This document shows positions 1-64,000 of a stretch of 64,000 nucleotides of DNA, one piece after another. A program made the position numbers and the translations under genes. The notes beneath the pieces were generated by a model, which ran no database searches, was not told where the DNA came from, and saw only the letters and a program-made list of their open reading frames with translations. The stretch is from an uncultured Gammaproteobacteria bacterium (GTDB taxonomy: Bacteria; Cyanobacteriota; Vampirovibrionia; LMEP-6097): the NCBI GenBank assembly GCA_964551135.1, contig CAZKAT010000005.1, positions 198,522-262,521 on the forward strand. Direction: 5' to 3'. How positions within the stretch are numbered: position 1 is the stretch's first letter; every line of letters begins with the position of its first letter.

Positions 1-593
1 AATTCCCTAGCAAAAAATTCAAGACTATTAATAGATGTATAGAAAGTAATTGCTAAGCTAATTAAGAAAGATTGAAGGCGATTTGCAACAAAAAATTCTA
101 CTAATAAATTTAAACTCATTATACAAAGAAATACATCAAAACCAACTTGCATGGTTTGTGCTGTGACTGCATCTGCGTTGAATAGGGCTATAAATATGGT
201 ACCGATGAAATCAGTCCCATAATGATAATTTGACATAGTTATATCAAATGTCGAAGGAAATATTGGCGGATAAATATTATTCAAGGCAATACTTGCAGTA
301 AAGGGTATATGAAAATTATCAGGATTACCCCAAAGGCTATCACGTGCAGACATTAAATAAGCTATCAATAAGGCAAATATTAAAACAGCTAAATCCCACC
401 AATTAAACTTAGGTAATTGAACTTTATTTCTTAAGGTAAAGCAGCCGATTATCACCAAACCAATAGAGAGTTTTATTGCGAGGCAGGGGTTCTGAGTTAT
501 AAAAGAGAGTAAATGCGCCAAGAGTAGGGAGGCAGAGAAAATTAGAATAAAAAGTTTGGTTAAATAAGCACTCAAACTTAGAGAAGTTTTCAT
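1..593 (-). CDS. Polytopic membrane protein, N-terminal part only (the gene runs off the window edge). It belongs to the same paralog family as the 26221..28434 and 30103..32400 proteins.
   Basis: Reading the minus strand by hand from ATG 593..591 gives MKTSLSLSAYLTKLFILIFSASLLLAHLL..., with several hydrophobic helices. The loop motif NNIYPPIFPSTFDITMSNYHYGTDFIG matches NDYYPPRLL...FYHYGIDLVG and NNDYPPLLP...FYHYGIDLL in the two full-length paralogs. The ORF is absent from the supplied track because it is truncated by the window edge. Confidence 0.5.
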   Translation of the reverse strand, partial: MKTSLSLSAYLTKLFILIFSASLLLAHLLSFITQNPCLAIKLSIGLVIIGCFTLRNKVQLPKFNWWDLAVLIFALLIAYLMSARDSLWGNPDNFHIPFTASIALNNIYPPIFPSTFDITMSNYHYGTDFIGTIFIALFNADAVTAQTMQVGFDVFLCIMSLNLLVEFFVANRLQSFLISLAITFYTSINSLEFFARE

Positions 594-643
594 ATAATTA
601 TAATACCAGCAGCTGCAATATTTTACTGTTATAATAAGCGTCG

Positions 644-1456
644 ATGAAACAACCTTCAATACTAGTGTTCATACCAATGTATAACTGTGAGAAGCAGATA
701 GTAAGGGTACTGGCCAAGTTTGATGAAGAAACTCAAGCTCTTTTTTCTGAGATTTTAGCGGTTGATAATGGTAGTAAAGATAGAACTTTAGAAGCTACAG
801 AGCAAGCTTTTAAGAATTTAAAGCAAATCAAGACCACGCTGGTACAGAATGTAGATAATTATAGTCTTGGTGGTTCTCATAAAGTAGCTTTTAATTATGC
901 ACTTGCTAATAACTATGATTATGTTGTAGTTCTTCATGGGGATGATCAAGGTGATATCCATGATTTAATACCTTATATTAAGAATGGTGAATACCAAAAT
1001 TACGATTCTATCTTGGGTGCAAGATTTGCTAAAGGATCTAAATTAGTAGGTTATTCATTAATTCGAATCTTAGGTAATTGGGGACTTAATGCTTTCTGCT
1101 CAATAGCTACTGGCAAATGGGTTGCAGATATGGGATCTGGTTTAAATATGTATAAGACAAGCTATTTAAAAGATAGATTTTATCTCTATTTCCCTAATAC
1201 TTTAGCTTATAACGTTTATATGCTTTTTTATGGTATTCATACTAAATCAAAGTTCAAGTTTTTTCCTTTAACCTGGAGAGAAGAAGACCAAGTTAGTAAC
1301 GCTAAGATTTTTGATGTGGGATATAAGATTCTGAAATTGATTATGAAATATATTTTCAAACGTAAGGAATTATTCTCGCGTGAACCAAACCAATTCTCGG
1401 TGATTGATTATCAATCTAGGACTGTGTTTCAGAAAGAAGCTTTTGCAAAGACTTAA
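644..1456 (+). CDS. Family-2 glycosyltransferase, a DPM1/ArnC/GtrB-like polyprenol-phosphate sugar synthase type.
   Basis: Typical GT2 N-terminus (LVFIPMYNCEKQI), a DNGS (DxD-like) motif and HGDDQ. About 60% identical to the ORF at 20876..21685. The 3' end overlaps the SDR gene by 4 nt in a convergent arrangement. Confidence 0.8.
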   Translation: MKQPSILVFIPMYNCEKQIVRVLAKFDEETQALFSEILAVDNGSKDRTLEATEQAFKNLKQIKTTLVQNVDNYSLGGSHKVAFNYALANNYDYVVVLHGDDQGDIHDLIPYIKNGEYQNYDSILGARFAKGSKLVGYSLIRILGNWGLNAFCSIATGKWVADMGSGLNMYKTSYLKDRFYLYFPNTLAYNVYMLFYGIHTKSKFKFFPLTWREEDQVSNAKIFDVGYKILKLIMKYIFKRKELFSREPNQFSVIDYQSRTVFQKEAFAKT

Positions 1457-2130
1457 TTATGCCACTCTAAAGTCGGGAATAATTTAATAGTCTTGAATTC
1501 TATATTTGCTGGGCTGTTTACTATATAGCTTATTAGTTTGCTTATTTCTTGTGTAGGCATAGCTTCTGTTACATCTCCACATGGATATGGATTACTAGGA
1601 TTCCAAAGAGGTGTATTAATTCCGCCTGGATGAATACTAACTACTTTAATTCCTTTACTACGAAGTTCCTTGCCTAATACTCCGGCAAATCCAGTCAGTG
1701 CATACTTAGATGCGCAGTAGATGGACTGTTTCTCTAATTCTTCTAAGCCTGCAACTGAATTGATAAATATAATTCGACTATCTTTAGATAGTAAGTCGAT
1801 AGCATATTTGCAAACATAGAGAGCACCTTTGAGATTGGTATCAATAATGCTGTTAATAGTATCTATATCTGTGTCACAAAACTCTGCCATCGTAAAAGTA
1901 GCTGCATTATTTATTAGTAAGTCTATTGATTCATTTTTAAGTCCTGCAAACGCAGCTTGAACTGATTTGTGATCTTTAATATCAACGATCTTTTGTATAT
2001 AGTTCTTAGAGTCAATTGCAGCTGGCTTTCTTGATAAACCGATAACTCGCCAACCCTCATTTGTAAAATGACGAGCAAGTTCCAAACCCAATCCACTACT
2101 GCTTCCGGTAATGACTACTGTCTTAGGCAT
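1453..2130 (-). CDS. Short-chain dehydrogenase/reductase (SDR) family oxidoreductase.
   Basis: TGSSSGLGLEL Rossmann motif, NNAA motif and the YxxxK catalytic dyad (YCASK). I moved the start to the internal ATG at 2130 (MPKTVVITG) so the gene no longer overlaps the upstream cyclase gene. Confidence 0.85.
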   Translation of the reverse strand: MPKTVVITGSSSGLGLELARHFTNEGWRVIGLSRKPAAIDSKNYIQKIVDIKDHKSVQAAFAGLKNESIDLLINNAATFTMAEFCDTDIDTINSIIDTNLKGALYVCKYAIDLLSKDSRIIFINSVAGLEELEKQSIYCASKYALTGFAGVLGKELRSKGIKVVSIHPGGINTPLWNPSNPYPCGDVTEAMPTQEISKLISYIVNSPANIEFKTIKLFPTLEWHN

Positions 2131-3268
2131 TACACATCCTTTCGTATAATTCTGCTGCTGCTTTAATCTCTTCGACTCTAACATCGTTAAGTATTCTATA
2201 ATTGCCTATCGCTATTGGCACGGGTAAGTATTGATTATCATTTCTATGTTTGCAAGTATCAGCTAAGGCTTCCTGTAATAGATCAATATTGGTGAAGTCT
2301 TTATGGTAAGTTGGTAACCTTAGATTCTTGGCAGTTTTAAATATGCGTAATAAATCCTTGTCATTTAAATATTGACGATTATGTGCCAAGCAAGAGCTAA
2401 GCAAACAATCCATAACTACAGCTTCACCATGAAATATATGTGGAAGATTTCTCATTTCAATTAATGGACTAAATGAATGTCCAAAATCAACACAACGCTC
2501 TAACTTCTTCTCCCAAAGATTCGGAGCTAACTCATCTATCATGCCAGTAATAGCAAGGTTAATGACGCGTACTGGTACTGCACCAAACTGAAACTTCTCG
2601 TCTATCAATTGGTCATAGTTTACTTCTAGTAGTTCAAACAAAGTACTATCTTTAATAAGTGCCAGTTTGAATATCTCTGCAAGTCCGTTGACTATCTCTC
2701 TTTGTTCTTGAGTGTTGATGAATTTCTTATCGATTAATGCTGCAATAGGAGGATAATAACTACCTAAGCGGTTTCTTCTATCTAAGTGATTGATTCCAGT
2801 TTTAGAACCAACACTAGCATCTACTATCGCAAGTAAGGTTGTAGGTACTTTTACGTAAGGTATACCTCTTCTATAAATGCTGGCACAGAATCCCACTAGA
2901 TCCAGTAAAACACCGCCACCTATTGCAATTACGGGTTCTGCACGACGCAGTATGCCTGCTTCTTCAAAAAACTTTAAAACATGATCAGTATTTTCCCAAT
3001 TCTTGTCTTCTTCTTTTGCATCAATAACGCATATTTTCAATTCTGTTTTTAGTGTTGAGAAGTAATTTTTTATATCATCACCATAGAGTTTATAAACGGT
3101 TTTATCAATAACGATTATGCGTCTATTGGAGCTGCCATAATTAAGCAAGTCATGATTATTAGGATTAAAAACATCACTTGAGTATTTTATAGAAAATGAT
3201 ACTGGCAACTCTGCTTGAACAGACCATGCTCTCTTGTAATTATCGAAATTAATTAATATATTTTCCAT
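2123..3268 (-). CDS. Sugar-phosphate cyclase of the 3-dehydroquinate-synthase superfamily (DHQS / EEVS / DOIS-like).
   Basis: GGGVLLDLVGF nucleotide-binding loop, VPTTLLAIVDASVGSKTGIN, and the metal-ligand block VDFGHSF...HGEAVVMD, which follows the DHQS LNFGHT...HGEAVAIG pattern. The start codon shares one nucleotide with the upstream kinase stop (TAATG). Confidence 0.75.
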   Translation of the reverse strand: MENILINFDNYKRAWSVQAELPVSFSIKYSSDVFNPNNHDLLNYGSSNRRIIVIDKTVYKLYGDDIKNYFSTLKTELKICVIDAKEEDKNWENTDHVLKFFEEAGILRRAEPVIAIGGGVLLDLVGFCASIYRRGIPYVKVPTTLLAIVDASVGSKTGINHLDRRNRLGSYYPPIAALIDKKFINTQEQREIVNGLAEIFKLALIKDSTLFELLEVNYDQLIDEKFQFGAVPVRVINLAITGMIDELAPNLWEKKLERCVDFGHSFSPLIEMRNLPHIFHGEAVVMDCLLSSCLAHNRQYLNDKDLLRIFKTAKNLRLPTYHKDFTNIDLLQEALADTCKHRNDNQYLPVPIAIGNYRILNDVRVEEIKAAAELYERMCNA

Positions 3269-4233
3269 TAGTTATAAATTTTACTCAATAAATAGCAAGC
3301 GTGCACATAAAAAAACTTCGCATCATTAAGATTGCCTGCGTAACATTTGAAGGGTAACATTCTAATAAATTGAGTTGCTTCAAGTATATTCACCAATAGC
3401 ATTTCCTTATCATTTAATTCTTGTTTAAGTCTTCCTTCAAAACAAGAATTAAAACTATTAAAGGATGGAGGTATGCTTAAGTTATGTGATACAGTATTCC
3501 CTTGAACTTGCTTTTCATTATCATTCAAGAAACCATAATGACTACGACTGCATTGTAAGACTTGTGAATAATCAAGAAACTTAGAGTCAATAATGCTCTC
3601 TTCATATAAGTCAATAAAAACTATTCGATTCTCTTTCTCTATATAAAGAGTGTTTTCTAAGGTTGGATTACCATGAATAAATTGTTCTTCTGGAAGATTA
3701 ATATGACTAAAAAAAGTTTCTAGTTTATGGAAATGATTTTCTAAGTTAGGAACAGTTTGTCCATTATAAGAGTATATTTCATAGTTACAAAAATCTGAAA
3801 ATTCTTTTGATGCTTGTTTGGCATCTGCAAGTTTTTGACTAACCTCTTCCTTGAAATAAAGTGAGCAAGCTCCTTTGTTAGCAGCAAAAGTCATGGAGTG
3901 TAGTTCATTAAATGCAGACCAAAGTGCAGAGTTAATTTTTTCAATTTCATTTATTTCTAGATTCTTGTTTATAAAAAGATTCTTGATATCTACAGCATCA
4001 GGGAAGTATTCAATATCAAAATATGCTCTATCACCCTTGTAACCTACTTCTAATACTTTGGGAAACAGGTCAGGGAAGCTCTTTGCGTAACGCTGTAGTT
4101 TTTTTAATTGAGAATACCAGCGCACGTAACCGTATTCACGATCAGATTTGGTGCTAATTTCTTTGCGTATAAAACGTTGGTCCACCAAAAAGGTTGAACT
4201 CAAGGAGCCACCTTTTAATTGCACTATACTCAT
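3268..4233 (-). CDS. Protein with the kinase fold of the aminoglycoside phosphotransferase / choline kinase / AmgK family.
   Basis: Gly-rich loop LKGGSLSSTF. The Brenner-like catalytic loop reads IHGNPTLEN, with Asn where the canonical Asp sits. A FIDLYEE (DFG/DxE-like) segment follows. Its stop overlaps the cyclase start, and the upstream nucleotidyltransferase stop overlaps its start. Confidence 0.6.
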   Translation of the reverse strand: MSIVQLKGGSLSSTFLVDQRFIRKEISTKSDREYGYVRWYSQLKKLQRYAKSFPDLFPKVLEVGYKGDRAYFDIEYFPDAVDIKNLFINKNLEINEIEKINSALWSAFNELHSMTFAANKGACSLYFKEEVSQKLADAKQASKEFSDFCNYEIYSYNGQTVPNLENHFHKLETFFSHINLPEEQFIHGNPTLENTLYIEKENRIVFIDLYEESIIDSKFLDYSQVLQCSRSHYGFLNDNEKQVQGNTVSHNLSIPPSFNSFNSCFEGRLKQELNDKEMLLVNILEATQFIRMLPFKCYAGNLNDAKFFYVHACYLLSKIYN

Positions 4234-4964
4234 AAGTTAAGTCTTTTCTTAGCCAGTTCAATTCCATACTCTTGCGGGCTACCGAGAACTATTGTTTCAG
4301 GGAAATGTTCTAGTTCATTTACTGCAATAGTTTTACCATTGCTAAGCATATGAGACATTACGTTTGAAATATATAACTCAGTATCTTTAGCTATGCTGTC
4401 AGAAAAAATATTGTAATTCTCTAAATATGAATTGGCACTTTGAAAACAATACAAGCCAGAACTAGCGAAAGGAGAAATAGCTTTTTTCTCTGCTATCTCT
4501 ACTACCTTACCATCAGAGGATTTGATATAACAATATTTAGGTGAGTTAGCTATGAACACGTCTATAAAAGCATCGTGTTTTTTCAAGGCTTCTTCAATTT
4601 TATTGAAATCGCGATTAATTAATATAGTGTCAGCGTTGTGAATAAAAAGAGGTGCCTTATGATCAGCAACTAATTGAGCACCAATTGCAGCTGTTTCAGC
4701 TTGACCTGTAGTATCCCCAATATAATATATACTTTCTTCATTTAAGCCTAGTGGTTCGATGTTTTCTAATAATTTATTCTTAAAATAGGAATCTCTTTTA
4801 TTAGCAAGTAAAATTACCTGACCAAAATCATAACCTTTCATCAGGTCATTTAATAGTTCTTGAATTATAGTAGTTTCACCCCATGGCAATAAATACTTAG
4901 GAATGTCGAAACCGACATCATGAAATCTTGTATTTAAGCCAGCCATGCATATTATTAAAGCCAT
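4230..4964 (-). CDS. Sugar-phosphate or alcohol-phosphate nucleotidyltransferase (LicC / MurU / IspD-like NTP-transferase fold).
   Basis: N-terminal MAGLNTRF aligns to the (A)AGxGTRL nucleotidyltransferase signature with a Gly-to-Asn change. Size and layout match small nucleotidyltransferases. It is translationally coupled to the kinase gene. Confidence 0.6.
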   Translation of the reverse strand: MALIICMAGLNTRFHDVGFDIPKYLLPWGETTIIQELLNDLMKGYDFGQVILLANKRDSYFKNKLLENIEPLGLNEESIYYIGDTTGQAETAAIGAQLVADHKAPLFIHNADTILINRDFNKIEEALKKHDAFIDVFIANSPKYCYIKSSDGKVVEIAEKKAISPFASSGLYCFQSANSYLENYNIFSDSIAKDTELYISNVMSHMLSNGKTIAVNELEHFPETIVLGSPQEYGIELAKKRLNL

Positions 4965-5269
4965 TAGTAAAATCCTATATAAATCTACAGGCTTAATATT
5001 AGCAGATTAGGGTGGATGAAGGTAAACTTTGGTGTTTTTGGATTGACAACTTAGTAAAGATTCTTTGATCTGGTTATAAAGCAAATACATATATTACTCC
5101 TAATAGCAATGTAGGCATGAAGTAAAGTATTTTTGAAAAATCTAAACCTATCTTGGTTGATATAAACATTAAGAGCTTAGGCTATGAGAGTAAGTTATAT
5201 GGTGATGTCAAAAAAGGCGAGTTAATAGTGATAAGTGTAGTTATAGAGAAGTATAATTATTATAATACG

Positions 5270-5926
5270 ATGAAAAGACTTTTACTTTTTTTATTGATTA
5301 TCATCTCCTGTAGAACTACTTTTGCTAAAAGTTTTTTGGCTAATTTGAATTTTAAAAATATTGATAATGCAACTACACTTGTTACAAATTTAAGTCAAAA
5401 CCCTTCTGGTCAGAATCTGAATGGGTTTGGTATCAGTTTATTTGCAGACATGGCTACAGAAGATTTGCTTGTCCAATTTATTTTAAGTGAGGATGATTTT
5501 AATAATCTTAGTCCTGGAGATACTATTCCTCTTATCTATTTATCGACAACACCAGAACTGGGAATCATTCCAATTGAAGTTGGGCTTGTAAATACCTCAT
5601 TTAACATTACACAAAGAGCTGATATGAAAAAAATAAAAAAAGAAGGTGTTGTAAAAACTGTGACTCAATATATTCAATATGAACCAAGCCCATTAAATGA
5701 AGAAGAATTTGGCAGTTTTACAATAATTCAAAATAATGAAAATATTCTTGAAGCCAATTTTGTAATTAATTATGGAAAATTTATAGCTAGTTATTATAAT
5801 GTAATCATTCAATATGATAGAGGTATTACTTCACAATATATCGTAAGGTCTGATAAAACGAAAAATATTCTTCTAAGAAAAGATCTTAAGATTTCTGGTA
5901 CTTGTGTTGTTGATAAAACGGAATGA
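5270..5926 (+). CDS. Hypothetical secreted protein or lipoprotein.
   Basis: I moved the start to the internal ATG at 5270. The N-terminus is then MKRLLLFLLIIISCRTTFA, a signal-peptide-like stretch with a possible lipobox (IISC). No recognisable domain. Confidence 0.4.
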   Translation: MKRLLLFLLIIISCRTTFAKSFLANLNFKNIDNATTLVTNLSQNPSGQNLNGFGISLFADMATEDLLVQFILSEDDFNNLSPGDTIPLIYLSTTPELGIIPIEVGLVNTSFNITQRADMKKIKKEGVVKTVTQYIQYEPSPLNEEEFGSFTIIQNNENILEANFVINYGKFIASYYNVIIQYDRGITSQYIVRSDKTKNILLRKDLKISGTCVVDKTE

Positions 5927-5954
5927 ATCCAAGTTTAGTTAACTTAAAACCTAG

Positions 5955-6641
5955 TTAATCTATCCAACCTTGTTCTTTTGCATAAGCCTTAAGTTTATCG
6001 AAATTAGACATGGTTTCTTTAATATAATTCAACTCAAAAATTCTTGAACCTGGAGGTATGTCTTTAATAGCGAGATCAAAAAAATCTAAGAATTCTGTTA
6101 CAAGTTCTTTTTCATCTACGCAATAATAAGCCACACAAGTCCTACCCTCTATAACAAGATCATCATGATCATTATTGTTCTTTGTCATTGCTTCTATCAA
6201 AAAATTAATATCCTGAATAGTTTCTATTCTATATGTTCCATCATCATTATAGGGCGCTCCTAATTTCTCTTGACCGTAAAATCCAAATGAAGCATAGAAA
6301 TTAGCTTGATACGGATTTCTTATAACTGTTAATTTAAGTCCATAGGCTTCCTCATAATACTCGGAAAAAACAAACTTACTTAGGTCATCTTGGTCATTAT
6401 TTATAAAAAACTGTATTAAACACATTATGCAAAATATTGCACAAGAAACATAATAACCATGACCTACCATAGTTAAAGCTTTGCCGTCGTATTCACGTTC
6501 CCATGCGAATTGGCCATAATTAGGTATGTTAGAATCACAGGGTTTTTCTCTATTAGTAATTTGAAAGAAGGGTTCCCTATCGTAATTTTTAAAATAACCA
6601 TTAACTACATCGATAGGTTTTTTACGAGTTATATTAAACAT
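5955..6641 (-). CDS. Hypothetical protein co-transcribed directly downstream of the giant gene. It may be a partner or immunity-like protein for the giant protein's C-terminal domain.
   Basis: Its start codon (6641..6639) is separated from the giant gene's TAA stop (6645..6643) by one nucleotide. No recognisable motif. It has one hydrophobic segment (YYVSCAIFCIMCLIQFFI). Confidence 0.5.
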   Translation of the reverse strand: MFNITRKKPIDVVNGYFKNYDREPFFQITNREKPCDSNIPNYGQFAWEREYDGKALTMVGHGYYVSCAIFCIMCLIQFFINNDQDDLSKFVFSEYYEEAYGLKLTVIRNPYQANFYASFGFYGQEKLGAPYNDDGTYRIETIQDINFLIEAMTKNNNDHDDLVIEGRTCVAYYCVDEKELVTEFLDFFDLAIKDIPPGSRIFELNYIKETMSNFDKLKAYAKEQGWID

Positions 6642-6642
6642 T

Positions 6643-9600
6643 TTAAATACCTGGATTATCCTTATATAAAGGGAAAGTTGTAATTATAGAATTCTCTTGT
6701 TTTACATTTGTCGACCTTGTTGGAACTTGTATGCGATTAGAATATAATTGGTCTGAAGGATATTTATTAAAGGACTTAGACTGTCCGATGTTTCTATTAT
6801 ATTTTTTCTGAAAAACAGTATCTAGCTTATTGCTTCCTGCAAATCCTCTATTAGAACTTGTTGAATTTATAATTAGATCCTCAATAAGCTTGACAATATT
6901 CTCAGAACTATAAAATTTAGTGTCGATTTTATCGCTGCCAGCTAATATTCTAGGGATTATTGTTCTCCAGCCATGATTTTCCAGGACATGCTGTAATCCA
7001 CTATAAGTTAACCAATACACCTTATAATTTCTCCATTCCTCTCCAACAATAGATTGTTTAGCATCCCTTGACTCAAAAATTCTAAAAGTTCCTTTTTCTC
7101 TTACACCATGATTTGAATATACAATGTGATCTGCTAAAGAATTACAGAAACCTTTTGCTATAGTAGTTGGTGAACCTCCTTGTTGATTGGCATAATTAGA
7201 ACTAACTGTCACAGTTTCGGGTAAAACTCTTCTCAGATCATCACCGATTGATCCTAATTCATTTGGATATAATGGATAGTTACCATAGCTTGTGCTAACT
7301 CCACTAGCTCTCATCTCAGCATAAGTAAGATTCGCCTGAAAAGCAAAATCAACTATTTCATTCAATGCGGTCGTACTTGAAACAGGTAAAGGACCAAGAA
7401 GTTTTAATCTATTTTCAATTTCATTTGTTATACAAATTGGTATAAAATTACTTTTTTTAGTAAGTTTGACTATCGGTACTCGTTTTATAATCTCGTCCGA
7501 GTCTACATCTGGGAATAAATAAGCCCAATCTTCGTCCATAAGTAGACCCGTATTAGGGATTTCTATACCGTTAGGAATAATAGCAGGCAAGGTTGTTTTG
7601 TAGGAAGTAAGTGATTTTTTGCTTCCATTATCATCAACCGTGAACTCATATTTACCTGATTCTTCAAGCTGTGCAAGATTAATTAGACCACCTTGTATCC
7701 TATTACATGAACCATTGTATTCATCTTCACAAATTACAATCTGACCTTTGTTTGTGGAACTAATAATTTCAAGGCTATATTTCTGTCCTTGTTCTAATAT
7801 AGTGGCTATATTACCAGTCCCGTCTTTATATTTAAGTTCAATATATTTTGTTCGAGTTCCTGCTCCTACTAGACTCATGAAAGGAATCACCTTGCGTTCT
7901 TCATATATTTCGCTAGCACTAGAACTAAGATTTACCTTTTCTGTTTTATTTTCAAGAACAACTTTATATAAGAAGTATCCAGCTGCTACCGTTACACCAG
8001 CAAACACAAATAATGGCACCTCAATTGGAGCTAATATAAAGCTAGCTCCTGCCAATGCAACTCCACCACTAACTGCTACTAAAGCTTGACTGTCATTTGA
8101 AGTATCATCATTTAATAGTAGTTTTTGATCAACCCCAGCCGTTTGCTTACTTGTCAAGATCGCTTTTTTACTTACAGCAGCTTTTTCGCCTGGAGTAGTA
8201 ATATCTAGTTCCGGGTCACCTTCTTGATAAGTAGTTATTTCATAACTTAATTCTCTCGCAAAACCGTTTTCTAGATTAATGAGTGACTGAAACTTTGCTT
8301 CATTTCCTTCTTCTCCAAATTCTAGGAAATCATCGTACTTAACTTTTAGAACAGGATCATCAATAATAAAGAACTCCGCAGTCTGACTTAATCTCTGATT
8401 ATCAAAGTATGCTTCTAGAATATATTCTTTAATATCTTCGATCTGCTTAAATGGAACAATGGTAGAAATATTATAAGTATACTCATCAGTGTTAATAGTT
8501 GGATTTACAGAGCTTACTGTTACTAGGTTTAATGCTTCTTTATTACTAGCTTTATCTATCAGTTTGAAACTGATTTTATTAGCTTCTTCATCTTTAATGC
8601 CTGTAAATGTAATTGTTCTATTGAAAGTATAATCTTCACCAGCTTTAGCATAGATTACATTTGGTTCACCACCATTGTTACCGGAGCCTTGATCACCCAG
8701 ATCATTTATTCCATTGATACCGAAAGTTATGATAGGTTCTGTATCACCCACCAACATAAATCTACGTGAGACTGGTAGATTCCTTACTTCTCTTCCTGGC
8801 TGTGGTGTATGTATTAATTGAGCATTTAATATATATTCTGATCCTGCCTTGCCAGATGTAATATCTTTTAAATTTACTTCTAAGTATTTTCCGTCTAAAT
8901 TTGAAATCCGATTTGATATATAAATTCCAAGTGGATCTATAAGATTATCAGTATTGGTGCTTAGATCATCTATATATAGCTCTACTCCATAAATGGATTC
9001 TGGATCAGGCTCTGTAGTAATGATGACTTTGTAATCCTTGGCTGCTGGAACAGGGTTTGAAATATTTGCTAATAATGCATTATTGAAAATGATATCCCCA
9101 TCAGCAATATTTTTTAAATAAGTTACACCGCAAACTACTGCAGTATTAGTATCAGAATCGGAACTAATAACAGAAGGGTCTGCATTGACTTTAGATACAA
9201 TAAAATTAAAAGTAACTTTATTTGTATTTTCTGGTATATCTAATCTGCTAAGTAAGAGATATCCTTCTCTTACATTCTTGATCGTATAATTAGGAACATC
9301 TAATTCTATACTCTGTCCATCAATTGTTTCAAAATCTGCATATGAATATGCTTGACCATGATTAAAGGTATTGTTGGTAGCTAAATCATCTTGTTTAACC
9401 CATAATCTAGCTCCTTTTCTACTTGCAGATTCAAATTTTACTTTTAGATTTCTGATTTCATTAATATCTGAACTGATATGAGAATGTCTGCGTTTGCTAA
9501 GTGAATCGTTAGTTTCATTCGGAAGTTCAATCCAGCACCTGTTTTGAAAGTCTGCTTTAATTTGTACTTTACGAGTTCGATTCGGATCATTTTCACTTAC

Positions 9601-12600
9601 GAAATAATATTCTTCTACTGAACTAGGATCATCATCAAAGATTTTAGCTAAATATGCATCCTTACTGCGTAATAATTTCATTGATATAGAATCTGCATCA
9701 TTGAATTTGTCTTTGAATTCTTGCGGTGCATTCTTAGTTAGATTTACCTTCATGAAGTTTCTAACCTTAGTATTTACATTAGATAAATAATCCCGACCAA
9801 TGATCTCGCCAGTAACAATTAAAGGAAAACCAATTGCTCTATTAGTTTCATCGAACAATTGGATTTCCATTTCCAGTGGATCAACTGATTTATGTAAAAT
9901 ATTAGAAAAATAAGTCTCTAGCAATAAATCTTGTTTATTATTTGTTTGCTTAAGAGTAACTTTTGGATATTTAGCAACTGTTTGTGATTCTTCGAATTGT
10001 GGATAGTCAATAAAATTAACTTTCTTGTTTAGATAAGTGAGATCATCAGAAGAATAAGAAGATAGGTAATTTTTGTCATAAGAACTATCGCTATAACCAC
10101 CTATTAATTCAATTTGCAGGTTTTTATGGGTCATAGCTAGTACCGCAAACGGCATACCAATTTTTTGTAATTTATCTACTTCGGTTAAGCTTTTATTTTT
10201 TATAAGAGCATTGTTACCTTTATCAATAAAGAAATTTGCCAACATTGAGAAATGCTTTGAATTATTACTTAGCTCTTGAATATCTATAGTTTCTGCTTGA
10301 GGCGCAGCATCAAAGACTAAGCTTGGAATATTATTGTTGTCCTCGTATATACCTGCTGGAATATCTATCCTTCCATGCTCACCTTTCCGGTAGCTATAAG
10401 TAATGCTGCCATATTCAGGGTTATATCCTGCTGCAAATCTAAAATCAATAAACTCAGTTATTTCTTCATCGAATTCATAATCACCAAATAAATGTATATC
10501 ATTTATATTTTGATAAGTTATTCTTGGACTTGAAAGATCCAAATTTGCTGGTTCAAAAATAATTTTGTCTGCTGATATATCATAGTTTTTTAGTTGTACT
10601 GCTTTGGGAGCAATTCGGTATCTCTCAATATCGTAACTGTTGTATGTATCACTTTCTCTATAAGCGACGTTATCAAAAGTAATAGGACCAGTATAAAATC
10701 CTTTTGCAGCAAAATAAGATGTCATATCCATTTTCAACTCTAAATCAGCTGATTCTCTGAAAATAGTACCTCCATTGTCTGACCCTAAAGAAGTATATTT
10801 TGTTTCCCAGTATGTTTCGGGGGATGTATCTAAACTGCCTGACGATAGAAGTGATGATCTACTGATTTCAAATCTCATTTCATCTAAACTAACTAAACCT
10901 ATTTTATTTCCCAGTCGATCATATTTTGTAGTGGTGAGATACTTTAGATATTTTGATTCTGCTCCAGCTTCCTCTTTATCGGATGCATCTCTTCTGTGGT
11001 AAAGAGTCAATTCAAACTTTTTAGGTGAATGCGAAGTGTGGTGTTTATCATCACTGATTTCTTGAAAATTTCCAATAAACATAAGTGGAAGTGGGGTTTT
11101 ATTTACTTCTAGTAGATAGTTAGTCGATGATAATAAATCATTTTCATTTGTTGAATATGAATTAGAGAATAAATTAATTCCTAAAGAATCTCCAGGCTTT
11201 ACATAAATTCCAGTGGAAGAAGGATTATAAACATTCAAGTGTAAATTATAGAGATACTTAGCTTGTGTTCCAGCCGTTGATTGTGGAATTAAGGAATAAG
11301 TATTTTGATTATTAATGATTAGTTGTCTATTAGCAACATCGTTTGAAATATAATAAAATTTAAAATTATTAATACTTGAGATTGGAAGATAAGATTGTAC
11401 TGTTGCATCAATTGTAATGCTTGTAAGAAGGCTACCATTACTCAATGTTGTATTGGGGATTGTAACAATACTATTAACATCTATTGTATTATCGCCAGGA
11501 GTAATCCAAATCTCGATATCGCCTTCAATTGCTGTATCAGTAAACTGACCCAATGCGACATTTCCAGTAATTGAATCAAACTCAACGTCATTATGGAATC
11601 CATAGTAACCAAGAGGCCATTGATCACTTATTGTCTCAGAAGAAAGATCAAAGAATTTCAGTTGACCTTTTTTTGAAGAATTTGAGCTATTGAAATTGTT
11701 CCAGCTAATGTAATGGGTGGTTGGAGAACGTCCTACAATGTTGTATCCAAAATTATATGTATAATAGTCTTCTGTTTCATATAAAGACCATGGATAAGTG
11801 AGTGATTTATGAATAATTGACCTGGAGTCACGTTGAGATACTAGATTTGAATTAAGAGCCTTGTAAAGTATTGTTGGTTGATTCATTTTAAAGTTTGCTT
11901 CTGTTGAACTAACTTCACCACTGTTATCAGAATTGACATCACATACTGCTAGATCAAAATTAAGAACAAATGGATAACCTTGTTTTGCTTCAAAATGTCC
12001 ACTAGTATTTGTAATTAGTCCTGAAGTCGGTGCATAAAATGGAAGGACTTGTAAACTTTCAATATCGTAGGCATTATTCGGGAAGGGTTTAGAGATTAAT
12101 GAAATATTATTGTATAGATAGTATAGGCATTCTTTTTGACCCGGATAATAACATCTTAAGTCATCCTCATCAAAAGTTTGTCCTTTAGGGCAGAAGAACT
12201 CGAATTTTCTCTCCCCTTTAATTAGATTTAATGAGTTGAATTTTGAAACGTTAGATTCATTATTAGATGATGAAATAAAATAAGCATTACTATAATATTG
12301 ATTACCTGCTTTATCTATAGTTCCAACTTCTACAAAATTAACATCTGGCTCTTGTAAGATATCTTTTTCCAATAATTCTATTGCAAACTCAGCAAGTCCA
12401 GGATCATCAGAGTCAATAATAAGATTTCCTTCCTTATATTCATTGCTATTCAATCTATATATAACCTTAGCTATATTTTCATCTTGTACGGTACCTGAAA
12501 CGATGATCTTAGAGTGTTTGTAAATAGAATGATTTACTGGTGTTTCTATTTCTAAGAATGGAACAGTGGAGTCAAGTATAACTTTGTGAGGTCCAATATT

Positions 12601-15600
12601 AATTACTTTACCATTGGGCAAAGTAGCTTTATACGTAAGAGTATTTTCACCTTCATTAAGCTTTGCTATTAATATTTTTTCTTCTGAATTTGCTTCTGTA
12701 ACATTCGGATTTATATTTTTATATGATTGAATTACTGCGTCTGAATTATAGACAATGAATTCTTTAATGCGTTTAGAGATTTTTACTGGAATTTCATATT
12801 GATATTGATTTATATAAGTTGTTTTATTGAGTATTGGTGTTAACCCACTGAAATCAATAGAGCTAGCTGATTTATTGGTTTTGCTCACCCCAAACTCTAT
12901 GCTCTTCGAACCCTCCTGCTCTAAACTGTCATAAACCAACACATCTAAAATATAATTACCAGGTTGTAGGTATAAATCATTGAAAGTTTCTGTGAATTTC
13001 GTTGGTACTTGATCAGTAAAGGTTTTGCTGAATACCACATCATTACTACCTTTGGCGATAACTCTAATCTCTAATCTTTGTAAGGAAACCTTAGTGTCTA
13101 CTTCACCTGCGATATTGATTATCTCCTCATCATTAATTTGAATATCACTTGCTTGTTTATTGATAGTCAGACTTGTAATTAAAGGTGGAGGTGTATCCTT
13201 AATTTCCAGTGGTTTAAGAGTGAAGACTATTGGTTTAGCTTCATCTGTTGTTTTCACCCAGAACTTAATCTGGAATATTCCTAAATTATTATATGTATGT
13301 TTCTTGTCAGTTACTGTATTCTTCAGGAAGTCAGCAGTAGGATTGTTTCCTGAATAAGTCCAGCTGGTGCCATCACCAAAATCCCAGCCAAAGGATTCTA
13401 TAGTGGTCTTATAGATTGCTTTACTCTTGACTTTTAGATCTGCAATGAAGCCTGGATTAGGAATATCTTTCGGAGCTAAATTGGCAATAATCGGTGTGAA
13501 GGCTACATGGGAAGGCAGCTTCGCTATAGTTACTGTGCCGGCAGATACTGTCCAAGTCTCAGAATGCCCGTCTGGGAAGGTTGCATTAACTTCTAGACGT
13601 GGATCATATTCCCCTTGAACGTAGATATGTTTACGATTAGTTAAAGCTACTAGATCAATATATTGATTAATCAGTACTGGTCCGAGGTCAATTGTTCCTG
13701 TCTCTTGAATGCCATCTCCGTATATAAACTTATAATTCAAAGAACTAGGTTTATTGTTCTTAGCAGTAATAATTTTCACCTTGGCTTTGAAACTTATTTC
13801 TTTATTGCCATTAAGCTCAGGCTCAAATATTTTATCAGCGTTAATGACGCTTAATGAAGCTACCAAGTTTTGTCCAGGTCTAATGATTTGTACTGTATCA
13901 GATTGAGCGGTATCAGAATTATTGAAGAAATCTTTTACTGTTAACCCTGCTCTATAGATCCCTGGTTCTTTTCTTGGACCTATATAATAAGTGCTGGCAT
14001 TAGGGTCATAATTGGATGCGATATTAATGAAATCATCTGTTGGATTAGCTTCTAGGCTCTTATATTCTGTAATCCATGAATATGAACCAATACCATCGTT
14101 GACTTGAGAAGCAAAGGTGGCTCTATTTGGATCATAACTATATTGACCAAGGAAGCTCGCCTTATCTGTTGGATTATCACTTGGTTCAAGTATTAATTTA
14201 TTAATATTCTCAGTTACTACTTTGGCTTTAGGGAGAGCATCATCGATTATATGAATCGCAGTTGAAACTTCTCCAACATAAGTTAAATAACTAATTGGAT
14301 CATAATAACGAGCTTTAATTAATAAATTATAGTCTCCTATGTAATCTCTTAATACAGGGAATTTGATTTGCTCTGTTCCTACTTTAATCCATGGCAGATC
14401 TATAGTCTTGGTTGATAAAGTTTCATTTTCAGCATTAAGTAGTTTAACTTCATATTCCCAATTAGCTTTGATTGTTGGATTTGGAGCGTTGCTCTGTAAT
14501 TGAATTATGAAGTCTTGATTATTAGCTTGCTCAATAAATTCAGTAGGAGATTGGATGCTTAACGTCACATTGTGATCTTCATTGAAGCAAACACCATGTT
14601 TAATTGGTAGTGCATTATTCTTTAGATAATCAAAAGTAGTTTGATTAATTGATGCATATTTACCACTGCCAAATGCTTGATTATAAGGTTTAACCAAATT
14701 ATTTTTTATATAATCTTCCATCTGTTCATCAGATTTACTTCCATTAGTTAAATAGAAATAAGTGCAATGAGTACCTGGTTTGAAATTAGTTTCTTTGAAA
14801 ATAATTTCAGCAGCGCCTTCGCTATTAGAATTAGCTGTGTCTGATTGCAGAATAATATACTTATCCTTGTATATTCCTGCGGTTGATTTTCTGTTGATAT
14901 GAACAGCTTGAAGCTTGGTGTTTGAAGTGGTATTCATCGATATACCAACACTCTTTCTTGTTTTAGTACTGCCACCAAATAAATTTAATTTGAGATTGTT
15001 AATGAATGGTTTGCTTGGAGCTGTATAAATAGTTACAGCTTTAATTTGTACGCCATCGTCTGAAGGACCAATAACTTTAATTTTTAGATTGAATGCACCA
15101 GAACTTACATTAAAAGGCTCAGATACGATTTCATAGAATTTATTGCCAGCAGCTGGATCTTTGGAGAGCACTAATGCATCGTTAACCCAGACTCGAATCC
15201 CGTTAAATCTATTGCCATTGAGATGTAGCATTAACCTGGCTTGATTAGCAGTATAAGTCTGTAACTTAAGTTTTTTAGATATTATTAGAGCATCATTAGA
15301 GAATACTGTAGGATAACCATCTTTAAAATAATGATAAGCATTGCCAAAGCCAGTTGATTCATCAAAGAAGAAATAATCTGTATTGAAATCTATATTCAAG
15401 TCTATTTTTTTGGAATTACCATCAAGTACATCAAATGTTTTTTCAGTTGGATTAAATAGATTGTTTGTATAAACTTTATCGACTATATAGAATTTATTGT
15501 CAGCTGCTTTTTGACTAACTCTGATAGTTATATTTGTTCCTTTGAAATCTTCACTTCTGAGTTTAGCTAGAATTTTATTGCTATCAATAAACGTGCTTGG

Positions 15601-18600
15601 TCTATCTATGAAATCACCACTGTCAATTTTAATCCTTACATTATGTTCATTCTTACAGAAATTCGAACCTATGATTTCTATTAAAGCTCCTCCCTTTTCT
15701 TTGGTATGTGCAATATTACCCATAATGAAGTTTATGCTTGTAACTTTGAGACCTGTTCCGTAACTTGTTCTACAGTCACAACTGCCACCACTGCAAGCGC
15801 CTGCTACAGGTAAACTTAAATCACGTATCGGAGTACTATTGTTATCGTTTTTATGATCCGTGATTGAATCAAAATCGCTTATAGGGTCATCTGTAGACTG
15901 TTGCTTTAAACTTGCTTTCAGGTCATTTGGAATATTTTCATCGCCATTCTCTTGATCTATTGGTGTTTTGTAGACTGGAACTGAGTTGCTGATTGCACTT
16001 GCAAAATCACCAACTATAATAGCTTTGCCATAAGCATTCGCTACTTGACCTTTAGCATCAACTACAGTCAATTTGATGTAATAAACGCCTTTACTAGTAT
16101 AGGTATGCGTTGTACTAATACTATTAGAATCGCTACCATCTCCAAAATCCCAATGATAACTTTGTATCTCATAATTTTTAGGATCATAACTTCCATCAGC
16201 ACTCACTGAAACTAAATTAGAGCCAGTATCATGTGTGATTTGTAATTTAGGAATTGGGATTTGATTTGGTAAAACTGTTAAAGTTTCACTCAATACTGGC
16301 TTGTCATCTAATTGATGAACTAATTGATATTGACCAGCTTCTGTGAAGCTTTGTGGAGCATCCAATATACTTGAATTAACTTCGCCATAGGCACTATTAA
16401 AATCATTAGATTTATCTATCAGAACAGTCTTGCCGCTAAGATCTTTTTCATAACCGCGATATATCCATTGATATTGTTCGTTATTAATAGGTCCAATAGT
16501 TACTCCTTTAACAGAACTTGAATCAGTTTCCTCTATTCCAATTAAATTATCAAAACTAAGTGAGCCGACAACAGGTATTTTGGTAGTTACTACTACTGAT
16601 TCTAAGTTTTTAGTACTGAGAATTTTCTTTTCGGCATCATCCTTTCTATAAACACTAAGTACAGGTGAATAAACACCAGGCTTACTATAATTATGAGTCA
16701 GTTCAACTCCATTCGCTGTAAAACCATCTCCCCAATCCCAATTGTAATCCAAGAATTCCGTTCCAGCGTCAAATGGAGTTGCATTGCGGTAATAAATAGA
16801 TGAAGCTCCAGAGAAGCTCATTATCGAACTGCCAAGTACTAAATCATCTACTCTGTTTTTTAACTCAGCATTCAGAATTGGTGGTGGTTCTAGAATGATT
16901 AGTTGAGAACTATAATTACTAATGAGTCCTTTAATGTCAGTAACTTTTAGCACAATATCATAGCTGCCAAATTTATTGAATTTATAAGTAAATTTCGGAC
17001 TAGTTGCCTGAATCAATTGAATTGCTTGATTAGAATTTGCTACTGGGTTATGGTAATTAATAGTCCAGTAATAGTTTCCTATATTGCCGTTAGGATCAGA
17101 GCTAAATAGAGCATCTAATTCAATATTACACGAAAATGTTCCATCAATCTTATATTCAAGGGCTACTTGTCCATTCTCACTAACTCTGCAATCAAAGACA
17201 TTTTTTACAAATTTAGCAACTGGTGGATAGTTTTTCTCTTCCACTACTATATCTTGAAGATTTATTTGAGAGCTTAAGCCTCTAGCATCAGTAACTTTTA
17301 ACCATACTTTGTAAGTACCTGGATCGGTAAAAGTATGACTAATTGTTTTGCTTGATGCTGTGATTGCATTATTGAAGCCCCATTCGTAAGTCAAAGTACC
17401 ATTTTCTGGATCGGAGGACTCGGATGCATCAAAATTTATACTAAGAGGTATTTCACCACTATATTTATCGGCTTTAGCTTTAGCGATGGGAGCTTTATTG
17501 GCTTCTGCAACATTTATGGTTTGTGTATAAGTAGAAGCTTTAAATGATTGTTCGTAAATTTCTAAAGTTACGGTATGTGGTCCGGCTTGATTGAGGTAGA
17601 ATTTGCTGTTTTGATAAATTTGCTCGCGAGGTTCTTCTATTGCCGAATCAATGATAAATCGATATGTTAGATTCTGTCCATTTTGGAAACCACTATTATC
17701 AGCTAGTAATGAAATAAAATTTTGAGCTTCTATGTATTCATTTAATATAGAGAAAGAATTTCCTCTGCAAGCTTTACTGGTACAAGTAACAAATCTCTCT
17801 TCTTCACAGCTATTGACTTGCAATTGTTCGGCAAGGATTCCTCCACAGTTTGCTTGACAAACTCCTTGATTCACCCAAGTATTCCTTGATTCAAGACAAA
17901 CTACACTTTTACTGATAATAATAGGACTTAATTGATACTTTTCACTTAGTCTTCCGTCACTAGTGCGTACTATCAGTGAAGGAATGAAAGTGCCTGGAGA
18001 TCTATATATGTGTGGAACAAGTTTATTAATATTAGTTTCTGCAATTCCATCTCCATAGTCCCAAAGATAAATTAGATTCTCATGAGAATTATTGCGTGGA
18101 TCAAAACTTCCTGAAGCATTGAAATTTATAGTAGCAATATTATTGTCTCTATCATCCACACGAGTATCAATGAGACCTTGAGCTATAGGCTTATCACCTT
18201 GGACTTGAGTAATAATAATAGGGTCCAAAAATCTAAAAACTTTATCAGTTAAATCTGGAGAGTAAGCTATTAATAGTGGCGTATACCTCCCAGCTTTTTT
18301 ATATGCATGGACTATAGATTGTGGAAATTCTGCAAATGGAGCAGTGAAGCTATAATAGTCTTTATAAAAATTATCACCATAAAAAAGAAAAACAGTAAAT
18401 TTTCTCTTGCTTAATGGCATATATGGATTGTCACTGCTAATAGAGTAAGTTATTTTAGAATCCAGTAGGGGAGCCTGGTTGATCCTAGAGAGTAGATTAA
18501 CTTTAAGGTCGCTAGCTTTAACAAACTCATCATAAGGAATGATAGTTTCTTTACTTATTATAATAGGATTGAGAGTAAACTTTGTACTTGTTCTACCATC

Positions 18601-19305
18601 AGGAGTTTTTACAATTAAATTAGGTATATAAGTTCCATGAGCAGTATAAGTATGATCAATTAAAGCTTTGGCTTCGGTTACAACTCCATCCCCAAAATCC
18701 CAGGCATAAGTCATGGCATTGCCATTAAATAAATTTGCTGGATCATAGCTGGCTTTAGCGTCAAAGTTTATTTTAACGACATTGTTTTGATTGTCTTCAA
18801 GTTTATTCGTTATAATGCCGCTTGCTATTGGATTTGGTAGAATAAGTTTTTCAACTTTAATAGGATCCAAGAACTGAAATAGTTTGCTTTTAAGATCATT
18901 CGAATAAATTATTAGTAGAGGTTTATAAAGACCTGGTTTGCTATATTTATAACTAATTAGGGGGAATTGCTCATAGCTTGCTGTAAAGCTTTTGTATGAC
19001 GTATAGAGATTGTCTCCGAAGAATAGAAATACAGTAAATTTGCTATTCCCAGGAGCAATACCATTGTTGGATGCTTGAATTTGAAATTTAATATCACTAT
19101 AACCTTGAGCAAAATTATTTTCCCTATTGATTATATTTGCTGCAAATTTTATTTCATTGGGATTGGGAGTATCTGCATAAGCTGGTAGGAGAAAGAGTTC
19201 CAGGTGAATTTGTTGTAAACTAATTACTACTATAATAAAAATTCTTAAAGCTAAAAATCTTAGCTTCGAAAGAATTTTTTTCATTCGTAGGTTATTTTCG
19301 TTCAA
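6643..19305 (-). CDS. Giant secreted or surface protein (4220 aa) with multiple PKD-like repeats, Cys-rich segments, a C-terminal transmembrane segment and a ~437-aa C-terminal tail.
   Basis: Single uninterrupted 12.66-kb ORF. N-terminal signal-peptide-like stretch (RIFIIVVISLQQI). At least six PKD-type W-x-[FYW]-G-D-G motifs: YAWDFGDG, YLWDYGDG, YNWDWGDG, YHWDFGDG, FGWDFGDG and YEWGFNNA. There is a tandem ~213-aa repeat near the N-terminus. The hydrophobic stretch ALVAVSGGVALAGASFILAPIEVPLFVFAGVTVAAGYFLY sits about 440 aa from the C-terminus. Confidence 0.85.
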   Translation of the reverse strand: MNENNLRMKKILSKLRFLALRIFIIVVISLQQIHLELFLLPAYADTPNPNEIKFAANIINRENNFAQGYSDIKFQIQASNNGIAPGNSKFTVFLFFGDNLYTSYKSFTASYEQFPLISYKYSKPGLYKPLLIIYSNDLKSKLFQFLDPIKVEKLILPNPIASGIITNKLEDNQNNVVKINFDAKASYDPANLFNGNAMTYAWDFGDGVVTEAKALIDHTYTAHGTYIPNLIVKTPDGRTSTKFTLNPIIISKETIIPYDEFVKASDLKVNLLSRINQAPLLDSKITYSISSDNPYMPLSKRKFTVFLFYGDNFYKDYYSFTAPFAEFPQSIVHAYKKAGRYTPLLIAYSPDLTDKVFRFLDPIIITQVQGDKPIAQGLIDTRVDDRDNNIATINFNASGSFDPRNNSHENLIYLWDYGDGIAETNINKLVPHIYRSPGTFIPSLIVRTSDGRLSEKYQLSPIIISKSVVCLESRNTWVNQGVCQANCGGILAEQLQVNSCEEERFVTCTSKACRGNSFSILNEYIEAQNFISLLADNSGFQNGQNLTYRFIIDSAIEEPREQIYQNSKFYLNQAGPHTVTLEIYEQSFKASTYTQTINVAEANKAPIAKAKADKYSGEIPLSINFDASESSDPENGTLTYEWGFNNAITASSKTISHTFTDPGTYKVWLKVTDARGLSSQINLQDIVVEEKNYPPVAKFVKNVFDCRVSENGQVALEYKIDGTFSCNIELDALFSSDPNGNIGNYYWTINYHNPVANSNQAIQLIQATSPKFTYKFNKFGSYDIVLKVTDIKGLISNYSSQLIILEPPPILNAELKNRVDDLVLGSSIMSFSGASSIYYRNATPFDAGTEFLDYNWDWGDGFTANGVELTHNYSKPGVYSPVLSVYRKDDAEKKILSTKNLESVVVTTKIPVVGSLSFDNLIGIEETDSSSVKGVTIGPINNEQYQWIYRGYEKDLSGKTVLIDKSNDFNSAYGEVNSSILDAPQSFTEAGQYQLVHQLDDKPVLSETLTVLPNQIPIPKLQITHDTGSNLVSVSADGSYDPKNYEIQSYHWDFGDGSDSNSISTTHTYTSKGVYYIKLTVVDAKGQVANAYGKAIIVGDFASAISNSVPVYKTPIDQENGDENIPNDLKASLKQQSTDDPISDFDSITDHKNDNNSTPIRDLSLPVAGACSGGSCDCRTSYGTGLKVTSINFIMGNIAHTKEKGGALIEIIGSNFCKNEHNVRIKIDSGDFIDRPSTFIDSNKILAKLRSEDFKGTNITIRVSQKAADNKFYIVDKVYTNNLFNPTEKTFDVLDGNSKKIDLNIDFNTDYFFFDESTGFGNAYHYFKDGYPTVFSNDALIISKKLKLQTYTANQARLMLHLNGNRFNGIRVWVNDALVLSKDPAAGNKFYEIVSEPFNVSSGAFNLKIKVIGPSDDGVQIKAVTIYTAPSKPFINNLKLNLFGGSTKTRKSVGISMNTTSNTKLQAVHINRKSTAGIYKDKYIILQSDTANSNSEGAAEIIFKETNFKPGTHCTYFYLTNGSKSDEQMEDYIKNNLVKPYNQAFGSGKYASINQTTFDYLKNNALPIKHGVCFNEDHNVTLSIQSPTEFIEQANNQDFIIQLQSNAPNPTIKANWEYEVKLLNAENETLSTKTIDLPWIKVGTEQIKFPVLRDYIGDYNLLIKARYYDPISYLTYVGEVSTAIHIIDDALPKAKVVTENINKLILEPSDNPTDKASFLGQYSYDPNRATFASQVNDGIGSYSWITEYKSLEANPTDDFINIASNYDPNASTYYIGPRKEPGIYRAGLTVKDFFNNSDTAQSDTVQIIRPGQNLVASLSVINADKIFEPELNGNKEISFKAKVKIITAKNNKPSSLNYKFIYGDGIQETGTIDLGPVLINQYIDLVALTNRKHIYVQGEYDPRLEVNATFPDGHSETWTVSAGTVTIAKLPSHVAFTPIIANLAPKDIPNPGFIADLKVKSKAIYKTTIESFGWDFGDGTSWTYSGNNPTADFLKNTVTDKKHTYNNLGIFQIKFWVKTTDEAKPIVFTLKPLEIKDTPPPLITSLTINKQASDIQINDEEIINIAGEVDTKVSLQRLEIRVIAKGSNDVVFSKTFTDQVPTKFTETFNDLYLQPGNYILDVLVYDSLEQEGSKSIEFGVSKTNKSASSIDFSGLTPILNKTTYINQYQYEIPVKISKRIKEFIVYNSDAVIQSYKNINPNVTEANSEEKILIAKLNEGENTLTYKATLPNGKVINIGPHKVILDSTVPFLEIETPVNHSIYKHSKIIVSGTVQDENIAKVIYRLNSNEYKEGNLIIDSDDPGLAEFAIELLEKDILQEPDVNFVEVGTIDKAGNQYYSNAYFISSSNNESNVSKFNSLNLIKGERKFEFFCPKGQTFDEDDLRCYYPGQKECLYYLYNNISLISKPFPNNAYDIESLQVLPFYAPTSGLITNTSGHFEAKQGYPFVLNFDLAVCDVNSDNSGEVSSTEANFKMNQPTILYKALNSNLVSQRDSRSIIHKSLTYPWSLYETEDYYTYNFGYNIVGRSPTTHYISWNNFNSSNSSKKGQLKFFDLSSETISDQWPLGYYGFHNDVEFDSITGNVALGQFTDTAIEGDIEIWITPGDNTIDVNSIVTIPNTTLSNGSLLTSITIDATVQSYLPISSINNFKFYYISNDVANRQLIINNQNTYSLIPQSTAGTQAKYLYNLHLNVYNPSSTGIYVKPGDSLGINLFSNSYSTNENDLLSSTNYLLEVNKTPLPLMFIGNFQEISDDKHHTSHSPKKFELTLYHRRDASDKEEAGAESKYLKYLTTTKYDRLGNKIGLVSLDEMRFEISRSSLLSSGSLDTSPETYWETKYTSLGSDNGGTIFRESADLELKMDMTSYFAAKGFYTGPITFDNVAYRESDTYNSYDIERYRIAPKAVQLKNYDISADKIIFEPANLDLSSPRITYQNINDIHLFGDYEFDEEITEFIDFRFAAGYNPEYGSITYSYRKGEHGRIDIPAGIYEDNNNIPSLVFDAAPQAETIDIQELSNNSKHFSMLANFFIDKGNNALIKNKSLTEVDKLQKIGMPFAVLAMTHKNLQIELIGGYSDSSYDKNYLSSYSSDDLTYLNKKVNFIDYPQFEESQTVAKYPKVTLKQTNNKQDLLLETYFSNILHKSVDPLEMEIQLFDETNRAIGFPLIVTGEIIGRDYLSNVNTKVRNFMKVNLTKNAPQEFKDKFNDADSISMKLLRSKDAYLAKIFDDDPSSVEEYYFVSENDPNRTRKVQIKADFQNRCWIELPNETNDSLSKRRHSHISSDINEIRNLKVKFESASRKGARLWVKQDDLATNNTFNHGQAYSYADFETIDGQSIELDVPNYTIKNVREGYLLLSRLDIPENTNKVTFNFIVSKVNADPSVISSDSDTNTAVVCGVTYLKNIADGDIIFNNALLANISNPVPAAKDYKVIITTEPDPESIYGVELYIDDLSTNTDNLIDPLGIYISNRISNLDGKYLEVNLKDITSGKAGSEYILNAQLIHTPQPGREVRNLPVSRRFMLVGDTEPIITFGINGINDLGDQGSGNNGGEPNVIYAKAGEDYTFNRTITFTGIKDEEANKISFKLIDKASNKEALNLVTVSSVNPTINTDEYTYNISTIVPFKQIEDIKEYILEAYFDNQRLSQTAEFFIIDDPVLKVKYDDFLEFGEEGNEAKFQSLINLENGFARELSYEITTYQEGDPELDITTPGEKAAVSKKAILTSKQTAGVDQKLLLNDDTSNDSQALVAVSGGVALAGASFILAPIEVPLFVFAGVTVAAGYFLYKVVLENKTEKVNLSSSASEIYEERKVIPFMSLVGAGTRTKYIELKYKDGTGNIATILEQGQKYSLEIISSTNKGQIVICEDEYNGSCNRIQGGLINLAQLEESGKYEFTVDDNGSKKSLTSYKTTLPAIIPNGIEIPNTGLLMDEDWAYLFPDVDSDEIIKRVPIVKLTKKSNFIPICITNEIENRLKLLGPLPVSSTTALNEIVDFAFQANLTYAEMRASGVSTSYGNYPLYPNELGSIGDDLRRVLPETVTVSSNYANQQGGSPTTIAKGFCNSLADHIVYSNHGVREKGTFRIFESRDAKQSIVGEEWRNYKVYWLTYSGLQHVLENHGWRTIIPRILAGSDKIDTKFYSSENIVKLIEDLIINSTSSNRGFAGSNKLDTVFQKKYNRNIGQSKSFNKYPSDQLYSNRIQVPTRSTNVKQENSIITTFPLYKDNPGI

Positions 19306-19455
19306 ATTTAAATATTTCAGTCGATGTTAATTGCCCAGTAGCGGAACATCATAAAGAAATTCCCGGTGAAATGTCAAGAAATAATTAAAAAATTGCTGAA
19401 AAATTGTTAAGATTTACGTTATTATTAACCACCAGGTAAAAATACCTCATTAAAA

Positions 19456-20847
19456 GTGAATAAAATGAAAAACAAACTTAGTCTTATAGTCTTTTTATTT
19501 CTAGCAATAATCCTAACAATAAAGCAAGTTCAGGCTGTAGATCCTGCTCCAGCAACTAATTTCATTACTATATACACCACAGTTTTCCATCCGGGCCCAC
19601 AATTATTAGCTAATGGGTCAACAGTGCAATGGGATTTTAATGCGGATGGGACAGTTGATTCTACAGATGTCAATGGCTCATATGTCTTTCCTGGACCTGG
19701 TACTTATAATGTAAAGCTCATTACGACAAATAGTTTAGGAGCTAAAAATAGTACTAAAACAATTACTATAAATGAAACTTTAGTTCTTCCACCTCCACCC
19801 GCTCCTTCAAATTGGATGAACACTGCTTGGAAAGAGCGAGTTAAGCTAACGGTGCCGAGTGGCAAAGTAACTGAAGATTTGATTGATTTCCCTGTTTATA
19901 TAAAACTTGCAGATTTAGGAGATGGTCTCTTTAGTAAAACTAATACAAATTGTGGAGATATTAGAATAACCGACAATACTGGTATTACTGAATTACCAAG
20001 GGAAGTTGTTGCTTGTAATATAACTAATAAAACAGGCGAATTATATTTTAAAGCCAGTTCTTTGAAAACAGCTAGCAATAATGATTTCTATATTTACTAT
20101 GGTAATCCTGCTGCTATTAATTATGATAATACTGCCGTTTATGGAAGAAATAAAGTTTGGACTTCTGATTTTGAGTTAGTTGCTCACTTTGAAGAAAATC
20201 CAGGAACAAGTCTTTTTGTAAATTCTACTGGTGGTATTGGAGGTGCTTATACTAATCTTGGAGGCTTGGCGACATCTGCCGGCTTGGTTGGCAACTCTTT
20301 AGATTGTTCTGCTGTATCTCCTGTCGGATATCTAGACTTAGATCCTTTTAGTGCAAATCAAAGTAGAAATTTTGCCTTCTCTGCTTTTGTTAATTTTAGT
20401 TCAACTGCTGTCCCCCAAGTATTTTTTGAATATGCCACACCTGGCGGGCTCAATACAAGACGTGTAGCTGCTATGTTTAATCCAGGGAAAATCAATTGGA
20501 ATCATAATAATTATGATGGCATCGCAGAGCTTAGTACGACTCTGTCTATAGGCACTTGGTATCATATGAGTATTAATTCTTTAGAAGAAGATAGTGCTCA
20601 TTCAAAACTTAGTACATGGATGGACGGTGTAAGCAACATTTCTAAGCCTGGATATGATTCTGATAATATTACTGCTAATTTAGGAGTCATTTGTGCTAAT
20701 AGACTTTTTGGAGAATCTTATAATGGAAAGATAGACGAATTAAGATTTTATAAGAACTTTAAATCTAATGGCTGGATGATTGCAGAAGACAGTAATTTAA
20801 GATCACCAAGTACTTTTTATATAGTAGGCACTAAAGAGTCATTATAA
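19456..20847 (+). CDS. Secreted protein with a PKD domain, a DUF2341-like domain and a LamG / ConA-like lectin domain.
   Basis: Signal peptide KLSLIVFLFLAIILTIKQVQA (the ATG at 19465 is a likelier start than the GTG at 19456). PKD block VQWDFNADGTVD...GTYNVKLITTNSLG. DUF2341-like segment WKERVKLTVPSGKV...DFPVYIKL...DIRITD...YFKA...DFYIYYGNP. LamG-like W-x-H-x block WYHMSINS...STWMDGV. It is transcribed divergently from the giant gene. Confidence 0.6.
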   Translation: MNKMKNKLSLIVFLFLAIILTIKQVQAVDPAPATNFITIYTTVFHPGPQLLANGSTVQWDFNADGTVDSTDVNGSYVFPGPGTYNVKLITTNSLGAKNSTKTITINETLVLPPPPAPSNWMNTAWKERVKLTVPSGKVTEDLIDFPVYIKLADLGDGLFSKTNTNCGDIRITDNTGITELPREVVACNITNKTGELYFKASSLKTASNNDFYIYYGNPAAINYDNTAVYGRNKVWTSDFELVAHFEENPGTSLFVNSTGGIGGAYTNLGGLATSAGLVGNSLDCSAVSPVGYLDLDPFSANQSRNFAFSAFVNFSSTAVPQVFFEYATPGGLNTRRVAAMFNPGKINWNHNNYDGIAELSTTLSIGTWYHMSINSLEEDSAHSKLSTWMDGVSNISKPGYDSDNITANLGVICANRLFGESYNGKIDELRFYKNFKSNGWMIAEDSNLRSPSTFYIVGTKESL

Positions 20848-20875
20848 GTTTTTTTCTTGTTAATTCTACTATTGA

Positions 20876-21685
20876 TTACATCGTTGTAGACTGAGAGAAA
20901 ACTACTTTAGATTGATAATCAATTTTAGACCACTCATTTTCAGTGCAAGAGAAAAGTTGCTTACGCAGGAAAAGATATTCTAGCAGTAAATAAAGTATTC
21001 TAAATCCCTGCTGGAAAACTTTGGCATTACTGATTTGATCCTCTTCCTTCCAGACTAAAGGAAAAAATTTAAAACTAGATTTTACATGACAACCATAGAA
21101 CAGCATAAACACATTGAAAGTAAGATTATTGGGGAAGTATAAATAAAATTTACTCTTAAGATAGTTAGTACTATATATGTTTAAGCCAGCACCCATATCT
21201 GTAATCCAGTAACCAGTTATCATTGAGCATAATAAATTAAGTCCTATATTGCCCCAGGCTCTTATTAAAGGATAATGGATTAGTTTAGAATTTTTATGAA
21301 ATCTTGATCCTAAGAATGAATCATATGCCTGGTATTCACCACTAGTTAAATGAGGCACAAAATCAGCTACTTCACCTTGATCATCACCATGAAGCACTGC
21401 TACATAATCGTAGCCTTGTATTAATGCGTAATTAAAAGCTACTTTATGAGAACCACCTAAATTATAATTGTCACAATTCTGTAGAAGTGTAGTTTTAACA
21501 TATTTAAGTTTCTCAAGTCCCTGCTGAGCTGCACTTAAACTATTGTCCTTACTACCATTGTCAATGATTACAATTTCAGTAAAAAGCTTTTGTATTTCCT
21601 CACTAAATTTACTAAGAACTCTTGGTATCTGCTTTTCGCAGTTATACATTGGGATAAACAACATGAGCTTAGTTTTACTAGGCAT
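20876..21685 (-). CDS. Family-2 glycosyltransferase (DPM1/ArnC-like). It is a paralog of the ORF at 644..1456 in inverted orientation.
   Basis: LMLFIPMYNCEKQIPRVLSKF, IIDNGSKD and HGDDQG. Collinear with the 644..1456 product at roughly 60% identity. Confidence 0.8.
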   Translation of the reverse strand: MPSKTKLMLFIPMYNCEKQIPRVLSKFSEEIQKLFTEIVIIDNGSKDNSLSAAQQGLEKLKYVKTTLLQNCDNYNLGGSHKVAFNYALIQGYDYVAVLHGDDQGEVADFVPHLTSGEYQAYDSFLGSRFHKNSKLIHYPLIRAWGNIGLNLLCSMITGYWITDMGAGLNIYSTNYLKSKFYLYFPNNLTFNVFMLFYGCHVKSSFKFFPLVWKEEDQISNAKVFQQGFRILYLLLEYLFLRKQLFSCTENEWSKIDYQSKVVFSQSTTM

Positions 21686-21716
21686 AAACAGAAATTATAT
21701 AATACAATTCATATAT

Positions 21717-22214
21717 ATGCAGCCTAAGGTCTTTATTCTTGATGTCGATGGAGTTTTAAATACCGGAAGATTTTTTTATAGCGAACAAGGCAAGATGATG
21801 AAAGAGTTTGGAGCAGATGATAATGATGCTCTATCTTTAATAGATGACTTACTTGAAATTCGTTTTGTAAGCGGTGATAAGAGGGGTTTTGCTATTACTA
21901 AGAAGCGAGTAGAAGAGGATATGAACTATCCTCTTGATCTTGTTAGTACATTTGAACGTATTGACTGGATCAAGAAGCGCTATAATCTTGACGAAGTGAT
22001 ATATATGGGAGATGGAGTTTTTGATTATATGGTCTTTAAAGAGGTCGGTTATAGCATTGCTCCAGCTGCCTCTGATGCTTATACTGCGAAACATGCTGAC
22101 TATATCTGTGAGCGTGCTGGCGGTGATAGGGCTGTAGCAGAAGCTTGTAGGCATTTGATGGATAAATTCTTTGGCGGTTATAATCCTGATAAAATATTGC
22201 AAGTTAGGGAATAA
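21717..22214 (+). CDS. HAD-superfamily subfamily IIIA phosphatase, KdsC-like (ulosonate- or sugar-phosphate phosphatase type).
   Basis: DVDGVLN (HAD motif I), MGDGVFD (motif IV) and the overall KdsC-like length. I moved the start to the ATG at 21717 (MQPKVFILDVDGVL), which removes the overlap with the GT2 gene on the opposite strand. Confidence 0.75.
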   Translation: MQPKVFILDVDGVLNTGRFFYSEQGKMMKEFGADDNDALSLIDDLLEIRFVSGDKRGFAITKKRVEEDMNYPLDLVSTFERIDWIKKRYNLDEVIYMGDGVFDYMVFKEVGYSIAPAASDAYTAKHADYICERAGGDRAVAEACRHLMDKFFGGYNPDKILQVRE

Positions 22215-22265
22215 ACCAAAGGGCAATAAAAAATAGTTCGCTATTATCTTGCCGGCTAAACTATA

Positions 22266-23489
22266 ATGATAAAAGATAGACTTGAAAATTTAATGAAGAA
22301 GAGACGCTGTACTCTACTCGGTGTCGGTCCGATGAGTAAGAATTGTGTTGATGCCACGATAGAGCTTGCTAATGATTATCAAGTACCTTTAATGCTTATT
22401 GCTTCTAGACGTCAGATTGATTCTGAAGCTTTTGGTGGTGGCTATGTTAATAACTGGACTACTGAAGAATATTCTCGTTATGTAATTGATCAGGACAAGA
22501 AGGGTTTTATTATTCTTGCTCGTGATCATGGCGGACCTTGGCAGAATACTATCGAGAAAGAACAGAAGCTGAGTTTAAAGCGCGCTATGGAGTCTGCAAA
22601 GAAATCTTATGAAGCTGACATTCTGTCTGGTTTTGAAGTTATTCATATAGATCCAAGTGAAGATATTTTTGGTAATTCTACAACAGATCAGATACTGGAT
22701 AGAGTTTATGAACTTCTAGAATTTTGTACTAGTGTGGCTCAGAGAGCGAGTAAAGATATAGCTTTTGAAATAGGTACTGAAGAGCAAAGTGGTGGTACTA
22801 ATACTCGCGAGCAACTTGAATATGTTTTGCAGAATGTACTGAGTTTTTGCGATAAGAATAAAATTCAAAGACCTACTTTTATAGTTATACAAACTGGTAC
22901 CAAGGTAATGGAGACTAGGAATGTAGGGACTTTTGATTGGCCGCTGAGAATTACTGGTGAGCTGCCAGCTGAGATTCAAGTGCCGCAGATGATAGAGTTA
23001 TGCAATAAATACAATATATTTATGAAAGAGCATAATACTGATTACCTTTCAGATGAAGCTTTGAGCTGGCATCCTAAGTTTGGTATTCATGCTGCTAACG
23101 TTGCTCCAGAGTTTGGAGTAGAAGAGACTAGAGCTTTCTTGAAACTTTTAGAAGACTATAAGTTACCTAAGCTCACTGATAGATTTATTGATCTGGCTTA
23201 TAACTCTCATAAATGGGATAAGTGGATGTTGCCTAATACTAATGCTGGTAAGCGTGAAAGAGCAATCATTGCTGGTCACTATGTTTTTGCTAAGCCTGAA
23301 TTTCAAGAAATAAAACAAGAAGTACAAAAATCTGCAAAAGATGTAGATATAGATCAATATTTAAAAGATAGAGTTAAATTAAGCATTATGAGATACCTTA
23401 AGGCATTTAGACTTTTAGACATATCTAAATATAGTCTTGGTAATGAAATGCTCATCATGAACAAGCAAGAACAGGAGATTAATATATGA
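22266..23489 (+). CDS. GatZ/KbaZ/AgaZ-family protein (tagatose-bisphosphate aldolase accessory subunit / tagatose-6-phosphate kinase family).
   Basis: N-terminal LLGVGPMSKNCVDATIELAND...LMLIASRRQIDSEAFGGGYVNNWTTEEY...ILARDHGGPWQ follows the GatZ family pattern (SVCSAHP...LIEATSNQV...GGYTGMTP...LGGDHLGP). Confidence 0.6.
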   Translation: MIKDRLENLMKKRRCTLLGVGPMSKNCVDATIELANDYQVPLMLIASRRQIDSEAFGGGYVNNWTTEEYSRYVIDQDKKGFIILARDHGGPWQNTIEKEQKLSLKRAMESAKKSYEADILSGFEVIHIDPSEDIFGNSTTDQILDRVYELLEFCTSVAQRASKDIAFEIGTEEQSGGTNTREQLEYVLQNVLSFCDKNKIQRPTFIVIQTGTKVMETRNVGTFDWPLRITGELPAEIQVPQMIELCNKYNIFMKEHNTDYLSDEALSWHPKFGIHAANVAPEFGVEETRAFLKLLEDYKLPKLTDRFIDLAYNSHKWDKWMLPNTNAGKRERAIIAGHYVFAKPEFQEIKQEVQKSAKDVDIDQYLKDRVKLSIMRYLKAFRLLDISKYSLGNEMLIMNKQEQEINI

Positions 23490-24316
23490 AAAGGACTGCT
23501 ACTATAGTTCTGAATAGAAATCTACCTGAAGTTACTAATAAACTTTGTGAAAACATAGAGAAATATAATTCTGAGTTTACTGATGTATATGTAGTAGAAA
23601 GTGGCTCTAATAAAGATTCTCTGTCTAAATATTGTACTTGGCATGCAGCTTGGCCTGAAGCTATAGAAGAGGGTTTGCGCTATCCAAGAGGTTTTAATTA
23701 TGGTTTACATAAATTATATGAAGAGGGTAAGTTTAAACAATATGATTATTTCTTTCTGGTTTGTAATGATGTAGAGTTTTCTACGCCTAATGTTGTTGAG
23801 GTTCTTGAAGAGGAGATTAATAAGCATCCTAGGCTTGGTATTTTGTCACCATGCTCAGAACAATGGGGAGAAAAAATACTTATAACCGGTAATAATGATG
23901 TGAAATATTTTTGGTATACTCAGTTTCTTTCTTGGTTTGTGAGAAGAGAATTTATCGAAGATATATTACCAATGGAAAATTCAAGTCATCTTAATTTCAT
24001 GTTTGATGGTGCTAATTTTAGAGGTTATGGAGTTGATTTAGAGCTGATAGCTAAAGCTTATGCTAATGATTGGGCTTGTGGTATCACTCCTAGAGCTTGG
24101 CAGACAGAGAATGAATCCTACTTAAAGACTAAGGCTGGGATAATGATGACAGATAGTTATGATATAAACATTCAAAAACTACTTGAAGAAGGTAAGAATT
24201 GGATGCGTAATAAATATGGATTTAATAGTCGCTGGCTAATGCAGATGTATTCTAAGAATTTTTATGATAAGTTTTTTGAACACTATCCTGAATTATTGGA
24301 GTATAGAATTAATTAA
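23486..24316 (+). CDS. Hypothetical protein, possibly a divergent GT2-like glycosyltransferase.
   Basis: TIVLNRNLPEVTN...YVVESGSNKD...FFLVCNDVEF loosely follows GT2 beta-strand and DxD spacing. Its start overlaps the upstream stop by 4 nt. Weak call. Confidence 0.3.
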   Translation: MKRTATIVLNRNLPEVTNKLCENIEKYNSEFTDVYVVESGSNKDSLSKYCTWHAAWPEAIEEGLRYPRGFNYGLHKLYEEGKFKQYDYFFLVCNDVEFSTPNVVEVLEEEINKHPRLGILSPCSEQWGEKILITGNNDVKYFWYTQFLSWFVRREFIEDILPMENSSHLNFMFDGANFRGYGVDLELIAKAYANDWACGITPRAWQTENESYLKTKAGIMMTDSYDINIQKLLEEGKNWMRNKYGFNSRWLMQMYSKNFYDKFFEHYPELLEYRIN

Positions 24317-24318
24317 TT

Positions 24319-24666
24319 ATGGTACAAGTAATAAGTAAACCTTGGGGTAAGGAAGAAGTAATAGAAATTAATGATAAGTATATGATGAAGAAACTTACTA
24401 TGCATAAAGGGCATAGATGTAGTATTCAATACCATAATCATAAGAAAGAAACTATTTATGTACTTGAAGGAATTTTAAATATTTATATTGGTAATAGCGT
24501 TGAAACTCTCACTAAGAAACAGTTTCATCCAGGTGAATCTATAACCATTAGTCCTGGTATTGTACATAGGATGGAAGCTGAATTGGGAGATGCTGTCTAT
24601 CTTGAAGCTTCTACTCCAGAAATGGACGATGTGGTTCGTCTAGTTGATGACTATAAACGCAATTGA
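24319..24666 (+). CDS. Cupin-domain protein (mannose-6-phosphate-isomerase-like or sugar-epimerase-like small cupin).
   Basis: PWGKEEVIE...HKGHRCSIQYHNHKKETIYVLEG...GIVHRMEA has the two-His cupin motifs. It ends with a TGA stop that overlaps the TTG start of the next gene. Confidence 0.6.
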   Translation: MVQVISKPWGKEEVIEINDKYMMKKLTMHKGHRCSIQYHNHKKETIYVLEGILNIYIGNSVETLTKKQFHPGESITISPGIVHRMEAELGDAVYLEASTPEMDDVVRLVDDYKRN

Positions 24667-26237
24667 GCTATAAAGTATTAATTCCTACTGCCGGTACTGG
24701 GTCGCGCTTAGCTGATCTTACTAAAAATATAAATAAATCTCTGGTTGCTATTGCTAATAAACCCTGTATCTCACATATTGTAGAAAAATTTCCTAAAGAG
24801 ATAGTGATTGTTATTGCTCTTGGTTATAAGGGTGAACTAGTTAAAGAGTATTTAGAATTAGCTCATTATGATCGTAAGTTTGAGTTTGTAGAAGTAAGTC
24901 CATATGAAGGTGAAGGATCAGGATTAGGTTTGAGCGTGCTTAGATGTAAAGAATATTTGCAATGTCCTTTTGTTTTCTGTTCTTGTGACACCATTGTGGA
25001 TGAAGAGATAGCAGCTCCAGATAGTAATTGGATGGCTTATGCTCAGATAGATGGTCCTGTAGATCAATACCGCACTGTTCTAGTAGAGTCTGGCAAAGTC
25101 TTAAAATTATTAGAGAAGGGAAACAAGGAAAAGAATATTTATCCCTATATAGGACTTGCTGGAATCCATGACTATAAGAGCTTTTGGCAAGCTATGGAAG
25201 CTGGTGATAATGAGGCTATTACTATTGGTGAGAGTTATGGGTTAAGACAATTAGAAAATATTCATGCTTATAAGTTTACTTGGCACGATACTGGTAATCT
25301 TGAGGCTTTAAACAAGGTTCGTGATAAATTTCATGATCTGGATGGTCCTAATATATTAGAAAAACCTACAGAGGCAATTTGGTTTGCTAATGATAGGGTA
25401 ATTAAATTTAATACAGATACTAAATTTATTTCCGACAGAGTCAAACGTACTCAGGTTCTGGGTGATTTTGTGCCGAAAATTATCCAAGCTACAGAACATA
25501 TGTACTGTTATAGAGAAGTCCAAGGCGAAGTACTTTCTAAGATTATCAATTTAAAAATTTTCGAAAACTTACTTAATTATTCTCAAAAATTTTGGAACTC
25601 AACTCCAACTAAACCTAAAAAATTAAGTCCAGAAAAACAAAAATATTTTAAAGATATCTGCACTGATTTCTATAAGATCAAAACATTTCAAAGAGTTGAG
25701 CAATATTACAAAACTTTTGGCAATACTGACAAAGAAGAAAGTATTAATGGTATAAAACATCCAAGCACTAAAACTTTACTTGAAAACCTAGACTGGGACT
25801 GGATTAGCAATGGACTACCTGGTAATTTTCATGGTGATTTTCATTTTGAGAATATTTTATATGATAAAGATGCTCACAAGTTCACTTTTCTTGATTGGAG
25901 ACAAAATTTTGGTGGCGAGATTGAATATGGAGACGTCTATTATGATTTGGGTAAGCTAAATCATGGCATAATCGTTTCCCATGAATTAATAGCAAAAGAC
26001 TTATATGAGGTTAGCATTAATGGTAATGAAGTTAGATATGACCTACATCGTAAGCAGATTTTAGTAGAATGTGAGAGATTCTTTAAAGAATATTTAGAAG
26101 CTAATAGCTATGATTATCAGAAAGTCTATGTAATGACGGCACTAATCTATCTTAATATTGCAGCATTACATCATTATCCTTATTGTCATTTGCTTTATTA
26201 TTTAGGTAAGAGCATGTTGGCTAAGGCTGCGGACTAG
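24663..26237 (+). CDS. Bifunctional N-terminal nucleotidyltransferase fused to a C-terminal APH/ChoK/AmgK-like kinase.
   Basis: N-terminal LIPTAGTGSRLADLT is the canonical AGxGxRL nucleotidyltransferase motif. C-terminal HGDFHFENILYD...FLDWRQNFGG has the Brenner HGDxxxxN motif plus the DW metal-binding segment. It uses a TTG start at 24663 overlapping the upstream TGA stop. Confidence 0.7.
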   Translation: MSYKVLIPTAGTGSRLADLTKNINKSLVAIANKPCISHIVEKFPKEIVIVIALGYKGELVKEYLELAHYDRKFEFVEVSPYEGEGSGLGLSVLRCKEYLQCPFVFCSCDTIVDEEIAAPDSNWMAYAQIDGPVDQYRTVLVESGKVLKLLEKGNKEKNIYPYIGLAGIHDYKSFWQAMEAGDNEAITIGESYGLRQLENIHAYKFTWHDTGNLEALNKVRDKFHDLDGPNILEKPTEAIWFANDRVIKFNTDTKFISDRVKRTQVLGDFVPKIIQATEHMYCYREVQGEVLSKIINLKIFENLLNYSQKFWNSTPTKPKKLSPEKQKYFKDICTDFYKIKTFQRVEQYYKTFGNTDKEESINGIKHPSTKTLLENLDWDWISNGLPGNFHGDFHFENILYDKDAHKFTFLDWRQNFGGEIEYGDVYYDLGKLNHGIIVSHELIAKDLYEVSINGNEVRYDLHRKQILVECERFFKEYLEANSYDYQKVYVMTALIYLNIAALHHYPYCHLLYYLGKSMLAKAAD

Positions 26238-28434
26238 GCAATGCTTGTGTTGTGGCATATATGGCTATAGCTTTATCGGATTTAAGCAATAGTTCCCTGG
26301 CTTTCCCTAAATCAAATTGGGATTGTTCTCTACTTGGAAAAATGAACTTACCATGTTCAGAGTCGAATTGATGGAATTCTCTCGTGGCATCTTGGTAACC
26401 AAGTATCCAAACATAATCGTCATTTGCATATTGATTAATTTTTTCTGTTGTGGCAACAAATTTATACAATCGATACTCGTAAGGTGCTTTATCTGGTATC
26501 TTATCTACTAATTTGAATAAGTTCGGATCTTCAAGCCTTTTCTCTGCTGCCTTAGATAAGGCATTGTTTTTATGAATTAAAATAAAATCTACTCTCAATT
26601 CCTCTAATAGTCTAGGGTTCAAAGTATAAAGAGCTGTTTTTTGCGTAGTATATTCAGGCTTAAGTAATACTCCACCTATATCATAGAACCCTGCGATAAG
26701 CGGACAATCATAAGCCCATGGGATTTGATCTTCGTCATAATGTAGTATTACTCTGCCAGATCTTTGATTAGACTTGAGCATTTTAACTAAGCTTCTTTCA
26801 GTCTTGTTGAATCGATATCCAGTTATCGCAAATCTCTCATTTGGGATGAAATTTGCTAAGCCAGGTAATAAAGAAATTACAAGGCAAACAGGTAAAATGA
26901 ATCGTAGAATTTTTCTCTTGCTGAAAAATTTAAATTCTTTTTCTAAAGCATATAAGCTTATTGCAACAAAAATCATTGCATAAAGCTTAGCTGGGAATAG
27001 GAACCGAGTTAATTCAATAGGTGCAATGCAAAATTCAAAAAGGAAAACTGGAGCAAGGCTGACTAGAGAAGATAGCATTAAAAGTTTTTGTATGAAACTT
27101 AATGATCGTTTTTTGTACCCCCAAATAAATAGAAATATGACTAAGGCTAAGAGGATCATGAAACCAAATTCTCTAAAGGATAAAGAAGAAAACAAAGGTA
27201 CTTCGAATTTATATCTGCCAGCCCTTTCTTCGTAACTTTTGCCTAAGCTAAATAAATACTCGGGCTTATAGAAATAACTTAAATAGCGTAGATAGCCTAC
27301 AGTCCAAGTTAAGTGTGGTTTAAAGCTCATAGCTTCAATACCGTTGATTTTAGATTGACTGCCAGTGAACGTAAGGAGTTTTCCAAGACAAATCATTACG
27401 AAAAATATAACTGTCGGGTTTTGAAAAATTGTTTGAATTTTATTGATGCTTTGTATACTGAAATTAAATAGGAATTTTATTACAAAATAACTAGCTCCTA
27501 GTGTTAATAAGTAGGCTGGGAAAATAAAATAAGACATAAAGGAAACACCTAGAACAGATAAGTAGAAATAGAAGTTTTGTTGTTGATTAGATTCTAATTG
27601 AATGGTCTGTAAAATCAATATGAGTAGATATACTAGACCAAAGAGTATAGGTAGGCTATTAGAACAGCCAGATAAAGCATCAGTTGAAACTTGAGAATTC
27701 ATTAGCCAATCTTTAATGAATTCAAAAAGTTCATATTGCTTCATATTCAATATTTCCCGTACAAGAAAGTCCAGTGAATTAATTGAAGTGAATAATATTA
27801 TTGAAATGCAGGCAAGTAATGAATATTTTTTATTTTCAGCGTCAGAATTAATAATTTTGAAAAGTAATATGGGCAGTAAGAAAGCTGCTATGGCTAATTG
27901 AGCTCCATTTAATGTAAAAGGATCAATATTCTTAGCAAATATTTGAAAGAAAGCACCCACAAGATCAATACCATAATGATAAAAGTTAAAAACTATATCC
28001 TTATTTATTAGAAGTCTAGGAGGGTAATAATCATTCATCGCTATATTTGCCGAATATGCCAGATGTTGTGCGTCACCAATATTCATGAGCTGATTGCGAA
28101 GAAAGCATAATAAGGATAGAAGCATAGAGACTAGTATTAGGATGATCTCGCCTAATTCTGGTTTATTGATTGCAAATGTATTACGATAATTTTTCAGAGC
28201 GAAAACGGCTAAAACTAGCATTGGTATTAAAACAAAATACATAGCTTGCGTGAAGCTGTGTATTAATAAGGCAAGTAAATGCGAAGCTAATATGAATTGC
28301 GATAAGCCAATTAAAATAGAGAGACAAATGAAACTAATTAGTGAACTCTTGAGGTTAGAATTGGATTTTTTATAAATCCAAGCCCCATTGATAAAGATCA
28401 GTCCTAGGACTAGTATTAGGACTATAGAGCTCAT
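26221..28434 (-). CDS. Large polytopic membrane protein (737 aa) with a C-terminal soluble domain. Putative GT-C-like glycosyltransferase or polymerase, one of the paralog family.
   Basis: Many hydrophobic helices in the first ~500 aa. Loop motif NDYYPPRLLINKDIVFNFYHYGIDLVG. The C-terminal domain NPRLLEELRVDFILIHKNNALSKAAEKRLEDPNLFKL is collinear with the 30103..32400 product. Confidence 0.5.
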   Translation of the reverse strand: MSSIVLILVLGLIFINGAWIYKKSNSNLKSSLISFICLSILIGLSQFILASHLLALLIHSFTQAMYFVLIPMLVLAVFALKNYRNTFAINKPELGEIILILVSMLLSLLCFLRNQLMNIGDAQHLAYSANIAMNDYYPPRLLINKDIVFNFYHYGIDLVGAFFQIFAKNIDPFTLNGAQLAIAAFLLPILLFKIINSDAENKKYSLLACISIILFTSINSLDFLVREILNMKQYELFEFIKDWLMNSQVSTDALSGCSNSLPILFGLVYLLILILQTIQLESNQQQNFYFYLSVLGVSFMSYFIFPAYLLTLGASYFVIKFLFNFSIQSINKIQTIFQNPTVIFFVMICLGKLLTFTGSQSKINGIEAMSFKPHLTWTVGYLRYLSYFYKPEYLFSLGKSYEERAGRYKFEVPLFSSLSFREFGFMILLALVIFLFIWGYKKRSLSFIQKLLMLSSLVSLAPVFLFEFCIAPIELTRFLFPAKLYAMIFVAISLYALEKEFKFFSKRKILRFILPVCLVISLLPGLANFIPNERFAITGYRFNKTERSLVKMLKSNQRSGRVILHYDEDQIPWAYDCPLIAGFYDIGGVLLKPEYTTQKTALYTLNPRLLEELRVDFILIHKNNALSKAAEKRLEDPNLFKLVDKIPDKAPYEYRLYKFVATTEKINQYANDDYVWILGYQDATREFHQFDSEHGKFIFPSREQSQFDLGKARELLLKSDKAIAIYATTQALPSPQP

Positions 28435-28435
28435 T

Positions 28436-30073
28436 TCAAATCTTTTCCTTTCTTAACTTAGCAACTCTAAGAGCTATGAACAATAGCATGAAATGTATGA
28501 ATTGTAATCTATATCTTGGTTCACACATGGTTATTAGAATTGGGAAGAATGCAAAATATAGAGCTGAAATTAAGACTATCAATTCAAAAATATCAAATTG
28601 ATGAGTTTTATAGAGATTCAATAAGTACACTATCAAAGCAATTAGAAAAACAGGTAAAATAACCCAAATCCATGGGGTGAATGCAAATAGTCTTTGCCAC
28701 CAAGGTGAGAGACCTTCTACCTTATGCCAAAAGCCATAAGGAGTATCCATATTAACCATAACTAAATATTTATCACTTGGATCCATTTTGAAATAACTAA
28801 AGAAACTATGTGCTTTAGAAAGCTGGTTCTTTTCTATATGTATAACCTGCGCCTCTGAGTGAGCTAATTTGGGATCTAGGTTACTTGTAAGGCTGAAGGG
28901 AACTAGTGTGAATTGTATCGGATTAAATCCAACGTTAGGTCTGATAGAGGACTCATAAACAAAAAGTCCTAGGTCTTCTTTTGCAAACATATTTACCATT
29001 GAAACTCTGAAAATTCTTTTTAAGGTTTTAATTGGTTGTCCTAAGGAAAGATCAAGGAAGTATTCAGTGCAGATCTTAGACCATTCATTAGGAGGAATGG
29101 CTGCTTGAGTATAAGGATGTATTATTCTCCCTTCCCTGCCAGCAACACTGATTCTGGATATCGCTAAATAGAATGGTGATGTAACAGAATTAGTATCGTT
29201 AATAGCAAACTCTTGTTTGAATTTATCCGTAGTGTTAATGAATATATCAGTTAACCAGGGATGCCGAGTTTGAGTTCTGGAGTAGATCATATCTTCCGTT
29301 AAAGCCCAGAGTAGAACACCAGCGCCTGAACGGGCAGCTTCATTGGTGGAGACATCAAAAATCTTAGATTGAGAGTAATTGAAACAACAGATTGGCCATT
29401 TGACAACATAGCTACATGAATAGAAAACAATAGCTGCCAAAATAAACTTGCTGATTTTTTTCTTTAATAGAAAATATAATCCATATAAACCAATCACTAT
29501 TGTGATTGACAGTATCCATAGATCAGAAATCGGTTTGGTAAGGGAAGATAGTCCAGCAGAAAATCCTGCGCTAGCAGCATAGATCCAAAAGAATACTGGA
29601 TTGGAATTATAGAAAATTTCTTGTATTAGTTTAATAGTAAGTAATAAGAAAAATACATGAAAAGCTTCTGGCATAACCACTTGTTCCATATATAGGAGAG
29701 CTGGATTGAGAGAAAATATTATACTTGCTATTAACGCTAATATTCGATTAGAGTTAGCTTGGCAAAGTATCCAGTAGATTAATATAGTGGAAGCTACTCC
29801 ACAAAGTTTATGTAATATGATTACTTCACTAACATCCCCTGTATGGTTAATTTGTATAAAATAATTTATTATCCGATTAAATAATCCAAAGTTAATGCTA
29901 GAAAGTAACCAGCCAAAATTACGTTCATTGATAATTTGCAGAGGGACAAAGTATTTAGGCGAATCTGCTACAAACAATGTAGGTACGTTGGAGCTAAAGC
30001 GTAAAATCAAACTAAATCCAGCAAAGATGAGGAAAGGTAAATGATTATTTAGTATTGTTTTGTTTTTGCTCAT
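28436..30073 (-). CDS. Polytopic membrane protein, putative GT-C-fold glycosyltransferase (ArnT / PMT-like).
   Basis: About 12 predicted transmembrane helices, with a first extracytoplasmic loop carrying VADSPKYF and a large loop in the middle. The layout resembles GT39/GT83 enzymes. Its stop abuts the start of the 737-aa paralog gene (28434/28436). Confidence 0.4.
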   Translation of the reverse strand: MSKNKTILNNHLPFLIFAGFSLILRFSSNVPTLFVADSPKYFVPLQIINERNFGWLLSSINFGLFNRIINYFIQINHTGDVSEVIILHKLCGVASTILIYWILCQANSNRILALIASIIFSLNPALLYMEQVVMPEAFHVFFLLLTIKLIQEIFYNSNPVFFWIYAASAGFSAGLSSLTKPISDLWILSITIVIGLYGLYFLLKKKISKFILAAIVFYSCSYVVKWPICCFNYSQSKIFDVSTNEAARSGAGVLLWALTEDMIYSRTQTRHPWLTDIFINTTDKFKQEFAINDTNSVTSPFYLAISRISVAGREGRIIHPYTQAAIPPNEWSKICTEYFLDLSLGQPIKTLKRIFRVSMVNMFAKEDLGLFVYESSIRPNVGFNPIQFTLVPFSLTSNLDPKLAHSEAQVIHIEKNQLSKAHSFFSYFKMDPSDKYLVMVNMDTPYGFWHKVEGLSPWWQRLFAFTPWIWVILPVFLIALIVYLLNLYKTHQFDIFELIVLISALYFAFFPILITMCEPRYRLQFIHFMLLFIALRVAKLRKEKI

Positions 30074-30102
30074 AAAAGGCCTTACTCTATTATAATAACA
30101 GT

Positions 30103-32400
30103 ATGCTCACTCCTTGTTTATTTATAGCCTACTTAGCTATTCTCCTTATCTTCGGAGATATATTGATTAGTAGATCTTTCGCCACATTAAATTATCCAGC
30201 TAAATTGAGTTCTCGAATTGCAGTAGCATTGCCATTTGGTTTAGCATTCCATTTATTTACTGCTCATATTTTGGCTCTTTTTGCTACACATAGTTATAGA
30301 ATTGCAGCTTGTTTGAGTATTGGTTTAATGTTGCTGATAATTATTATTGCCGAGTTTAAACAATATTATTCATTAAATAACTTAGGTCAAGATTTATTAT
30401 CCTTTGGTAAGTCTAAGGAAGCTTGGGTAATTGTTCTTGGATTATTGATTGCAGTTAGTTGCGGTATCAGAGGACATTTAACTGACTCAGACAATACTCA
30501 TATACCTTGGATGGCAGGCATAGTACTGAATAATGACTATCCGCCATTACTGCCAGTAAATCCAGAATATAATTTGAGTTTTTATCATTATGGAATTGAT
30601 CTTCTCAATTCATCAATTTTCTCAATTACAGGAGCACTTCCTTGGGATGCTATTAGTATGCAAGTTGGCATTGGAGCTTTCTCAGTGTTTCTTGTAATCT
30701 ATGCTATTTATGATTATTTTTTCAAATCATTTGTCATAACTTTTCTGGCAACTTTATTTACTACTTTCTTTACTTCAATAATGGGACTTGAGTTTATTTA
30801 TAAATTTGCTAGTAAGATTTCAGAATGGGGCGTGAAGGGTTTCTTCTATTATTGGCAGCAAGCTAGCTTACCTGCTATTGGACATATACCTTATAATCTA
30901 GTGCTTATATCTCAAGATATGGGAACGGCTCCTTTATTGGTAATACTTCTGTTCTTACTGATTCTTAAAGATCAAACAGATTATAAATTTAGTTTTTTCA
31001 AAATAGGATTGCCAGTTCTGTTACTTTCTTTTCTGACTTATTTTTGTTATGAAGCATATTGGTATGTGAGTTTTGCTGGTCTAGGATTACTTTTTACTTT
31101 AGAAGTACTTGTTGCATTGTTTAGAAATCAGTTTGGTTCAATCCAAGTCCGTCAAAAACTATTAAATTTCTTTTTCTTTATGGCTTGCTATAGCATTGCG
31201 AAGTTTTTAACTTTCAGATCAGGGTTTTCTTCATTCGATAATATTAATGCTCTAGTGATTCATCCAACACTATATTGGGATCACTTTGCGATGCAGTTCT
31301 TGAATTTCTTCCCGCCACCAATGGATAATCATACTGTATTACCAGTGCGTGATTATGTTTCAGGGAAGATTATTCTCAATGTTTACTTATGGTCAATGGT
31401 TAGTTTTCGTAACTGGGGATTTTTGACTATAGTGGTGATTCTACTCAGTGCCTATAAATTATTTAAGAAACAATTTGATAACAGTTTTGTATTTGTGTTT
31501 GCAGGTGCAGCGGGATTGTTTGTGCCATTTATTGTGGACTATGTTGTCAAGCCAAGTGAGACTTATAGATTCCCAGCTTGGACTATGATCATGTTTCTAT
31601 TCTTTGTTGTTATTTCAGTAATCAAATTAGTACAGGAAAATACTAAGTTGCAGAGCTTATTAAAGCCTCTGCCTATAAGGATTTTATTGATAGTCAATTT
31701 GTTGTTTTTCCTATTGCCTGGAGTGGCATCTATAGTTCCTTCCTTCGGACATGTGGCATATGGCGTGGATGATAGGCTTACTAAACCACAGAAATTAGCC
31801 TTAGAAGTAATGATCAAGATTCATAAGCCTGGCGAGATAGGCTTAGCTGCTAGACCTTTTTACTGGATGAGTGATATCGCTAATGTTGCAGGATTCTATG
31901 GTGTTGGAGGACAGATGTCTAAGATGGATATGCTTACAAGGAAAACAGCTATTAATTTAATGAATCCAATCTTGCTTCAGGAATTAAAAGTAAATTATAT
32001 ATTGGTAGATAAGAATGATGTCCTGAGTGAAGCAGCTTTGGAGCGTTTAAAGAACCCAAGCTTGTTTGAAGAGATTACTAAAGTGCATGAACTTAATCCA
32101 GATTGGCATTTCTATCGTTTTGTAAATCAGATAGGCTATGATCCAACTCAGATAAGTTTATTAAAGGATGAGTACGATTGGGTTGTGGGGTCTAAGTTTG
32201 GTTATGAATTTAAACCATTAGTGTTTGAGAATAACGTAATGTACATTGGTGAAGAGAGAAGGGAATTAGAAGGTATAGTGAAGAACTATAAGCAGAAACT
32301 TAAAGTGGACAATATACCAGTTGCTATGTGGCTTGTTGCTGAAGCTATAACAAAACCAGAGCTAGAAGCTGTATTTGAGAGTCAGAGACAGCGGCAATAG
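30103..32400 (+). CDS. Large polytopic membrane protein (765 aa), paralog of the 26221..28434 product.
   Basis: NNDYPPLLPVNPEYNLSFYHYGIDLLN and the C-terminal NPILLQELKVNYILVDKNDVLSEAALERLKNPSLFEE are collinear with the 737-aa paralog. It is transcribed divergently from the 28436..30073 gene. Confidence 0.5.
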   Translation: MLTPCLFIAYLAILLIFGDILISRSFATLNYPAKLSSRIAVALPFGLAFHLFTAHILALFATHSYRIAACLSIGLMLLIIIIAEFKQYYSLNNLGQDLLSFGKSKEAWVIVLGLLIAVSCGIRGHLTDSDNTHIPWMAGIVLNNDYPPLLPVNPEYNLSFYHYGIDLLNSSIFSITGALPWDAISMQVGIGAFSVFLVIYAIYDYFFKSFVITFLATLFTTFFTSIMGLEFIYKFASKISEWGVKGFFYYWQQASLPAIGHIPYNLVLISQDMGTAPLLVILLFLLILKDQTDYKFSFFKIGLPVLLLSFLTYFCYEAYWYVSFAGLGLLFTLEVLVALFRNQFGSIQVRQKLLNFFFFMACYSIAKFLTFRSGFSSFDNINALVIHPTLYWDHFAMQFLNFFPPPMDNHTVLPVRDYVSGKIILNVYLWSMVSFRNWGFLTIVVILLSAYKLFKKQFDNSFVFVFAGAAGLFVPFIVDYVVKPSETYRFPAWTMIMFLFFVVISVIKLVQENTKLQSLLKPLPIRILLIVNLLFFLLPGVASIVPSFGHVAYGVDDRLTKPQKLALEVMIKIHKPGEIGLAARPFYWMSDIANVAGFYGVGGQMSKMDMLTRKTAINLMNPILLQELKVNYILVDKNDVLSEAALERLKNPSLFEEITKVHELNPDWHFYRFVNQIGYDPTQISLLKDEYDWVVGSKFGYEFKPLVFENNVMYIGEERRELEGIVKNYKQKLKVDNIPVAMWLVAEAITKPELEAVFESQRQRQ

Positions 32401-32407
32401 ATTTACT

Positions 32408-33271
32408 CTATTTAACTTTTTTCAGTAAGAATTCGTTGTTTAATAGTCCATTATTACAGATCAAATTCTCTAAGTTAAAACCTTTCTTTTGTAAGAATAG
32501 AAATATCTCTGCAACCGTAGCAAACTCATAAGGATAGCCACCTAGCCAATCAATGATATCTGTTTTCCAGCTCATGCCTCTAAAGTTAATATGATTCTTT
32601 ATTTGTTTGAATGGATTTGTGAAAGTAGCTAAATAGAAGCAGATTAAAGCAGTCATGGCTAAGTAGTCAATAAAAAATTGAAGAAATTTAGGTAAGCTAG
32701 TATAGAATTTCTTTTCGGCAAGCCACATATAAGAATTACCAAACCTGAAATCTGGATAAATATTAAAACCATCAGATTTATTATAGATAGCAATGCACAT
32801 ATATCCATCTGCTTTAACAAGTCTTGCTGCATGATCTATGGCTGTCCACATATTGCCTGTGTGATGTAATACTCCCCATGAATAAACAAAATCATAAGTG
32901 CCAAGGCTATTTACAAAGCTTTCATCTAGTATAGATCCATGAGTTATTTCCCAGTTCTCTGGATTGCCTTCTGCTTCTCTCAATCTCCGGCAACATTCGA
33001 CTGAATTTTCATCAATGTCTAAGCTTAGAATTTTTTTCGCTCCAAGTCTATGAGCAACTAAAGAGAACAGACCGCTGCCGCAACCTATATCAACAAAAGT
33101 TTTCCCTTGAATATTTTCTTCTCCACAGAATTTCTTAGTGGCTTCGATGGCATATTCTATAACGGTATCATTAAGGCAATTATCAAGGTAATGTGACCAA
33201 TTCTCACCAAAACGGAAAAAATTCTTGGGTTTACGTATAGATTCGTTTTTGGTAATTGTCTGAGTATTCAT
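32408..33271 (-). CDS. Class I SAM-dependent methyltransferase.
   Basis: Motif I FVDIGCGSGLFSL and the acidic motif II SLDIDEN. Confidence 0.7.
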   Translation of the reverse strand: MNTQTITKNESIRKPKNFFRFGENWSHYLDNCLNDTVIEYAIEATKKFCGEENIQGKTFVDIGCGSGLFSLVAHRLGAKKILSLDIDENSVECCRRLREAEGNPENWEITHGSILDESFVNSLGTYDFVYSWGVLHHTGNMWTAIDHAARLVKADGYMCIAIYNKSDGFNIYPDFRFGNSYMWLAEKKFYTSLPKFLQFFIDYLAMTALICFYLATFTNPFKQIKNHINFRGMSWKTDIIDWLGGYPYEFATVAEIFLFLQKKGFNLENLICNNGLLNNEFLLKKVK

Positions 33272-33327
33272 TTTCTAGTTTAGTTTATCATTTTTGTGAA
33301 GTAATAAGTGCCATCTTCTCCAAAATC

Positions 33328-34224
33328 CTACCTCTTTGCTACACACATTAGCCCAGTACTGTTCCCTATAAGTCCCTGTAAAAATGCCACTGGGATAAAA
33401 GCCAGACTTAATGGAACCATATAGAATGACATACCATTTCTTAATTGACTATGAAATAACTTAGTATCTTGAAGCATATTCTGTATGGATATAGCCCACT
33501 GAGCTGGATCTAGGTCTGTATAAAATTTAGTAGTAGAAAATTTGCAATTATCAGCTATGAGTTGAAGATTTTGCTTATTGAATAGATGTATATGTCTTGG
33601 AATATGTAATCCTGCCCAATATTTACCAAAGATTGCAAACTCAATTGCTTTAGTATTAGGAGTGAATAAGATTATTTGTCCAGAAGGATTAAGTTTAGCG
33701 TAGCAATTCTTCATAACGGCTATTGGATCAAGGAAGTGTTCTATAACATTATTGAGCAAGATGATATCAAACTTCTCTGCAAAAGGAATTTCCTGTTCTA
33801 CATTGGCTATTTTGACTTGAACCCCATTGTCCATCAGCCTTGCAGCTGCAGCACTACTAAAATCACAGCCGTATAAATTCTGATAACCTAGATCTTTAAA
33901 TGCCATTAACAACTCTCCATTGCCATAGCCAATTTCTAGAATTTTAGAATCCTTGTTGAAAAACTTAGTGAGTTTTTTTGCTTGGTTGCGGAATTTTATT
34001 TTTTTAAGCTGAGAAAAAACTCCTGAGCCGATTGGCAAATAATTCCTATACTCAGATGGATAAAAGCTGCTAATGTCATTAAGCTTAGGAAGCGGCTTTT
34101 GGTATATTAATCCGCAGTTACTACATTGATAGAGGTCAATTGGACTGCAGGTTTCATACTCCCAGTCCTTAAGTCCTGTAAATTTAATGGTGTCTTGATT
34201 GCAACTACAGACAATACAGCTCAT
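33328..34224 (-). CDS. Class I SAM-dependent methyltransferase with an N-terminal Cys4 zinc-ribbon.
   Basis: N-terminal CIVCSC...CSNCG (CxxC...CxxC). Motif I ILEIGYGNGELL and motif II GCDFS. Confidence 0.7.
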   Translation of the reverse strand: MSCIVCSCNQDTIKFTGLKDWEYETCSPIDLYQCSNCGLIYQKPLPKLNDISSFYPSEYRNYLPIGSGVFSQLKKIKFRNQAKKLTKFFNKDSKILEIGYGNGELLMAFKDLGYQNLYGCDFSSAAAARLMDNGVQVKIANVEQEIPFAEKFDIILLNNVIEHFLDPIAVMKNCYAKLNPSGQIILFTPNTKAIEFAIFGKYWAGLHIPRHIHLFNKQNLQLIADNCKFSTTKFYTDLDPAQWAISIQNMLQDTKLFHSQLRNGMSFYMVPLSLAFIPVAFLQGLIGNSTGLMCVAKR

Positions 34225-34914
34225 CTAATGATTCGCAACTCCTGCCTTGTAATCGACGTTATATTCATTATTAGGTATGACTACTGTACTAACATCAGGT
34301 CTAAACATACCTTCATTTTTAATTGTTGGTAGAGAAGGCACTGGCGGCTCAAAAATATATGGACCAGGATTGAGATCAGCAGGTTTAGTTTGTTTCTTAT
34401 TGATCCAGTCTATGCCATGGAAATCCTTAAATCCTAGAGTATGAACTTTCCATCTTCTGTTTCTCATTGGCACATCTTCAGCCCAAGCATTCTTTAACCA
34501 AGAACTGAATACGACTCTAAATGCAGGTTGAAGAAAACCCATCCAGCTAGGTACATGCATATTGTAATAAATTTTCATTCTTGATCTATTATTAGGCAGA
34601 TCAAAGAAGTGTACTTCCATATCTAGCATGCCATAGAGATCCTTATGAACAGTTCTCATAATGTGTGGTTCAGGCATAAATTGGAAACCTATCCCTTCGT
34701 TCTCAAAAGGTACTACAGGAATCTTCGCTCTTCTGTAAACTAGTGCCCAATCATCTCTTTCAGCTAAGATTCTTGCTTCTCTATAAAGCTTCTGGTGAGT
34801 ACCAAGTAAGTGTTCATGGTCATAATAATTCCACATTATTACTTCCTTCGGGCAATCTTGTTCTAGCTCTAATTCTAAAGTAAGTTTAGTTCTACCATTG
34901 TCGTTTTTTGCCAT
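34225..34914 (-). CDS. Rieske-type non-heme-iron oxygenase catalytic domain, encoded separately from its Rieske domain.
   Basis: The mononuclear iron motif D-x2-H-x4-H is present as YYDHEHLLGTH (D32, H35, H40). The ATG lies 5 nt after the stop of the Rieske-domain ORF, in a different frame. Confidence 0.55.
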   Translation of the reverse strand: MAKNDNGRTKLTLELELEQDCPKEVIMWNYYDHEHLLGTHQKLYREARILAERDDWALVYRRAKIPVVPFENEGIGFQFMPEPHIMRTVHKDLYGMLDMEVHFFDLPNNRSRMKIYYNMHVPSWMGFLQPAFRVVFSSWLKNAWAEDVPMRNRRWKVHTLGFKDFHGIDWINKKQTKPADLNPGPYIFEPPVPSLPTIKNEGMFRPDVSTVVIPNNEYNVDYKAGVANH

Positions 34915-34919
34915 AAAAA

Positions 34920-35318
34920 TTATCCTAATAAGTTTACATAAACTTTATTACCATCAACCTTAAGTTGATACTGTCTTAAAGGCAAGCCTGGATTAGTTTT
35001 ACATGAACCATCAGCACAGGAGAATTGCCAATTATGCCAAAGACAAGTAAACACTCCATCCTTAGCCTTACGATAGCCTACTGGTCCACCAAAATGAGGG
35101 CAAATATTGCTGATAGCTTTCAATTCACCTTCATGTTTATAAAGCAAAATATCGTGATCATTAATCCAACGTGATAATTGTCCATGTGGCTCAAGTTCGT
35201 CTATAGTTGCCAAGAATTGAAAATCTTGTCCCTGTTGGTTTTGATTTTTAACTGTTAATAATGTATCTTCGCTAACCATTTCAATCCAGGATTGTAACAC
35301 AGCAGGCTTAATTTTCAA
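34920..35318 (-). CDS. Rieske [2Fe-2S] domain protein, the N-terminal half of the split oxygenase.
   Basis: CPHFGGPV...(17 aa)...CLWHNWQF gives the canonical CxH-x15-17-CxxH Rieske ligand pattern. Confidence 0.8.
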   Translation of the reverse strand: MKIKPAVLQSWIEMVSEDTLLTVKNQNQQGQDFQFLATIDELEPHGQLSRWINDHDILLYKHEGELKAISNICPHFGGPVGYRKAKDGVFTCLWHNWQFSCADGSCKTNPGLPLRQYQLKVDGNKVYVNLLG

Positions 35319-35337
35319 TCAACCTTAGGGATATATG

Positions 35338-37098
35338 TTAAGACCCATTCTTTATTTTATCAAGATCGATAATGGCATAGCCAATTCTTTTCTCAGCCAT
35401 AAATCTTTCTAAGAAAAAAGATTCTCCTGGATTGAGTTTAACTAGTTCTTGAGATAAAGCATTATATGGTTCTAAGTAGACAGGATTATTAATATAAGGT
35501 TGTTGATAGAAATTATATAAAGCCAGAAAATAATTTATGTGATTGGCATCAGCAAGTTTAACAAACTCATCTCTAGACTTGGCATAAGTCATTCTTATAG
35601 CTACTTCATTACGTCTTCTGATTTCAGCAAGAGATTCATGAGTATAAGCCATGCTACGTTCGTAATCTATAAACACTTTGCGTTTACTAGTAATTGAGAC
35701 TGTACTAATATCTGGCAATAGTGGATGGGCGGCAATTAGACTATCTTTAGGAGTTTGTGACAAGACTTCATTAACAGCTGGAGTAACAGAAACATACCTA
35801 GCATGATAAAAGGTACGAGTTATATTCCAATAATAGCCCGTACTAATCAATAAAGCTAGTACAAAAACCTTATCAGCAATTGACTTTGGTAATTCATGAG
35901 ACAGCTGCCATAGCCAGATGCCAACAATTAGAGTTAAGCATATAACAGAAAGTAATAAAGAAGGTACCGCTAGATATCTACTGGGTAAGTATAATACTGG
36001 GAACAGTAATTGTGATGCTATATATAAGGAAATAGCAGCATATAGTAGTGTTGCTGGACTAGAACTAAATATCACAGAAAAAGAATTGTAGAAAATATTT
36101 TTGGTCTTACTGTTTTTTTTAGTATTTATGCCAACTAGTACGAAAAATAAATAAAACAAGCTAGCTACAAAAGCATATTTAATAATAGAGCTAATGGGAA
36201 GGTAACCAATGCCTAGTCCCCAATGTTCATTTTGCCACCAACTACCATCCCAAACAGATGAACCAAATATCGGATGACGTCCTCCAGGATTGAATTCTGG
36301 TAAAGCTTTCATCTCTGCTACAGTGAATGATGTGCCAACACCTTGAGTTTTAATATCTTTGAAAATTACTAGATAAGTAAACGCTACTACTGCTGCATTA
36401 AATAACCAGAGTAAAAATTCTTTGCGTTTAAAATCTATAAAATTAAGACGATATTTAATAATGCCATCAAAAAACTCCATGGCGAAGCAAATTAAGAAAG
36501 CATGCGGACTAACAAAAATACTGATTAGGCATAGTAACCCTGCTGTAATATTTTTGTTAATAAGTTTAAAATACATATAACTCAAGATGCCTAGCCACAC
36601 TAGTGAACGTGAGTGTGCTGCAGAAAGGTGATCAGTACACCATGTAGTCGTTACTAGTGCAGTTGAGAAACATAGAGCCCAGAGATCTATTAATGCAATG
36701 TTAGTACCAAGAATTTTTACTTGATTTAAATTCTTGGTGAAACTTTCATAATGATTAAGTAATGCTTGAAAGAATAAAAACGCAGAAGCTCCTGTTAGGA
36801 TGGCCATGATTAAGGCTAAGAATTTTGAGAAGAAAATTAAGCTTGGAGTAAACAAAGGTGCAAGTTTGTATACCAAAAAAAGTAAAGGAACTCTATAAGT
36901 ATGAGATTCATACATAGGTGCAAAGAAATCATTTTTAAATAATTCTGGATCCCAAAGGCGCCATGTCCAAAACATGCTTTGTCTGAAATCATCCTGTACT
37001 ACCAGCTCATCACCAATAATAGGGCCTAAGATTTGCCAGCTAATAACAAATGCAATGATTGAAGCTAAAATAACATAGTATATTTGAGGTTTTTTCAT
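35338..37098 (-). CDS. Polytopic integral membrane protein (hypothetical). First gene of the oxygenase and methyltransferase operon.
   Basis: 586 aa with more than 10 hydrophobic helices and no recognisable catalytic motif. There is a 19-nt gap to the Rieske gene downstream. Confidence 0.45.
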   Translation of the reverse strand: MKKPQIYYVILASIIAFVISWQILGPIIGDELVVQDDFRQSMFWTWRLWDPELFKNDFFAPMYESHTYRVPLLFLVYKLAPLFTPSLIFFSKFLALIMAILTGASAFLFFQALLNHYESFTKNLNQVKILGTNIALIDLWALCFSTALVTTTWCTDHLSAAHSRSLVWLGILSYMYFKLINKNITAGLLCLISIFVSPHAFLICFAMEFFDGIIKYRLNFIDFKRKEFLLWLFNAAVVAFTYLVIFKDIKTQGVGTSFTVAEMKALPEFNPGGRHPIFGSSVWDGSWWQNEHWGLGIGYLPISSIIKYAFVASLFYLFFVLVGINTKKNSKTKNIFYNSFSVIFSSSPATLLYAAISLYIASQLLFPVLYLPSRYLAVPSLLLSVICLTLIVGIWLWQLSHELPKSIADKVFVLALLISTGYYWNITRTFYHARYVSVTPAVNEVLSQTPKDSLIAAHPLLPDISTVSITSKRKVFIDYERSMAYTHESLAEIRRRNEVAIRMTYAKSRDEFVKLADANHINYFLALYNFYQQPYINNPVYLEPYNALSQELVKLNPGESFFLERFMAEKRIGYAIIDLDKIKNGS

Positions 37099-37146
37099 AG
37101 TGCTCGCATAGTTATCAGTGAATCATTATATAATTAAGCCTCGAGA

Positions 37147-39066
37147 ATGTGCGGAATAGTAGGGTTTACAAGTTTTAAGAATCTGGGTTTTGATAAAGAA
37201 AAAATCCTAACTGCTATGTGCCTTAGTATTGTGCATAGAGGGCCAGATGATGCAGGTATAGAGATCCAGGAGAAGATAAATCTCGGATTTAGAAGGTTAA
37301 GTATTGTTGGTTTAGAAACTGGTCATCAACCGATGTTTTCTTTTGATAAGAAACAGGTCATTGTATTCAACGGTGAAATCTATAATTATAAAGAGTTGAG
37401 AGCTTCATTAGAGAAGCAGGGTTTTCCTTTTAAGACTAATTCAGATACTGAGGTAATTATTAACCTTTATAAAAAATTGGGGCTTGATTTTGTAAAGCAA
37501 CTCAATGGTATGTTTGCTTTTGCTCTCTGGGATATTGATGAAGAGAGGCTCATACTAGCTAGAGATAGAATGGGAGAGAAACCACTCTTCTATCAACGCA
37601 AGGGTAATGAAGTTTTCTTTGCTTCTGAGCTTAAAGCACTGGTTAAGCATCCACATTGCTCGCGTGAGCTATCTAGTGAGGGTCTTAATAAGTATCTTAC
37701 TTATGAATATGTGCCAACGCCCTACACTATCCTTGATCAAGTATGGAAATTAGAAGCAGGTGAGATGGCTGTTATTACTGAACATGAAATGCATAAGAGT
37801 TTTTACTGGCAGCATCCTAATTATGGTTTCCAGGAAGGTACTGTTCATACTGAAAAAGAGGCTATCGAACAGATAGATTCCTTACTTGCTGATTCTATTA
37901 AAATACGTATGCAAGCTGATGTACCTGTAGGAGTGCTGCTTAGTGGTGGTATAGATTCTAGCTTGGTGACTGCAATTGCATCGAAAGTGAAAACCAGTAG
38001 CGAAAGAATTAAAAGTTTCTCTATATATTTTGATGAAGCTAGTTATGATGAATCAAGTTATATCAAGAAGATCGTTTCCAAATATGATCTAGAACATTAT
38101 TCTCAAACAGTTACCTCTAAAGATATGCTTTCTGTCTTTGGTCAGCTCGGTCGTATTATGGATGAGCCTATGGCTGATGCCTCTATAGTACCTACTTACT
38201 TCTTGTCACAGATGACCGCTAAAAATGTGAAGACTGTTATGGGCGGTGACGGTGCAGATGAAATGTTTGCTGGCTATCCAACTTATAGTGCTAATAAATT
38301 AGTGCAAATCTATAATATTATTCCTTATGAGCTTCGCTCTAGATTAACTACCTTATTTAGTAAGGCTCAAGGTTCAATAATCCCCATATCTAATAAAAAT
38401 ATTGCTTTGGACTTTAAGCTTAAGCAGTTTTTTAGAGGTGCAGGTGTGGCTAGTGAAATCCGCTTCTTTAGATGGATGGGTGGCTTTCTTGAGCAAGAGA
38501 AAAAGAACATTCTCAGTGCTCACTATCAGAATAAAATTCTTGGTCAGCTTACCTACTCTGATCTTAATAGATATTTGTCTAGAACTAATATTCATAATGA
38601 AACAGATAGATTACTTTACTTGAGTCAGAAGCTTTATTTAACAGATGATATTTTGGTTAAGTCTGATCGTGCTAGCATGCAGAACTCTCTAGAAATTCGT
38701 TCACCATTTCTAGATCATCGCTTAGTTGAATATGTTTCAATGTTGCCTGATAGGTTTAAATTAAAGACCCTACAAACTAAATATATATTAAAGAAAGTTG
38801 CTGAAAAATATCTTCCAGATGAGGTTATTTATAGACCGAAGAAAGGCTTCGGTATTCCTATAACTCAATGGCTGAGAGAAGATCTTAAGGAGCCAATGCT
38901 GGATTTATTGTCTAAGGATAGACTGGAATCTCAAGGTATTTTTGAATATAGTGGTATTAAGAAGCTTATAGATGATCATCTTGAGCATAAAACTAATAAT
39001 CGTAAATTGCTCTGGGCTTTACTAAGCTTGCAATTATGGATAGAAGAATATAAGCCTAATTTTTAA
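37147..39066 (+). CDS. asnB: Asparagine synthetase (glutamine-hydrolysing), AsnB-like amidotransferase.
   Basis: N-terminal MCGIVGF (class II GATase Cys2 nucleophile). SGGIDSS PP-loop motif. Full-length at about 640 aa. Confidence 0.9.
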   Translation: MCGIVGFTSFKNLGFDKEKILTAMCLSIVHRGPDDAGIEIQEKINLGFRRLSIVGLETGHQPMFSFDKKQVIVFNGEIYNYKELRASLEKQGFPFKTNSDTEVIINLYKKLGLDFVKQLNGMFAFALWDIDEERLILARDRMGEKPLFYQRKGNEVFFASELKALVKHPHCSRELSSEGLNKYLTYEYVPTPYTILDQVWKLEAGEMAVITEHEMHKSFYWQHPNYGFQEGTVHTEKEAIEQIDSLLADSIKIRMQADVPVGVLLSGGIDSSLVTAIASKVKTSSERIKSFSIYFDEASYDESSYIKKIVSKYDLEHYSQTVTSKDMLSVFGQLGRIMDEPMADASIVPTYFLSQMTAKNVKTVMGGDGADEMFAGYPTYSANKLVQIYNIIPYELRSRLTTLFSKAQGSIIPISNKNIALDFKLKQFFRGAGVASEIRFFRWMGGFLEQEKKNILSAHYQNKILGQLTYSDLNRYLSRTNIHNETDRLLYLSQKLYLTDDILVKSDRASMQNSLEIRSPFLDHRLVEYVSMLPDRFKLKTLQTKYILKKVAEKYLPDEVIYRPKKGFGIPITQWLREDLKEPMLDLLSKDRLESQGIFEYSGIKKLIDDHLEHKTNNRKLLWALLSLQLWIEEYKPNF

Positions 39067-39083
39067 CAATATTCATTTCAAAT

Positions 39084-39141
39084 CCCTCAAACCGGGAGGG
39101 GTTTGGTTCCGCCGCTTCGCGGCGGTTGCGCTGCGCGCGGC
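39084..39141. terminator. GC-rich cluster of three short hairpins between convergent genes, a likely bidirectional terminator.
   Basis: CAAACC-GGGAGG-GGTTTG at 39088-39105. CCGCCGC-TTC-GCGGCGG at 39109-39125. GCGC-TGC-GCGC follows. This is roughly 58 nt of about 75% GC inside AT-rich sequence, between the asnB stop at 39066 and the stop of the 39194..40225 gene. Confidence 0.5.
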
Positions 39142-39193
39142 TTAAGAAAAAATATAATGAAATTTAATTCAAATTATTTTTGGATGGGTGCGG

Positions 39194-40225
39194 TTATGCG
39201 TATAATTGATTAATAATTAATGGTTGATGTCTGATATTCAAGTCTCTGAAAATAATTGAAGAGTATATTTTACTATTAGTAATTCTTGTATCTTCCATTA
39301 CTACTGTCTCTTGTAATTCGGAGTTCTCTACTCTGCAACCATCAGCAATAGTAGTGAAAGGTCCAATAATAGAATTGCTGATCTTTACATTCTTGCCGAT
39401 AAACACTGGTCCCATGATATTAGAATCATCTATTACTGTATCGTTATGCACAGCTACATTACCCAGGATATAAGAGTTTCTGACACGTGAATTAACATTG
39501 TCAAACTTGCTTGAATCTATAAGCATAGTTTTATTAGCATCAAGTAAACCAATGCGCGTTCCAGAGTCAAACCAATAAGAGTCAAGTCTTTCTGTTTGTA
39601 CATTGAGTCCTGTTTCTACTTGCAAGGAGATAGCATCAGTAATCTCTAACTCCCCTCTGCCAGAAGGTTTGATTTTGCTAATAGCATCGAATATTTTACT
39701 GTTAAAGAGATAGACTCCGACAATCGCATAGTTAGAAACGAAAGTTTTAGGCTTCTCTACTAAACGTTGAGCCTTGCCACTTTCATCAAACTGCACTACT
39801 CCGAAATCATAAGGACGATCTACTGTCTTAATGAGAATTAAGCTATCAGATTTATTCTTATAGAAAGTCTCTTTTAAATCAACAAGGGGTTTGTCAAAAA
39901 GATTATCACCAAGCAATACCGTGAAATCGGAATTACCAACGAAACTTTTAGTACAATTAATAGCATGTGCTAATCCTAATGGCTCTTCTTGATAAATAAA
40001 ACTTATACGAGCATCGAATTTCGCAGCTGCAATACTTTCTTCGATTTGTTTACCTGTATGTGGGCTGAGAATAATGCAGATCTCATTTATATCTGCACGA
40101 CGCATATAATCAATACAATGAAATAAAATTGGTCTACCTAAAACAGGTACCAATTGTTTCGCATAGTTATTTGTGATAGGAGCGAGGCGCTGTCCTTTAC
40201 CGCCGGATAATATGACACCTTTCAT
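39194..40225 (-). CDS. Sugar-1-phosphate nucleotidyltransferase with a C-terminal left-handed beta-helix domain (RmlA / GMPP / GlmU-like).
   Basis: GVILSGGKGQRLAPIT (GGxGxRL motif). The C-terminal part is rich in hexapeptide-like I/V/L-G-x repeats (VIDDSNIMGPVFIGKNVKISNSIIGPFTTIADGCRVENS). Confidence 0.75.
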   Translation of the reverse strand: MKGVILSGGKGQRLAPITNNYAKQLVPVLGRPILFHCIDYMRRADINEICIILSPHTGKQIEESIAAAKFDARISFIYQEEPLGLAHAINCTKSFVGNSDFTVLLGDNLFDKPLVDLKETFYKNKSDSLILIKTVDRPYDFGVVQFDESGKAQRLVEKPKTFVSNYAIVGVYLFNSKIFDAISKIKPSGRGELEITDAISLQVETGLNVQTERLDSYWFDSGTRIGLLDANKTMLIDSSKFDNVNSRVRNSYILGNVAVHNDTVIDDSNIMGPVFIGKNVKISNSIIGPFTTIADGCRVENSELQETVVMEDTRITNSKIYSSIIFRDLNIRHQPLIINQLYA

Positions 40226-40308
40226 CCTAGTAATATTCCACTTATGTATAGATGTTTAAATATCCTCTATTTGGTGGAGCCTGAGTTCGGGGCATAATAT
40301 AGTAGCCT

Positions 40309-41292
40309 ATGCGTCACGCGAAAAAAATTTTACTCACAGGTTGCAATGGTTTTATTGGAACCAATTTTCTTAATCTTATTTATAAATCTTATCCTGATCT
40401 GGAGATTTTTAATATTGATAATTTAGATTTTGATATATCTAAAAACAATCATAAGGATAAAGATCCAGATAGATATCATTTCGTTCATGGTTCTATTTTG
40501 GATAAAGAATTATTGAATAAAATATTTGTTGCTAATAGATTTGATCAGATCATTAATTTCGCTGCTAACTCGCATGTGGATAATTCTATAACTAACCCAG
40601 AAGCTTTTACTGTTAACAATGTACTTGGTACTCAACGCTTATTAGATATGGCTCTTAAGTTTGAGCCTGAATTATTCTTGCATATTAGCACTGATGAAGT
40701 TTATGGTTCTTTAGATTTCAATTCTCCCTCTACTAAAGAAGATGCTCCTATACAACCTAATAATCCTTACTCAGCTTCTAAGGCTGCTGCTGATTGCCTT
40801 GTAAGATCTTATAATAGAACCTTTAAATTACCTTGTATTATAACTCGTTCTAGTAATAATTTTGGACCTTATCAGTATCCCGAGAAATTTATTCCAGTAG
40901 TTATAAGCAATGCTCTTAATAATCAATCCATCCCTGTCTATGGCACTGGAAACAATGTCAGAGACTGGATTTATGTAGAGGATAATTGTAGAGCTGTAGA
41001 TCTAGTGCGTAATAAAGGACAGATTGGAGAGATCTATAATATTCCTGGACATGAAGAAGTGCAGAATATTGATCTGGCTAAAACTATTCTCCAGGTTTTA
41101 GGTAAGGATGCATCTCTGATTAAGTTTGTAGAAGATCGTAAGGGACATGATCTGCGTTATTCTATGGATGGTTCTAAACTAAAAGCTCTTGGCTTTAAAC
41201 TAGAATCGAGTTTTGAAAATGATTTAGCTAAGACTATTGAATGGTATAAGCTTAATAGCCATTGGCTTAAAGTGAAGCCTGTTTTAGTGTAA
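40309..41292 (+). CDS. rfbB: dTDP-glucose 4,6-dehydratase (extended SDR).
   Basis: ILLTGCNGFIGTNF Rossmann loop, HISTDEVYGS and YSASKAAAD (the TDE...YxxxK catalytic residues typical of RmlB). Confidence 0.8.
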   Translation: MRHAKKILLTGCNGFIGTNFLNLIYKSYPDLEIFNIDNLDFDISKNNHKDKDPDRYHFVHGSILDKELLNKIFVANRFDQIINFAANSHVDNSITNPEAFTVNNVLGTQRLLDMALKFEPELFLHISTDEVYGSLDFNSPSTKEDAPIQPNNPYSASKAAADCLVRSYNRTFKLPCIITRSSNNFGPYQYPEKFIPVVISNALNNQSIPVYGTGNNVRDWIYVEDNCRAVDLVRNKGQIGEIYNIPGHEEVQNIDLAKTILQVLGKDASLIKFVEDRKGHDLRYSMDGSKLKALGFKLESSFENDLAKTIEWYKLNSHWLKVKPVLV

Positions 41293-41337
41293 ATATACTT
41301 TTCCCTTAATTTAGCTTTGCTAGAATAGTTTCTCACT

Positions 41338-42048
41338 ATGATGCCTTTTGCTGCTTTAGCTGTGATTATTGCTGTAAGTTTCAGTCTCTTTTTATTCAAT
41401 ACTTTTACTAGCTTTAAGAATTTTCACCAACAAAGTAAGGTTCTGAGTCTTTGGGATACTATGACCTTAGCTTCTACTAATAGAGTGGTGCATGAGACTA
41501 ATAGTTTTCTTGCGGCTTTGAAAGAATCTCTGCTACAAAGTATCAAATCATATGATCCTAGCAATGGCAGCGTTGATACTAGTCTTAATAGCGAGCGCAT
41601 TACTATTATTCAAGATTATTTATCTAAGTTAGATCTTAGTGCTAATAATCCGCTAAAAAACACTGTAGAATTTGGTTTGCATCCTTATAATAATCAAGGT
41701 TCTAAGAATTACAGTGACTCTTATGCTGCAACCTTGGTTCATTCAGATTATTTACCAATTAAAGTTAATGAAAACGATAAAGCCTATAGTTCATCCTTAA
41801 TTACTGATAATCGAGTGAGAGAGAAGATTGATATTAATGAACTTGAATCGGAAATTATAGATGGTCAGAAGCTTATAATTAGTTCTGATCTTTTAGCTAA
41901 GCTTGTTGATGCTGATTCCTTTAACCTTATAGAAGCTAATCCTGGGCTCTTTAATATAAAGATTAGTGATGAAGGACTGGGTTTAAATAATCTGCCAAAT
42001 GGAGTTGAAATAAATATTACTACTAAGGTAATTTCATCTCAAACATAG
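41338..42048 (+). CDS. Hypothetical membrane-anchored protein.
   Basis: N-terminal transmembrane helix MMPFAALAVIIAVSFSLFLF. No known motif. Confidence 0.35.
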   Translation: MMPFAALAVIIAVSFSLFLFNTFTSFKNFHQQSKVLSLWDTMTLASTNRVVHETNSFLAALKESLLQSIKSYDPSNGSVDTSLNSERITIIQDYLSKLDLSANNPLKNTVEFGLHPYNNQGSKNYSDSYAATLVHSDYLPIKVNENDKAYSSSLITDNRVREKIDINELESEIIDGQKLIISSDLLAKLVDADSFNLIEANPGLFNIKISDEGLGLNNLPNGVEINITTKVISSQT

Positions 42049-42670
42049 CATCAGCACTGGCTCTGGTGTAAAAATGTCCACCATTACGTCCGATGAAATC
42101 AGTTATTAGAGGATCTATTCTAGTGGTACCAGGTTTGAAAATCTTTTCATCAATATGAAACTTAACTACTTCACAGATTGCCATATTGCCGCCACCTGGA
42201 AACTTGCCGAAGTTTTTCATCTCCAGTAATTTACATTCCATCTGGAAGGGAGATTCTTTAACACGTGGAGCTTTAACTATGTCAGAGGCGATAGGAGTAA
42301 ATCCCGAAATCTGGAACTCATCTACTTCAGGAGCTAGATTAGCAGAGCATTTGACCATAGCTTCACCCATATCGTAAGTCACCATTTGAATAACACATTC
42401 TTGAGTGTCTACTAAATTAACATATGTGTCCTTGTATGGTCGCTCTGGATCATCAGTACAAGAAGGTCCAAACACTACTATAGGTGGCTCAGCACTCATG
42501 GCATTGAAGAAAGAATATGGTGCAAGATTGCAGATGCCATTCTTAGAGACTGTAGATACGAAAGCTATAGGACGTGGATTGATGCCACCGATCATAAGAA
42601 AGTACTTCTCGCTGTGATTTAATTCTGCTGCTGTTTTACTGTACATAAGACTTGTCCCGAAATCGCTCAT
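42023..42670 (-). CDS. Flavin reductase-like FMN-binding domain protein.
   Basis: GGINPRPIAFVSTVSKNGICNLAPYSFFNAMSAEPPIVVFGP matches the flavin-reductase-like domain. I moved the start to the ATG at 42670, just outside the inverted-repeat element. Confidence 0.7.
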   Translation of the reverse strand: MSDFGTSLMYSKTAAELNHSEKYFLMIGGINPRPIAFVSTVSKNGICNLAPYSFFNAMSAEPPIVVFGPSCTDDPERPYKDTYVNLVDTQECVIQMVTYDMGEAMVKCSANLAPEVDEFQISGFTPIASDIVKAPRVKESPFQMECKLLEMKNFGKFPGGGNMAICEVVKFHIDEKIFKPGTTRIDPLITDFIGRNGGHFYTRASADAMFEMKLP

Positions 42671-42770
42671 AGCTGCGTTACGCTCGCCCCTCGCCATCCT
42701 CATTTACGTCTAGTAAACTCCGGTGGCTCGGGACTCGCAAGCCTTGCTCTGAGCGATTTGGGAACAAGTC
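42649..42770. repeat. GC-rich element of about 122 bp bounded by 21-bp imperfect inverted repeats. It may be a MITE or REP-like element, or a long-range stem.
   Basis: Left arm GACTTGTCCCGAAATCGCTCA at 42649-42669. Right arm TGAGCGATTTGGGAACAAGTC at 42750-42770. The arms match in 19 of 21 reverse-complement positions. The interior is GC-rich (GCTCGCCCCTCGCC...GGTGGCTCGGGACTCGC). The element covers the called 3' end of the DCC gene. Confidence 0.5.
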
Positions 42771-43127
42771 TATTTTGCAAGCATTACTAATTTTAGATCT
42801 GTATTTGGCTATCACTTTGTAAACAGCCTCTGATACTAATTTAAATCCAGGTAAGTGATTGTAAAATTTCAACCAAATTCCCCAGCCTGATTTATAACTT
42901 AAGGCTTTGAAAATAGCGTGAGCACCAGAATAGACTTGATTATTTTCGACGAACTGGATTGCTCCATTAGATGCTTGGGCTGAGATGCCATACTTGCCAT
43001 CAGCGATATCATTTCTAGGTACATAATTAATTTGATCACCGACAATGCTTTTTAAGCGGGCGATACTGTTCTTGCAGAAGCCACAATCTGAGTCATAAAT
43101 AATAAAGCTCTTGTTAGACTTCTCCAT
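42678..43127 (-). CDS. DCC-family thiol-disulfide oxidoreductase (DUF393).
   Basis: IYDSDCGFCKN is the DxxCxxC signature of the DUF393/DCC family. The last ~29 codons (42678-42764) run through the GC-rich inverted-repeat element, so the native C-terminus is uncertain. Confidence 0.55.
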   Translation of the reverse strand: MEKSNKSFIIYDSDCGFCKNSIARLKSIVGDQINYVPRNDIADGKYGISAQASNGAIQFVENNQVYSGAHAIFKALSYKSGWGIWLKFYNHLPGFKLVSEAVYKVIAKYRSKISNACKIDLFPNRSEQGLRVPSHRSLLDVNEDGEGRA

Positions 43128-43145
43128 TAGCTATAATTCTCCCAT

Positions 43146-43481
43146 ATGGAGACTTTATTTGAGCAGGGTATTCAACTCTTTAACCAAGCTAGATACTTTG
43201 AAGCTCATGAAGTTTTAGAGAAATACTGGAAACAACTTCCAGCAGATGATTATAGGAAATTAGTACAGGGGCTTATTCAATGTGCTGTAGCCTTACATTT
43301 ATTAGACTGCAGTAGGCTTACAGGAGCAGAGAAAGTCTGGCTTAGAGCTCAGAAAAACTTTAAGGATAATACTGCTCACTTAGATAATATAGATCTAGAT
43401 AAGTTAATACAAGACATTTATAAGATTTTTGAGGGGTTTACAGAGGGAAGCGAGATAAATGTTAAAATTGCCTTGCATTAA
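43146..43481 (+). CDS. DUF309-family protein.
   Basis: [22 protein letters not shown] fits the DUF309 FN...YfEaHEvlE..W consensus. Confidence 0.55.
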
Positions 43482-43486
43482 GCGTT

Positions 43487-44410
43487 ATGCCAGTACAGGA
43501 AGATACTAAATTAAACCATCTTAAGCAGCTCGAAGCGGAGTCTATTCATATTATTCGTGAAGTTGCTGCTGAGTTCAAAAATCCAGTCATGCTCTATTCT
43601 GTGGGCAAGGATTCTAGTGTTATGGTGCATTTAGCACGCAAGGCATTTTATCCAGCACCCGTTCCTTTTCCGTTCTTGCATGTGGATACTGGTTATAAGT
43701 TTCCCGAGATGTATGAGTTTCGTGATTGGTTTATTAAGAGTATTGGTGGTAAGCTACTTGTTTATCGTAACGAAGAAGCTATCGCTAATAAAATGAATCC
43801 CTTTAAGTATGGTACTGATAAGTGTTGTGCAGCACTTAAAACTGGTGGACTTCTAAGTGGACTTGAGAAATATGGTTTTGATGCAGCCTTCGGTGGCGCT
43901 CGCAGAGAGGAAGAGAAATCCCGCGCTAAGGAGAGAGTGTATTCTATTAGAGATGAGTTTGGTCAGTGGGATCCGAAGAACCAACGTCCTGAGTTGTGGA
44001 ATCTCTATAATTCTGAGATCAATGAAGGCGAGTCTATTAGAGTGTTTCCGCTTTCTAATTGGACTGAAGTGGATATCTGGGAGTATATTAAGATCGAGAA
44101 TATTCCTATAGTGCCTATTTATTATGCGCAAGATAGAGAAGTAGTAATCCGTAATGGAATAATTATTCCTATAGATAGATCAAGTGAATTCACTAGTCCT
44201 AAGGAAGGTGAAGAAGTAGTAATTCGTAAAACTCGTTTTCGTTCTCTTGGTTGTATGCCATGTACTGGTGCTGTTGTTTCAGATGTAACTACTATAGATG
44301 GCATCATCGAAGAAGCTAAGCTTGCACGTAAATCCGAACGTGAGAACCGGGTCATAGATCTGGGTTCAGACTCTTCAATGGAACAGAAGAAGAAGGAAGG
44401 GTACTTCTAA
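43487..44410 (+). CDS. cysD: Sulfate adenylyltransferase subunit 2.
   Basis: PAPS-reductase-fold PP-loop SVGKDSSV. The CysD-typical [16 protein letters not shown], and ELWNLYN...[15 protein letters not shown]. Confidence 0.9.
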
Positions 44411-45702
44411 TGAATAGTGCGACACTTAATGATAAATGTTCTGATGTGCAAGACATTCTCCGCTTCACTACTGTTGGTAGTGTGGATGATGGTAAGTCTA
44501 CTCTCATTGGGCGCATGCTTTATGATTCTAAGAGTATTTTTGAAGATCAATTAATTGCTGTTGAGAAGACTAGTTCTAAGAAAGGTTTCACCAGTGATGA
44601 AGGTATAGACTTCTCGCTACTTACTGATGGACTTGCTGCTGAGCGTGAACAAGGGATTACTATAGATGTAGCTTATAGATATTTCTCTACGCCTAAGCGT
44701 AAGTTTATTATTGCAGATACTCCTGGTCACGAACAATACACGCGTAACATGGTGACTGGCGCGTCGACAGCGCATCTTACTATCATACTTATAGATGCTC
44801 GTAAGGGTATCTTGAATCAGTCTCGCAGACATGCTTTGATATCAAGCTTGCTTGGCATCCCTAACTTCATCGTCGCTGTTAACAAGATGGATTTAGTAGA
44901 TTATTCTCAAGATGTTTTTAATAATATAGTTAATGATTTTAAAGTTTTGATAGCGAAGCTTGGTATCGATGAGTCTAAATTTAATTTCATTCCGATCTCT
45001 GCGCTTAAGGGTGATAATGTCGTAAATAAAAGTACTAATATGTCTTGGTATCAAGGTCCTAGTATTATTGATATCTTAGAGTCAGTAGATGTGCAGCATA
45101 ATATTACTCATTTACCTTTCCGTTTACCAGTGCAATACGTTATTAGAGTTGATACTCTAGAGAACCCAGATTTCAGAGGCTTTGCTGGGCAGATAGCTAG
45201 CGGTATTGTTAAAGTTGGTGACGAGCTTATAAGTTTACCTTCTGGTATGAAATCTAAGGTTAAGGCTATTGCTGATTTCTCTGGCAATATAGATGAGGCT
45301 ATCGCAAGGCAGTCAGTGACTCTTGTCTTAGAAGATGAGATAGATACTAGCCGCGGAGATATGCTTGCTAAGTTGGGTGAAGAAGTAACCCCAGTAAAAG
45401 AATTTAACGCAAATCTTTGCTGGATGTCAGAACAGAAGTTTGAATCAGGTAAGAAATATTTATTGAAACATACTTCTAATAAAGTTAAAGCAATGGCAAC
45501 CAAAATTAATTACAAGTTAGATATTAATAGTTATGAGAAACAAGACACTACTGAGCTTGGTTTGAATGACATTGCTAATGTAAGTTTTAAGGTTCTTAAA
45601 CCTCTATGTGTAGACAAGTATTCTGAGAATAGAATTACAGGTGCTTTTATACTGATTGACGAAATCACGAATAATACAGTAGCAGCTGGTATGGTTGTAT
45701 AA
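44410..45702 (+). CDS. cysN: Sulfate adenylyltransferase subunit 1 (GTPase). Only 430 aa, with no fused APS-kinase domain.
   Basis: G1 motif GSVDDGKSTL, DTPGHEQY and NKMD. Its start overlaps the cysD stop (TAATG). Confidence 0.9.
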   Translation: MNSATLNDKCSDVQDILRFTTVGSVDDGKSTLIGRMLYDSKSIFEDQLIAVEKTSSKKGFTSDEGIDFSLLTDGLAAEREQGITIDVAYRYFSTPKRKFIIADTPGHEQYTRNMVTGASTAHLTIILIDARKGILNQSRRHALISSLLGIPNFIVAVNKMDLVDYSQDVFNNIVNDFKVLIAKLGIDESKFNFIPISALKGDNVVNKSTNMSWYQGPSIIDILESVDVQHNITHLPFRLPVQYVIRVDTLENPDFRGFAGQIASGIVKVGDELISLPSGMKSKVKAIADFSGNIDEAIARQSVTLVLEDEIDTSRGDMLAKLGEEVTPVKEFNANLCWMSEQKFESGKKYLLKHTSNKVKAMATKINYKLDINSYEKQDTTELGLNDIANVSFKVLKPLCVDKYSENRITGAFILIDEITNNTVAAGMVV

Positions 45703-45710
45703 TATTAAAC

Positions 45711-46505
45711 GTGAGTATTTTAGATGACATAGTCGCCAATAAACGCATAGAAGTAGAAAAGCTGGAGGACTTTGAGGAGCTTGAGGATAAGATCTATGAT
45801 CTTAAAAGCTGTAAGGCTCTACCTAAGACTAGAGGTTTTAAGAAGAAGATTCGTGAAGTTGATGGTCCTGCGTTAATTGCTGAAGTAAAGAAAGCTAGTC
45901 CTAGTAAAGGTGTTATAAGAGAGAATTTTGATATATATGAAATAGCTAAGGCTTATCAAGATGGTGGCGCACATTGTTTTTCAGTGCTAACTGATTCTAA
46001 ATATTTCAAGGGTAGTTATGAGAACTTAATTGCTATCTCTAGTGAATATGATCTACCTTGCCTCTGTAAGGAATTTATAATCGACGCAAGACAAATATTA
46101 CAAGCACGTCTCTCTGGTGCTGATGCTATCTTGCTTATCGCTGCTATTTTAGATGATCTAGAGCTTTCAGAGTTTGGTGCTTTGGCTGATGAGTTTGGTA
46201 TGGATGTTTTATTAGAAGTGCATACTGAAGATGAGATGGATAGAGCCTTGAAACTTGATTTTGATTTGATCGGAATTAATAATCGTGATCTCAATACTTT
46301 TGAAGTGAATCTTGATACTACGGCTAAAATGATTAATAGATTTAAATTTGGTCTTTCTGGGATAACCTTAGTCTCTGAGTCTGGTATTAGTACTAAACAG
46401 GATATTGCCATCTTGCATCAGCTTGGAGTTAAAGGTTTCTTAGTTGGTGAGTCACTTATTAAGCAGCCTGACATCAGAACTGCGGTGCAGAACTTGATTT
46501 ATTAA
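45711..46505 (+). CDS. Indole-3-glycerol-phosphate synthase (TrpC) family protein.
   Basis: IAEVKKASPSKG, FSVLTDSKYFKGS and EVHTEDEMDRALKL...IGINNRDLNTFEVNL match the IGPS signature blocks. Confidence 0.7.
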   Translation: MSILDDIVANKRIEVEKLEDFEELEDKIYDLKSCKALPKTRGFKKKIREVDGPALIAEVKKASPSKGVIRENFDIYEIAKAYQDGGAHCFSVLTDSKYFKGSYENLIAISSEYDLPCLCKEFIIDARQILQARLSGADAILLIAAILDDLELSEFGALADEFGMDVLLEVHTEDEMDRALKLDFDLIGINNRDLNTFEVNLDTTAKMINRFKFGLSGITLVSESGISTKQDIAILHQLGVKGFLVGESLIKQPDIRTAVQNLIY

Positions 46506-47431
46506 TATTCTTCTCTATGTATTTCATCATAGTCTACTTTTATACCATCATGCAGATCCTGAGTAAAAGCAAAAGCTACATCTTGGAAGGGTCTTGCTTC
46601 TGGATCAGCAGGAGCTTTGATGCAAATATTATGTCGTATACCTAAAATCTGCTTAAATTTTTCTATGAAAATATTTCTTAAATCAAACCATCTGACAAAA
46701 TTCTGACATAAAGCACCCTCAGAGTCTTCTGGCACTTTTCTTAAATACAATGGACCTAAATGCTGAAAACGGATAGTATCTACATTATGTTGCTGCCCTT
46801 GATCGGCACAGAATTTCAATGTCTTAAGTGCTTGTTGTTCCGCTTTATTTTCTGCCATGGTACGGAGTTCCTTTAAAGCATCTACATCTTTCATATCTGC
46901 TCTTGCTTTAAGTTCTCTAAGTCTTTCTTCGTATTGAGATATATTATTCTCTTTAAACCATTTAGTGTATAACTCTTTATCCGTAAGGGATTGATCGGTC
47001 TTGTGTATATCAAATTGTCTCCAACTGAAGTAAGGCATTTTAAAACTTTTTGATTTTAAGTATCGATCTATTAAAATTTTAAAAAAATGATAGCTTGTTT
47101 TTGTAGAGTCTAATTTTCCAAATAGTTTCAAATCAGAAATTTGAGCTACCGCTTCTTTGAAACTATTTTTTGGGTATGTACTTGGACAACCTAAAACCAA
47201 AGCAAAGTCTTCGCTTGTTCCTTCTGATTTTTGTAGTTTCGCAACTTCTGCAATAGTTTCAAGAAATCTCATAGTAACTCTTTTTACATCATGTTTTGAA
47301 TGAAGACGTAAAGGTTCATCCCAAGATTTAACGACCTTAGCTTGATCTCTGGAGTCAGATTTAATAATAGTTGTTTGGAACCGAGAACTATCTACATTTC
47401 CTGTTATTGCTGCTGAAATTCCGTAATGCAT
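46502..47431 (-). CDS. Hypothetical protein.
   Basis: 309-aa ORF with no recognisable motif. It is convergent with the trpC-like gene, with a 4-nt overlap. Confidence 0.35.
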   Translation of the reverse strand: MHYGISAAITGNVDSSRFQTTIIKSDSRDQAKVVKSWDEPLRLHSKHDVKRVTMRFLETIAEVAKLQKSEGTSEDFALVLGCPSTYPKNSFKEAVAQISDLKLFGKLDSTKTSYHFFKILIDRYLKSKSFKMPYFSWRQFDIHKTDQSLTDKELYTKWFKENNISQYEERLRELKARADMKDVDALKELRTMAENKAEQQALKTLKFCADQGQQHNVDTIRFQHLGPLYLRKVPEDSEGALCQNFVRWFDLRNIFIEKFKQILGIRHNICIKAPADPEARPFQDVAFAFTQDLHDGIKVDYDEIHREEY

Positions 47432-47488
47432 ATTATCTCAAGGATAATATCATATTATGGTTATTATTTCAGTAATAATTGGTCTATT

Positions 47489-48538
47489 TTATATACTGTT
47501 TATGAGCTGAAGCAATGCTCCCATGCCAATTCCCTCTTTCACATGTCCCTCTTCATAGCGATCAAGAATTGAATTTAGTGTCAGTTGATTCTCACTAAGC
47601 ATACTAATTTGCTGATCTAATAAATGATTGCTTCTTATAGTTTCAGTGTCAGGATATTCTACTTCTAAATCTGGCGAGCAAAGCTGCAGAAGCTCTTGAA
47701 ATTTTGCTGATTTATCATTTGCTACCCAAGGAGTTGTAATGATTTTTACTTTGTTGCTTGTTGCTTGGCTATTGAGTTTTTTGATAAGAGCATAAACGGC
47801 AATCATCTGTGTGCCTCCGGCAAGGGTTACTTGAATATCATTATCCAAGCAAGTTTCAGCTAGTCCAGCAACGAAGGCTTGCATTGGGTCACCCATTGCA
47901 GCTAGTGCGGTTAAAGGATCATTAGTAATTTTTGCTTGGCATAATCCTTCACGAACTAGTTTTTCCTTTAAACTATGATTGCCATCGGGGAAGCTGCTAG
48001 AGAGCATTTGTGAGCATTGGTAACCTAAAGCTTCTAATAAACCTAAAGCTGTAGTTGTACCACCGACAACACATTCAGCAATAATCACATTCTGATATTT
48101 TCCTATGCTTTCTGTAAACTCTTTCCCTGCTTGATATAGTTCTAAGACTTCGCCGTAAGTCATTGCTTGACCGCTACTAATATCAGCACCTGGTTTCTCT
48201 CTGATTGAGATATATGGACACTGTGCTTTGATATGCGCGCCAGTATCTGCTATGAGAATATCTATGCCTAATAAATTTAAACAAGCTTTAGAAATTAATG
48301 CCGGGCTCACTATGCCATTAGGCGAAACAGGTAGAGAGCCTGTCCACAAAGTCCCATCTGCTGTGTTATGCTCGTTCCTCGGACTACTCATTGACGTCCT
48401 ATATCCATAATATATAAACTCAGCATCAAGCGCTGCAGTATAAGGAAGTAAATCATGCGAAGCACCTGCAGCAGAGATACCCTGATGTTTAATGGTGTCT
48501 GTGCCTGAGATTACAAGTAGGAAGAGAGTGTCTTGCAT
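47489..48538 (-). CDS. CobT-like protein of the UPF0284/TIGR00303 type (putative nicotinate-nucleotide:dimethylbenzimidazole phosphoribosyltransferase homolog).
   Basis: LVISGTDT...GISAAGAS, IAECVVGGTTTALG and LAGGTQM are collinear with the archaeal-type CobT-like family. Confidence 0.6.
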   Translation of the reverse strand: MQDTLFLLVISGTDTIKHQGISAAGASHDLLPYTAALDAEFIYYGYRTSMSSPRNEHNTADGTLWTGSLPVSPNGIVSPALISKACLNLLGIDILIADTGAHIKAQCPYISIREKPGADISSGQAMTYGEVLELYQAGKEFTESIGKYQNVIIAECVVGGTTTALGLLEALGYQCSQMLSSSFPDGNHSLKEKLVREGLCQAKITNDPLTALAAMGDPMQAFVAGLAETCLDNDIQVTLAGGTQMIAVYALIKKLNSQATSNKVKIITTPWVANDKSAKFQELLQLCSPDLEVEYPDTETIRSNHLLDQQISMLSENQLTLNSILDRYEEGHVKEGIGMGALLQLINSI

Positions 48539-48619
48539 TAGTTTAATAATACAGTAATGTCATTTATGTTGAAAATGACGCAGACGCGTGCGACGTCAGG
48601 GTGCGTTATAATTAGCTCC

Positions 48620-50215
48620 ATGTCTAACCCCGTTGAAGATTTGAAAATTAAGCACGGAACTTTAGAAGTTTGGTCACATATAGAAGAAGCATCTAAGATT
48701 GGATTCTCGGCTGTGGATCCTGAACGTGTACCTTTATTTAAGTGGTTTGGAATTTATGGACAGAAGCCTAATGAAGAAGGTAACTTCATGATGCGCATTA
48801 AGATTCCAGGTGGTAGATTAACCATTACTCAATTAGAAAAGGTCAATGAAATAGCTGAGCGCTATGCTCGTGGAATAGCTGATATTACAACTAGGCAAGC
48901 AATCCAGCTGCATTGGATAAGAATAGAAAATATTCCTACTATACTCAAGGAACTTGCAAGCGTTGGTATGGATACTGCAGGTGGTTGCGGGGATATATTG
49001 CGTAATGTTACAGGCTGTCCCCTGGCAGGTTTGCTGCCAGATGAGATCTTCGATGCCACTCCAGAGCTGATAAGCATTGATAAGTTTTTTACTCGTAATA
49101 AGGATTTCTCGAATTTGCCGCGTAAGTATAAGATGTCGGTGACTGGTTGTTCTACTTGGTGTTCTCAGCCTGATATCAATTGCATTTCATTAGTTGGAGT
49201 GAAGCATCCAAGTAAGGGTGAGTTAGGTTTCACTCTGAAAGTTGGTGGTGGACTTAGTACTAAGCCAATGATTTCTAAGAATTTCCCGGTCTTTATTAAA
49301 CGCGAGCAAGCACAAGCAGTAACTATAGCTGCGACTACTGTCTATAGAGACCATGGTTTTCGTGATAAGAGAGCTAAATCTCGTATTAAGTTTCTAGTAG
49401 ATGAGTGGGGAGTAGAAAAGTTCTTAGATGAATTAGAAAAAGTTCTCGGTTATAAACTTGAAAGAGTTCCTATGATTCGTACTATGGATACAGGTGTACC
49501 AGAATATTTTCCTAGTCCAGAAGTCTCTCACCATGATCATTTGGGGATAAGTAGATTGAGAAATGGTAATTACGCTGTGGGAGTAGCGTTTATCAGTGGC
49601 AGATCTCATAGTCCTGACTTAGGAAATATCGCGAAACTAGTTCGTCGTTACACTGAGAATGGTGAAGTGCGTACTACTAATAAACAGAACTTGATTATTG
49701 TTAATGTGCCTGAAGAGAATTTAGAGAATCTCTGTACTGAAGCTAAAGTTTTGGGTCTTAAGATCGAACATTCAGCTTTCTATCGCTTAGGTGTAGCTTG
49801 TACTGGAACTGAGTTTTGTAATCTTGCGATCGTGGAGACTAAAAGCAAAGCCAAGAATTTATTAAATTACCTTAATGATAGATTCCCTGATATGCAAGAA
49901 CAGTTAATGATTTCAGTTACTGGTTGTCCTAATAACTGTGCACAGTATTCTATTGCAGATATTGGATTAGTAGGTTGTAAAGTTAAGGGAGATGACTCAG
50001 GTGAAATGCAGGATGCATTTAGAATCTTTTTAGGTGGAAGATTATGTAATAACGCACAGTTCGGTAAACCCCTAGAGGGAAGATTCTTACATAAGGATAT
50101 TGAAATAACACTTAGTACCTTGCTAGAATATTATTTAAATAATAAAAAAGAAACTGAGGTTTTTAGAGACTTCATAGATAGAGTAGGAATCGATACTATT
50201 CAAGTTGCTCTATAA
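48620..50215 (+). CDS. sir: Sulfite reductase hemoprotein (siroheme / 4Fe-4S), ferredoxin-dependent NirA/Sir type.
   Basis: N-terminal KWFGIYGQ block. Two NiR/SiR repeats. The cluster-ligating cysteines are SVTGCSTWCSQPDIN and SVTGCPNNCAQ. I moved the start to the ATG at 48620, which drops a 21-aa extension over a GC-rich leader. Confidence 0.8.
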   Translation: MSNPVEDLKIKHGTLEVWSHIEEASKIGFSAVDPERVPLFKWFGIYGQKPNEEGNFMMRIKIPGGRLTITQLEKVNEIAERYARGIADITTRQAIQLHWIRIENIPTILKELASVGMDTAGGCGDILRNVTGCPLAGLLPDEIFDATPELISIDKFFTRNKDFSNLPRKYKMSVTGCSTWCSQPDINCISLVGVKHPSKGELGFTLKVGGGLSTKPMISKNFPVFIKREQAQAVTIAATTVYRDHGFRDKRAKSRIKFLVDEWGVEKFLDELEKVLGYKLERVPMIRTMDTGVPEYFPSPEVSHHDHLGISRLRNGNYAVGVAFISGRSHSPDLGNIAKLVRRYTENGEVRTTNKQNLIIVNVPEENLENLCTEAKVLGLKIEHSAFYRLGVACTGTEFCNLAIVETKSKAKNLLNYLNDRFPDMQEQLMISVTGCPNNCAQYSIADIGLVGCKVKGDDSGEMQDAFRIFLGGRLCNNAQFGKPLEGRFLHKDIEITLSTLLEYYLNNKKETEVFRDFIDRVGIDTIQVAL

Positions 50216-50251
50216 GCTAAGGAGTATTCTATTATCAAATGAGGATTAGCG

Positions 50252-51097
50252 GTGAATTATTCTGAGAGAAAAATAATCAGTAATATAGAAAATAAATTTA
50301 TTCCGCAGAATCCACCGGAATGGAATTTACTTGGGGAAGATTTTGAAGCTCCTGAGAAAATAGATCCCAATGCAGAATTGGATTTTTATAATCTGAATGT
50401 TATTCATGCTTATCAAATTTTAGAATATACGGTTGCTGAACTGTTAGAAGTTGGGGAAATAGTATTCTTAACTGCTTTTGGTGCGGAAGGTTGTTTGCTT
50501 CTGAAAATTTTGGCTGACTTAAGAGATGCTGGAAAATTTGCTAGAGGTAAATTTATCAATATTGCAAATTTAGATACTGGGTATCAATTTAAGGAAACCC
50601 TAGAGCTGAAAGCTAGACTGGAAGAGCGTTATAAGTTTACTATCAATATGATTCAACCTACATTAACTGTTCCCGAGCAGGATGCTAAATATGGTAAGGA
50701 TCTCTATAATACTGATCCCGATCAATGTTGCTATATGAGGAAGCTGGTGCCTCTAGCTAATTTACTTCAAGGTAAATATGCTTGGATCACTTCTATAAGA
50801 CGTGAGCAGACAGAGTATCGTGCTCGTGCTCAAGCGTTTGAGTATGATTCTAAGTTTAAGCTTGGTAAGATCAATCCACTAATACATTGGACTAAATCTA
50901 ATGTATGGAAATTTATTCATGAAAATAAAGTTCCTTATAATCCTTTATTAGATGAAGGTTACGATAGTATTGGCTGCGAGCCCTGTACTAGTCCTGGTGA
51001 GGGTCGTAAGGGACGTTGGGCAGGTAAGGACAAGATAGAGTGTGGATTGCATATTCAAGATTCTGAGATGAAACAAGGTGGGGAGTTTACTATATGA
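50252..51097 (+). CDS. cysH: Assimilatory APS reductase (CysH family, the iron-sulfur-cluster-containing APS-type).
   Basis: It has the PAPS-reductase fold, plus the CC...CxxC cysteine set (DQCCYMRKLVPL and SIGCEPCT) that marks APS-type rather than PAPS-type CysH. Confidence 0.75.
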   Translation: MNYSERKIISNIENKFIPQNPPEWNLLGEDFEAPEKIDPNAELDFYNLNVIHAYQILEYTVAELLEVGEIVFLTAFGAEGCLLLKILADLRDAGKFARGKFINIANLDTGYQFKETLELKARLEERYKFTINMIQPTLTVPEQDAKYGKDLYNTDPDQCCYMRKLVPLANLLQGKYAWITSIRREQTEYRARAQAFEYDSKFKLGKINPLIHWTKSNVWKFIHENKVPYNPLLDEGYDSIGCEPCTSPGEGRKGRWAGKDKIECGLHIQDSEMKQGGEFTI

Positions 51098-51696
51098 ATA
51101 AACTTTATCCGGTATTTCTCAAGCTTAAGGATAAGAAGGTTCTTATAGTAGGTGGTGGCATGATTGCTTTACAGAAGCTTGTAGGTTTGCTTAACACTGA
51201 AGCTTATATAACTATAATTGCACCTACTATTATTGATGAGATTCGTGCTTGTCGAGGAGAGTTTCCTGATATTAGAAGTATCAAGTTTATCGAGAGAGAT
51301 TATCAGTTCGGTGATGAGAAGGATTTCTATATGGTGATTGCTGCAACTAATCTTCCTGAATTGAATAACAGTATCGCTAATAGATGCAGAGATCAAAATA
51401 TCTTGGTTAATTCTGTTGATCAAGCAGAGTATTGTGATTTCTATGTGCCGAGTATTGTTGATGCTGGTGATATTAAGATAGCTATCAGTACCAATGGCAA
51501 AGCACCTTCTGTGGCTCAGAAAATAAGAAAGGATTTAGAGAATGTTATTCAAGAGAAATATTTATCACTAGTAGATATCATCCATGAATTTAGAGAAAAA
51601 GTTCAAGCTAAAATTGCTGGTGATGATAATGTAGTGCGTAGATCTAAGCTGATACGTTGGTATACAGATAGAGTATTTAGGGAGCGACTGGAATAA
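51094..51696 (+). CDS. Precorrin-2 dehydrogenase / sirohydrochlorin ferrochelatase (the siroheme synthase N-terminal domain type, SirC / Met8-like).
   Basis: VFLKLKDKKVLIVGGGMIALQK matches the Rossmann segment of CysG-N / SirC. Its start overlaps the cysH stop. Confidence 0.7.
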   Translation: MNKLYPVFLKLKDKKVLIVGGGMIALQKLVGLLNTEAYITIIAPTIIDEIRACRGEFPDIRSIKFIERDYQFGDEKDFYMVIAATNLPELNNSIANRCRDQNILVNSVDQAEYCDFYVPSIVDAGDIKIAISTNGKAPSVAQKIRKDLENVIQEKYLSLVDIIHEFREKVQAKIAGDDNVVRRSKLIRWYTDRVFRERLE

Positions 51697-52574
51697 TGTC
51701 TAGAGGTACACAAGCATTACTCAGCTTAGTTGGAGCCGGACCTGGTGATCCAGAGTTGATTACTCTTAAGGCTATCAAGGAACTGAGAAGAGCAGATGTT
51801 ATTCTCTATGATAGTTTGGTGAATCCTAAGATATTTAATCTTGCTTTTGAAGGATTAGATAAATTACCAGAATTAATTTTTGTTGGTAAACGTAAAGGTC
51901 ATAAATCTATTAGCCAAGAAGAGATTAATAAACTTATACTTGAGCAACTTAGATTACATAAATATGTTCTTAGGCTCAAGGGTGGTGATCCTTTTATCTT
52001 CGCTAGAGGAGTGGAAGAACTGGCTGTAGCTAAGAAGCATGGTTATGACTATAAGGTTATACCTGGCTTAACTAGCGGACTTGCAGTACCAGTTGCTCGC
52101 GGTATCTCCTTGACTTTAAGAGAGAGTAGTGACTCAGTTACTTTGGTCACGGGACATAATCCAACTGACGATCAAATAGAAAATTGGGCAAGAATTTTAG
52201 ATAGTGGTGCGACAATTGTGATTTATATGGGACTCAGTAATGTAGTAAAAATTATTGATGGCTTGAAAGAAAATCTTGATCTAAGCTTGCCAGTAATTGC
52301 TATTCATAATGGAACTCTTGATGATGAAAAAGTAGTAACTAGTGTTTTGGGAAGCTTAACTCAGGATATGATTAATAGTGGTATTCAATCTCCTGCTATT
52401 CTAATTTTTGGTCAGCATATTAGTACTAGTTTGCAATATTCTGATAAAGCTGAGCTAAGAAAACTTTACGCTGATGATGCTAGTACTGGACAGTTTACTC
52501 GTCCTTTAGAAAGTAAATTAACTTCAATGTATCTGATTGATCATGCTGATGAGAGTCGGCTGGAATTAGGGTAA
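51696..52574 (+). CDS. cobA: Uroporphyrinogen-III C-methyltransferase (SUMT).
   Basis: LVGAGPGDPELITLKA...ADVILYD, LKGGDPFIFARG and the tetrapyrrole methylase fold. Confidence 0.85.
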   Translation: MSRGTQALLSLVGAGPGDPELITLKAIKELRRADVILYDSLVNPKIFNLAFEGLDKLPELIFVGKRKGHKSISQEEINKLILEQLRLHKYVLRLKGGDPFIFARGVEELAVAKKHGYDYKVIPGLTSGLAVPVARGISLTLRESSDSVTLVTGHNPTDDQIENWARILDSGATIVIYMGLSNVVKIIDGLKENLDLSLPVIAIHNGTLDDEKVVTSVLGSLTQDMINSGIQSPAILIFGQHISTSLQYSDKAELRKLYADDASTGQFTRPLESKLTSMYLIDHADESRLELG

Positions 52575-52632
52575 TTGTATAGGAAATATTAAGAAGCTTA
52601 TACGGCTAAGTCTAATGGGCTAAAATTAAGCT

Positions 52633-53856
52633 ATGAGTAATGCTACATTGAGTCCTGAGTTAAGCACGATGGCTATTGGTCTTGGTAAGAAAACCAGAAG
52701 AGCATACGGTTTTGATGAGATAGCTTTAGTGCCGGCAGGCAATACTTTAGATGTAGAGCTTTGTGATACTAGCTGGGAGTTAGGTGGTTTTAAATTTGAA
52801 GTGCCAATTATCGCAAGTGCGATGGATTCAGTAGTGAGTCCTGGTAACGCAGCTTTCATTGCTGAGCAAGGAGTGATGGCTGTACTTAACTTACTTGGAG
52901 TTTATACTCGCTACGAAGATTATTCAACTGTACTTCTAGAGATGTGCGCTGCTGATAAAACTGAGTTTGTTGAGTTGATGCAGAGAATTTATAAAGAACC
53001 TATCAAGAAAGAATTAATTGCTAAAGTGATTAAACAAATCAAAGCAAGTTATAAAGATAAATCAAAGCCTGTGGTAGTATCGATTGCACCGTATATGGCT
53101 AACGAATATGGTCCAGTAGTAGAAGCAGCTGGCGCTGATATATTAGTGATTCAATCTACAGTAGTAGGACTTGAACATAAAGCATATAAAGCTAAACCTG
53201 GTTATGATCCTCAGTCGGAACTTAATCTAGAAGCATTTTGTAAACAATCTAAGATTCCTGTAGTAGTGGGTAATTGTGTGGATTATAGTATTGCACTTAA
53301 ACTTATGCGTACTGGCATTGCAGGATTGCTAGTAGGAATTGGTCCTGGTGCGGCTTGTACGTCTAGAGGTGTTTTAGGTATCGGTGTGCCTATGGCAACT
53401 GCGATAGCTGATTGTCGTCAAGCACGTGATGATTATTTCCAAGAGTCTGGACGTTACGTACCGATCATTGGTGATGGTGGTATGAATATCGGTGGTGATA
53501 TTTGTAAGGCACTTGCTTGCGGTGCAGATGCAGTGATGATTGGTTCGCCGTTTGCGCGTACTGAAGAAGCTCCTGCTCGTGGTTATCATTGGGGTATGGC
53601 GACTCCTAGTCCGGTATTACCGCGTGGTACAAGAATACACGTAGGAACTGATTGTTCTGTAAATGAACTCATTCACGGACCTGCTCGCAGAGACGATGGT
53701 AGCCAAAACTTATTGGGTGCTATTAAAACATCTATGGCAACTTTAGGTGCAGAGACACTTAAGGACTTTCAAGATGTAGAAGTGATTATCGCTCCAAGTA
53801 TTCTTACCGAAGGTAAGGTTTATCAACAAGCGCAGAAGCTAGGAATGTCTAGATAG
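52633..53856 (+). CDS. IMP dehydrogenase / GMP reductase family protein (GuaB-related).
   Basis: FDEIALVPA, PIIASAMDSV, GIGPGAACTSRGVLGIGVP (catalytic Cys loop) and IGDGGMNIGGDICKALACGADAVMIGS. At 407 aa it is probably too short to carry a CBS pair. Confidence 0.7.
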   Translation: MSNATLSPELSTMAIGLGKKTRRAYGFDEIALVPAGNTLDVELCDTSWELGGFKFEVPIIASAMDSVVSPGNAAFIAEQGVMAVLNLLGVYTRYEDYSTVLLEMCAADKTEFVELMQRIYKEPIKKELIAKVIKQIKASYKDKSKPVVVSIAPYMANEYGPVVEAAGADILVIQSTVVGLEHKAYKAKPGYDPQSELNLEAFCKQSKIPVVVGNCVDYSIALKLMRTGIAGLLVGIGPGAACTSRGVLGIGVPMATAIADCRQARDDYFQESGRYVPIIGDGGMNIGGDICKALACGADAVMIGSPFARTEEAPARGYHWGMATPSPVLPRGTRIHVGTDCSVNELIHGPARRDDGSQNLLGAIKTSMATLGAETLKDFQDVEVIIAPSILTEGKVYQQAQKLGMSR

Positions 53857-53957
53857 AGAGTATTTCCTAACTGTCATTGTGAACAATTGGTATAAACTTA
53901 AATGAATTCGTCATCCTACGGTACTCTCTTTAATGATGCTAGTGATATTATAATTTT

Positions 53958-54563
53958 ATGTCACAGATTCTCACCTCCAAAGAACTAATACTTGCTTCTG
54001 GTTCAGAGACCAGAAAGAAAATGCTTGAATCTCTAGGATTGAGTTTCAGGGTAGTTAAGTCTAATGTCGATGAAGAAGAGTTAAAGAAAACTATTCAAGA
54101 TTTTTCTCTAGTAGAGCAAGGAATGTATTTAGCTAAGGCTAAAGCTCAGTCAGTCTCTATTCTTCTTCCTTATGCATATGTTATTGGTGCTGATCAAGTC
54201 TGTGAATATAATGGACGTATGTTTGAGAAGCCTGGTAATAGAGAGAATGCTATTAAGCAACTTACAGAACTCTCTGGGCAAACGCATTACCAACATTGTT
54301 CAACTGCTGTTTATTTGGCTGATAAATTAATTTGGTCACACCAAGAGACAGCTAAGCTTACTATGCGTGATTTAAGCCGCTCAGAAATCGAAACCTATAT
54401 TGATATAGAACAACCGTTTAATTCTTGTGGTAGTTTTATGTTTGAGCAACATGGTAAACATTTATTCTCTAAGGTAGAAGGTGACCAGGATATAATTCTT
54501 GGTTTACCGTTAGTGCCGATGCTGGCTAAGTTTTATGAACTCAGACTGGTAAAAATGGCTTAA
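53958..54563 (+). CDS. maf: Maf-like nucleoside-triphosphate pyrophosphatase.
   Basis: LILASGSETRKKMLESLGL at the N-terminus and the overall Maf/Ham1 length of about 200 aa. Confidence 0.8.
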   Translation: MSQILTSKELILASGSETRKKMLESLGLSFRVVKSNVDEEELKKTIQDFSLVEQGMYLAKAKAQSVSILLPYAYVIGADQVCEYNGRMFEKPGNRENAIKQLTELSGQTHYQHCSTAVYLADKLIWSHQETAKLTMRDLSRSEIETYIDIEQPFNSCGSFMFEQHGKHLFSKVEGDQDIILGLPLVPMLAKFYELRLVKMA

Positions 54564-54653
54564 TATCTAGCAAATCTTAAAAAATTAGCAAGTATATATA
54601 CATTTTGTTAAAATTATCAATACATAACCTTTGGTTGTTATGTCATTAAAACT

Positions 54654-56093
54654 ATGGCCGCTAGCATCACTAGCTTGAATAGTCGTGCGAGTATTGAACC
54701 GCTTCTTGGGTCAGTGCCTAATTTAGACTTGAAACATGAACGATCTCAGCCAGATTTGGAACTAAGTCATCCTAATATCTCCTTAGATCTTAAACCGAAG
54801 ACTGTAGAAACTCCAACCCAAAGTAAGTTTTGGGATAAAGCAAAAAAATATGCAGGGATTGTTGATTCGCGAGAATCACTTGTGCGTTTAGCACTTGAGT
54901 TTTTTGGTGGTGATATCCCTTGGGTGTTAGCGGGAGCATTAAGGAACCGGGAATCGTTTTTTGAAAAGTTATTTGAGTGTAGTGTTTCTTTATCTTCTTT
55001 CTTGGTTGCACCAGCTTTAACAGGTTGGTTTGCTAAGCTTGGCGGTAAGATCTTTATGCCGGATAAATCTGGAGAAGAAATACTTTCTCTCATCAATCTT
55101 AATCGCCATGAGTTGCGGACTGAGAATGGCTTTAAGGAAGGAGTTAAGCGTGTTTTAGATGAAGAACCAGCAGATAAATTAAGAATAGCCCAGTTATATA
55201 GAGAGATAGGTAAGCAAGGACAAGCTGTTAAATATGATAGTGAAGCTGATAAATTACGAAAATTATTTACTGGACTTGAATACGACAAGGATCTAGCTGC
55301 TAAAGTTAAAAAAATAAAGGAGTTTACTACTTTAGCTGAAAGCCAGTCAGAGGGATTACTCTGGGGTGGATTTGGATTGATGCTTAGAGCATTTAGAAAG
55401 TATGTGCTCAAGCAAGATAGATTTACTGGAACAGAAAAGTATCTCAATGATAAAGAAGCTAAGAAAATTGGTCAGGGAGATGATTTGAAGCTATGGCAGA
55501 AAGTAGGTGGTTTCATGATGATGCCTTTACCTGCGGTTTTAAATTACTTCTTAATGAAACTGACTGACAATGAAGAGTTAGTGAAGAAAAATAAATTCTT
55601 GCAAATGGCAGATAAACATTTAGATATGACGCATGGTTTATTTCCTAAATTGGGCTTGATGTTTACTTATACTTCATTACCTAAGTGGATTGGTACTTTT
55701 ATTACTGCTCAAGGTTGGGATGAACTTGTAGAACGAGTGGTATCTTTTACTGTATTGATTTCATCTTGGTGGCAGGGACATAAACTGTTTAATGGATTTT
55801 TAGCTAAGCATTTTGATAAAAAGCTTTCGAAAGAATTTGGTACTGAACCTGGTCTAATGATAGATAAAGATTTCCATGGTCATACTTTTGTAGAGCCAGC
55901 TAGAATCCATCAGATCTTAGACAAGACTAAGAACAATAAAGCTTTAGAGCTTAAGGCTAAGGATGCTCATGCTAAGACCCTTTATGCGGGTATTACTATG
56001 CACTCAATATTTATATTTATACTGAGCCTTGCTGTTAATGAGTTCACAAGGTGGCGAGTGGAGAGCAAGAAAGCAAAATTAAAAACGGTGTAA
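54654..56093 (+). CDS. Hypothetical protein (orphan). Possibly a secreted effector if the organism is host-associated.
   Basis: 479-aa ORF with coding-like composition and no recognisable domain. Confidence 0.4.
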   Translation: MAASITSLNSRASIEPLLGSVPNLDLKHERSQPDLELSHPNISLDLKPKTVETPTQSKFWDKAKKYAGIVDSRESLVRLALEFFGGDIPWVLAGALRNRESFFEKLFECSVSLSSFLVAPALTGWFAKLGGKIFMPDKSGEEILSLINLNRHELRTENGFKEGVKRVLDEEPADKLRIAQLYREIGKQGQAVKYDSEADKLRKLFTGLEYDKDLAAKVKKIKEFTTLAESQSEGLLWGGFGLMLRAFRKYVLKQDRFTGTEKYLNDKEAKKIGQGDDLKLWQKVGGFMMMPLPAVLNYFLMKLTDNEELVKKNKFLQMADKHLDMTHGLFPKLGLMFTYTSLPKWIGTFITAQGWDELVERVVSFTVLISSWWQGHKLFNGFLAKHFDKKLSKEFGTEPGLMIDKDFHGHTFVEPARIHQILDKTKNNKALELKAKDAHAKTLYAGITMHSIFIFILSLAVNEFTRWRVESKKAKLKTV

Positions 56094-56594
56094 CTTATGT
56101 TCGCAATATTTAATAACGCTAAGCCCAAACTGACTGACTTCTAGTGATTTATTCCTGTCACATTCTCGTGGATCTTTAGTATTAAGATACTGAGGATTAT
56201 AATGACTCTGAAAACCAGGTAAATTTTGGAAGGCAAATTGTTTTAGCTGAAAAAATAATTCAGGTAAAACTTTATAGCGAGCTTTACTAAGTTCATTGGA
56301 GTTATACTTCACAGCTTCATTGCATAAGGCTATAAGATCATGATACATAGTAGTTTTATTCTCAGTGTTAATCTTATTAAGCTTATTAATAAAACTTTGC
56401 TCTATCTCTGTTTGATATTGTTTGTTGCTATCTATAATTTCTTGTTCTTGAGCTAGACTCTGCGCGACTGTACGTGAACTAGGTTGATTTGCTTCTGAAG
56501 TCTCATGACAACCGCTATTCACTAGTAATGTAGTGATTGCTAAGACTGGAAGTAATAAAGTACTCCGATTATAATTATTAATTTGCTGTGGCAC
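56079..56594 (-). CDS. Hypothetical lipoprotein or secreted protein.
   Basis: N-terminal LLLPVLAITTLLVNSGC looks like a signal peptide with a lipobox-like Cys. Confidence 0.4.
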   Translation of the reverse strand: MPQQINNYNRSTLLLPVLAITTLLVNSGCHETSEANQPSSRTVAQSLAQEQEIIDSNKQYQTEIEQSFINKLNKINTENKTTMYHDLIALCNEAVKYNSNELSKARYKVLPELFFQLKQFAFQNLPGFQSHYNPQYLNTKDPRECDRNKSLEVSQFGLSVIKYCEHKLHRF

Positions 56595-56636
56595 TGTTTA
56601 GATAATATACGTTGCTATCTAAGCTTGTCAATGATT

Positions 56637-57581
56637 TTAAGGCAAATCTCTAAGAATATAGTAGTTCGCGATCTTGGTACCATCGAGATTTAAATGATCA
56701 GAGTCACTGAAATACCTCGAAGCTAGTTTAGATCTAAGATCTATATATCTCAATTCTGGATACATAACGTAGATTTCATTTCTTTTATTCTCAAACCATT
56801 GTAGATCGTATTTAGACTTATAAGCTTCCATAAAAGCATCGGTCATAGGTAAAGTGAGAATTACAATTTCTAGGTTTTTAGCTTTGGCTAATGCAATTAA
56901 TTTATGAAAATATATTTCTAGAGTTTTGTCGTAGTTTCCTTTAGGGAAGAGCTCTTGAACACGTTTCTCTGCTTTAGATATTTGTTCTGCTGGAATTAAT
57001 TTGGAGAAATCTTTATTCTCAGTTTCAATGCTCTTAAGCATTTGCTCTTCGTCAAGTTTCTTGCCACCAAAATAATTACTAATCACTTTGGACTTACCTA
57101 GATAAGGAAAAAATGTTCCTAGTGTGTAATTCTTGAGATGTCTAATGTAGTCAGGGTCTAGCTTGGACAATTCTATATAGTCAATGTAATCATTCCAATA
57201 ATAGAGATGAGACTTCTCGGAGAAATCATTCTTTGCAAAGCTATTGATGTTTAGGGGAATGATTATTGTTTTAATCTGATTGTTTTGCTCTAGAGCTTTC
57301 TTGAGCTTGTAGTAAGTTTGCATATAGTTCTCACCACCTGTAGCAAAATTAAAAATACCCAGTTTAGTATTCGTTGCTAGAACTTTCATATTATGCGAAT
57401 CACCAACCACTAAGGTTTGGATTTCAGGAATTGATTCATAGAAAGCCTTGTCCCTTAAAACTACACTGGTTTTAGCGCAGATGATGTTCTTGAAAAAATA
57501 ACTAGGAAGAAAAAGAAAAATAGCTATGTATAAAGCAGTAATAGTGATTCGATAAACATAGTTAGTTTTGGGGTTGTTCAT
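56637..57581 (-). CDS. Hypothetical membrane-anchored protein, possibly an SGNH/GDSL-like hydrolase.
   Basis: N-terminal transmembrane helix (ITITALYIAIFLFL). LVVGDSHN resembles the GDS(L) block I of SGNH hydrolases. Weak call. Confidence 0.3.
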   Translation of the reverse strand: MNNPKTNYVYRITITALYIAIFLFLPSYFFKNIICAKTSVVLRDKAFYESIPEIQTLVVGDSHNMKVLATNTKLGIFNFATGGENYMQTYYKLKKALEQNNQIKTIIIPLNINSFAKNDFSEKSHLYYWNDYIDYIELSKLDPDYIRHLKNYTLGTFFPYLGKSKVISNYFGGKKLDEEQMLKSIETENKDFSKLIPAEQISKAEKRVQELFPKGNYDKTLEIYFHKLIALAKAKNLEIVILTLPMTDAFMEAYKSKYDLQWFENKRNEIYVMYPELRYIDLRSKLASRYFSDSDHLNLDGTKIANYYILRDLP

Positions 57582-57637
57582 GTTCTTAATATTACTAGGG
57601 ATGATGAAACCAAAAGCATGCTATTATTTGACCCGTT

Positions 57638-59665
57638 ATGATAGGGAAGATAAGAGATGCATCTAGTGCAGCAATTAATTCACTGCCAGCTCAAACAGGA
57701 AAGAGTACTGGAATTGTAAATTCTCCAATTGTTACTGAAGATTTATTAAAATCCATTTCTGCAACTGAAGGATCAAAATCAGTTGCAGCTATATTAAACT
57801 TTCTTAGTCAACCTGTTGATCCTAAGAACTATACTCAAGCACTTGGTATTACAGAAGATCAAGCTCATATTTTTTATGATAATTTTTGGAATAGTAGTCG
57901 TATTGATAGAGAAAGTTTCTTTGAAAAATTAATTGAGAAACATGGGAGTAAGAAAAAGTTTTTTGAGGCTAACAATGGAGTTATAAAAAGTCTATTAGAT
58001 AGATTTTTCCCTAATGATCCTAAAATAAAAGCAATCGGACAACATGATGCTCAATTTATAATCACTCATGTTCATACTAATGCTTTAGCGGCAAGTCTGA
58101 TCTCTGGTCTGCTACAAGCTTTGCGTAATGATTCGTTAAATGCTAACAGATCTAAAGATACTCATATAAGATTTGGTCATAAGTTATGTGATTTTTTAAT
58201 AGAGATTGGTGGTACTAAATTAGCACAAGCATTACATAGCTTTAATGATACGAAGGCTCAGTGGAAAGAAGGTTTGGAGAAATCTAAATACGATGCTGAT
58301 CGACTTTCAGAAGGAGAGTTTAAAGAGCTTGCTGAAAAACTAATGAAAGCTAGTGGTCATGATGATTTATGGAAGAATATGACTATCGGTGAATTTATGG
58401 GTAGTGGAACCTATTTAGATACTAGGGAGATTACGTTAAATCAAGACTATAAATGTCAAAAATCGGAATATGCTAAAACCACAGCAGATCAGAAGTTTGT
58501 TTTACAGTTAGTCAAACCTCATACTATAAAGAGATCTCGAGAAATTTTTAATTTAGTAATAAGTCTAATTGAGAATGCTCAGAAAGTTAATAGTGGTGAT
58601 CTTGGTGGGACTATTCCAATGTCAGTCCTCTTGCCAATAATGGAACACTATAAAGCAATGTTGCCTGAAGAAACGAATTTAAATCTTGCTAAAAAGAAAG
58701 CACAAATTGCTGAAGCACTATATAGTGGTGTTAAAGTTCTAAGCAATGATATTAAAAATACAGAAGTAAGAACCCAGTTCTATGCAGCAGGAATGTATGA
58801 GAATGATGAGATGTTTAGAGTTAGTCGTAGAGTAGAAGGTGAGCATTTTGATGATTTTGCCAAAACATATAGAGAGACAAATCCTGCTCTTGTACGAGAA
58901 GTTGCTAAAGCGATTTTTCTAATAGAAATGTATTTTATTCTCTCTGGAAAACCTTTTGATCACGATAGGCACGGTCATAATCAAGGAGTAACTGTTGTGC
59001 CAAGTAAAGAAGGATCTAAGACTATATATACTGTAGTAGTAGGTAATTTTGATGAAAACGGTATTGCTAATCAAGCTCCATCAGATAAGGAGAAGGTACT
59101 ATTTGCAAATATTATAATGGATAGTATTGCAAATGCAGTTACCAATGGAATGGATATTAGGCCTTCTATTAAAAGAATTTTTGGTATTTTACAGAACAAG
59201 AAATTACAAGGCATTAGCAAAAGTGAATATGCAAATATAAATGCGTTTATTAAAGCGCTATTGTCTTTAACCGATTACACCAAATATATGGATCCTGTTG
59301 GTATAACGGATTTTAGACATGCTAGAGAAAGCTATCTGAGAATTGTTAAAGCTATTGTTGATACCGGTGATATAGATCCAGTGATGAAAGATGTTATAGC
59401 AAAAAGGTATAAGTCTATTCGTTTATTTGCAGGAATGGATAAACCCAAAGATACTACCGATGACCAAGTGATTCAAACTGAATCTCAACGTCATCAAGAT
59501 TTTTATCCTAAGCCAGCAACTAAATCTATGTGGGGTAGACCGATGTCTGTTGCTATGCGTTTTGTTGTTAACCGTGCTGCTACTGCTCTAAAATCTGAAC
59601 CTACTAATTATCAGTTTATTAAACCAAGTGGATATGATAAACGTTTGAGTCAGTTAGCATCTTAA
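57638..59665 (+). CDS. Hypothetical protein (orphan, 675 aa).
   Basis: Long ORF with no recognisable motif. Its stop codon sits inside a 30-bp perfect palindrome. Confidence 0.4.
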   Translation: MIGKIRDASSAAINSLPAQTGKSTGIVNSPIVTEDLLKSISATEGSKSVAAILNFLSQPVDPKNYTQALGITEDQAHIFYDNFWNSSRIDRESFFEKLIEKHGSKKKFFEANNGVIKSLLDRFFPNDPKIKAIGQHDAQFIITHVHTNALAASLISGLLQALRNDSLNANRSKDTHIRFGHKLCDFLIEIGGTKLAQALHSFNDTKAQWKEGLEKSKYDADRLSEGEFKELAEKLMKASGHDDLWKNMTIGEFMGSGTYLDTREITLNQDYKCQKSEYAKTTADQKFVLQLVKPHTIKRSREIFNLVISLIENAQKVNSGDLGGTIPMSVLLPIMEHYKAMLPEETNLNLAKKKAQIAEALYSGVKVLSNDIKNTEVRTQFYAAGMYENDEMFRVSRRVEGEHFDDFAKTYRETNPALVREVAKAIFLIEMYFILSGKPFDHDRHGHNQGVTVVPSKEGSKTIYTVVVGNFDENGIANQAPSDKEKVLFANIIMDSIANAVTNGMDIRPSIKRIFGILQNKKLQGISKSEYANINAFIKALLSLTDYTKYMDPVGITDFRHARESYLRIVKAIVDTGDIDPVMKDVIAKRYKSIRLFAGMDKPKDTTDDQVIQTESQRHQDFYPKPATKSMWGRPMSVAMRFVVNRAATALKSEPTNYQFIKPSGYDKRLSQLAS

Positions 59666-59690
59666 ATAGTTAAGTACTTAACTATTTAAG
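59661..59690. promoter_or_regulatory. Perfect 30-bp palindrome overlapping a stop codon, 38 nt upstream of the next gene. Candidate operator or protein-binding site.
   Basis: CTTAAATAGTTAAGTACTTAACTATTTAAG equals its own reverse complement, centred on GTAC. It is followed by the A-run ATAAAAAAAG. Confidence 0.45.
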
Positions 59691-59727
59691 ATAAAAAAAG
59701 ATTCGAAGTTCGTGTTAATATTATCTT

Positions 59728-61107
59728 ATGTCGGCAGGATTATTTATACAAACTATAGGTTCTGAAATAAAAAATATATGGGGTTTAGATCCTCTAGTTA
59801 AAAAGTATCTTACTCGTACTTTAAAACCTAGGGATAGAAGAAATATTGGAAAATTATCGGAGGGAACTTTAGAAAGACTTCATGCGATGGCAGCTAAAGG
59901 TGGGTTGGCTAAGGAATATAAATCGAAAGCAGCAGTAATTTTAGATGCATATGATCGACCTTCTATCAGCGATTTTGCAGATAAACAGTTTGATAAGTGG
60001 GGATATCACACTAGACCTAGTATAAAATCTGATCATAAATATTACGAACCTAAAATTGATGCTTTCAGATTGGGATATTTTCTAGGACTCGTTTCTAAGC
60101 CTCATAGAGCTAGCTTGGTAGATATAGATGACTGTATACAAATTATTAAGCATGCTACAGATTATAAAAATCCAAATCAATCTAATTCTGGAGACTTATC
60201 TCAATGGCAACAGAATCAGGGACCTCAATATCAACAACTCGTTCTAGCTGCTGAACGTATTCTTAAAGCTCATGGATTGCAAGATCGAGAAAAACTTTCT
60301 TGTCCAACACCGTTGATAGAGATTCCTGACGTCTCAGCAGCAGTAGAAAATGAACTAAGAGCTAAATTAGCTGCTGAGGCTAAGTGGGCAATAACAAGTT
60401 TAGATATGGCTATAGGTACTGCTAATACTACTAATGACTCTGTTGTTATACCTCTATCCTCTAATGTAACTGAATCTACTATAAGCTATTTAGGTTTTGG
60501 TAATGATGTTAATAGCTTCTTAGCTTATGTAAGAGATAAGGTTGTATTAGATTTAGGTTCTTCTGGAAATGCTGTTGCCAAATCCTTATATTTATTAGGT
60601 AATAATGCAAAAGTAATTAATGTTAACCCTAGCATGTTATCGCCAGAGATATTGAAAAAACACCAAGATCAAGTCACTTTAGAAAAATTAGGTTTTACTC
60701 CACAAACTGTTCCTTCAGACTATGCAGATAGATTTAAAGAAATAGATACTAATGAAACATTGTTTTGTCCTTGGTCAAATCTCAAGCCGGTACCAAATGA
60801 AAGTGTTGATGTCATTATTTCTAATGGAGCTTTGACACAATATGTTCTTGATGCTAAAGAACTATGCAAATCATTGAATGAAATTGCTAGAGTGCTGAAA
60901 CCGGGTGGTGAAGCTAGATTGAGTCCACTATTTTATGGATCTACTTCGATATCTGGTATTAAGCAATTTTGTATGCTAAAAGATTTTAAATCTATTATGA
61001 GAGAAAATGGAATAGATAAAAAGTTTGAAATTAAGGAAGTACCATTTAACTCTCTCTTGAGACCTCAAGACAAGTTTGTTTGTTTGGTTTTAAAGAAAAA
61101 GAAATAA
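59728..61107 (+). CDS. Hypothetical protein with a C-terminal class-I SAM-methyltransferase-like domain.
   Basis: VVLDLGSSGNAVAKSL (motif I-like), VIISNGALTQYV and ARVLKPGGEARL (motif III / post-III-like) in the last ~200 aa. The N-terminal 250 aa have no recognisable family. Confidence 0.45.
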   Translation: MSAGLFIQTIGSEIKNIWGLDPLVKKYLTRTLKPRDRRNIGKLSEGTLERLHAMAAKGGLAKEYKSKAAVILDAYDRPSISDFADKQFDKWGYHTRPSIKSDHKYYEPKIDAFRLGYFLGLVSKPHRASLVDIDDCIQIIKHATDYKNPNQSNSGDLSQWQQNQGPQYQQLVLAAERILKAHGLQDREKLSCPTPLIEIPDVSAAVENELRAKLAAEAKWAITSLDMAIGTANTTNDSVVIPLSSNVTESTISYLGFGNDVNSFLAYVRDKVVLDLGSSGNAVAKSLYLLGNNAKVINVNPSMLSPEILKKHQDQVTLEKLGFTPQTVPSDYADRFKEIDTNETLFCPWSNLKPVPNESVDVIISNGALTQYVLDAKELCKSLNEIARVLKPGGEARLSPLFYGSTSISGIKQFCMLKDFKSIMRENGIDKKFEIKEVPFNSLLRPQDKFVCLVLKKKK

Positions 61108-61321
61108 AAATAGCAAACCCCTGATAATTATCCTCTTTATAAGCTCGTATTGTAGTATCAATGAGTTTTCAGATTTTGGTGAGGGCTTGTAATTTCTAGT
61201 TCTTTTTATGCTATTATTTATCCCGAGATTATCATGAGTAGAATTAATAGAATTTAGCTTATTAATAAATGAAGTCATTTATATAAATAAAATTCTTACT
61301 CTGTATCCGTATTATCTGAAT

Positions 61322-62167
61322 ATGAATTCTCTGCAAATTCAATTTGTGACTACGAATGAGTTTACTCGTTTAAGAGGAGTAAATAGACATAGCCTGGGTA
61401 CTCACCCAAGTCAAATATATGATCCTAATCTGGTTAAGGGTTGGGCGGCAGCACATGCTGTGGTTAAATCTCGAGCTAACGGTGATGTAAATGATCCAGC
61501 CTATACTACGTTGGTGCAAGCTTGTACGGCTGGATTTTTAAGAGTTCGCTTGGGAATGGAAACTCATAGTCATATGATGCTTCATATTATGGGAGTTGAG
61601 TCTAAAGGTGAAGATCCTATAAAAATGGCTCGTAAGCAGTTACCAGAACTAGTTCAAAATTTTTTCAGTAATTTGGATTATTTAATACAACTAGCTAAGG
61701 ATAAAGGAGAAGTAATCTACATTGATTATGTTCCAGCTGGTTCAATAGAGCGTACAGAGGGAGAGTATCCTCTTGGTATTCCTGCACCTTCTCTTGATAA
61801 AGTTAAAACAAATAGTAAAGGTGTGCGTGAAGTTGTTGAAGAAGTCTTAGCTGAAGAGATTGGAAAATTTAAAAATAAAGCAATTGATTCCGAAGTTCGA
61901 ATTGTGGTTTCATCAAGTAAGTTTACGGGTCAAAAAAGTGTTATAAGAGAAGATCCAAGAGCGTTTGCTGTTGAGGCTGAAATTCCTGTGACTAATATGC
62001 ATTTTGATCCACAGACAAATATTCTTAGTCTTAATGCTCAGCGTAGTTTAATGAGTACAGATGGAACGAATATTCATCTTGGCGATGCTGCTGATAGGTC
62101 TCAGGTTATGAATCATTTCTCTAATGTAGAATTAGGATTGAATCATAATGTGTGCTTTGCGGCTTAA
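61322..62167 (+). CDS. Hypothetical protein.
   Basis: 281-aa ORF with no recognisable motif. Confidence 0.35.
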   Translation: MNSLQIQFVTTNEFTRLRGVNRHSLGTHPSQIYDPNLVKGWAAAHAVVKSRANGDVNDPAYTTLVQACTAGFLRVRLGMETHSHMMLHIMGVESKGEDPIKMARKQLPELVQNFFSNLDYLIQLAKDKGEVIYIDYVPAGSIERTEGEYPLGIPAPSLDKVKTNSKGVREVVEEVLAEEIGKFKNKAIDSEVRIVVSSSKFTGQKSVIREDPRAFAVEAEIPVTNMHFDPQTNILSLNAQRSLMSTDGTNIHLGDAADRSQVMNHFSNVELGLNHNVCFAA

Positions 62168-62216
62168 GAATGGGTACTTGTCGTGGCTAGACATTTTTAA
62201 AATTGCCAATACTTAA

Positions 62217-62268
62217 TTTTATACTCTACTACAAAAAACACCAGTGTTTTTTGTAGTAGAGTATAAAA
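62217..62268. promoter_or_regulatory. 52-bp near-perfect palindrome (25-bp arms with a 2-nt centre). It sits immediately upstream of an extended -10 element.
   Basis: TTTTATACTCTACTACAAAAAACAC-CA-GTGTTTTTTGTAGTAGAGTATAAAA. The arms 62217-62241 and 62244-62268 are exact reverse complements. TGGTATAAT (TGn-TATAAT) lies at 62272-62280. Confidence 0.5.
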
Positions 62269-62286
62269 AAGTGGTATAATATTCTT

Positions 62287-63471
62287 ATGTCTTGTAAGCG
62301 ACGGATTGAACAAGTTATATCTCAAGACTTGATGAAAAAGATGGTTATGCTTGCTGGACCGCGACAAAGTGGTAAAACAACGCTTGCTCTAGGGTTATTA
62401 AAAAAAAATAGTGGTCATTATTATAATTGGGATGATGATCAACATAAAGAATTAATTAGAAAAGGTGATTTAGATCAAAGTTCTAAACTTTGGATCTTTG
62501 ATGAGATTCATAAATATGCACGCTGGCGTAATTGGCTTAAAGGCAAATATGATTTATATCATGATCAGCATAAAATTCTTGTGACTGGCAGTGCTAAGTT
62601 GGATCTATACAATAGGGGTGGAGATTCTTTGCAAGGAAGATACTATTTTCACAGATTACATCCTTTCACTTTATCTGAACTTCAAAATATAAAAATTGCC
62701 AATACTATAGAAGAAATGATGTTAATGGAAAACTCTCCCAGAAAGGATTCTAGTTTAGATGATTTGATGCATTATGGTGGTTTCCCTGAGCCATTGTTTT
62801 CTAACTCAGAGAATGATGCTGCTCGTTGGCGAATAGCTTATGGCTATAGATTAATTAGAGAAGATATTCGTAGTTTGGAGAACATTATTCTGATTGATAA
62901 GATTCAAAATCTTTACGATCAGTTGCCTAGTACTATTGGTTCACCACTATCAATTAATAGTCTGCGAGAGGATTTGGAAGTCAATTTTAGGACGGCAAGT
63001 AATTGGATAGATATCTTTGATAAAAATTATGTTTCATTTAGAGTGCCTCCCTATGGTGCTCCTAAAATTAAGGCTGTTAAAAAAGAACAGAAATTATATC
63101 TTTGGGATTGGGCAAGAGTTGAAAAATCTTCAGCTAGATTTGAAAATCTTATTGCTATGCATCTTTTAAGGCTCTGCCATTGGTTCTTAGATGTAAATGG
63201 CAAAGAATATGAACTAAGATATTTTCGTGATACAGAGAAACGAGAAGTAGATTTTATTATTATGGACAAGAAAAAGCCTTTGATTGCAATAGAAGTAAAG
63301 GAAGCAGAGCAAGGATTGGATTCAAACTTAAAATACTTACTGGAAAGAGTGAAGATACCTTATGCTTTTCAGATTCATCTTAACGGCACTATGCATAAGC
63401 GTTTACCAGATATCAATGGTGCTCAATTATGGTTAATGCCGGCGGCTAAGTTTTTGGCTAATTTGCCGTAA
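62287..63471 (+). CDS. AAA+ ATPase of the DUF4143 family (AAA_14 + DUF4143).
   Basis: Walker A MLAGPRQSGKTTLA and Walker B-like IFDEIHK. Typical length of about 390 aa. The true start may be the internal Met at about 62332 (MKKMVMLAGP). Confidence 0.75.
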   Translation: MSCKRRIEQVISQDLMKKMVMLAGPRQSGKTTLALGLLKKNSGHYYNWDDDQHKELIRKGDLDQSSKLWIFDEIHKYARWRNWLKGKYDLYHDQHKILVTGSAKLDLYNRGGDSLQGRYYFHRLHPFTLSELQNIKIANTIEEMMLMENSPRKDSSLDDLMHYGGFPEPLFSNSENDAARWRIAYGYRLIREDIRSLENIILIDKIQNLYDQLPSTIGSPLSINSLREDLEVNFRTASNWIDIFDKNYVSFRVPPYGAPKIKAVKKEQKLYLWDWARVEKSSARFENLIAMHLLRLCHWFLDVNGKEYELRYFRDTEKREVDFIIMDKKKPLIAIEVKEAEQGLDSNLKYLLERVKIPYAFQIHLNGTMHKRLPDINGAQLWLMPAAKFLANLP

Positions 63472-63586
63472 GTATGGGGTTGTAGCTAGTTTTCGGATTT
63501 TGGTGAGGGATTGTAAGGGTTCGAACATTAAATATCTAACCAATATCATTGAAATTGCTACAATCTTTAATGAAGGGTAATAAATT

Positions 63587-63976
63587 ATGGATTTTAATGA
63601 ACCAGAATACAAGATTTTTATTGCATTAATTATATCTATTATTGGACACACTATCTCTTATGTAAACACTAAAATGGCACAAGTAGATCGCCAAAGTCTC
63701 CATCTAAATATTCTACAGGTTGTTATAAGTACGCTTTCTTTATTAATAGGATTAAGCTTTTGGGTTTGGTTATTTCTTTATATCTCTTGGTTTGCTCCTA
63801 TAGTTGCATTTGTAATTGGTTTTATTAGTTATTTAATTTTTGTTTTTATTGCAACACAAATGTATGGAGCTGATGGAATCAGGAAATTTTTATATGGATT
63901 TGTCTTAAGATATATTACATTGTTTGAAATTATAAATGCTGGATTGACTTTAATTTTGTGGTTTGGTGCAAGTTGA
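63587..63976 (+). CDS. Small hypothetical membrane protein.
   Basis: 129 aa with three or four hydrophobic helices. Confidence 0.3.
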   Translation: MDFNEPEYKIFIALIISIIGHTISYVNTKMAQVDRQSLHLNILQVVISTLSLLIGLSFWVWLFLYISWFAPIVAFVIGFISYLIFVFIATQMYGADGIRKFLYGFVLRYITLFEIINAGLTLILWFGAS

Positions 63977-64000
63977 ATCTCCTGGTTTCGTTTGAAAGCG

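Follow-up and report, generated by a model that had tools for sequence, protein, structure and literature searches.

A portable four-gene cassette with an EEVS-type cyclase as a candidate source of activated carbasugars for glycoconjugates

Introduction

LicA/LicC (phosphocholine) and the pairs of NahK with a GlmU-type enzyme combine an APH/choline-kinase (ChoK) fold kinase with a short nucleotidyltransferase (NT) and thereby convert free alcohols or sugars to the NDP derivatives used for surface structures; AmgK/MurU (MurNAc) is another activation pair of such a kinase and an NT. The GDP-D-glycero-D-manno-heptose pathway (GmhA, HddA, GmhB, HddC) serves capsules and S-layer glycans. In the lipid-phosphate relays ArnC/ArnT, GtrB/GtrC, DPM1/PMT and PpgS/Rv3779 a small GT2 is found beside GT-C enzymes. 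In the ebo cluster the cyclase is accompanied by a UbiA prenyltransferase, a TatD hydrolase, a phosphodiesterase and a protein resembling xylose isomerase, and a trio of kinase, NT and SDR is not known from it. This cluster occurs in cyanobacteria, Bacteroidetes and eustigmatophyte plastids (PMC5133447).

Activation of a C7-cyclitol is known from the GDP-valienol branch of validamycin and acarbose biosynthesis, which resides in actinomycete secondary-metabolite clusters and includes the ValA/AcbC cyclase, the AcbN reductase, the AcbU cyclitol 1-kinase and the ValB/VldB/AcbR nucleotidyltransferase. The formation of an NDP-cyclitol by a cyclitol 1-kinase and an NT is established for GDP-valienol, ValB and AcbR have been likened to the glucose-1-phosphate adenylyltransferase (GlgC-like) type, and the known pseudoglycosyltransferases VldE and AcbS use the allylic GDP-valienol (PMC9200736). 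Here we describe a four-gene cassette, on which no publication was found in the literature, in a window of 64,000 nucleotides (the whole stretch of DNA analysed).

Organisation and distribution of the cassette

The minus strand of the window carries, in order of translation, genes for an NT (4230..4964), a kinase-fold protein (3268..4233), a cyclase (2123..3268) and an SDR (1453..2130), which according to the ORF list and the sequence overlap successively by 4, 1 and 8 nt. The junctions read ATGA for NT/kinase, TAATG for kinase/cyclase and ATGCCTAA for cyclase/SDR, and the SDR converges on a GT2 gene (GT2a), the two stop codons sharing 4 nt. This layout had been described in an earlier reading made from the letters alone (the sequence-only reading) and is confirmed, as are its enzyme assignments, those of the NT, cyclase, SDR and GT2 by Pfam and NCBIfam (NTP_transferase, DHQ_synthase N and C, adh_short and Glycos_transf_2 domains) and that of the kinase by fold only.

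Of 42 related loci retrieved, 40 keep the order NT-kinase-cyclase-SDR (35 complete, with cyclase identities of 45-95%, and 5 ending at a contig edge); they come from Melainabacteria, from phages in IMG/VR and from the chromosome of a marine bacterium. The other two, L035 and L036, are phage loci in which kinase, cyclase and SDR follow one another with no NT beside them; everywhere else the NT is directly upstream of the kinase. The 8-nt overlap of cyclase and SDR is kept in the called genes of L001, L002, L005, L037/L038 and L041, and in a single metagenomic protein, P0305, kinase and cyclase are fused. Since the same order recurs in all 35 complete loci and in the 5 cut-off ones, the arrangement is far beyond chance, and the quartet, judged by its strict order, its start/stop overlaps and the P0305 fusion, is functionally coupled.

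The cassette is widespread, common in uncultured aquatic phages, present also in marine bacteria, and not peculiar to the island in the window. IMG/VR phage contigs carrying it reach 172 kb; the viral loci harbour a glycosyltransferase, epimerases, DegT and methyltransferases, and in phages also aminotransferases, radical-SAM enzymes and a 2OG oxygenase. In the marine loci L037/L038 it is surrounded by epimerases, DegT and two or three more NTs, and L037 has a GHMP kinase as well. Three unrelated settings have in common that the surroundings are a locus for nucleotide sugars or glycosylation, and the cassette is best read as a portable, horizontally mobile and self-contained module which is plugged into variable glycan loci, like rmlABCD. 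The sequence-only reading was right in placing the module in a glycosylation island, but the module is not specific to that island, being widespread, mobile and present in phages.

The cyclase

The 381 aa cyclase (PF01761 and PF24621) is annotated by metagenome pipelines as "3-dehydroquinate synthase". Its best match in the PDB is ValA (4p53; E 8.8e-96, 324 bits, 46% identity), against 187.5 bits for the DDGS 5tpr, at most 139 for DHQSs and 80 for DOIS, and its score with the aroB equivalog of NCBIfam, 213.7 bits, is under the cut-off of 305. In the alignment with PDB sequences both fingerprint residues of EEVS are found, an Asp and a His at positions occupied by Ala and Thr in DDGS, and in the clade placement that had been proposed as a check it groups with ValA, with DDGS falling outside. 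The metal block FGHS...HGEAV noted earlier is present (VDFGHSFSPLIEMRNLPHIFHGEAVVMD). The positions that we take to be Asn268 and His275 in A. nidulans DHQS correspond to Asp and Pro. The concept of an EEVS fingerprint is that of Kean 2014 as cited in PMC4426668. Because of the scores in favour of ValA, the failed aroB cut-off and the fingerprint, the protein is classified by homology as an EEVS-type sedoheptulose-7-phosphate cyclase and not as AroB, in line with the sequence-only reading; the label EEVS-type spans here both EEVS and EVS, and the stereochemistry of the product is inferred.

The nucleotidyltransferase, the SDR and the kinase-fold protein

The first gene of the cassette encodes a 244 aa single-domain NT of the RmlA/GlmU-N superfamily (PF00483, E 7.5e-13), whose best PDB match is the NDP-sugar pyrophosphorylase 4evw (E 1.6e-17) and which also matches phrog_3980 (E 7e-35). 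It is closer to the sugar-1-phosphate NTs (PF00483, RmlA, GlmU-N) than to the IspD or MobA families. The SDR is of the classical type (PF00106, E 1.4e-38), with the motifs TGSSSGLG and YCASK; its ORF is listed as 1453-2184 (-), and an internal ATG at 2130 gives the 225 aa form found in homologues. Ketoreductases and alcohol dehydrogenases are its best PDB matches, and the "GLSRKP" after strand beta2 suggests, by SDR classification rules, the use of NADPH.

The 321 aa kinase-fold protein gave no sequence match in Pfam (including Choline_kinase), NCBIfam or PDB. Fold comparison assigns it to the APH/choline-kinase fold, with LicA, NahK, MTR kinase and maltokinase as neighbours, and not to the P-loop enzymes, which agrees with the earlier statement that it is no shikimate kinase of the P-loop type. 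Its catalytic loop, H187-G-N189-P-T-L-E-N194, has Asn at the position of the catalytic Asp; other features are the Mg-binding D208, K24 and the Gly-rich LKGGSLSST. N189 is found in all 96 close cluster representatives covering the loop, whereas a sister clade retains HGD, and together with the D-to-N change an invariant "YEE" has newly arisen behind the Mg-binding Asp. Proteins of the sister clade carry NT and HAD domains as fusions, and the clade is for this reason assigned to NDP-activation pathways. In Cph001-D189N, of a related enzyme listed among the fold matches, a D-to-N change was used as inactivating mutation, and among PDB sequences the family profile fits the pseudokinase domain of JAK2 best (JH2, "IHGN..KNIL"). 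The ligands of ATP and Mg (Gly-rich loop, K24, N194, D208) are invariant in the family, whose alignment has a very high mean column identity (62%). Since the catalytic Asp is replaced and HGN is invariant, the name "kinase" is not secure for this protein; of the role first proposed for it the APH-like fold stands.

Glycosyltransferases and a second activation system

GT2a (644..1456, +) is a GT-A protein of 270 aa (PF00535) with no predicted TM helix. Its top NCBIfam matches, all far under their cut-offs, are AglJ, PpgS, Dol-P-hexose transferase, PgfS and ArnC; in the PDB it matches PfDPMS 5mlz and GtrB 5ekp, and among phage families phrog_841, "GtrB-like O-antigen conversion". By these matches it is most similar to polyprenol-phosphate sugar synthases, as had been proposed, and the four GT-C neighbours described below, together with the PMT gene adjoining the NT in a close relative, reinforce the assignment. 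The convergent layout of GT2a and SDR is retained in L001, L006 and L039; the link to the cassette of GT2a, which the sequence-only reading had placed next to the module, holds in closely related genomes (83-95% identity), that is in the lineage of the window, and was not seen outside it.

The window holds four GT-C enzymes, one of the PMT family and three of a family without Pfam match that is assigned by fold. The PMT-type protein (28436..30073, -; 545 aa) matches PF02366 with 32.9 bits (cut-off 22.7; E 6e-8). Its orthologue in L001, a close relative, occupies 3789-5438 and ends 2 nt upstream of the NT (5441-6175) on the same strand, which suggests a single, apparently co-transcribed operon of PMT and cassette. 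The rare family comprises u765 (30103..32400, +; 765 aa), with a GT-C fold and 13 homologues found, and its paralogues u737 (26221..28434, -; 737 aa) and u705, both GT-C enzymes by inference. The protein u737 has 13 predicted hydrophobic segments and is 26% identical with u765 across 777 aa (E values of 5e-56 to 2e-59, depending on the direction of the comparison). Divergent from GT2a, the window contains the N-terminal 197 codons of the 705 aa polytopic membrane protein u705 (1..592, -), with 9 predicted hydrophobic segments and 30% identity to both u765 (E 3e-94) and u737 (E 2e-80); the complete gene, followed by citrate synthase, is present on L039/L040. No flippase was identified.

A second activation system (22266..26237, +) is composed of a GatZ/KbaZ-like protein (22266-23489), a 276 aa protein (23486-24316) and an NT-APH fusion with a canonical HGDFHFEN loop (24663-26237). 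Beside it lies GT2b (20876..21685, -; 269 aa, PF00535), a paralogue of GT2a (62.8% over 261 aa by blastp). In contigs L042/L043 homologues of this system are the immediate upstream neighbours of the cassette (tblastn against L042: NT-APH 27% over 505 aa, E 7e-52; GatZ 32%, E 1e-43). With GT2a, GT2b and the four GT-C enzymes, the setting is that of a glycosylation island and not of a secondary-metabolite cluster, as the sequence-only reading had it.

Proposed pathway and alternatives

We hold it to be reasonably likely that the four genes convert sedoheptulose 7-phosphate, an intermediate of the pentose-phosphate pathway, to an NDP-C7-cyclitol (carbasugar) which feeds glycoconjugates by way of a portable cassette. 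The EEVS-type cyclase would form 2-epi-5-epi-valiolone or its 5-epimer, the SDR would reduce the ring (C1) ketone with NADPH, the APH-fold protein, in spite of the absent catalytic Asp, would phosphorylate the resulting alcohol with ATP, most likely at position 1 as do the APH-fold anomeric kinases NahK, AmgK and MTR kinase, and the RmlA-like NT would use an NTP to link the cyclitol phosphate with an NMP, giving the NDP-cyclitol. Neither a 2-epimerase nor a dehydratase is encoded in the cassette, so that a saturated carbasugar is the probable product. In the Melainabacteria lineage the likely recipients are the GtrB/DPM1/PpgS-like GT2 and the GT-C enzymes, which would imply that the cyclitol is first linked to a lipid phosphate and then passed on to a surface acceptor outside the cytoplasm; phages and marine bacteria would rely on other transferases and tailoring enzymes instead. 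Such a transfer by GT-A or GT-C enzymes is chemically demanding, and we know of no precedent among them for displacing NDP or polyprenyl phosphate from the non-anomeric carbon of a saturated carbasugar. If the pathway is true, compounds of a class otherwise known solely from antibiotics and sunscreens serve as building blocks of glycans. The observation behind the sequence-only reading is confirmed, and its interpretation as a whole is supported in part.

The same activated cyclitol might instead be transferred as cyclitol phosphate, through a phosphodiester, onto a glycan or lipid, as with CDP-choline/LicD, CDP-ribitol or CDP-glycerol/TarL/TagF and CDP-inositol, GT2a then acting in another step. 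We consider this unlikely: neither the window nor the loci scanned yielded a LicD, TagF, CDP-alcohol phosphotransferase or stealth domain, and the NT resembles sugar-1-phosphate NTs above the IspD and MobA families. A soluble product (pseudo-sugar glycosidase inhibitor, compatible solute, signal or UV screen), with the NDP step serving only small-molecule coupling as in validamycin and acarbose and the glycan neighbourhood coincidental, has in its favour that characterised EEVS pathways all lead to secondary metabolites or gadusol (PMC12904256, PMC4426668), that GDP-valienol is coupled to small-molecule acceptors (PMC9200736), and that the aminotransferases, radical-SAM enzymes, 2OG oxygenase and methyltransferases of the phage loci resemble tailoring pathways. 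It is made improbable by the recurrent glycosylation surroundings and the PMT-type GT-C abutting the NT in L001, and no GT-B pseudoglycosyltransferase, ROK kinase or HAD phosphatase was found adjoining the cassette.

Quite improbable is also that the kinase-fold protein is a pseudokinase scaffold or performs other chemistry (nucleotidylation, phosphorylation of an acidic enol or a phosphate, or phosphorylation-driven elimination), so that the product would not be a simple NDP-cyclitol. The invariant N189, the "YEE" and the JAK2 JH2 match point in that direction, as does the canonical HGD kinase of the second system in the same island; the invariant ATP/Mg ligands and the high column identity argue for catalysis, and the upstream NT needs a phosphate ester, while the cyclase product is already without phosphate. 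This loss of phosphate follows the established mechanism of DHQS-type cyclases. Hardly credible is an ordinary shikimate aroB/aroK pair or a LicA/LicC phosphocholine system beside a DHQS paralogue, for which speak the pipeline label of the cyclase and the domain types that kinase and NT share with LicA/LicC. The failed aroB cut-off, the EEVS fingerprint, the Asp and Pro at the two presumed DHQS positions and a kinase which is neither P-loop nor a Choline_kinase match, and which with the NT is locked to the cyclase and even fused to it in P0305, refute it as far as sequence analysis reaches.

Comparison with known systems

The preferred NDP-cyclitol pathway shares with the GDP-valienol branch a homologous first enzyme, the EEVS-type cyclase, and the sequence of cyclisation, ketone reduction, phosphorylation and nucleotidylation (PMC9200736). 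The cassette differs in comprising four genes only, without 7-kinase, 2-epimerase, dehydratase and 7-phosphatase, and an unsaturated valienol is therefore unlikely; its NT is a short single-domain enzyme, its kinase has the APH fold without the catalytic Asp, it lacks a GT-B pseudoglycosyltransferase, and it resides in glycan loci and phage genomes. Of the parallel first drawn with ValA/ValC/ValB, the pathway logic thus holds but not the homology of kinase and NT, ValC being another kinase type and ValB/AcbR GlgC-like.

The succession of an APH/ChoK-fold kinase and a short NT recalls LicA/LicC and the NahK pairs, to which there is however no detectable sequence similarity; the cassette kinase has Asn for the catalytic Asp, and its substrate would be made in situ by cyclase and reductase. 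The GDP-heptose pathway likewise starts from sedoheptulose 7-phosphate and uses a kinase and a short NT to provide a C7 unit for surface glycans, but an isomerase takes the place of the cyclase, the kinase is of the GHMP type and not of the APH fold, and the product is a true heptose and not a carbocycle. In contrast to the lipid-phosphate relays, which the small GT2 beside GT-C enzymes resembles, the donor would be a carbasugar nucleotide and not a true sugar nucleotide, GT2a is far under the equivalog cut-offs, and three of the four GT-C proteins have no Pfam family. The UbiA, TatD, xylose-isomerase-like and phosphodiesterase partners of ebo are absent from the cassette, which has in common with that cluster a wide distribution outside the actinomycetes and an EEVS-like sugar-phosphate cyclase as its core.

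Organisation of the cassette

The cassette is composed of four minus-strand genes: the nucleotidyltransferase (NT, 4230-4964), a kinase-fold protein (3268-4233), a sugar-phosphate cyclase (2123-3268) and an SDR (1453-2130, the 225-aa form of the homologues; a longer ORF would start at 2184). The ORF list and the junctions read from the sequence reproduce exactly the gene coordinates and the overlaps of 1, 4 and 8 nt of the sequence-only reading, the junctions being ATGA for NT/kinase (4 nt), TAATG for kinase/cyclase (1 nt) and ATGCCTAA for cyclase/SDR (8 nt). On the plus strand the glycosyltransferase gene GT2a (644-1456) runs towards the SDR, and the two stop codons overlap convergently by 4 nt. 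The domains matched in Pfam and NCBIfam are NTP_transferase, the N- and C-terminal parts of DHQ_synthase, adh_short and Glycos_transf_2. A consensus promoter scan gave no signal (33 promoter-like sites, 33.2 expected), and window 1-6700 had no intrinsic-terminator-like site (2.8 expected). There are no tRNA genes in the whole 64 kb, and no Rfam family reached the gathering threshold.

Cyclase

The cyclase has the two-domain fold of the DHQS superfamily (PF01761, E 1.7e-35; PF24621, E 4e-20). Its PDB scores are 324 bits for ValA, 187.5 for the DDGS 5tpr, 139.4 for the best DHQS and 79.7 for DOIS, and it is 46% identical to ValA versus 30% to DDGS. The sequence-only reading had left its placement among these clades to phylogeny; in a neighbour-joining tree the cassette cyclases form one clade, with ValA adjoining and DDGS outside. 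The alignment pairs VDFGHSFSP and CKHRN of the cyclase with VDFGHSFSP and VKHRD of ValA, the DDGS counterparts being IAYGHTWSP and LTRD. Two fingerprint positions, which we take to be ValA D281 and H360 (a numbering that fits a PDB chain shifted by a 6-residue tag), are Asp and His in the cyclase and Ala and Thr in DDGS. That two such sites separate EEVS, the synthase of 2-epi-5-epi-valiolone, from DDGS is stated in the portion of PMC4426668 that cites Kean 2014.

By homology the gene is shown to encode a predicted sedoheptulose-7-phosphate cyclase of the EEVS type, a type which as used here does not separate EEVS from the related 2-epi-valiolone synthase (EVS). Identity as AroB, the 3-dehydroquinate synthase, was considered and rejected: TIGR01357 scores 213.7 bits, below its cut-off of 305, and the motif is DFGHSFSP, without the DHQS-specific Asn and His of NxGHxxGH. 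The earlier view that a shikimate-pathway aroB/aroK pair is unlikely is borne out by this score and the EEVS fingerprint and, for the kinase, by its APH-like fold. Among 8000 candidates scored, at least 3436 were homologues at E <=1e-30; the best 120 are 68-95% identical, and their pipeline label is mostly '3-dehydroquinate synthase'.

Kinase-fold protein

By sequence, the kinase-fold protein has no match in Pfam, NCBIfam or the PDB (phmmer), and hhalign against an approximate NPTII sequence aligned only a helical stretch. A fold search found the bilobal fold of APH/choline-kinase-like kinases, with a ChoK-family protein, LicA and fructosamine-3-kinase as neighbours, together with the sugar-1-kinases MTR kinase, NahK and maltokinase. 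Since these neighbours are of the APH/ChoK type, the 'APH-like kinase' call was right at the level of the fold, although not by sequence search.

The catalytic loop reads H187-G-N189-P-T-L-E-N194, with Asn in place of the Asp of the HxDxxxxN (Brenner) motif. The N189-equivalent is Asn, and not the canonical Asp, in every homologue of the first alignment. A profile search of the PDB with the kinase family returned only MELK and JAK2 JH2, a pseudokinase domain picked out because of its IHGN..KNIL loop. In a HMMER search of 1.84 billion cluster representatives 624 clusters were found at E <=0.001; the best 150 of these were aligned to the profile, and 121 cover the catalytic loop. HGNxTLEN occurs together with IDxYEE in 96 of the 121, while the remaining 25, the most distant ones, carry the canonical HGDLTLEN with IDPNxE or IDxxG. 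This split between clades shows that N189 sits at the catalytic-Asp position and that the D-to-N change is clade-specific, accompanied by a new acidic pair after the predicted Mg-binding Asp. The stretch LKGGSLSST and residues K24, N194 and D208 do not vary among 35 homologues, nor do the three residues in any cluster representative covering them. Motif order and predicted secondary structure assign these to the Gly-rich loop, the beta3 Lys, the catalytic-loop Asn and the DFG-equivalent Asp, and from their invariance nucleotide and Mg binding look intact. The protein would be a non-canonical kinase, and its Asp-less clade a new element.

Members of the HGD sister clade (the metagenomic proteins P0388, P0414, P0391 and P0416, ~680-720 aa) are fusions in the order NT (IspD/MobA-like)-HAD-kinase, so the wider kinase family probably operates in NDP-activation pathways. 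One member of the sister clade is fused to an LPG_synthase_TM domain; these fused architectures appear to be uncharacterised.

Occurrence and neighbours of the cassette

The order NT-kinase-cyclase-SDR was found in 35/35 complete copies among the 42 related loci fetched, and in 5 copies clipped by contig ends. The exceptions are the phage loci L035 and L036, with kinase-cyclase-SDR and no adjacent NT. In the metagenomic protein P0305 (728 aa) the HGN kinase is fused directly to the cyclase. Another one, P0281 (480 aa), joins an HGN-clade kinase, by fusion or read-through, to a homing endonuclease of the GIY-YIG/NUMOD3 type, typical of phage genomes. This suggests that in some phages such endonucleases are active within the cassette. 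The kinase and NT had also been considered as possible LicA/LicC orthologues apart from the cyclase. A pair of choline kinase and CTP:phosphocholine cytidylyltransferase orthologues standing apart from the cyclase was rejected, given the cassette order and the kinase-cyclase fusion.

The cassette is carried by relatives within the Melainabacteria and copies of the region of the window itself (L001, L006, L039), by 26 IMG/VR viral contigs whose source genomes reach 162-172 kb, by other metagenomic contigs with phage features and by one marine bacterial chromosome. In L023, which comes from an IMG/VR genome of 162 kb, the glycan genes adjoin those of a DnaB-like helicase (phrog_19, E 6e-124) and of a DNA methyltransferase; L034 has a Peptidase_G2 tailspike-type protein; L035 encodes ClpP, a fibre protein with collagen/Peptidase_S74 domains and DNA polymerase III alpha; L041 has dense, very small ORFs and a PAAR protein. 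A tblastn search of the cultured phages of INPHARED with the cyclase gave only AroB-like matches of <60% identity, mostly in contaminated records, and PHROGs v4 has no family for cyclase or kinase, so that all the phage carriers known come from metagenomes.

The window itself is bacterial chromosome and not prophage, since G+C is even at ~33% throughout and ordinary chromosomal genes are present (asparagine synthase, cysD/cysN, sulfite reductase, and citrate synthase just outside the left edge). A 93% identical cyclase is found in a Lake Mendota MAG labelled Candidatus Caenarcanales (Melainabacteria, class Vampirovibriophyceae), the only close relative in a scan of genome contigs, which also gave one distant DHQS-like gene. 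An identical copy of the kinase-fold protein was found on a contig of 262,794 bp.

In the two marine bacterial loci L037 and L038 (neighbours Rrf2 and NifU, plus infA in L038) the cassette lies within a large nucleotide-sugar locus with epimerases/dehydratases, two or three further NTs, DegT and a split transketolase-like pair, and L037, the longer one, also has a GHMP kinase. The pair (L037 8815-10798, L038 9640-11623) is E1_dh/DXP_synthase_N plus Transket_pyr/Transketolase_C, one epimerase gene after the cassette, and might serve sedoheptulose 7-phosphate supply or branched-sugar building. Viral loci add a GT-A-like transferase, epimerases, methyltransferases, DegT, a 2OG oxygenase and radical-SAM enzymes; unknown neighbours in the phage loci gave only weak Pfam hints (Nucleotid_trans and DUF7796). 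A few genes downstream of the cassette, L002 (14336-16801) and L023 (16262-18400) encode a 712-821-aa protein with a cytidylyltransferase-like N-terminus (phrog_3041) and a Zeta_toxin/AAA_33 kinase-like domain. No universal partner gene was found among the loci examined, and the cassette appears to behave like a supply module of the rmlABCD kind, plugged into variable glycan loci.

Glycosylation genes of the window

GT2a (PF00535, E 1e-12) has no predicted TM helix, as is also the case for PpgS and human DPM1. Its five best NCBIfam models, all of polyprenol-phosphate glycosyltransferases, are AglJ, PpgS, Dol-P-hexose transferase, PgfS and ArnC, at 26-35 bits and far below the cut-offs of 325-529; PfDPMS and GtrB were matched in the PDB and phrog_841 ('GtrB-like O-antigen conversion') in PHROGs. 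The GT2 noted beside the cassette does adjoin the SDR, but the link is specific to this lineage.

Divergent from GT2a and clipped by the window edge is the gene of the polytopic protein u705 (705 aa), which is 30% identical to u737 (26221-28434) and u765 (30103-32400). None of the three has a Pfam match even at E 5, and u765 has only 13 detectable homologues. u765 shows GT-C features, namely a polytopic N-terminal GT-C module, an acidic motif in the first external loop and a soluble C-terminal domain, and its paralogues u705 and u737 are probably GT-C proteins too. The genes of the close relative L001 run methyltransferase, u765, PMT (a PMT-family GT-C gene), NT, kinase, cyclase, SDR and convergent GT2a, the PMT stop being 2 nt ahead of the NT start. 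In the window NT and PMT (28436-30073, minus strand) are ~23.4 kb apart, separated by a 4220-aa PKD-repeat adhesin, a PKD/lectin protein, GT2b (20876-21685, minus strand; 63% identical to GT2a), a GatZ-like protein, an NT-APH fusion and u737. The PKD ORF (6643-19305, minus strand, TTG start, many PKD-type repeats) is probably a giant adhesin; it and two small unknown ORFs (5153-5926 and 5955-6641) stand between the cassette and the other glycosylation genes, and L001 has no such insert between NT and PMT. Two class I SAM methyltransferases of 287 and 298 aa, encoded side by side (32408-34224, minus strand), flank the GT-C genes, are kept in L001 and may methylate a glycan or the cyclitol. Another methyltransferase-domain protein is encoded at 59728-61107 (plus strand).

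A second putative sugar-activation system at 20876-26237 is composed of the GatZ/KbaZ-like protein, an unknown 276-aa protein, the NT-APH fusion, whose catalytic loop is the canonical HGDFHFEN, and GT2b. Two unrelated contigs, L042 (4222-8311) and L043 (576-2691), have homologues of its GatZ-like and NT-APH genes directly upstream of the cassette, so the two systems appear to travel together.

Proposed pathway and significance

The EEVS-type cyclase would, as homology shows, convert sedoheptulose 7-phosphate to a released, unphosphorylated ketocyclitol. The SDR may then reduce the ketone, 'GLSRKP' after strand beta2 suggesting use of NADPH; on the analogy of anomeric kinases that share its fold, the APH-fold protein would phosphorylate the alcohol so formed, and the RmlA-like NT would turn the cyclitol phosphate into an NDP-cyclitol. 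To judge from the GT2 and GT-C context in the Melainabacteria, the cyclitol may reach an extracytoplasmic acceptor there by a relay of the ArnC/ArnT or PpgS/Rv3779 kind.

We consider it fairly likely that the cassette leads to a phosphorylated or NDP-activated C7-cyclitol. That this cyclitol ends in a glycoconjugate is a possibility of slightly less than even chance, and a route there via a polyprenyl-phosphate carrier is rather unlikely. As epimerase and dehydratase are absent from the cassette, the carbasugar is probably saturated, while known pseudoglycosyltransferases use the allylic GDP-valienol (PMC9200736). This is the main chemical objection to glycosyl-type transfer and makes a transfer of the LicD or TagF kind, in which the cyclitol is handed on with its phosphate, a serious alternative, although no such enzyme was detected in the window or the loci scanned. 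The full reading is put forward as tentative and somewhat unlikely: the cassette, abundant in freshwater and marine metagenomes and present in many uncultured large phages, would make an NDP-C7-carbasugar that is built into cell-surface or virion glycoconjugates, in Melainabacteria via polyprenyl phosphate and GT-C enzymes.

C7-cyclitols are known as actinomycete drugs (acarbose, validamycin), plant-symbiont toxins and the sunscreen gadusol; we know of none as a component of a cell envelope or virion. If this NDP-carbasugar reading is true, it would give the first carbasugar-containing glycoconjugate and the first phage-borne cyclitol pathway, GT-A or GT-C enzymes would for the first time be seen to carry out a pseudo-glycosyl transfer, and the APH-fold kinases would include a clade that works without the canonical catalytic Asp. 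That the cassette turns up in metagenomic proteins by the thousand, and both in glycan loci of bacteria and in the genomes of phages, suggests that the surfaces of aquatic microbes commonly contain carbasugars and that this ingredient has been overlooked. Since carbasugars are uncleavable by glycosidases, they could have effects on how phages recognise their hosts, on resistance to grazing and on the turnover of glycans. Targets for enzymology are a minimal NDP-carbasugar route, useful in glyco-engineering and inhibitor synthesis, the kinase clade with its exchanged catalytic base, possible GT-A/GT-C pseudoglycosyltransferases and a GT-C family outside Pfam.

Comparison with known systems

The cassette kinase, with its APH-like fold and no ROK/glucokinase match in Pfam or NCBIfam, differs from ValC and AcbM, which are presumably of the ROK/glucokinase type. 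The NT differs from ValB, VldB and AcbR in having 244 aa, PF00483 only and 4evw as best PDB match, GlgC-type chains being absent among its PDB matches; AcbR and ValB are GlgC-like, resembling glucose-1-phosphate adenylyltransferase (PMC9200736), and have only the NTP_transferase superfamily in common with it. The formation of GDP-valienol by AcbU and AcbR or VldB (PMC9200736) is a precedent for the pathway, but these enzymes are not homologous to the cassette kinase and NT. The EEVS clusters called K and S of Burkholderia have ROK and HAD partners, unlike the cassette, and the ebo cluster (PMC5133447), another non-actinomycete EEVS cluster, also has different partner genes. A 2026 review of cyclitols (PMC12904256) mentions only secondary-metabolite and signalling roles, and literature searches on EEVS or valiolone in phage, viral, O-antigen or glycosyltransferase/NT settings, and on phage aroB, gave nothing on the cassette. 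The ValA/ValC/ValB comparison of the sequence-only reading holds for the pathway logic and for the homology of the cyclase to ValA, while the likeness to ValC and ValB is one of function and not of homology. That reading is largely supported and can be extended, with the further provisos that the kinase is non-canonical, that the GT2 link is confined to this lineage and that the product and its fate are predicted. What the cassette has in common with known systems is the NDP-cyclitol logic; its novelty lies in the set of enzymes, in the kinase clade that lacks the Asp, in the occurrence in glycan and phage settings and in its abundance in the environment.

What the first reader, a model, noticed from the sequence alone, without database searches (positions are those of the whole stretch)
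644..41292. Island-level view. A ~40-kb surface-glycoconjugate locus couples a giant PKD adhesin to a cyclitol-type pathway, multiple activation enzymes, GT2/GT-C machinery and tailoring enzymes.
The locus contains one contiguous block with at least four nucleotidyltransferases, two APH-fold kinases, a sugar-phosphate cyclase, a dTDP-glucose 4,6-dehydratase and an AsnB amidotransferase. It also holds a split Rieske oxygenase, two methyltransferases and two or three GT2s, with four large GT-C-like or related membrane proteins. All of these sit physically around a 4220-aa secreted PKD protein and a second PKD/LamG secreted protein. No Wzx/Wzy/Wzz, ABC-transporter or lipid-A genes are visible. 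The glycan may therefore decorate the giant protein (protein O-glycosylation by PMT/ArnT-like enzymes) rather than form O-antigen. A dedicated glycosylation system for a mega-adhesin that uses a carbasugar would be new.
Basis: inference. Interest (0 to 1): 0.7.

Follow-up and report, generated by a model that had tools for sequence, protein, structure and literature searches.

The report
Melainabacterial envelope-glycosylation island with cyclitol cassette
An uncultured freshwater relative of cyanobacteria carries a real ~43-kb gene island for decorating its cell surface, including genes for a ring-shaped sugar mimic that are shared with lake phages, but nothing shows that it serves the giant surface protein inserted in it.

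Summary
The gene content is largely as described. The source is a freshwater Melainabacterium MAG (Candidatus Caenarcanales).

Confirmed:
- An EEVS-type sedoheptulose-7-P cyclase, with ValA as best PDB match and both EEVS fingerprint residues.
- RmlA-long, RmlB, AsnB, two methyltransferases and a split Rieske oxygenase.
- Two paralogous GT2s.
- A 4220-aa PKD protein and a PKD/DUF2341/LamG protein.

Corrections:
- Three nucleotidyltransferases, not four.
- The second "kinase" has no Pfam or PDB match and carries an invariant HGN motif instead of HGD.
- A fifth large membrane protein is cut by the window start.

New results:
- The 737-aa and 765-aa membrane proteins belong to a rare unannotated family that a confident model places in the GT-C fold.
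- The best family matches of the one GT2 tested (644-1456), all below threshold, are polyprenyl-phosphate sugar synthases.
- The nucleotidyltransferase/kinase-like/cyclase/SDR cassette is syntenic, with 43-72% protein identity across its four genes (cyclase 64-72%), in T4-like phage contigs.
- One more distant relative keeps the island, cassette included, without the giant gene, which sits at an inversion breakpoint; two others keep parts of it without the giant gene nearby.

Best reading: a modular GT2 plus GT-C periplasmic glycosylation island. The giant protein is a lineage-specific insertion and only a possible acceptor.

The parts
1..593 (-). N-terminal part of a third paralog (705-727 aa) of the new GT-C family. 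The rest lies outside the window, and this is the true left end of the island.
   Evidence: L001 12610-14793 matches the 765-aa protein at 30% identity, E 1e-93. The window 1-659 ORF carries the family motif 'NNIYPP...NYHYGTDF'.
644..1456 (+). GT2a, a candidate polyprenyl-phosphate sugar (or cyclitol) synthase, adjacent to the cyclitol cassette.
   Evidence: Pfam Glycos_transf_2, E 1e-12. The best NCBIfam hits, all below cut-off, are AglJ, PpgS, Dol-P hexose transferase, PgfS and ArnC. PDB hits are DPMS 5mlz, GtrB 5ekp and ArnC 9bhc. Adjacency to the cassette is conserved in MAG L007.
1453..2184 (-). SDR ketoreductase of the cassette. The likely true start gives 225 aa (1453-2130).
   Evidence: Pfam adh_short, E 2e-38. 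43-60% identical and syntenic in phage contigs.
2123..3268 (-). EEVS-type sedoheptulose-7-phosphate cyclase.
   Evidence: ValA (4p53) at E 9e-96 against DDGS at 3e-54 and DHQS at 1e-39 or weaker. Both EEVS fingerprint residues are present (ValA D281 and H360). The score is below the NCBIfam aroB cut-off.
3268..4233 (-). Kinase-like protein of the cassette. It belongs to an unannotated family with an invariant 'HGNPTLEN...FID.YEES' motif.
   Evidence: No Pfam, NCBIfam, PDB or PHROG hit. Alignment A1. Weak match to the APH catalytic loop.
4230..4964 (-). Nucleotidyltransferase of the cassette.
   Evidence: Pfam NTP_transferase, E 7.5e-13. 51-59% identical in phage contigs.
5153..5926 (+). Unknown protein with a signal peptide and possible lipobox (MKRLLLFLLIIISC at an internal Met). 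Part of the giant-gene block.
   Evidence: No family hit. One hydrophobic segment. Sequence.
5955..6641 (-). 228-aa protein of unknown function. Its start lies 1 nt after the giant gene's stop, so it is in the same transcription unit.
   Evidence: Coordinates. No family or PDB hit.
6643..19305 (-). Giant surface protein of 4220 aa. It has an N-terminal signal peptide, PKD/Ig-like repeats, a two-helix hydrophobic hairpin at about aa 3741-3774 and a 445-aa C-terminal domain of unknown fold.
   Evidence: Pfam PKD_4, E 6e-71. Hydrophobic segments. The C-terminal domain has one homolog in 5.8 billion proteins. 91% identical ortholog in L014.
19456..20847 (+). Secreted PKD + DUF2341 + LamG protein, divergent from the giant gene.
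   Evidence: Pfam. Signal segment. Present with the giant gene in L014 and absent from the P0124 contig.
20876..21685 (-). GT2b, a paralog of GT2a, adjacent to the second activation module.
   Evidence: 63% identity to GT2a. Pfam. Adjacency to the HAD/GatZ module is conserved in the P0124 contig.
21705..22214 (+). KdsC-family HAD sugar-phosphate phosphatase.
   Evidence: TIGR01670, E 6e-19, below cut-off. Pfam Hydrolase_3.
22266..23489 (+). GatZ/KbaZ-like TIM-barrel protein, acting as an aldolase or epimerase on a ketose phosphate.
   Evidence: Pfam PF08013, 31.8 bits against a cut-off of 26.7. 85% identical in L013.
23486..24316 (+). 276-aa protein of unknown function, a conserved member of the module.
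   Evidence: No hits. 77-98% identical in L013 and L014.
24319..24666 (+). Cupin related to the type II phosphomannose-isomerase C-terminal domain.
   Evidence: TIGR01479, E 7.5e-12. Pfam MannoseP_isomer/Cupin_2 in orthologs.
24663..26237 (+). Fused sugar-1-phosphate nucleotidyltransferase and APH-fold kinase with an intact HGD...N motif.
   Evidence: Pfam NTP_transferase + APH. PDB nucleotidyltransferase hits. 68% identical in L013.
26221..28434 (-). Member of a new GT-C fold glycosyltransferase family (737 aa, about 13 TM helices plus a periplasmic C-terminal domain).
28436..30073 (-). PMT/ArnT-like GT-C protein (545 aa). In the loci examined it is present only in the lineage that carries the giant gene.
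   Evidence: Pfam PMT, 32.9 bits. Present in L014 and absent from the P0124 contig and L013.
30103..32400 (+). Second in-window paralog of the new GT-C family (765 aa).
   Evidence: 26% identity over full length to the 737-aa protein, E 6e-57.
32408..34224 (-). Two SAM-dependent methyltransferases (32408-33271 and 33328-34224).
   Evidence: Pfam.
34225..35318 (-). Split Rieske non-heme-iron oxygenase: catalytic part at 34225-34914 and Rieske [2Fe-2S] part at 34920-35318.
   Evidence: Pfam Rieske, E 2.5e-16. D-x2-H-x4-H motif in the partner. The pair is conserved in the P0124 contig.
35338..37098 (-). 586-aa polytopic membrane protein of unknown family, a conserved neighbour of AsnB.
   Evidence: About 10 hydrophobic segments. 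No Pfam or NCBIfam hit. 75% identical and next to AsnB in L015; also paired with AsnB in the P0124 contig.
37147..39066 (+). AsnB-family glutamine amidotransferase of the exopolysaccharide-associated type.
   Evidence: TIGR01536 at 491 bits against a cut-off of 267. Best E-value to the XrtA/PEP-CTERM amidotransferase model.
39194..41292 (.). RmlA-long (39194-40225, minus strand) and RmlB dTDP-glucose 4,6-dehydratase (40309-41292, plus strand). This is the right end of the island.
   Evidence: Both score above the NCBIfam equivalog cut-offs. Absent from the P0124 contig.

Best explanation
The region is a modular cell-envelope glycosylation island of an uncultured freshwater Melainabacterium (Candidatus Caenarcanales). 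It appears to work by the polyprenyl-phosphate 'three-component' route rather than by Wzx/Wzy polymer assembly.

Proposed steps:
1. Cytoplasmic modules make nucleotide-activated units.
   - RmlA-long and RmlB make a dTDP-6-deoxyhexose precursor.
   - A conserved GatZ-like, HAD phosphatase, 276-aa, cupin and NT-kinase-fusion module makes an unidentified NDP-sugar.
   - A four-gene cassette (EEVS cyclase, SDR, kinase-like protein, nucleotidyltransferase) turns sedoheptulose-7-P into a nucleotide-activated C7-cyclitol.
2. Two paralogous DPM1/ArnC/AglJ-like GT2 enzymes, each next to one activation module, load units onto polyprenyl phosphate.
3. After flipping, up to five polytopic membrane proteins transfer them to periplasmic or surface acceptors. 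These are three paralogs of a new GT-C family, one PMT-like enzyme and one unassigned protein whose transferase role is assumed, not shown.
4. An AsnB amidotransferase, two methyltransferases and a split Rieske oxygenase tailor the product.

The giant PKD protein, its coupled 228-aa gene, a putative lipoprotein and the PKD/LamG protein form a lineage-specific block. It is inserted at an inversion breakpoint of this older island. The giant protein may be one acceptor, but the island does not depend on it.

Shown: the gene families, EEVS-type identity, the GT-C fold, the paralogies and the synteny comparisons. Inferred: the polyprenyl-P donors, the pathway order, cyclitol incorporation and the acceptor.
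For: - Organism: the cyclase is 93% identical to that of a Candidatus Caenarcanales MAG from Lake Mendota.
- Families.
- EEVS identity.
- GT2a: the best sub-threshold matches are all polyprenyl-phosphate glycosyltransferases (AglJ, PpgS, Dol-P hexose transferase, PgfS, ArnC), and PDB hits include DPMS, GtrB and ArnC.
- Each GT2 paralog sits beside one activation module, and this pairing recurs in L007 and in the P0124 contig.
- Module conservation among relatives: GatZ-like 85%, 276-aa 77%, cupin 85% and NT-kinase 68% identity in L013. The 586-aa protein and AsnB are 75% and 84% identical and adjacent in L015.
- Giant gene as an insertion: the P0124 contig has the same DUF309/DCC1/flavin-reductase flank and the whole island including NT244 and kinase-like321. 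It lacks the giant, LamG, PMT-like, RmlA and RmlB genes. Relative to it, the block from GT2b to AsnB is inverted here, and the giant block lies at the junction.
- No Wzx/Wzy/ABC families were detected.
Against: - No GtrA-like or other small flippase is present in the island.
- All GT2 matches to polyprenyl-P synthases are far below family cut-offs, only GT2a was tested, and the GT2s have no predicted TM helix.
- A saturated carbasugar lacks a ring oxygen. Ordinary glycosyl transfer from an NDP-cyclitol is therefore chemically unfavourable. Known pseudoglycosyltransferases (established knowledge of validamycin and acarbose) use the allylic valienol and belong to other GT families, none of which is present.
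- The kinase-like protein has Asn where protein-kinase-like enzymes have the catalytic Asp. The cassette chemistry may therefore differ from kinase followed by nucleotidyltransferase.
- The 586-aa protein and other unassigned proteins could be a divergent Wzy or ligase.
- Only three more distant relatives' loci and one close relative's locus (L014) could be compared, and one of the distant ones had no DNA available.
Confidence: 0.6

Rival explanations
1. First reader's view. The island is a dedicated protein-glycosylation system for the giant PKD protein and the LamG protein. PMT-like and new-family GT-C enzymes attach a glycan that includes a carbasugar.
For: - The genes are physically adjacent.
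- In the loci seen, the PMT-like 545-aa gene occurs only where the giant gene occurs: window and L014 yes, P0124 contig and L013 no.
- In the S. mutans precedent the core pgf genes modify an accessory adhesin inserted next to them (PMC5856776). Absence of the giant gene in relatives is therefore not decisive.
Against: - The island, cassette included, is conserved without the giant gene.
- The giant gene is not co-oriented or co-transcribed with any glycosylation gene. It is flanked by a convergent ORF and a divergent gene (coordinates).
- There is no sequon excess.
- The window and L014 are close relatives, so the PMT co-occurrence amounts to a single observation.
Confidence: 0.2
2. The EEVS cassette makes a soluble C7-cyclitol or pseudo-sugar natural product of the validamycin, acarbose or streptol kind. 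That product would act as a glycosidase inhibitor or signal. On this view the cassette is only a neighbour of the envelope genes.
For: - All characterised bacterial EEVS enzymes serve secondary metabolites (PMC12904256; PMC4426668).
- The cassette is a self-contained mobile unit. It is found in phage genomes without GT2 or GT-C genes.
- The cyclitol, kinase and nucleotidyltransferase logic parallels the GDP-valienol branch (established knowledge).
Against: - No pseudoglycosyltransferase, aminotransferase or exporter is present here.
- In bacteria the cassette is embedded in the island, next to a GT2, in two independent arrangements (L007 and the P0124 contig).
Confidence: 0.15
3. The giant gene block is a polymorphic-toxin or contact-dependent competition module. 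It would comprise a giant exoprotein with a C-terminal effector, preceded by a membrane hairpin and followed by an immunity gene. It would have landed in a variable surface-glycan locus and be functionally unrelated to it.
For: - The architecture fits: a signal peptide, long Ig-like repeats, a two-helix hairpin at aa 3741-3774 and a 445-aa C-terminal domain of very narrow distribution, with one homolog.
- A 228-aa ORF starts 1 nt after the giant gene's stop.
- The block is lineage-specific and sits at a rearrangement junction.
Against: - No toxin or immunity family is detected by Pfam at E up to 5, or by PDB sequence search.
- No secretion-system genes are nearby.
- The resemblance of the extreme C-terminus to EndoU-type motifs is my impression only and was not supported by any search.
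Confidence: 0.08

Closest known systems
Three-component periplasmic glycosylation systems: polyprenyl-P GT2, flippase and GT-C (GtrA/B/C, ArnC/ArnT, CsbB/GtcA/YfhO, Ppm1/Pmt)
   Same: - Small GT2 enzymes whose nearest matches are DPMS, GtrB, ArnC, AglJ and PpgS.
- Several polytopic GT-C enzymes.
- No Wzx/Wzy genes.
   Different: - No GtrA-type flippase was found.
- There are up to five candidate GT-C genes instead of one.
- Three of them belong to a family with no Pfam model.
- The donors include a presumed cyclitol.
Streptococcus mutans Pgf machinery (cnm-pgfS-pgfM1-pgfE-pgfM2; PMC5856776)
   Same: - A GT-A/GT2 enzyme and PMT-type polytopic proteins are encoded beside an adhesin gene.
- The glycosylation genes are core, and the adhesin is an accessory insertion.
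   Different: - There, cnm is co-transcribed with pgfS and carries a Thr-rich acceptor region.
- Here the giant gene is a separate unit in opposite orientation to its neighbours, and I saw no Ser/Thr-rich acceptor-type region (not scanned by sliding window).
- This organism is a diderm, and the island is ten times larger.
Validamycin and acarbose C7-cyclitol pathways (ValA/AcbC EEVS, cyclitol kinases, ValB/AcbR nucleotidyltransferases giving GDP-valienol)
   Same: - An EEVS-type cyclase at E 9e-96 to ValA with both fingerprint residues.
- A reductase, a phosphotransferase-like protein and a nucleotidyltransferase in one operon.
   Different: - The kinase-like protein is an unannotated family with HGN instead of HGD.
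- There is no dehydratase, epimerase, aminotransferase or GT20/GT5-type pseudoglycosyltransferase.
- The context is envelope genes and phage genomes, not an actinomycete antibiotic cluster.
Oligosaccharyltransferases and other GT-C_A enzymes (PglB, AglB, STT3, DPY19, Pmt, ArnT, AftA)
   Same: - A nearly invariant Asp in an external loop.
   Different: - Sequence identity is 6-13%.
- No WWDYG or DxD motifs were identified.
- The conserved loop follows the fourth rather than the first TM helix.
- No Pfam family matches, apart from one of 49 members touching DUF2298.

Membership tests
EEVS-type sedoheptulose-7-phosphate cyclases (sugar phosphate cyclase superfamily) | DHQS-like two-domain fold | tested here: met
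   Pfam DHQ_synthase, E 1.7e-35, and DHQS_C, E 4e-20.
EEVS-type sedoheptulose-7-phosphate cyclases (sugar phosphate cyclase superfamily) | Closer to ValA than to DDGS, DHQS or DOIS | tested here: met
   ValA 324 bits, DDGS 187.5, best DHQS 139, DOIS 80. The score is below the aroB equivalog cut-off, 214 against 305.
EEVS-type sedoheptulose-7-phosphate cyclases (sugar phosphate cyclase superfamily) | The two fingerprint residues that separate EEVS from DDGS (ValA Asp281 and His360; Kean 2014 as cited in PMC4426668) | tested here: met
   'VDFGHSF' and 'KHR' align to the ValA positions, where DDGS has Ala and Thr. The chain offset of +6 was assumed from the chain length. The other 12 fingerprint positions were not checked, and EEVS cannot be told from EVS.
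EEVS-type sedoheptulose-7-phosphate cyclases (sugar phosphate cyclase superfamily) | Converts sedoheptulose-7-P to 2-epi-5-epi-valiolone | not testable with these tools
   This needs an enzyme assay.
GT-C glycosyltransferases | Polytopic N-terminal TM domain plus extracytoplasmic domain with the GT-C fold | tested here: met
   [not shown]
GT-C glycosyltransferases | Conserved acidic residue in an extracytoplasmic loop near the membrane | tested here: inconclusive
   D121 is at least 90% conserved across 49 members. H124 and D157 are invariant among the 12 closest members. The loop's topology was inferred only from the positive-inside rule, and no superposition on known catalytic residues was done.
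GT-C glycosyltransferases | Membership of a described GT-C sequence family (Pfam or CAZy) | tested here: not met
   No Pfam or NCBIfam hit for the 737-, 765- or 586-aa proteins even at E 5. One of 49 family members hits DUF2298 at E 6e-5.
GT-C glycosyltransferases | Uses a polyprenyl-phosphate-linked donor | not testable with these tools
   Inferred only from the fold and the neighbouring GT2s.
Three-component GT2/flippase/GT-C modification systems | GT2 that makes polyprenyl-P-sugar | tested here: inconclusive
   The top five NCBIfam matches of GT2a are all such enzymes, but at 26-35 bits against cut-offs of 325-529. PDB hits are DPMS at E 3e-6 and GtrB at E 7e-4. GT2b was not searched.
Three-component GT2/flippase/GT-C modification systems | Small GtrA/GtcA-type flippase | tested here: not met
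   No genuine small multi-TM ORF lies within 1-42 kb; the three short candidates overlap larger genes and look spurious. No GtrA Pfam hit.
Wzx/Wzy or ABC-dependent O-antigen/EPS loci | Wzx flippase, Wzy polymerase, Wzz, or Wzm/Wzt transporter | tested here: not met
   None found by Pfam in the ORFs of at least 120 aa scanned across the window, or in the 8 kb to the left. Caveat: divergent Wzy proteins can escape Pfam, and the 586-aa protein is unassigned.
Pgf-type adhesin glycosylation operon | Adhesin gene co-transcribed with the glycosyltransferase genes | tested here: not met
   The giant gene (minus strand) is followed only by the 228-aa ORF and then by a convergent ORF. On its other side it is divergent from the LamG gene (coordinates).
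Pgf-type adhesin glycosylation operon | Acceptor protein shown to be glycosylated, or carrying a Ser/Thr-rich acceptor region | tested here: inconclusive
   S+T is 15.6% overall. N-x-S/T sequons number 51 against 52.9 expected. No sliding-window composition scan was run. Actual glycosylation is not testable here.
Protein-kinase-like / APH phosphotransferases (for 3268-4233) | Match to the family profile | tested here: not met
   No Pfam APH hit at E 5. No PDB hit at E 10. hhalign to the window's own APH domain gives probability 11% and E 0.0027.
Protein-kinase-like / APH phosphotransferases (for 3268-4233) | Catalytic H-x-D...N loop, metal-binding Asp and Lys-Glu pair | tested here: inconclusive
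   K24, E33, N194 and D208 are invariant, but the catalytic Asp position is an invariant Asn ('HGN') in all 7 sequences.
Polymorphic toxin systems (for the giant gene block) | Recognisable C-terminal toxin domain and cognate immunity family | tested here: not met
   No Pfam or PDB match for the C-terminal 446-581 aa or for the 228-aa protein. Only the gene arrangement fits.

The most novel reading that the evidence does not exclude
A nucleotide-activated C7-cyclitol (carbasugar), made by a four-gene EEVS cassette, is built into a cell-surface glycoconjugate through a polyprenyl-phosphate GT2 and a previously undescribed GT-C family. The giant PKD protein may be among the acceptors. The same cassette circulates in T4-like freshwater phages, which would use it to modify the host surface or their own DNA or virions. 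This would be the first EEVS pathway feeding a structural glycoconjugate rather than a soluble natural product, and the first in phages.
Probability: 0.15. Interest if true: 0.85.

Novelty: new variant of a known kind. Interest (0 to 1): 0.55.

Why it matters
All characterised EEVS enzymes feed soluble products: validamycin, acarbose, kirkamide and gadusol. An EEVS cassette embedded in an envelope-glycosylation island, and shared with abundant lake phages, points to an unexplored use of carbasugars at cell surfaces or in phage-host conflict.

The island also reveals a rare GT-C family with a confident model but no annotation. That gives glycobiologists a defined target.

Melainabacteria have almost no experimentally studied envelope biology (my own knowledge, not searched), so even the ordinary reading adds a testable map. 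The giant protein itself adds little, because its link to the island rests on adjacency alone.

Tried and rejected
- A metagenome scan for relatives of the giant protein found none.
- A homolog search with the giant's C-terminal 446 aa found one partial protein with no annotation.
- PDB sequence searches gave nothing useful for the kinase-like protein, the 228-aa ORF, the C-terminal domain, the PMT-like protein, the GatZ-like protein or the 276-aa protein.
- Pfam at E up to 5 and NCBIfam gave no credible match for the eight unassigned proteins; the only hits were three chance-level ones to the kinase-like protein.
- The first structure model, from a 5-sequence alignment, was poor (pLDDT 52). 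Its fold matches were only suggestive. It was replaced by the 49-sequence model.
- hhalign found no relation between the new GT-C family and the 586-aa or 545-aa proteins.
- N-glycosylation sequon enrichment in the giant protein was absent.
- The GenBank phage collection has no close homolog of the cyclase. The best match is 31% identical and is ordinary AroB.
- Literature searches linking EEVS or valiolone with phages or viral auxiliary genes found nothing relevant.
- I considered the ebo cluster, which has an EEVS-like EboD. I set it aside because none of its other genes, such as the UbiA prenyltransferase, is present.
- I considered the hopanoid cyclitol-ether pathway and set it aside for the same reason: there is no HpnI, HpnJ or HpnK.
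- GC content does not mark the giant block as foreign: 0.33 against 0.34-0.35 for the rest of the island.

Full report
**Source and scale**

The window has about 33-38% G+C and no tRNA genes. Its cyclase gene occurs identically on a 188-kb ENA metagenome contig. It is 93% identical to a gene on a contig of a MAG named Candidatus Caenarcanales bacterium from Lake Mendota. That order belongs to the Melainabacteria/Vampirovibriophyceae.

Housekeeping genes bound the island on both sides. To the right of 41.3 kb lie a flavin reductase, a DCC1-like protein, CysD/CysN, IGPS, sulfite reductase and siroheme genes. To the left of the window lie citrate synthase, an amino-acid permease and a polyprenyl synthase.

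**Observation check**

RmlA-long, RmlB and AsnB score above curated cut-offs.

The Rieske protein's 229-aa neighbour has no Pfam hit. It carries the D-x2-H-x4-H iron motif ('DHEHLLGTH'), and the pair recurs in a relative. 'Split Rieske oxygenase' is therefore reasonable.

Corrections:
- I find three nucleotidyltransferases, not four or more.
- Only one APH-fold kinase is verified.
- Two GT2s are present. They are 63% identical paralogs in inverted orientation.
- A fifth large membrane protein is truncated by the window start, so the island begins about 2 kb before coordinate 644.
- No Wzx, Wzy, Wzz, ABC-transporter or lipid-A family was detected anywhere in the 64 kb or in 8 kb to the left.

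**The cyclitol cassette**

[quoted passage not shown] That is far better than its matches to DDGS, DHQS or DOIS. It has the Asp and His that distinguish EEVS from DDGS (fingerprint concept from PMC4426668).

The cyclase lies in a tight, overlapping four-gene unit: nucleotidyltransferase, 321-aa protein, cyclase, SDR. The 321-aa protein has no match in Pfam, NCBIfam, PHROGs or PDB sequences. Seven homologs share a Gly-rich N-terminus, an invariant Lys/Glu pair and 'HGNPTLEN...FID'. That is a kinase-like catalytic loop with Asn in place of the catalytic Asp. Similarity to the window's own APH domain is marginal. I therefore call it kinase-like, not a kinase.

By analogy with the GDP-valienol branch of the validamycin and acarbose pathways (established knowledge), the cassette most likely yields a nucleotide-activated, reduced C7-cyclitol. 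This is inference.

**Unexpected distribution of the cassette**

The 120 best homolog clusters of the cyclase are, apart from one 95%-identical sequence, 68-73% identical and come from environmental metagenomes. Where long contigs exist, the whole cassette is syntenic. Identities are 51-59% for the nucleotidyltransferase, 47-53% for the kinase-like protein, 64-72% for the cyclase and 43-60% for the SDR.

These contigs are phage-like:
- A 160-kb contig carries DnaB, DruA and a Zeta-toxin/AAA_33 protein.
- Another contig carries dozens of small ORFs and a PAAR protein.
- Four IMG/VR contigs carry the cassette. One of them has phage topoisomerase II large and medium subunits and an HNH endonuclease.

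Around the cassette the phages carry further sugar-modifying genes: a 4,6-dehydratase, a DegT aminotransferase, an epimerase, a 2OG oxygenase and radical SAM enzymes. No recognisable glycosyltransferase is present. GenBank phages lack the cassette, and I found no paper describing it.

**The membrane proteins**

The 737-aa and 765-aa proteins are full-length paralogs (26% identity, E 6e-57). The truncated gene at the left edge is a third paralog.

The family is rare. A word-indexed search of 5.8 billion proteins found 4 members. A profile search found 76 representatives among 1.84 billion clusters. None of 49 members hits a known Pfam family, except one marginal DUF2298 hit.

A 49-sequence alignment gave a confident AlphaFold model with pLDDT 91.7 and pTM 0.93.
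- Foldseek against the PDB returned only GT-C enzymes in the top 15. DPY19, PglB, STT3 and AglB scored E 7e-7 to 3.5e-4 at probability 1.0, followed by EmbB, Pmt and ArnT.

The family is therefore GT-C by fold. The acceptor class cannot be read from these rankings.

The 545-aa protein passes the Pfam PMT threshold. The 586-aa protein remains unassigned. It is a conserved neighbour of AsnB in two other loci.

**The GT2s**

GT2a's best matches are AglJ, PpgS, a dolichyl-phosphate hexose transferase, PgfS and ArnC. PDB matches include DPMS, GtrB and ArnC. All of these make polyprenyl-phosphate-linked sugars, but all the scores are sub-threshold. GT2b was not searched separately.

Each paralog sits beside one activation module. 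GT2a is next to the cyclitol cassette, as it also is in MAG L007. GT2b is next to the HAD, GatZ-like, 276-aa, cupin and NT-kinase module, as it also is in the P0124 contig.

Together with the GT-C enzymes and the lack of Wzx/Wzy, this fits the three-component periplasmic modification scheme. No GtrA-like flippase is present.

**Comparative genomics and the giant gene**

- A close relative (L014, 89-98% identity) has the same order, including a 4181-aa giant gene.
- A more distant relative (P0124 contig; GT-C 35% identical) has the same DUF309/DCC1/flavin-reductase flank. After it come GT2, HAD, GatZ-like, 276-aa, cupin, SnoaL, NT-kinase, two GT-C paralogs, a methyltransferase, the Rieske pair, the 575-aa membrane protein, AsnB, a methyltransferase, NT244 and kinase-like321. 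No giant, LamG, PMT-like, RmlA or RmlB gene is present.
- Compared with that order, the block from GT2b to AsnB is inverted in the window. The giant block (LamG, giant, 228-aa, 257-aa) lies exactly at one breakpoint, and RmlA/RmlB lie at the other.
- L013 (GT-C 43% identical) keeps GatZ-like, 276-aa, cupin, NT-kinase and two GT-C genes next to NuoA and FolD, with no giant gene within 10 kb.
- L015 keeps a GT-C paralog, the 584-aa protein and AsnB, with different neighbours.

The island is thus older and more widespread than the giant gene. It is modular and rearranged, as surface-glycan loci usually are.

This does not exclude the giant protein as an acceptor. In S. mutans the core pgf genes glycosylate the accessory adhesin Cnm, which is inserted beside them (PMC5856776). 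There, however, cnm is co-transcribed with pgfS. Here the giant gene forms a unit only with the 228-aa ORF and is flanked by a convergent and a divergent gene. The protein shows no sequon excess.

**The giant protein itself**

It is a genuine 12.6-kb ORF and is conserved in other samples. Its features are a signal peptide, PKD repeats, a two-helix hydrophobic hairpin near residue 3750, and a 445-aa C-terminal domain that has one known homolog.

With the tightly coupled downstream ORF, this arrangement recalls polymorphic toxin and immunity pairs. No search supported that reading, so I keep it as a low-probability rival.

**Verdict**

The island is real, and its enzymology is more interesting than its neighbour. 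My best explanation (confidence about 0.6) is a modular GT2 plus GT-C periplasmic glycosylation island that includes an EEVS-based activated cyclitol module. The giant PKD block is a lineage-specific insertion.

| Reading | Probability |
|---|---|
| Soluble cyclitol product | about 0.15 |
| Toxin module | under 0.1 |

The system is a new variant of a known kind. The novelty lies in three things: the cassette's context and phage distribution, the HGN kinase-like family, and the unannotated GT-C family.

Noticed in passing
L003 8335-11807; L004; L005; L006 8328-11819; L009 8059-11556; L010/L011 8271-11771; L012 6035-9520: The nucleotidyltransferase, kinase-like, EEVS and SDR cassette is syntenic, with 43-72% protein identity across its four genes, in T4-like freshwater phage contigs. 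These contigs carry topoisomerase II subunits, DnaB, HNH and DruA. The cassette is often followed by an 820-906-aa protein with CTP_transf_like and Zeta_toxin/AAA_33 domains and by a DUF6321 protein. More than 100 homolog clusters exist in metagenomes, and none is in cultured-phage GenBank records.
   Followed up: partly
window 3268-4233 (-): A kinase-like family with an invariant 'HGNPTLEN' motif, with Asn where the catalytic Asp of protein-kinase-like phosphotransferases sits. It has no Pfam, NCBIfam, PHROG or PDB match. It may not be a conventional kinase.
   Followed up: partly
window 26221-28434 (-), 30103-32400 (+), 1-593 (-): Three paralogs of a rare GT-C fold family: 76 representatives in 1.84 billion clusters and no Pfam model. 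Conserved features are D121, H124, 'YPP' and 'YHYGxD' in an external loop and 'AGFYGxGG' in the C-terminal domain.
   Followed up: yes
window 6643-7983 (-) and 5955-6641 (-): The giant protein ends with a two-helix hydrophobic hairpin and a 445-aa domain known from only one other sequence. A 228-aa ORF starts 1 nt after its stop. The arrangement resembles a toxin and immunity pair, but no family evidence supports that.
   Followed up: partly
window 35338-39066; L015 12023-15717: The 586-aa polytopic membrane protein and the AsnB-type amidotransferase are a conserved divergent pair. In L015 they are 75% and 84% identical, and they are also paired in the P0124 contig. This suggests a membrane-associated amidation step.
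   Followed up: partly
window 28436-30073 (-): In the loci examined, the PMT-like gene is present only in the two closely related loci that also carry the giant gene, and it is absent from two more distant relatives. This amounts to a single independent observation.
   Followed up: partly
window 54654-61107: A second group of poorly annotated genes, 13 kb to the right of the island. It comprises a 479-aa protein, a 171-aa protein, a DUF1574-like protein (sub-threshold), a 675-aa protein and a 459-aa methyltransferase-domain protein.
   Followed up: no
window 43487-52574: An assimilatory sulfate-reduction and siroheme cluster: CysD, CysN, sulfite reductase, a PAPS reductase and siroheme synthase parts. 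IGPS and a DBI_PRT-like gene are interspersed.
   Followed up: no
L001 20446-21146 (about 7-8 kb left of the window start): A polyprenyl synthase gene lies near the island's left flank. Whether it supplies the lipid carrier is unknown.
   Followed up: no
L013 5273-7710: In a relative's locus, the GT-C pair is flanked by a PIN-domain toxin-antitoxin pair and an HTTM-domain protein. This is consistent with a variable, mobile-element-rich neighbourhood.
   Followed up: no

Follow-up and report, generated by a model that had tools for sequence, protein, structure and literature searches.

A giant PKD/Ig-like protein and its coupled partner: a probable polymorphic toxin/immunity system of a new family

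Organization of the locus

The window, which is the whole stretch of 64,000 nucleotides analyzed here, comes from an uncultured bacterium, probably a gammaproteobacterium, and encodes on its reverse strand a giant protein followed directly by a small partner ORF (Table 1). The giant reading frame had been recognized in a preliminary description of this DNA, and it is indeed uninterrupted from the TTG at 19305 down to 6643; given the frequency of stop codons in 33% GC DNA, such a frame cannot have arisen by chance. The ATG at 19284 is the more probable start, yielding 4213 aa, which is also the length of the public gene call on an identical contig. Relatives that are colinear over the full length are P0004 (4147 aa), P0007 (4007 aa) and L013 (at least 3959 aa). 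Several relatives derive from fragmentary or frameshift-rich assemblies. The signal peptide assigned to the giant earlier was recovered by sequence inspection and a Kyte-Doolittle heuristic as what looks like a long Sec leader, the design of which recurs in P0004 and P0007. The leader is unusual in its length and might be a signal anchor instead.

The junction between the two genes reads TAA-a-ATG, placing the 228-aa ORF (6641..5955) one nucleotide past the giant's stop, as first described. This protein lacks a leader and a conserved transmembrane segment. Every locus (window, L001, L004, L005, L006, L007, L009-11, L013 and the P0007 contig) has a homologous ORF abutting the gene for the C-terminal (CT) domain of the giant or its relatives, either separated from it by 1 nt or overlapping it by 1–8 nt; a tightly coupled, acidic and leaderless partner is retained at all nine loci. 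Across loci the partners are 216–383 aa long, with pI values of 4.6–5.2 and neither a leader nor a conserved transmembrane segment. Searches of Pfam, NCBIfam, PADLOC and PDB, the last with both sequences and profiles, returned no toxin or immunity family or fold for the CT domain or the partner. With about ten members among 15 billion proteins, the two represent new families. The neighbors of the locus are glycosylation genes; components for secretion, for the outer membrane or for processing were not detected near it, nor was there any sign of a processing protease (HINT, caspase, ZU5 and so on).

Table 1. Features of the giant gene, its partner and the replaced block in the window
Feature	Residues of giant	Position	Strand	Details or basis
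Giant gene		6643..19305	(-)	One unbroken ORF, 4220 codons from TTG 19305; TAA stop 6645-6643
Sec-type leader (predicted)	8-44	19174..19284	(-)	MKKILSKLR, hydrophobic run, AYA|D; Kyte-Doolittle 2.16
Scaffold part with 7 detectable PKD-like domains	167-2038	13192..18807	(-)	Pfam, self-comparison, own-profile search
Second variable scaffold block	~2142-3498	8812..12882	(-)	15-30% identity to P0004; flanks 50-70%
Last scaffold segment, conserved, Ig-like	3499-3700	8206..8811	(-)	66-71% identity to P0004
Hydrophobic 43-residue stretch	3741-3783	7957..8085	(-)	Kyte-Doolittle 19-window maximum 2.07
Pre-toxin tail part	3784-4049	7159..7956	(-)	Ig-like at 3820-3954, then helical 3955-4049
Conserved N-half of CT domain	4050-4112	6969..7158	(-)	Motifs G-F-C-x-S-L-A-x-H-I, FRIFES, YKVYWL, H-x4-H-G
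Hypervariable C-half of CT domain	4113-4220	6646..6968	(-)	40% protein identity to P0001, no similarity in the DNA
Partner ORF, candidate immunity protein (228 aa)		5955..6641	(-)	1 nt past the giant's stop; pI 4.6
Block without DNA similarity to L001		6023..6968	(-)	CT C-half (~108 codons) and about 206 partner codons

The scaffold of the giant protein

Pfam searches with the giant recovered PKD_4 (6.2e-71, in six stretches) and PKD (5.7e-38). A profile built from the giant's own copies delineated seven solid PKD domains (residues 167-258, 384-471, 606-692, 726-805, 843-910, 1022-1100 and 1967-2038) and detected none beyond residue 2134; outside these copies the protein is non-repetitive at the sequence level. 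Structural modeling revealed Ig-like β-sandwiches at residues 3560-3655 (AF2 pLDDT 80-90) and 3820-3954. The approximately 3700 aa of PKD/Ig-like repeats originally proposed are an overstatement: PKD repeats can be detected at only seven sites, all of them before residue ~2040, the Ig-like character holds in the modeled parts, and the rest shows no repeats in its sequence. The scaffold is acidic (pI 5.0) and includes, as anticipated, a Cys-rich insert (residues 470-513). Its variable block at residues ~2142-3498 is a candidate target-binding region. The last scaffold segment terminates in a conserved TTYQEGDPE motif, past which, in a motif alignment, every giant diverges.

The hydrophobic stretch and the pre-toxin tail

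The 43-residue hydrophobic segment is followed by exactly 437 residues, in agreement with the layout first reported. It consists of two halves split by a proline-containing motif (..FILAP-IEVP-LFVF..), and is strongly hydrophobic in only two of six relatives, namely the window and P0007 (Kyte-Doolittle ~2.1); the equivalent stretches of P0004 (1.57), P0005 (1.56), L013 (1.22) and L007 (1.04) score lower and contain charged residues. The transmembrane reading first given to it is not borne out in that form, and no "pre-toxin transmembrane region" is conserved among relatives. It is also neither a buried β-sandwich core nor a confident helix, because AlphaFold assigned it no secondary structure (pLDDT 20-30). 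It may act as a membrane-inserting hairpin or as a linker.

In the tail beyond it, the Ig-like β-sandwich region (residues 3820-3954; AF2 pLDDT 60-80) holds a Cys pair (CEDEYNGSC), and structure comparison of the modeled tail matched only Ig-like folds. The pre-toxin part is 79% identical to that of P0001, the protein of the metagenomic relative L001, and about 20–27% identical to those of the remaining giants.

These features bear on the proposal, raised earlier as an alternative, which makes the giant a type-I membrane-anchored mega-adhesin, with the stretch as its anchor, the 437-aa tail in the cytoplasm and the partner serving anchoring, signaling or assembly. The strong hydrophobicity in the window and P0007 and the cytoplasmic nature of the partner would suit such a protein. 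However, the stretch is insufficiently hydrophobic in four of the six relatives that keep the same tail, and its 43 residues with a Pro-rich break, if they form a hairpin, would bring the chain back to the side from which it came. We consider this arrangement very unlikely because the stretch is not conserved, Ig-like β-sandwich domains with a conserved Cys pair come after it, and the CT domain also exists as leaderless stand-alone genes; it further offers no account of the swapped cassettes, the orphan arrays or the stand-alone modules described below.

The CT domain and its variation

The N-terminal half of the CT domain in the window is 90% identical to that of P0001 and 40–70% identical to that of every other member. 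Across nine members, which are only 28–58% identical to the window's domain, the residues R, F-E, Y, W-L, H, H, F, T-x-F and T-x-x-P-L are invariant; the divergent C-terminal half itself retains an invariant F, T-x-F and T-x-F-P-L. These putative catalytic residues point to an enzyme. The domain is basic in seven of nine members (pI 9.0–9.7) and acidic in two. A metal-independent RNase-type hydrolase activity may tentatively be suggested on account of two invariant histidines with Arg, Glu and Thr, the pairing of a basic CT domain with an acidic partner, and the analogy with Ntox families, many two-histidine examples of which have been discussed (PMC3482391).

All five giants and all fragments bear one and the same CT family. 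Since all known relatives share it, the variation among them represents types within a single family rather than exchange of different folds. The classic hallmark of polymorphic toxins, namely unrelated toxin folds on one scaffold, is not seen among the known giants and fragments, which counts against a toxin.

Joint replacement of the CT C-half and the partner

At the DNA level the window and L001 are 82.6% identical over window positions 7957-6969, and have no detectable similarity over 6968-6023. Identity at third codon positions falls from 0.70 before this junction to 0.36 after it (0.32 is expected by chance from composition). Such a sharp junction is seen in only one close pair, the window and L001, the latter being a 2.2-kb contig with a different downstream context. 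Similarity returns at 6022-5964, where it reflects conservation at the protein level, as synonymous sites are saturated there too. Correspondingly, the first 317 residues of the tail are 81% identical between the two proteins, the last ~120 are 41% identical, and the partners 24–26% identical. A swap at the C-terminus, as the preliminary description envisaged, is thus real; its unit is the last ~108 aa of a ~170-aa domain, and not the whole 437-aa tail.

The C-half of P0001 is 48% identical to that of the distant giant P0004, versus ~40% to that of the window, though the pre-toxin region of P0004 is only 29% identical. The relationships of the N- and C-halves are incongruent. The partners of L001 and L004 are mutually closest (42%), and the three most similar partner pairs are also the three most similar C-half pairs. 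In Mantel tests the partner correlated with the C-half (r=0.55, p~0.011), a result driven by three pairs, and less with the N-half (r=0.28, p~0.10); a Spearman test of partner identity against C-half identity was not significant. On the whole, partner type appears to track the C-terminal half of the CT domain.

Orphan and stand-alone cassettes

In L008, remnants of a giant scaffold are followed by three CT-partner pairs in tandem, of which the second and third CT copies begin at the start of the CT domain, i.e. its conserved N-half. P0003 is a stand-alone 197-aa CT protein with its own ATG and a GGGAG, paired with a partner; CT-partner pairs of this type are flanked by two Y1 transposase paralogs on three contigs. 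In L002 a lone partner gene, 90% identical to that of the window, adjoins a Y1 transposase. The L001 mosaic, the P0004-like C-half and these orphan arrays together bear out swapping of the CT domain and downstream ORF between related loci.

We weighed two further explanations of this co-variation. The CT domain might be a non-toxic enzyme of fibre maturation or housekeeping, such as a glycan-modifying domain, or a peptidase in which the G-x-C-x-S-x-A helix supplies a papain-like nucleophile, with the partner as chaperone or inhibitor and the variation due to relaxed constraint or antigenic diversification. The location among glycosylation genes fits this idea, as does a Cys at a predicted helix start, with a His downstream, in nine of ten members including L013; but the Cys is absent from P0009 and hence not invariant, the saturation of synonymous sites within the block alone, together with the incongruent relationships, speaks for allele replacement and against relaxed drift, and tandem orphan and mobile stand-alone pairs would be unexpected. 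We therefore give it a slim chance. Very unlikely, too, is a non-lethal self/kin recognition pair like Proteus IdsD/IdsE, in which the variable C-half and the partner bind as identity determinants and nothing is killed. While a terminal segment that co-varies with the adjacent gene, without a recognizable toxin fold having been found, is what such a pair might display, the invariant His/His/Arg/Glu/Thr set favors catalysis over binding alone, and the partner is cytoplasmic and leaderless with the tail probably exported. Moreover, leaderless CT-partner modules beside transposases and a lone partner gene are typical toxin/immunity traits.

Proposed mechanism and relationship to known systems

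In genetic terms, joint exchange of a CT domain and its partner is the mark of a toxin–antidote pair that bacteria use against competing neighbors. The reading favored at the outset, a polymorphic toxin with its immunity gene directly downstream, gains support from the CT-partner swapping, the orphan arrays and the stand-alone modules; judged from comparative sequence data it is genetically strongly supported, and we regard the locus as probably a polymorphic toxin/immunity system of a new family. The invariant residues and the pairing of a mostly basic CT domain with an acidic partner also speak for it. Against it count the empty family and fold searches, the lack of detected secretion, outer-membrane or processing components nearby, the sharp junction being confined to one close pair, the acidic CT domains of two members, the non-significant Spearman test and the fragmentary assemblies of several relatives.

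Under this toxin/immunity model the giant would be exported via its N-terminal Sec-type leader and, after a presumed outer-membrane route, would build a long Ig-like/PKD fibre, probably glycosylated, at the cell surface or beyond it. The far end of the fibre, with a predicted extracellular tail, would comprise in order the variable linker with the hydrophobic stretch, one or two Ig-like domains with a helical region, and the putative toxin, an enzymatic domain of ~170 residues with a basic pI. The acidic 228-aa protein, whose translation is coupled to the stop codon of the giant, would remain in the cytoplasm as the cognate immunity protein; by binding the toxin it would neutralize it in the producing cell and in kin. 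Two parts are likely to determine specificity, namely the last ~108 residues of the toxin domain and most of the immunity protein, the two being exchanged as one through homologous recombination. The conserved CT N-half (GxCxSLAxHI...FRxFES...YKVYWL...HxxxxHG) probably provides the upstream recombination handle, and stand-alone or orphan CT/immunity cassettes might act as donors.

The locus matches the published definition of polymorphic toxins, which includes Sec-dependent ones (PMC3482391). Like those of the Sec/T2SS default route, e.g. the MafB type, it starts with a signal peptide at the N-terminus, continues in a long presentation region and ends in a putative toxin, with the candidate immunity gene directly downstream; it also shares with them C-terminal replacement through recombination with stand-alone cassettes, and orphan cassettes (Zhang, de Souza, Anantharaman, Iyer and Aravind 2012, PMC3482391). 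It differs from them in its scaffold, a ~3700-aa PKD/Ig-like fibre (PKD has zero occurrences among the repeats of that survey, by any route; PMC3482391), in CT and immunity families that match no Pfam model, in the lack of a detected processing protease, and in that all known members share one toxin family.

With the CdiB/CdiA/CdiI (T5SS) systems it shares a multi-thousand-residue filament, a putative toxin at the C-terminus and a tightly linked candidate immunity gene, together with a central variable block, possibly receptor-binding, and a conserved motif ahead of the variable end as in CdiA; its tandem CT/immunity pairs keep upstream homology, as do orphan cdiA-CT/cdiI modules. Unlike them, the giant has no TPS domain, FHA repeats, VENN motif or cdiB neighbor, and it is the N-half of the putative toxin domain that probably acts as the handle for recombination. 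The E-group nuclease colicins and S-type pyocins with their Im proteins likewise show one toxin fold split into immunity-specific types, and a basic toxin whose acidic immunity protein is encoded just downstream in tight coupling; however, their delivery architecture is wholly different, no sequence or fold match links them to this locus, and their immunity proteins are small (~85 aa) compared with those of 216–383 aa seen here. In size, and in the tandem Ig-like scaffold expected of an extended surface fibre, the giant resembles Ig-like/PKD adhesins (T1SS RTX proteins of the LapA/SiiE/MpIBP type, and Bap-like proteins). Yet its export signal is an N-terminal Sec leader rather than a T1SS signal at the C-terminus, it has neither RTX repeats nor nearby T1SS genes, and, unlike these adhesins, it ends in a swappable putative enzymatic domain with a cognate partner.

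Architecture of the giant protein

The giant is encoded by a single minus-strand ORF of the AT-rich window (33% GC; no rRNA or tRNA genes occur in it), running from 19305 to 6643 and comprising 4220 codons counted from a TTG; the public gene call on the identical contig (ENA ERZ3430527, NODE_26, 188 kb) is 4213 aa long, which corresponds to the ATG at 19284. The overall anatomy given in the preliminary description is real: the ORF, the leader, the hydrophobic segment, the 437-residue tail and the abutting 228-aa ORF (hereafter the partner) were all found. The N-terminus shows MKKILSKLR, a hydrophobic run and AYA|D, a design common to the full-length relatives P0004 and P0007, and by eye and hydropathy all three giants appear to have a Sec-like leader. 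The PKD repeats, described earlier as filling about 3700 residues, are far less extensive: Pfam recovers six PKD_4 stretches, while self-comparison together with a profile built from the giant's own copies yields seven solid copies in residues 167-2038 and none beyond residue 2134. As the parts of the C-terminal region that AlphaFold models confidently are Ig-like β-sandwiches, the giant is probably an Ig-like fibre throughout, an assignment that is extrapolated for residues 2100-3500.

Identity between the giant and P0004 is 40-73% over residues 1-2140, 15-40% over residues ~2142-3498 and 66-71% over residues 3499-3693, falls to about 20% from 3694 through the pre-toxin region, and is back up to 35-38% in the C-terminal (CT) domain. 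Divergence among the giants starts directly after the conserved motif T-[TS]-[YF]-x-[DN]-[GN]-[DN]-P-[ES]. This profile points to two nested variable units, namely the whole tail, which varies between species, and the C-terminal half of the CT domain with the partner, which varies between close relatives. By analogy with the variable receptor-binding region of CdiA, the central variable block of the scaffold could bind the target.

The Kyte-Doolittle 19-residue mean exceeds 1.6 in only two segments of the giant, the leader and residues 3740-3784. The latter reads ALVAVSGGVALAGASFILAP-IEVP-LFVFAGVTVAAGYFLYKVV and is followed by exactly 437 residues. Its earlier labelling as a transmembrane segment was too strong, as strong hydrophobicity is confined to the stretches of the window (2.07) and P0007 (2.13), the equivalent stretches of P0004 (1.57), P0005 (1.56), L013 (1.22) and L007 (1.04) having charged residues. 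An AlphaFold model of the C-terminal region, built with 9 sequences, shows no secondary structure at residues 3656-3819 (pLDDT 20-30), which are flanked by β-sandwich domains at 3560-3655 (pLDDT 80-90) and 3820-3954 (pLDDT 60-80); residues 3955-4115 are modelled as helices and a β-hairpin (pLDDT 65-80). The model thus depicts the stretch neither as a buried β-sandwich core nor, with any certainty, as a transmembrane helix. We infer that tail and scaffold share one side, and that the stretch is a re-entrant hairpin or a lineage-specific linker rather than a conserved type-I anchor. The first domain after it contains a Cys pair (CEDEYNGSC) that is kept in P0004 and P0001. A 113-aa ORF on the opposite strand within the region coding for the hydrophobic stretch (window 7748-8089(+)) is almost certainly a shadow ORF of the giant.

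Relatives of the tail and the partner

Word-index searches of 5.8 billion clusters recovered one relative of the tail (P0001) and one of the partner (P0002), and a HMMER pass with a tail profile over 1.84 billion representatives recovered eight true relatives: the full-length giants P0004 (4147 aa) and P0007 (4007 aa), the fragments P0001, P0005 and P0006, and the short proteins P0003, P0008 and P0009. A further match, P0010, was rejected as a spurious repeat-protein hit. Scanning GTDB genomes with the scaffold added one giant (L013) and showed that two of the giants lie in metagenome-assembled genomes (MAGs) that carry the label 'uncultured Gammaproteobacteria bacterium'. Nothing came from scanning the contigs of genomes and metagenomes for the tail alignment, from searching metagenomes a second time for the scaffold alignment, or from a tblastn comparison of the CT domain with plasmids and phages; a word-index search with the domain alignment added only one fragment. 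Among 15 billion predicted proteins the CT and partner families number about ten members, which makes them extremely rare.

Two of these loci are irregular. At L005 (1-70) two direct copies of TAGTTTTAAAAACTTAGGGGTTGACA lie immediately 5' of a truncated 764-aa remnant equivalent to giant residues ~3559-4220; they could represent the end of a mobile element, a duplicated promoter or an artefact of assembly. At L007 (2-1744) the scaffold ORF stops at 841, and the pre-toxin region and CT domain restart 87 nt later as a separate 271-aa ORF (P0008), which could reflect a split gene, a pseudogene or a sequencing error.

The CT domain and its partner

The alignment of all relatives covers the last ~170-190 residues. 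Its first part carries the motifs G-[YF]-C-x-S-[LM]-A-x-H-I, F-R-x-F-E-[SA], Y-x-V-[YF]-W-L and H-[IV]-x3-H-[GS], and its later part F, I-x3-I-x2-S, R-G, T-x-F-Q, Q-[VI]-x-T and I-x-T-[AGT]-[FY]-P-L. Across nine sequences, which are 28-58% identical to the window's domain, the invariant residues include R, F, E, Y, W, L, H, H, F, T, F, T, P and L, a pattern that, as far as conservation can tell, is the usual one for an enzyme. Seven of nine members have a basic domain (pI 9.0-9.7), and the scaffold that bears it is acidic (pI 5.0). Neither the tail, nor the CT domain alone, nor any of its members has a relevant match in Pfam, NCBIfam or PADLOC, and sequence and profile searches of the PDB were empty.

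Given the two invariant histidines, found together with Arg, Glu and Thr, and the charge complementarity of CT domain and partner, our leading guess, and a tentative one, is that the domain might be a metal-independent RNase-type hydrolase; the same reasoning has been applied to many two-histidine Ntox families (PMC3482391). Metal-independent RNase toxins with two histidines, of the BECR/EndoU or another type, have a characteristic fold in which catalytic His/His is joined by Lys/Arg and Thr/Ser; the domain gave no match to such a fold in Pfam or the PDB, and the AF2 model of its C-terminal half is unusable. Other activities were considered and rejected: a zincin or inverted zincin suggested by H-V-L-E-N-H, whose Glu lacks conservation; a papain-like peptidase as the principal interpretation, as the Cys is not invariant; and a pore-forming toxin. 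Toxins of the last kind, such as the colicin-like ones, have a buried hydrophobic hairpin within a C-terminal helical bundle and an immunity protein embedded in the membrane; here the hairpin lacks conservation and is separated from the C-terminus by 437 aa, and the partner is a soluble protein.

The junction between the giant's stop and the partner's start reads TAA-a-ATG, and in every locus with DNA, as well as on the P0007 contig, the partner abuts the CT gene with a 1-nt gap or an overlap of 1-8 nt. The partners form one fast-evolving family, 11-34% identical to the window's copy except for P0002 at 90%, and share the motifs G-x-I-x-W, Y-Y, N-N-x3-D-G-Y-I-Y, Y-x-G-H, T-P-E-E-L, C-F-E-E and D-[IV]-P. 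Without exception the partners are acidic (pI 4.6-5.2) and devoid of a leader or a conserved hydrophobic helix, and none belongs to a Pfam, NCBIfam or PADLOC family or gave a match in sequence and profile searches of the PDB.

Coordinates and lengths of features at the giant locus of the window and at related loci
Feature	Sequence	Coordinates	Strand	Remarks
Partner	window	6641..5955	(-)	228 aa
Central variable scaffold block	window	8812-12882	(-)	giant residues ~2142-3498; 15-30% identical to P0004 and P0007, flanks 50-70%
Polytopic membrane protein	window	26221-28434	(-)	near giant
Polytopic membrane protein	window	28436-30073	(-)	near giant
Polytopic membrane protein	window	30103-32400	(+)	near giant
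Polytopic membrane protein	window	35338-37098	(-)	near giant
Partner	L001			238 aa
Lone partner gene	L002	1-831		beside Y1 transposase N-terminus
Partner	L004			242 aa
Partner	L005			216 aa
Partner	L006			383 aa
Partner	L007			244 aa
First CT/partner pair	L008	4433-4952/5137-5585
Second CT/partner pair	L008	5805-6167/6265-6797
Third CT/partner pair	L008	6860-7432/7564-8128
Stand-alone CT and partner module	L009	3323-5770		partner 225 aa
Stand-alone CT and partner module	L010	2-3123		partner 225 aa
Stand-alone CT and partner module	L011	525-3511		partner 225 aa
Partner	L013			222 aa
Partner	P0007 contig			at least 164 aa

Probable exchange of the CT domain and partner as a cassette

The closest comparison is that of the window with L001, the contig carrying P0001. 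Their DNA is 82.6% identical from window 7957 to 6969, and similarity is undetectable from 6968 to 6023. At the protein level they are 81% identical over the first 317 tail residues, 41% over the last ~120 and 24% in the partner. At third codon positions identity drops from 0.70 ahead of the junction to 0.36 behind it, where composition by itself would give 0.32. Judged from these comparisons, the putatively exchanged block is an anciently diverged allele beside recently shared sequence, a juxtaposition that argues for recombination rather than local fast evolution. The swapping of the C-terminal domain and downstream ORF between related loci, which the preliminary description had named as the hallmark to look for, is therefore seen here, with its junction at 6969. 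Similarity resumes in the last ~22 partner codons, and as third-position identity there is 0.39 this reflects constraint on the protein; with synonymous sites saturated, these residues were rejected as a downstream recombination breakpoint. Beyond the 3' end of the partner the two sequences are wholly different.

The two halves of the CT domain also show incongruent relationships. In the N-half (giant residues 4050-4112) P0001 shows 90% identity with the window and 53% with P0004, whereas in the hypervariable C-half (residues 4113-4220) the corresponding figures are 40% for the window and 48% for P0004; correspondingly, the L001 partner is 42% identical to that of L004, the P0004 locus, and 26% to that of the window. 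For the C-half of the window the nearest counterpart is the stand-alone P0003 (50%), whose partner makes up with the window's the second most similar partner pair (34%). In a comparison of eight loci, the identity of the partners follows that of the C-half (Mantel r=0.55, p~0.011; Spearman not significant, the signal resting on three pairs) more than that of the N-half (r=0.28, p~0.10). It is quite probable that CT domain and partner are a toxin-immunity pair exchanged as a cassette.

Orphan and stand-alone cassettes

The frameshift-rich long-read contig L008 (294 kb) bears remnants of the giant scaffold at 108-3462 followed by three pairs of CT domain and partner, the second and third CT copies beginning at the start of the domain. 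This tandem layout is that of orphan cdiA-CT/cdiI arrays. P0003 is a 197-aa protein consisting of the CT domain only, with its own ATG, GGGAG upstream and a partner behind; on three independent contigs this pair lies between two paralogous Y1 transposases (PF01797), with REP-like repeats (TAGGGCCGTGCT...) after the partner. The lone partner gene of L002 is 90% identical to that of the window, is divergent from the N-terminus of a Y1 transposase and has no CT domain upstream. This setting may represent a route of mobilisation for the cassettes; the window itself contains no Y1 transposase.

Gene neighborhood of the giants

Among the four polytopic neighbors of the giant are two paralogs of ~740 aa, each having 13-14 TM-like segments and unmatched in Pfam, one PMT-family protein and one protein with 9 TM segments. 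The ~740-aa and PMT types adjoin giants in other MAGs too (L004 1325-4491 and 21807-24008; L013 14803-17028), where genes for GT2, nucleotidyl-transferase, dehydratase and methyltransferase enzymes are also conserved beside the giants. The conserved neighborhood is thus populated by PMT-family enzymes, other membrane proteins with 9-14 TM segments, GT2 enzymes and nucleotide-sugar enzymes, and the conservation of these genes beside the giants suggests that the fibre is glycosylated. No TpsB, T1SS, T6SS, protease or other secretion genes were seen near the giant, and the neighboring ORFs scanned, several of them polytopic membrane proteins lacking a Pfam match, include no ABC, MFP or TolC families.

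A divergent gene at window 19456-20847(+) encodes a 463-aa protein with an N-terminal hydrophobic segment and PKD, DUF2341 and Laminin_G_3 domains, which may be an accessory surface protein; its counterpart upstream of the L004 giant (L004 4484-5860) is 34% identical. On the other side, a 257-aa ORF (window 5153-5926(+)) converges on the partner gene, with 28 nt between the gene ends; within it, a lipobox-like LLIIISC comes after an internal Met. The ORF is unmatched in Pfam, lacks a counterpart in L001, L004 and L013, and appears to be lineage-specific, L001 running at the same place straight into a nucleotidyl-transferase gene.

Comparison with known toxin systems and functional implications

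The defining domains of CDI, Rhs, LXG, MafB and RTX adhesin systems do not fit the giant. A TPS domain, FHA repeats, a VENN motif and cdiB, characteristic of CDI (CdiA/CdiB, T5SS), are all absent, Pfam analysis of the full protein finding PKD families only and the neighbors being glycosylation genes; for Rhs/YD-repeat toxins, marked by RHS/YD repeats and a PxxxxDPxGL core end, there is no RHS match in Pfam or NCBIfam; and for the T1SS giant adhesins, which combine a C-terminal T1SS signal and RTX nonapeptides and lack an N-terminal leader, there is no RTX match in Pfam, and the giant does carry an N-terminal leader.

The features of polymorphic toxin systems (PMC3482391) that can be assessed in silico suggest that the locus behaves like one of them: the C-terminus is replaced (window versus L001), a co-varying partner gene lies downstream in all nine loci with the partner type following the C-half, and orphan or stand-alone cassettes occur (three tandem pairs in L008, L009-11 and L002). 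The systems differ in that unrelated toxin families on one scaffold were not found here, the window, P0004, P0007, L013 and L008 sharing one CT family, although only five giants provide a thin sampling. The toxin-immunity interpretation offered at the outset is accordingly supported, and is refined by the single shared CT family, the co-varying partner, the exchange of C-half and partner, and the orphan cassettes.

Under this interpretation, the protein would be exported by Sec via its N-terminal leader and displayed as a long, probably glycosylated fibre, from which the basic terminal domain would be delivered into a competitor; the producer would be protected by the translationally coupled acidic partner neutralising the toxin. 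Diversification would proceed by recombination, the conserved N-half of the CT domain serving as the homology handle, as the pattern of identities shows.

What is new is the candidate toxin and immunity families and the scaffold; the logic is already known. The CT and immunity families are in no curated library, and a Sec-led giant PKD/Ig-like fibre in a glycosylation island is a scaffold type unlisted in the main survey of polymorphic toxins, whose presentation repeats include no PKD or Ig-like giant scaffolds (PMC3482391); our literature search found no paper describing a PKD-type polymorphic toxin system. The conserved half, together with a hypervariable half that co-varies with the partner, amounts to a naturally drawn map of the surface that would bind the immunity protein, and to a compact system in which specificity can be studied.

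A bolder proposal, which we regard as unlikely, is that of a new contact-dependent antagonism apparatus independent of T1SS, T5SS, T6SS and T7SS. Here a Sec-exported, glycosylated Ig-like fibre of ~4000 residues would reach neighbors and bind a receptor through the central block (~2142-3498), the variable hydrophobic hairpin and the Ig-like/helical pre-toxin region would carry a new-fold toxin, possibly an RNase, across the target envelope, the conserved toxin half would double as recombination handle, and Y1 transposases would spread the stand-alone cassettes. If export and delivery were independent of known secretion systems, this would be a new route of interbacterial antagonism in uncultured bacteria; if not, it would be one more family in an already very large class. 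The family is clean, rare and biochemically blank, and sits on an unusual scaffold within a very well populated conceptual class.

Host and other features of the window

Genes for sulfate assimilation (window 44410-50215; a CysN-like GTPase with EF-Tu and eEF1A_C domains and a sulfite/nitrite reductase) and asparagine synthase (37147-39066), going by gene content, indicate a free-living metabolism. With these genes and relatives labelled Gammaproteobacteria, a CPR/Patescibacteria origin or a reduced genome is unlikely. The GC content rises to ~0.40 around window 42-54 kb. An AAA_14/DUF4143 ATPase gene is found near the giant locus both in the window (62287-63471(+)) and in L004 (1-1230(-)).
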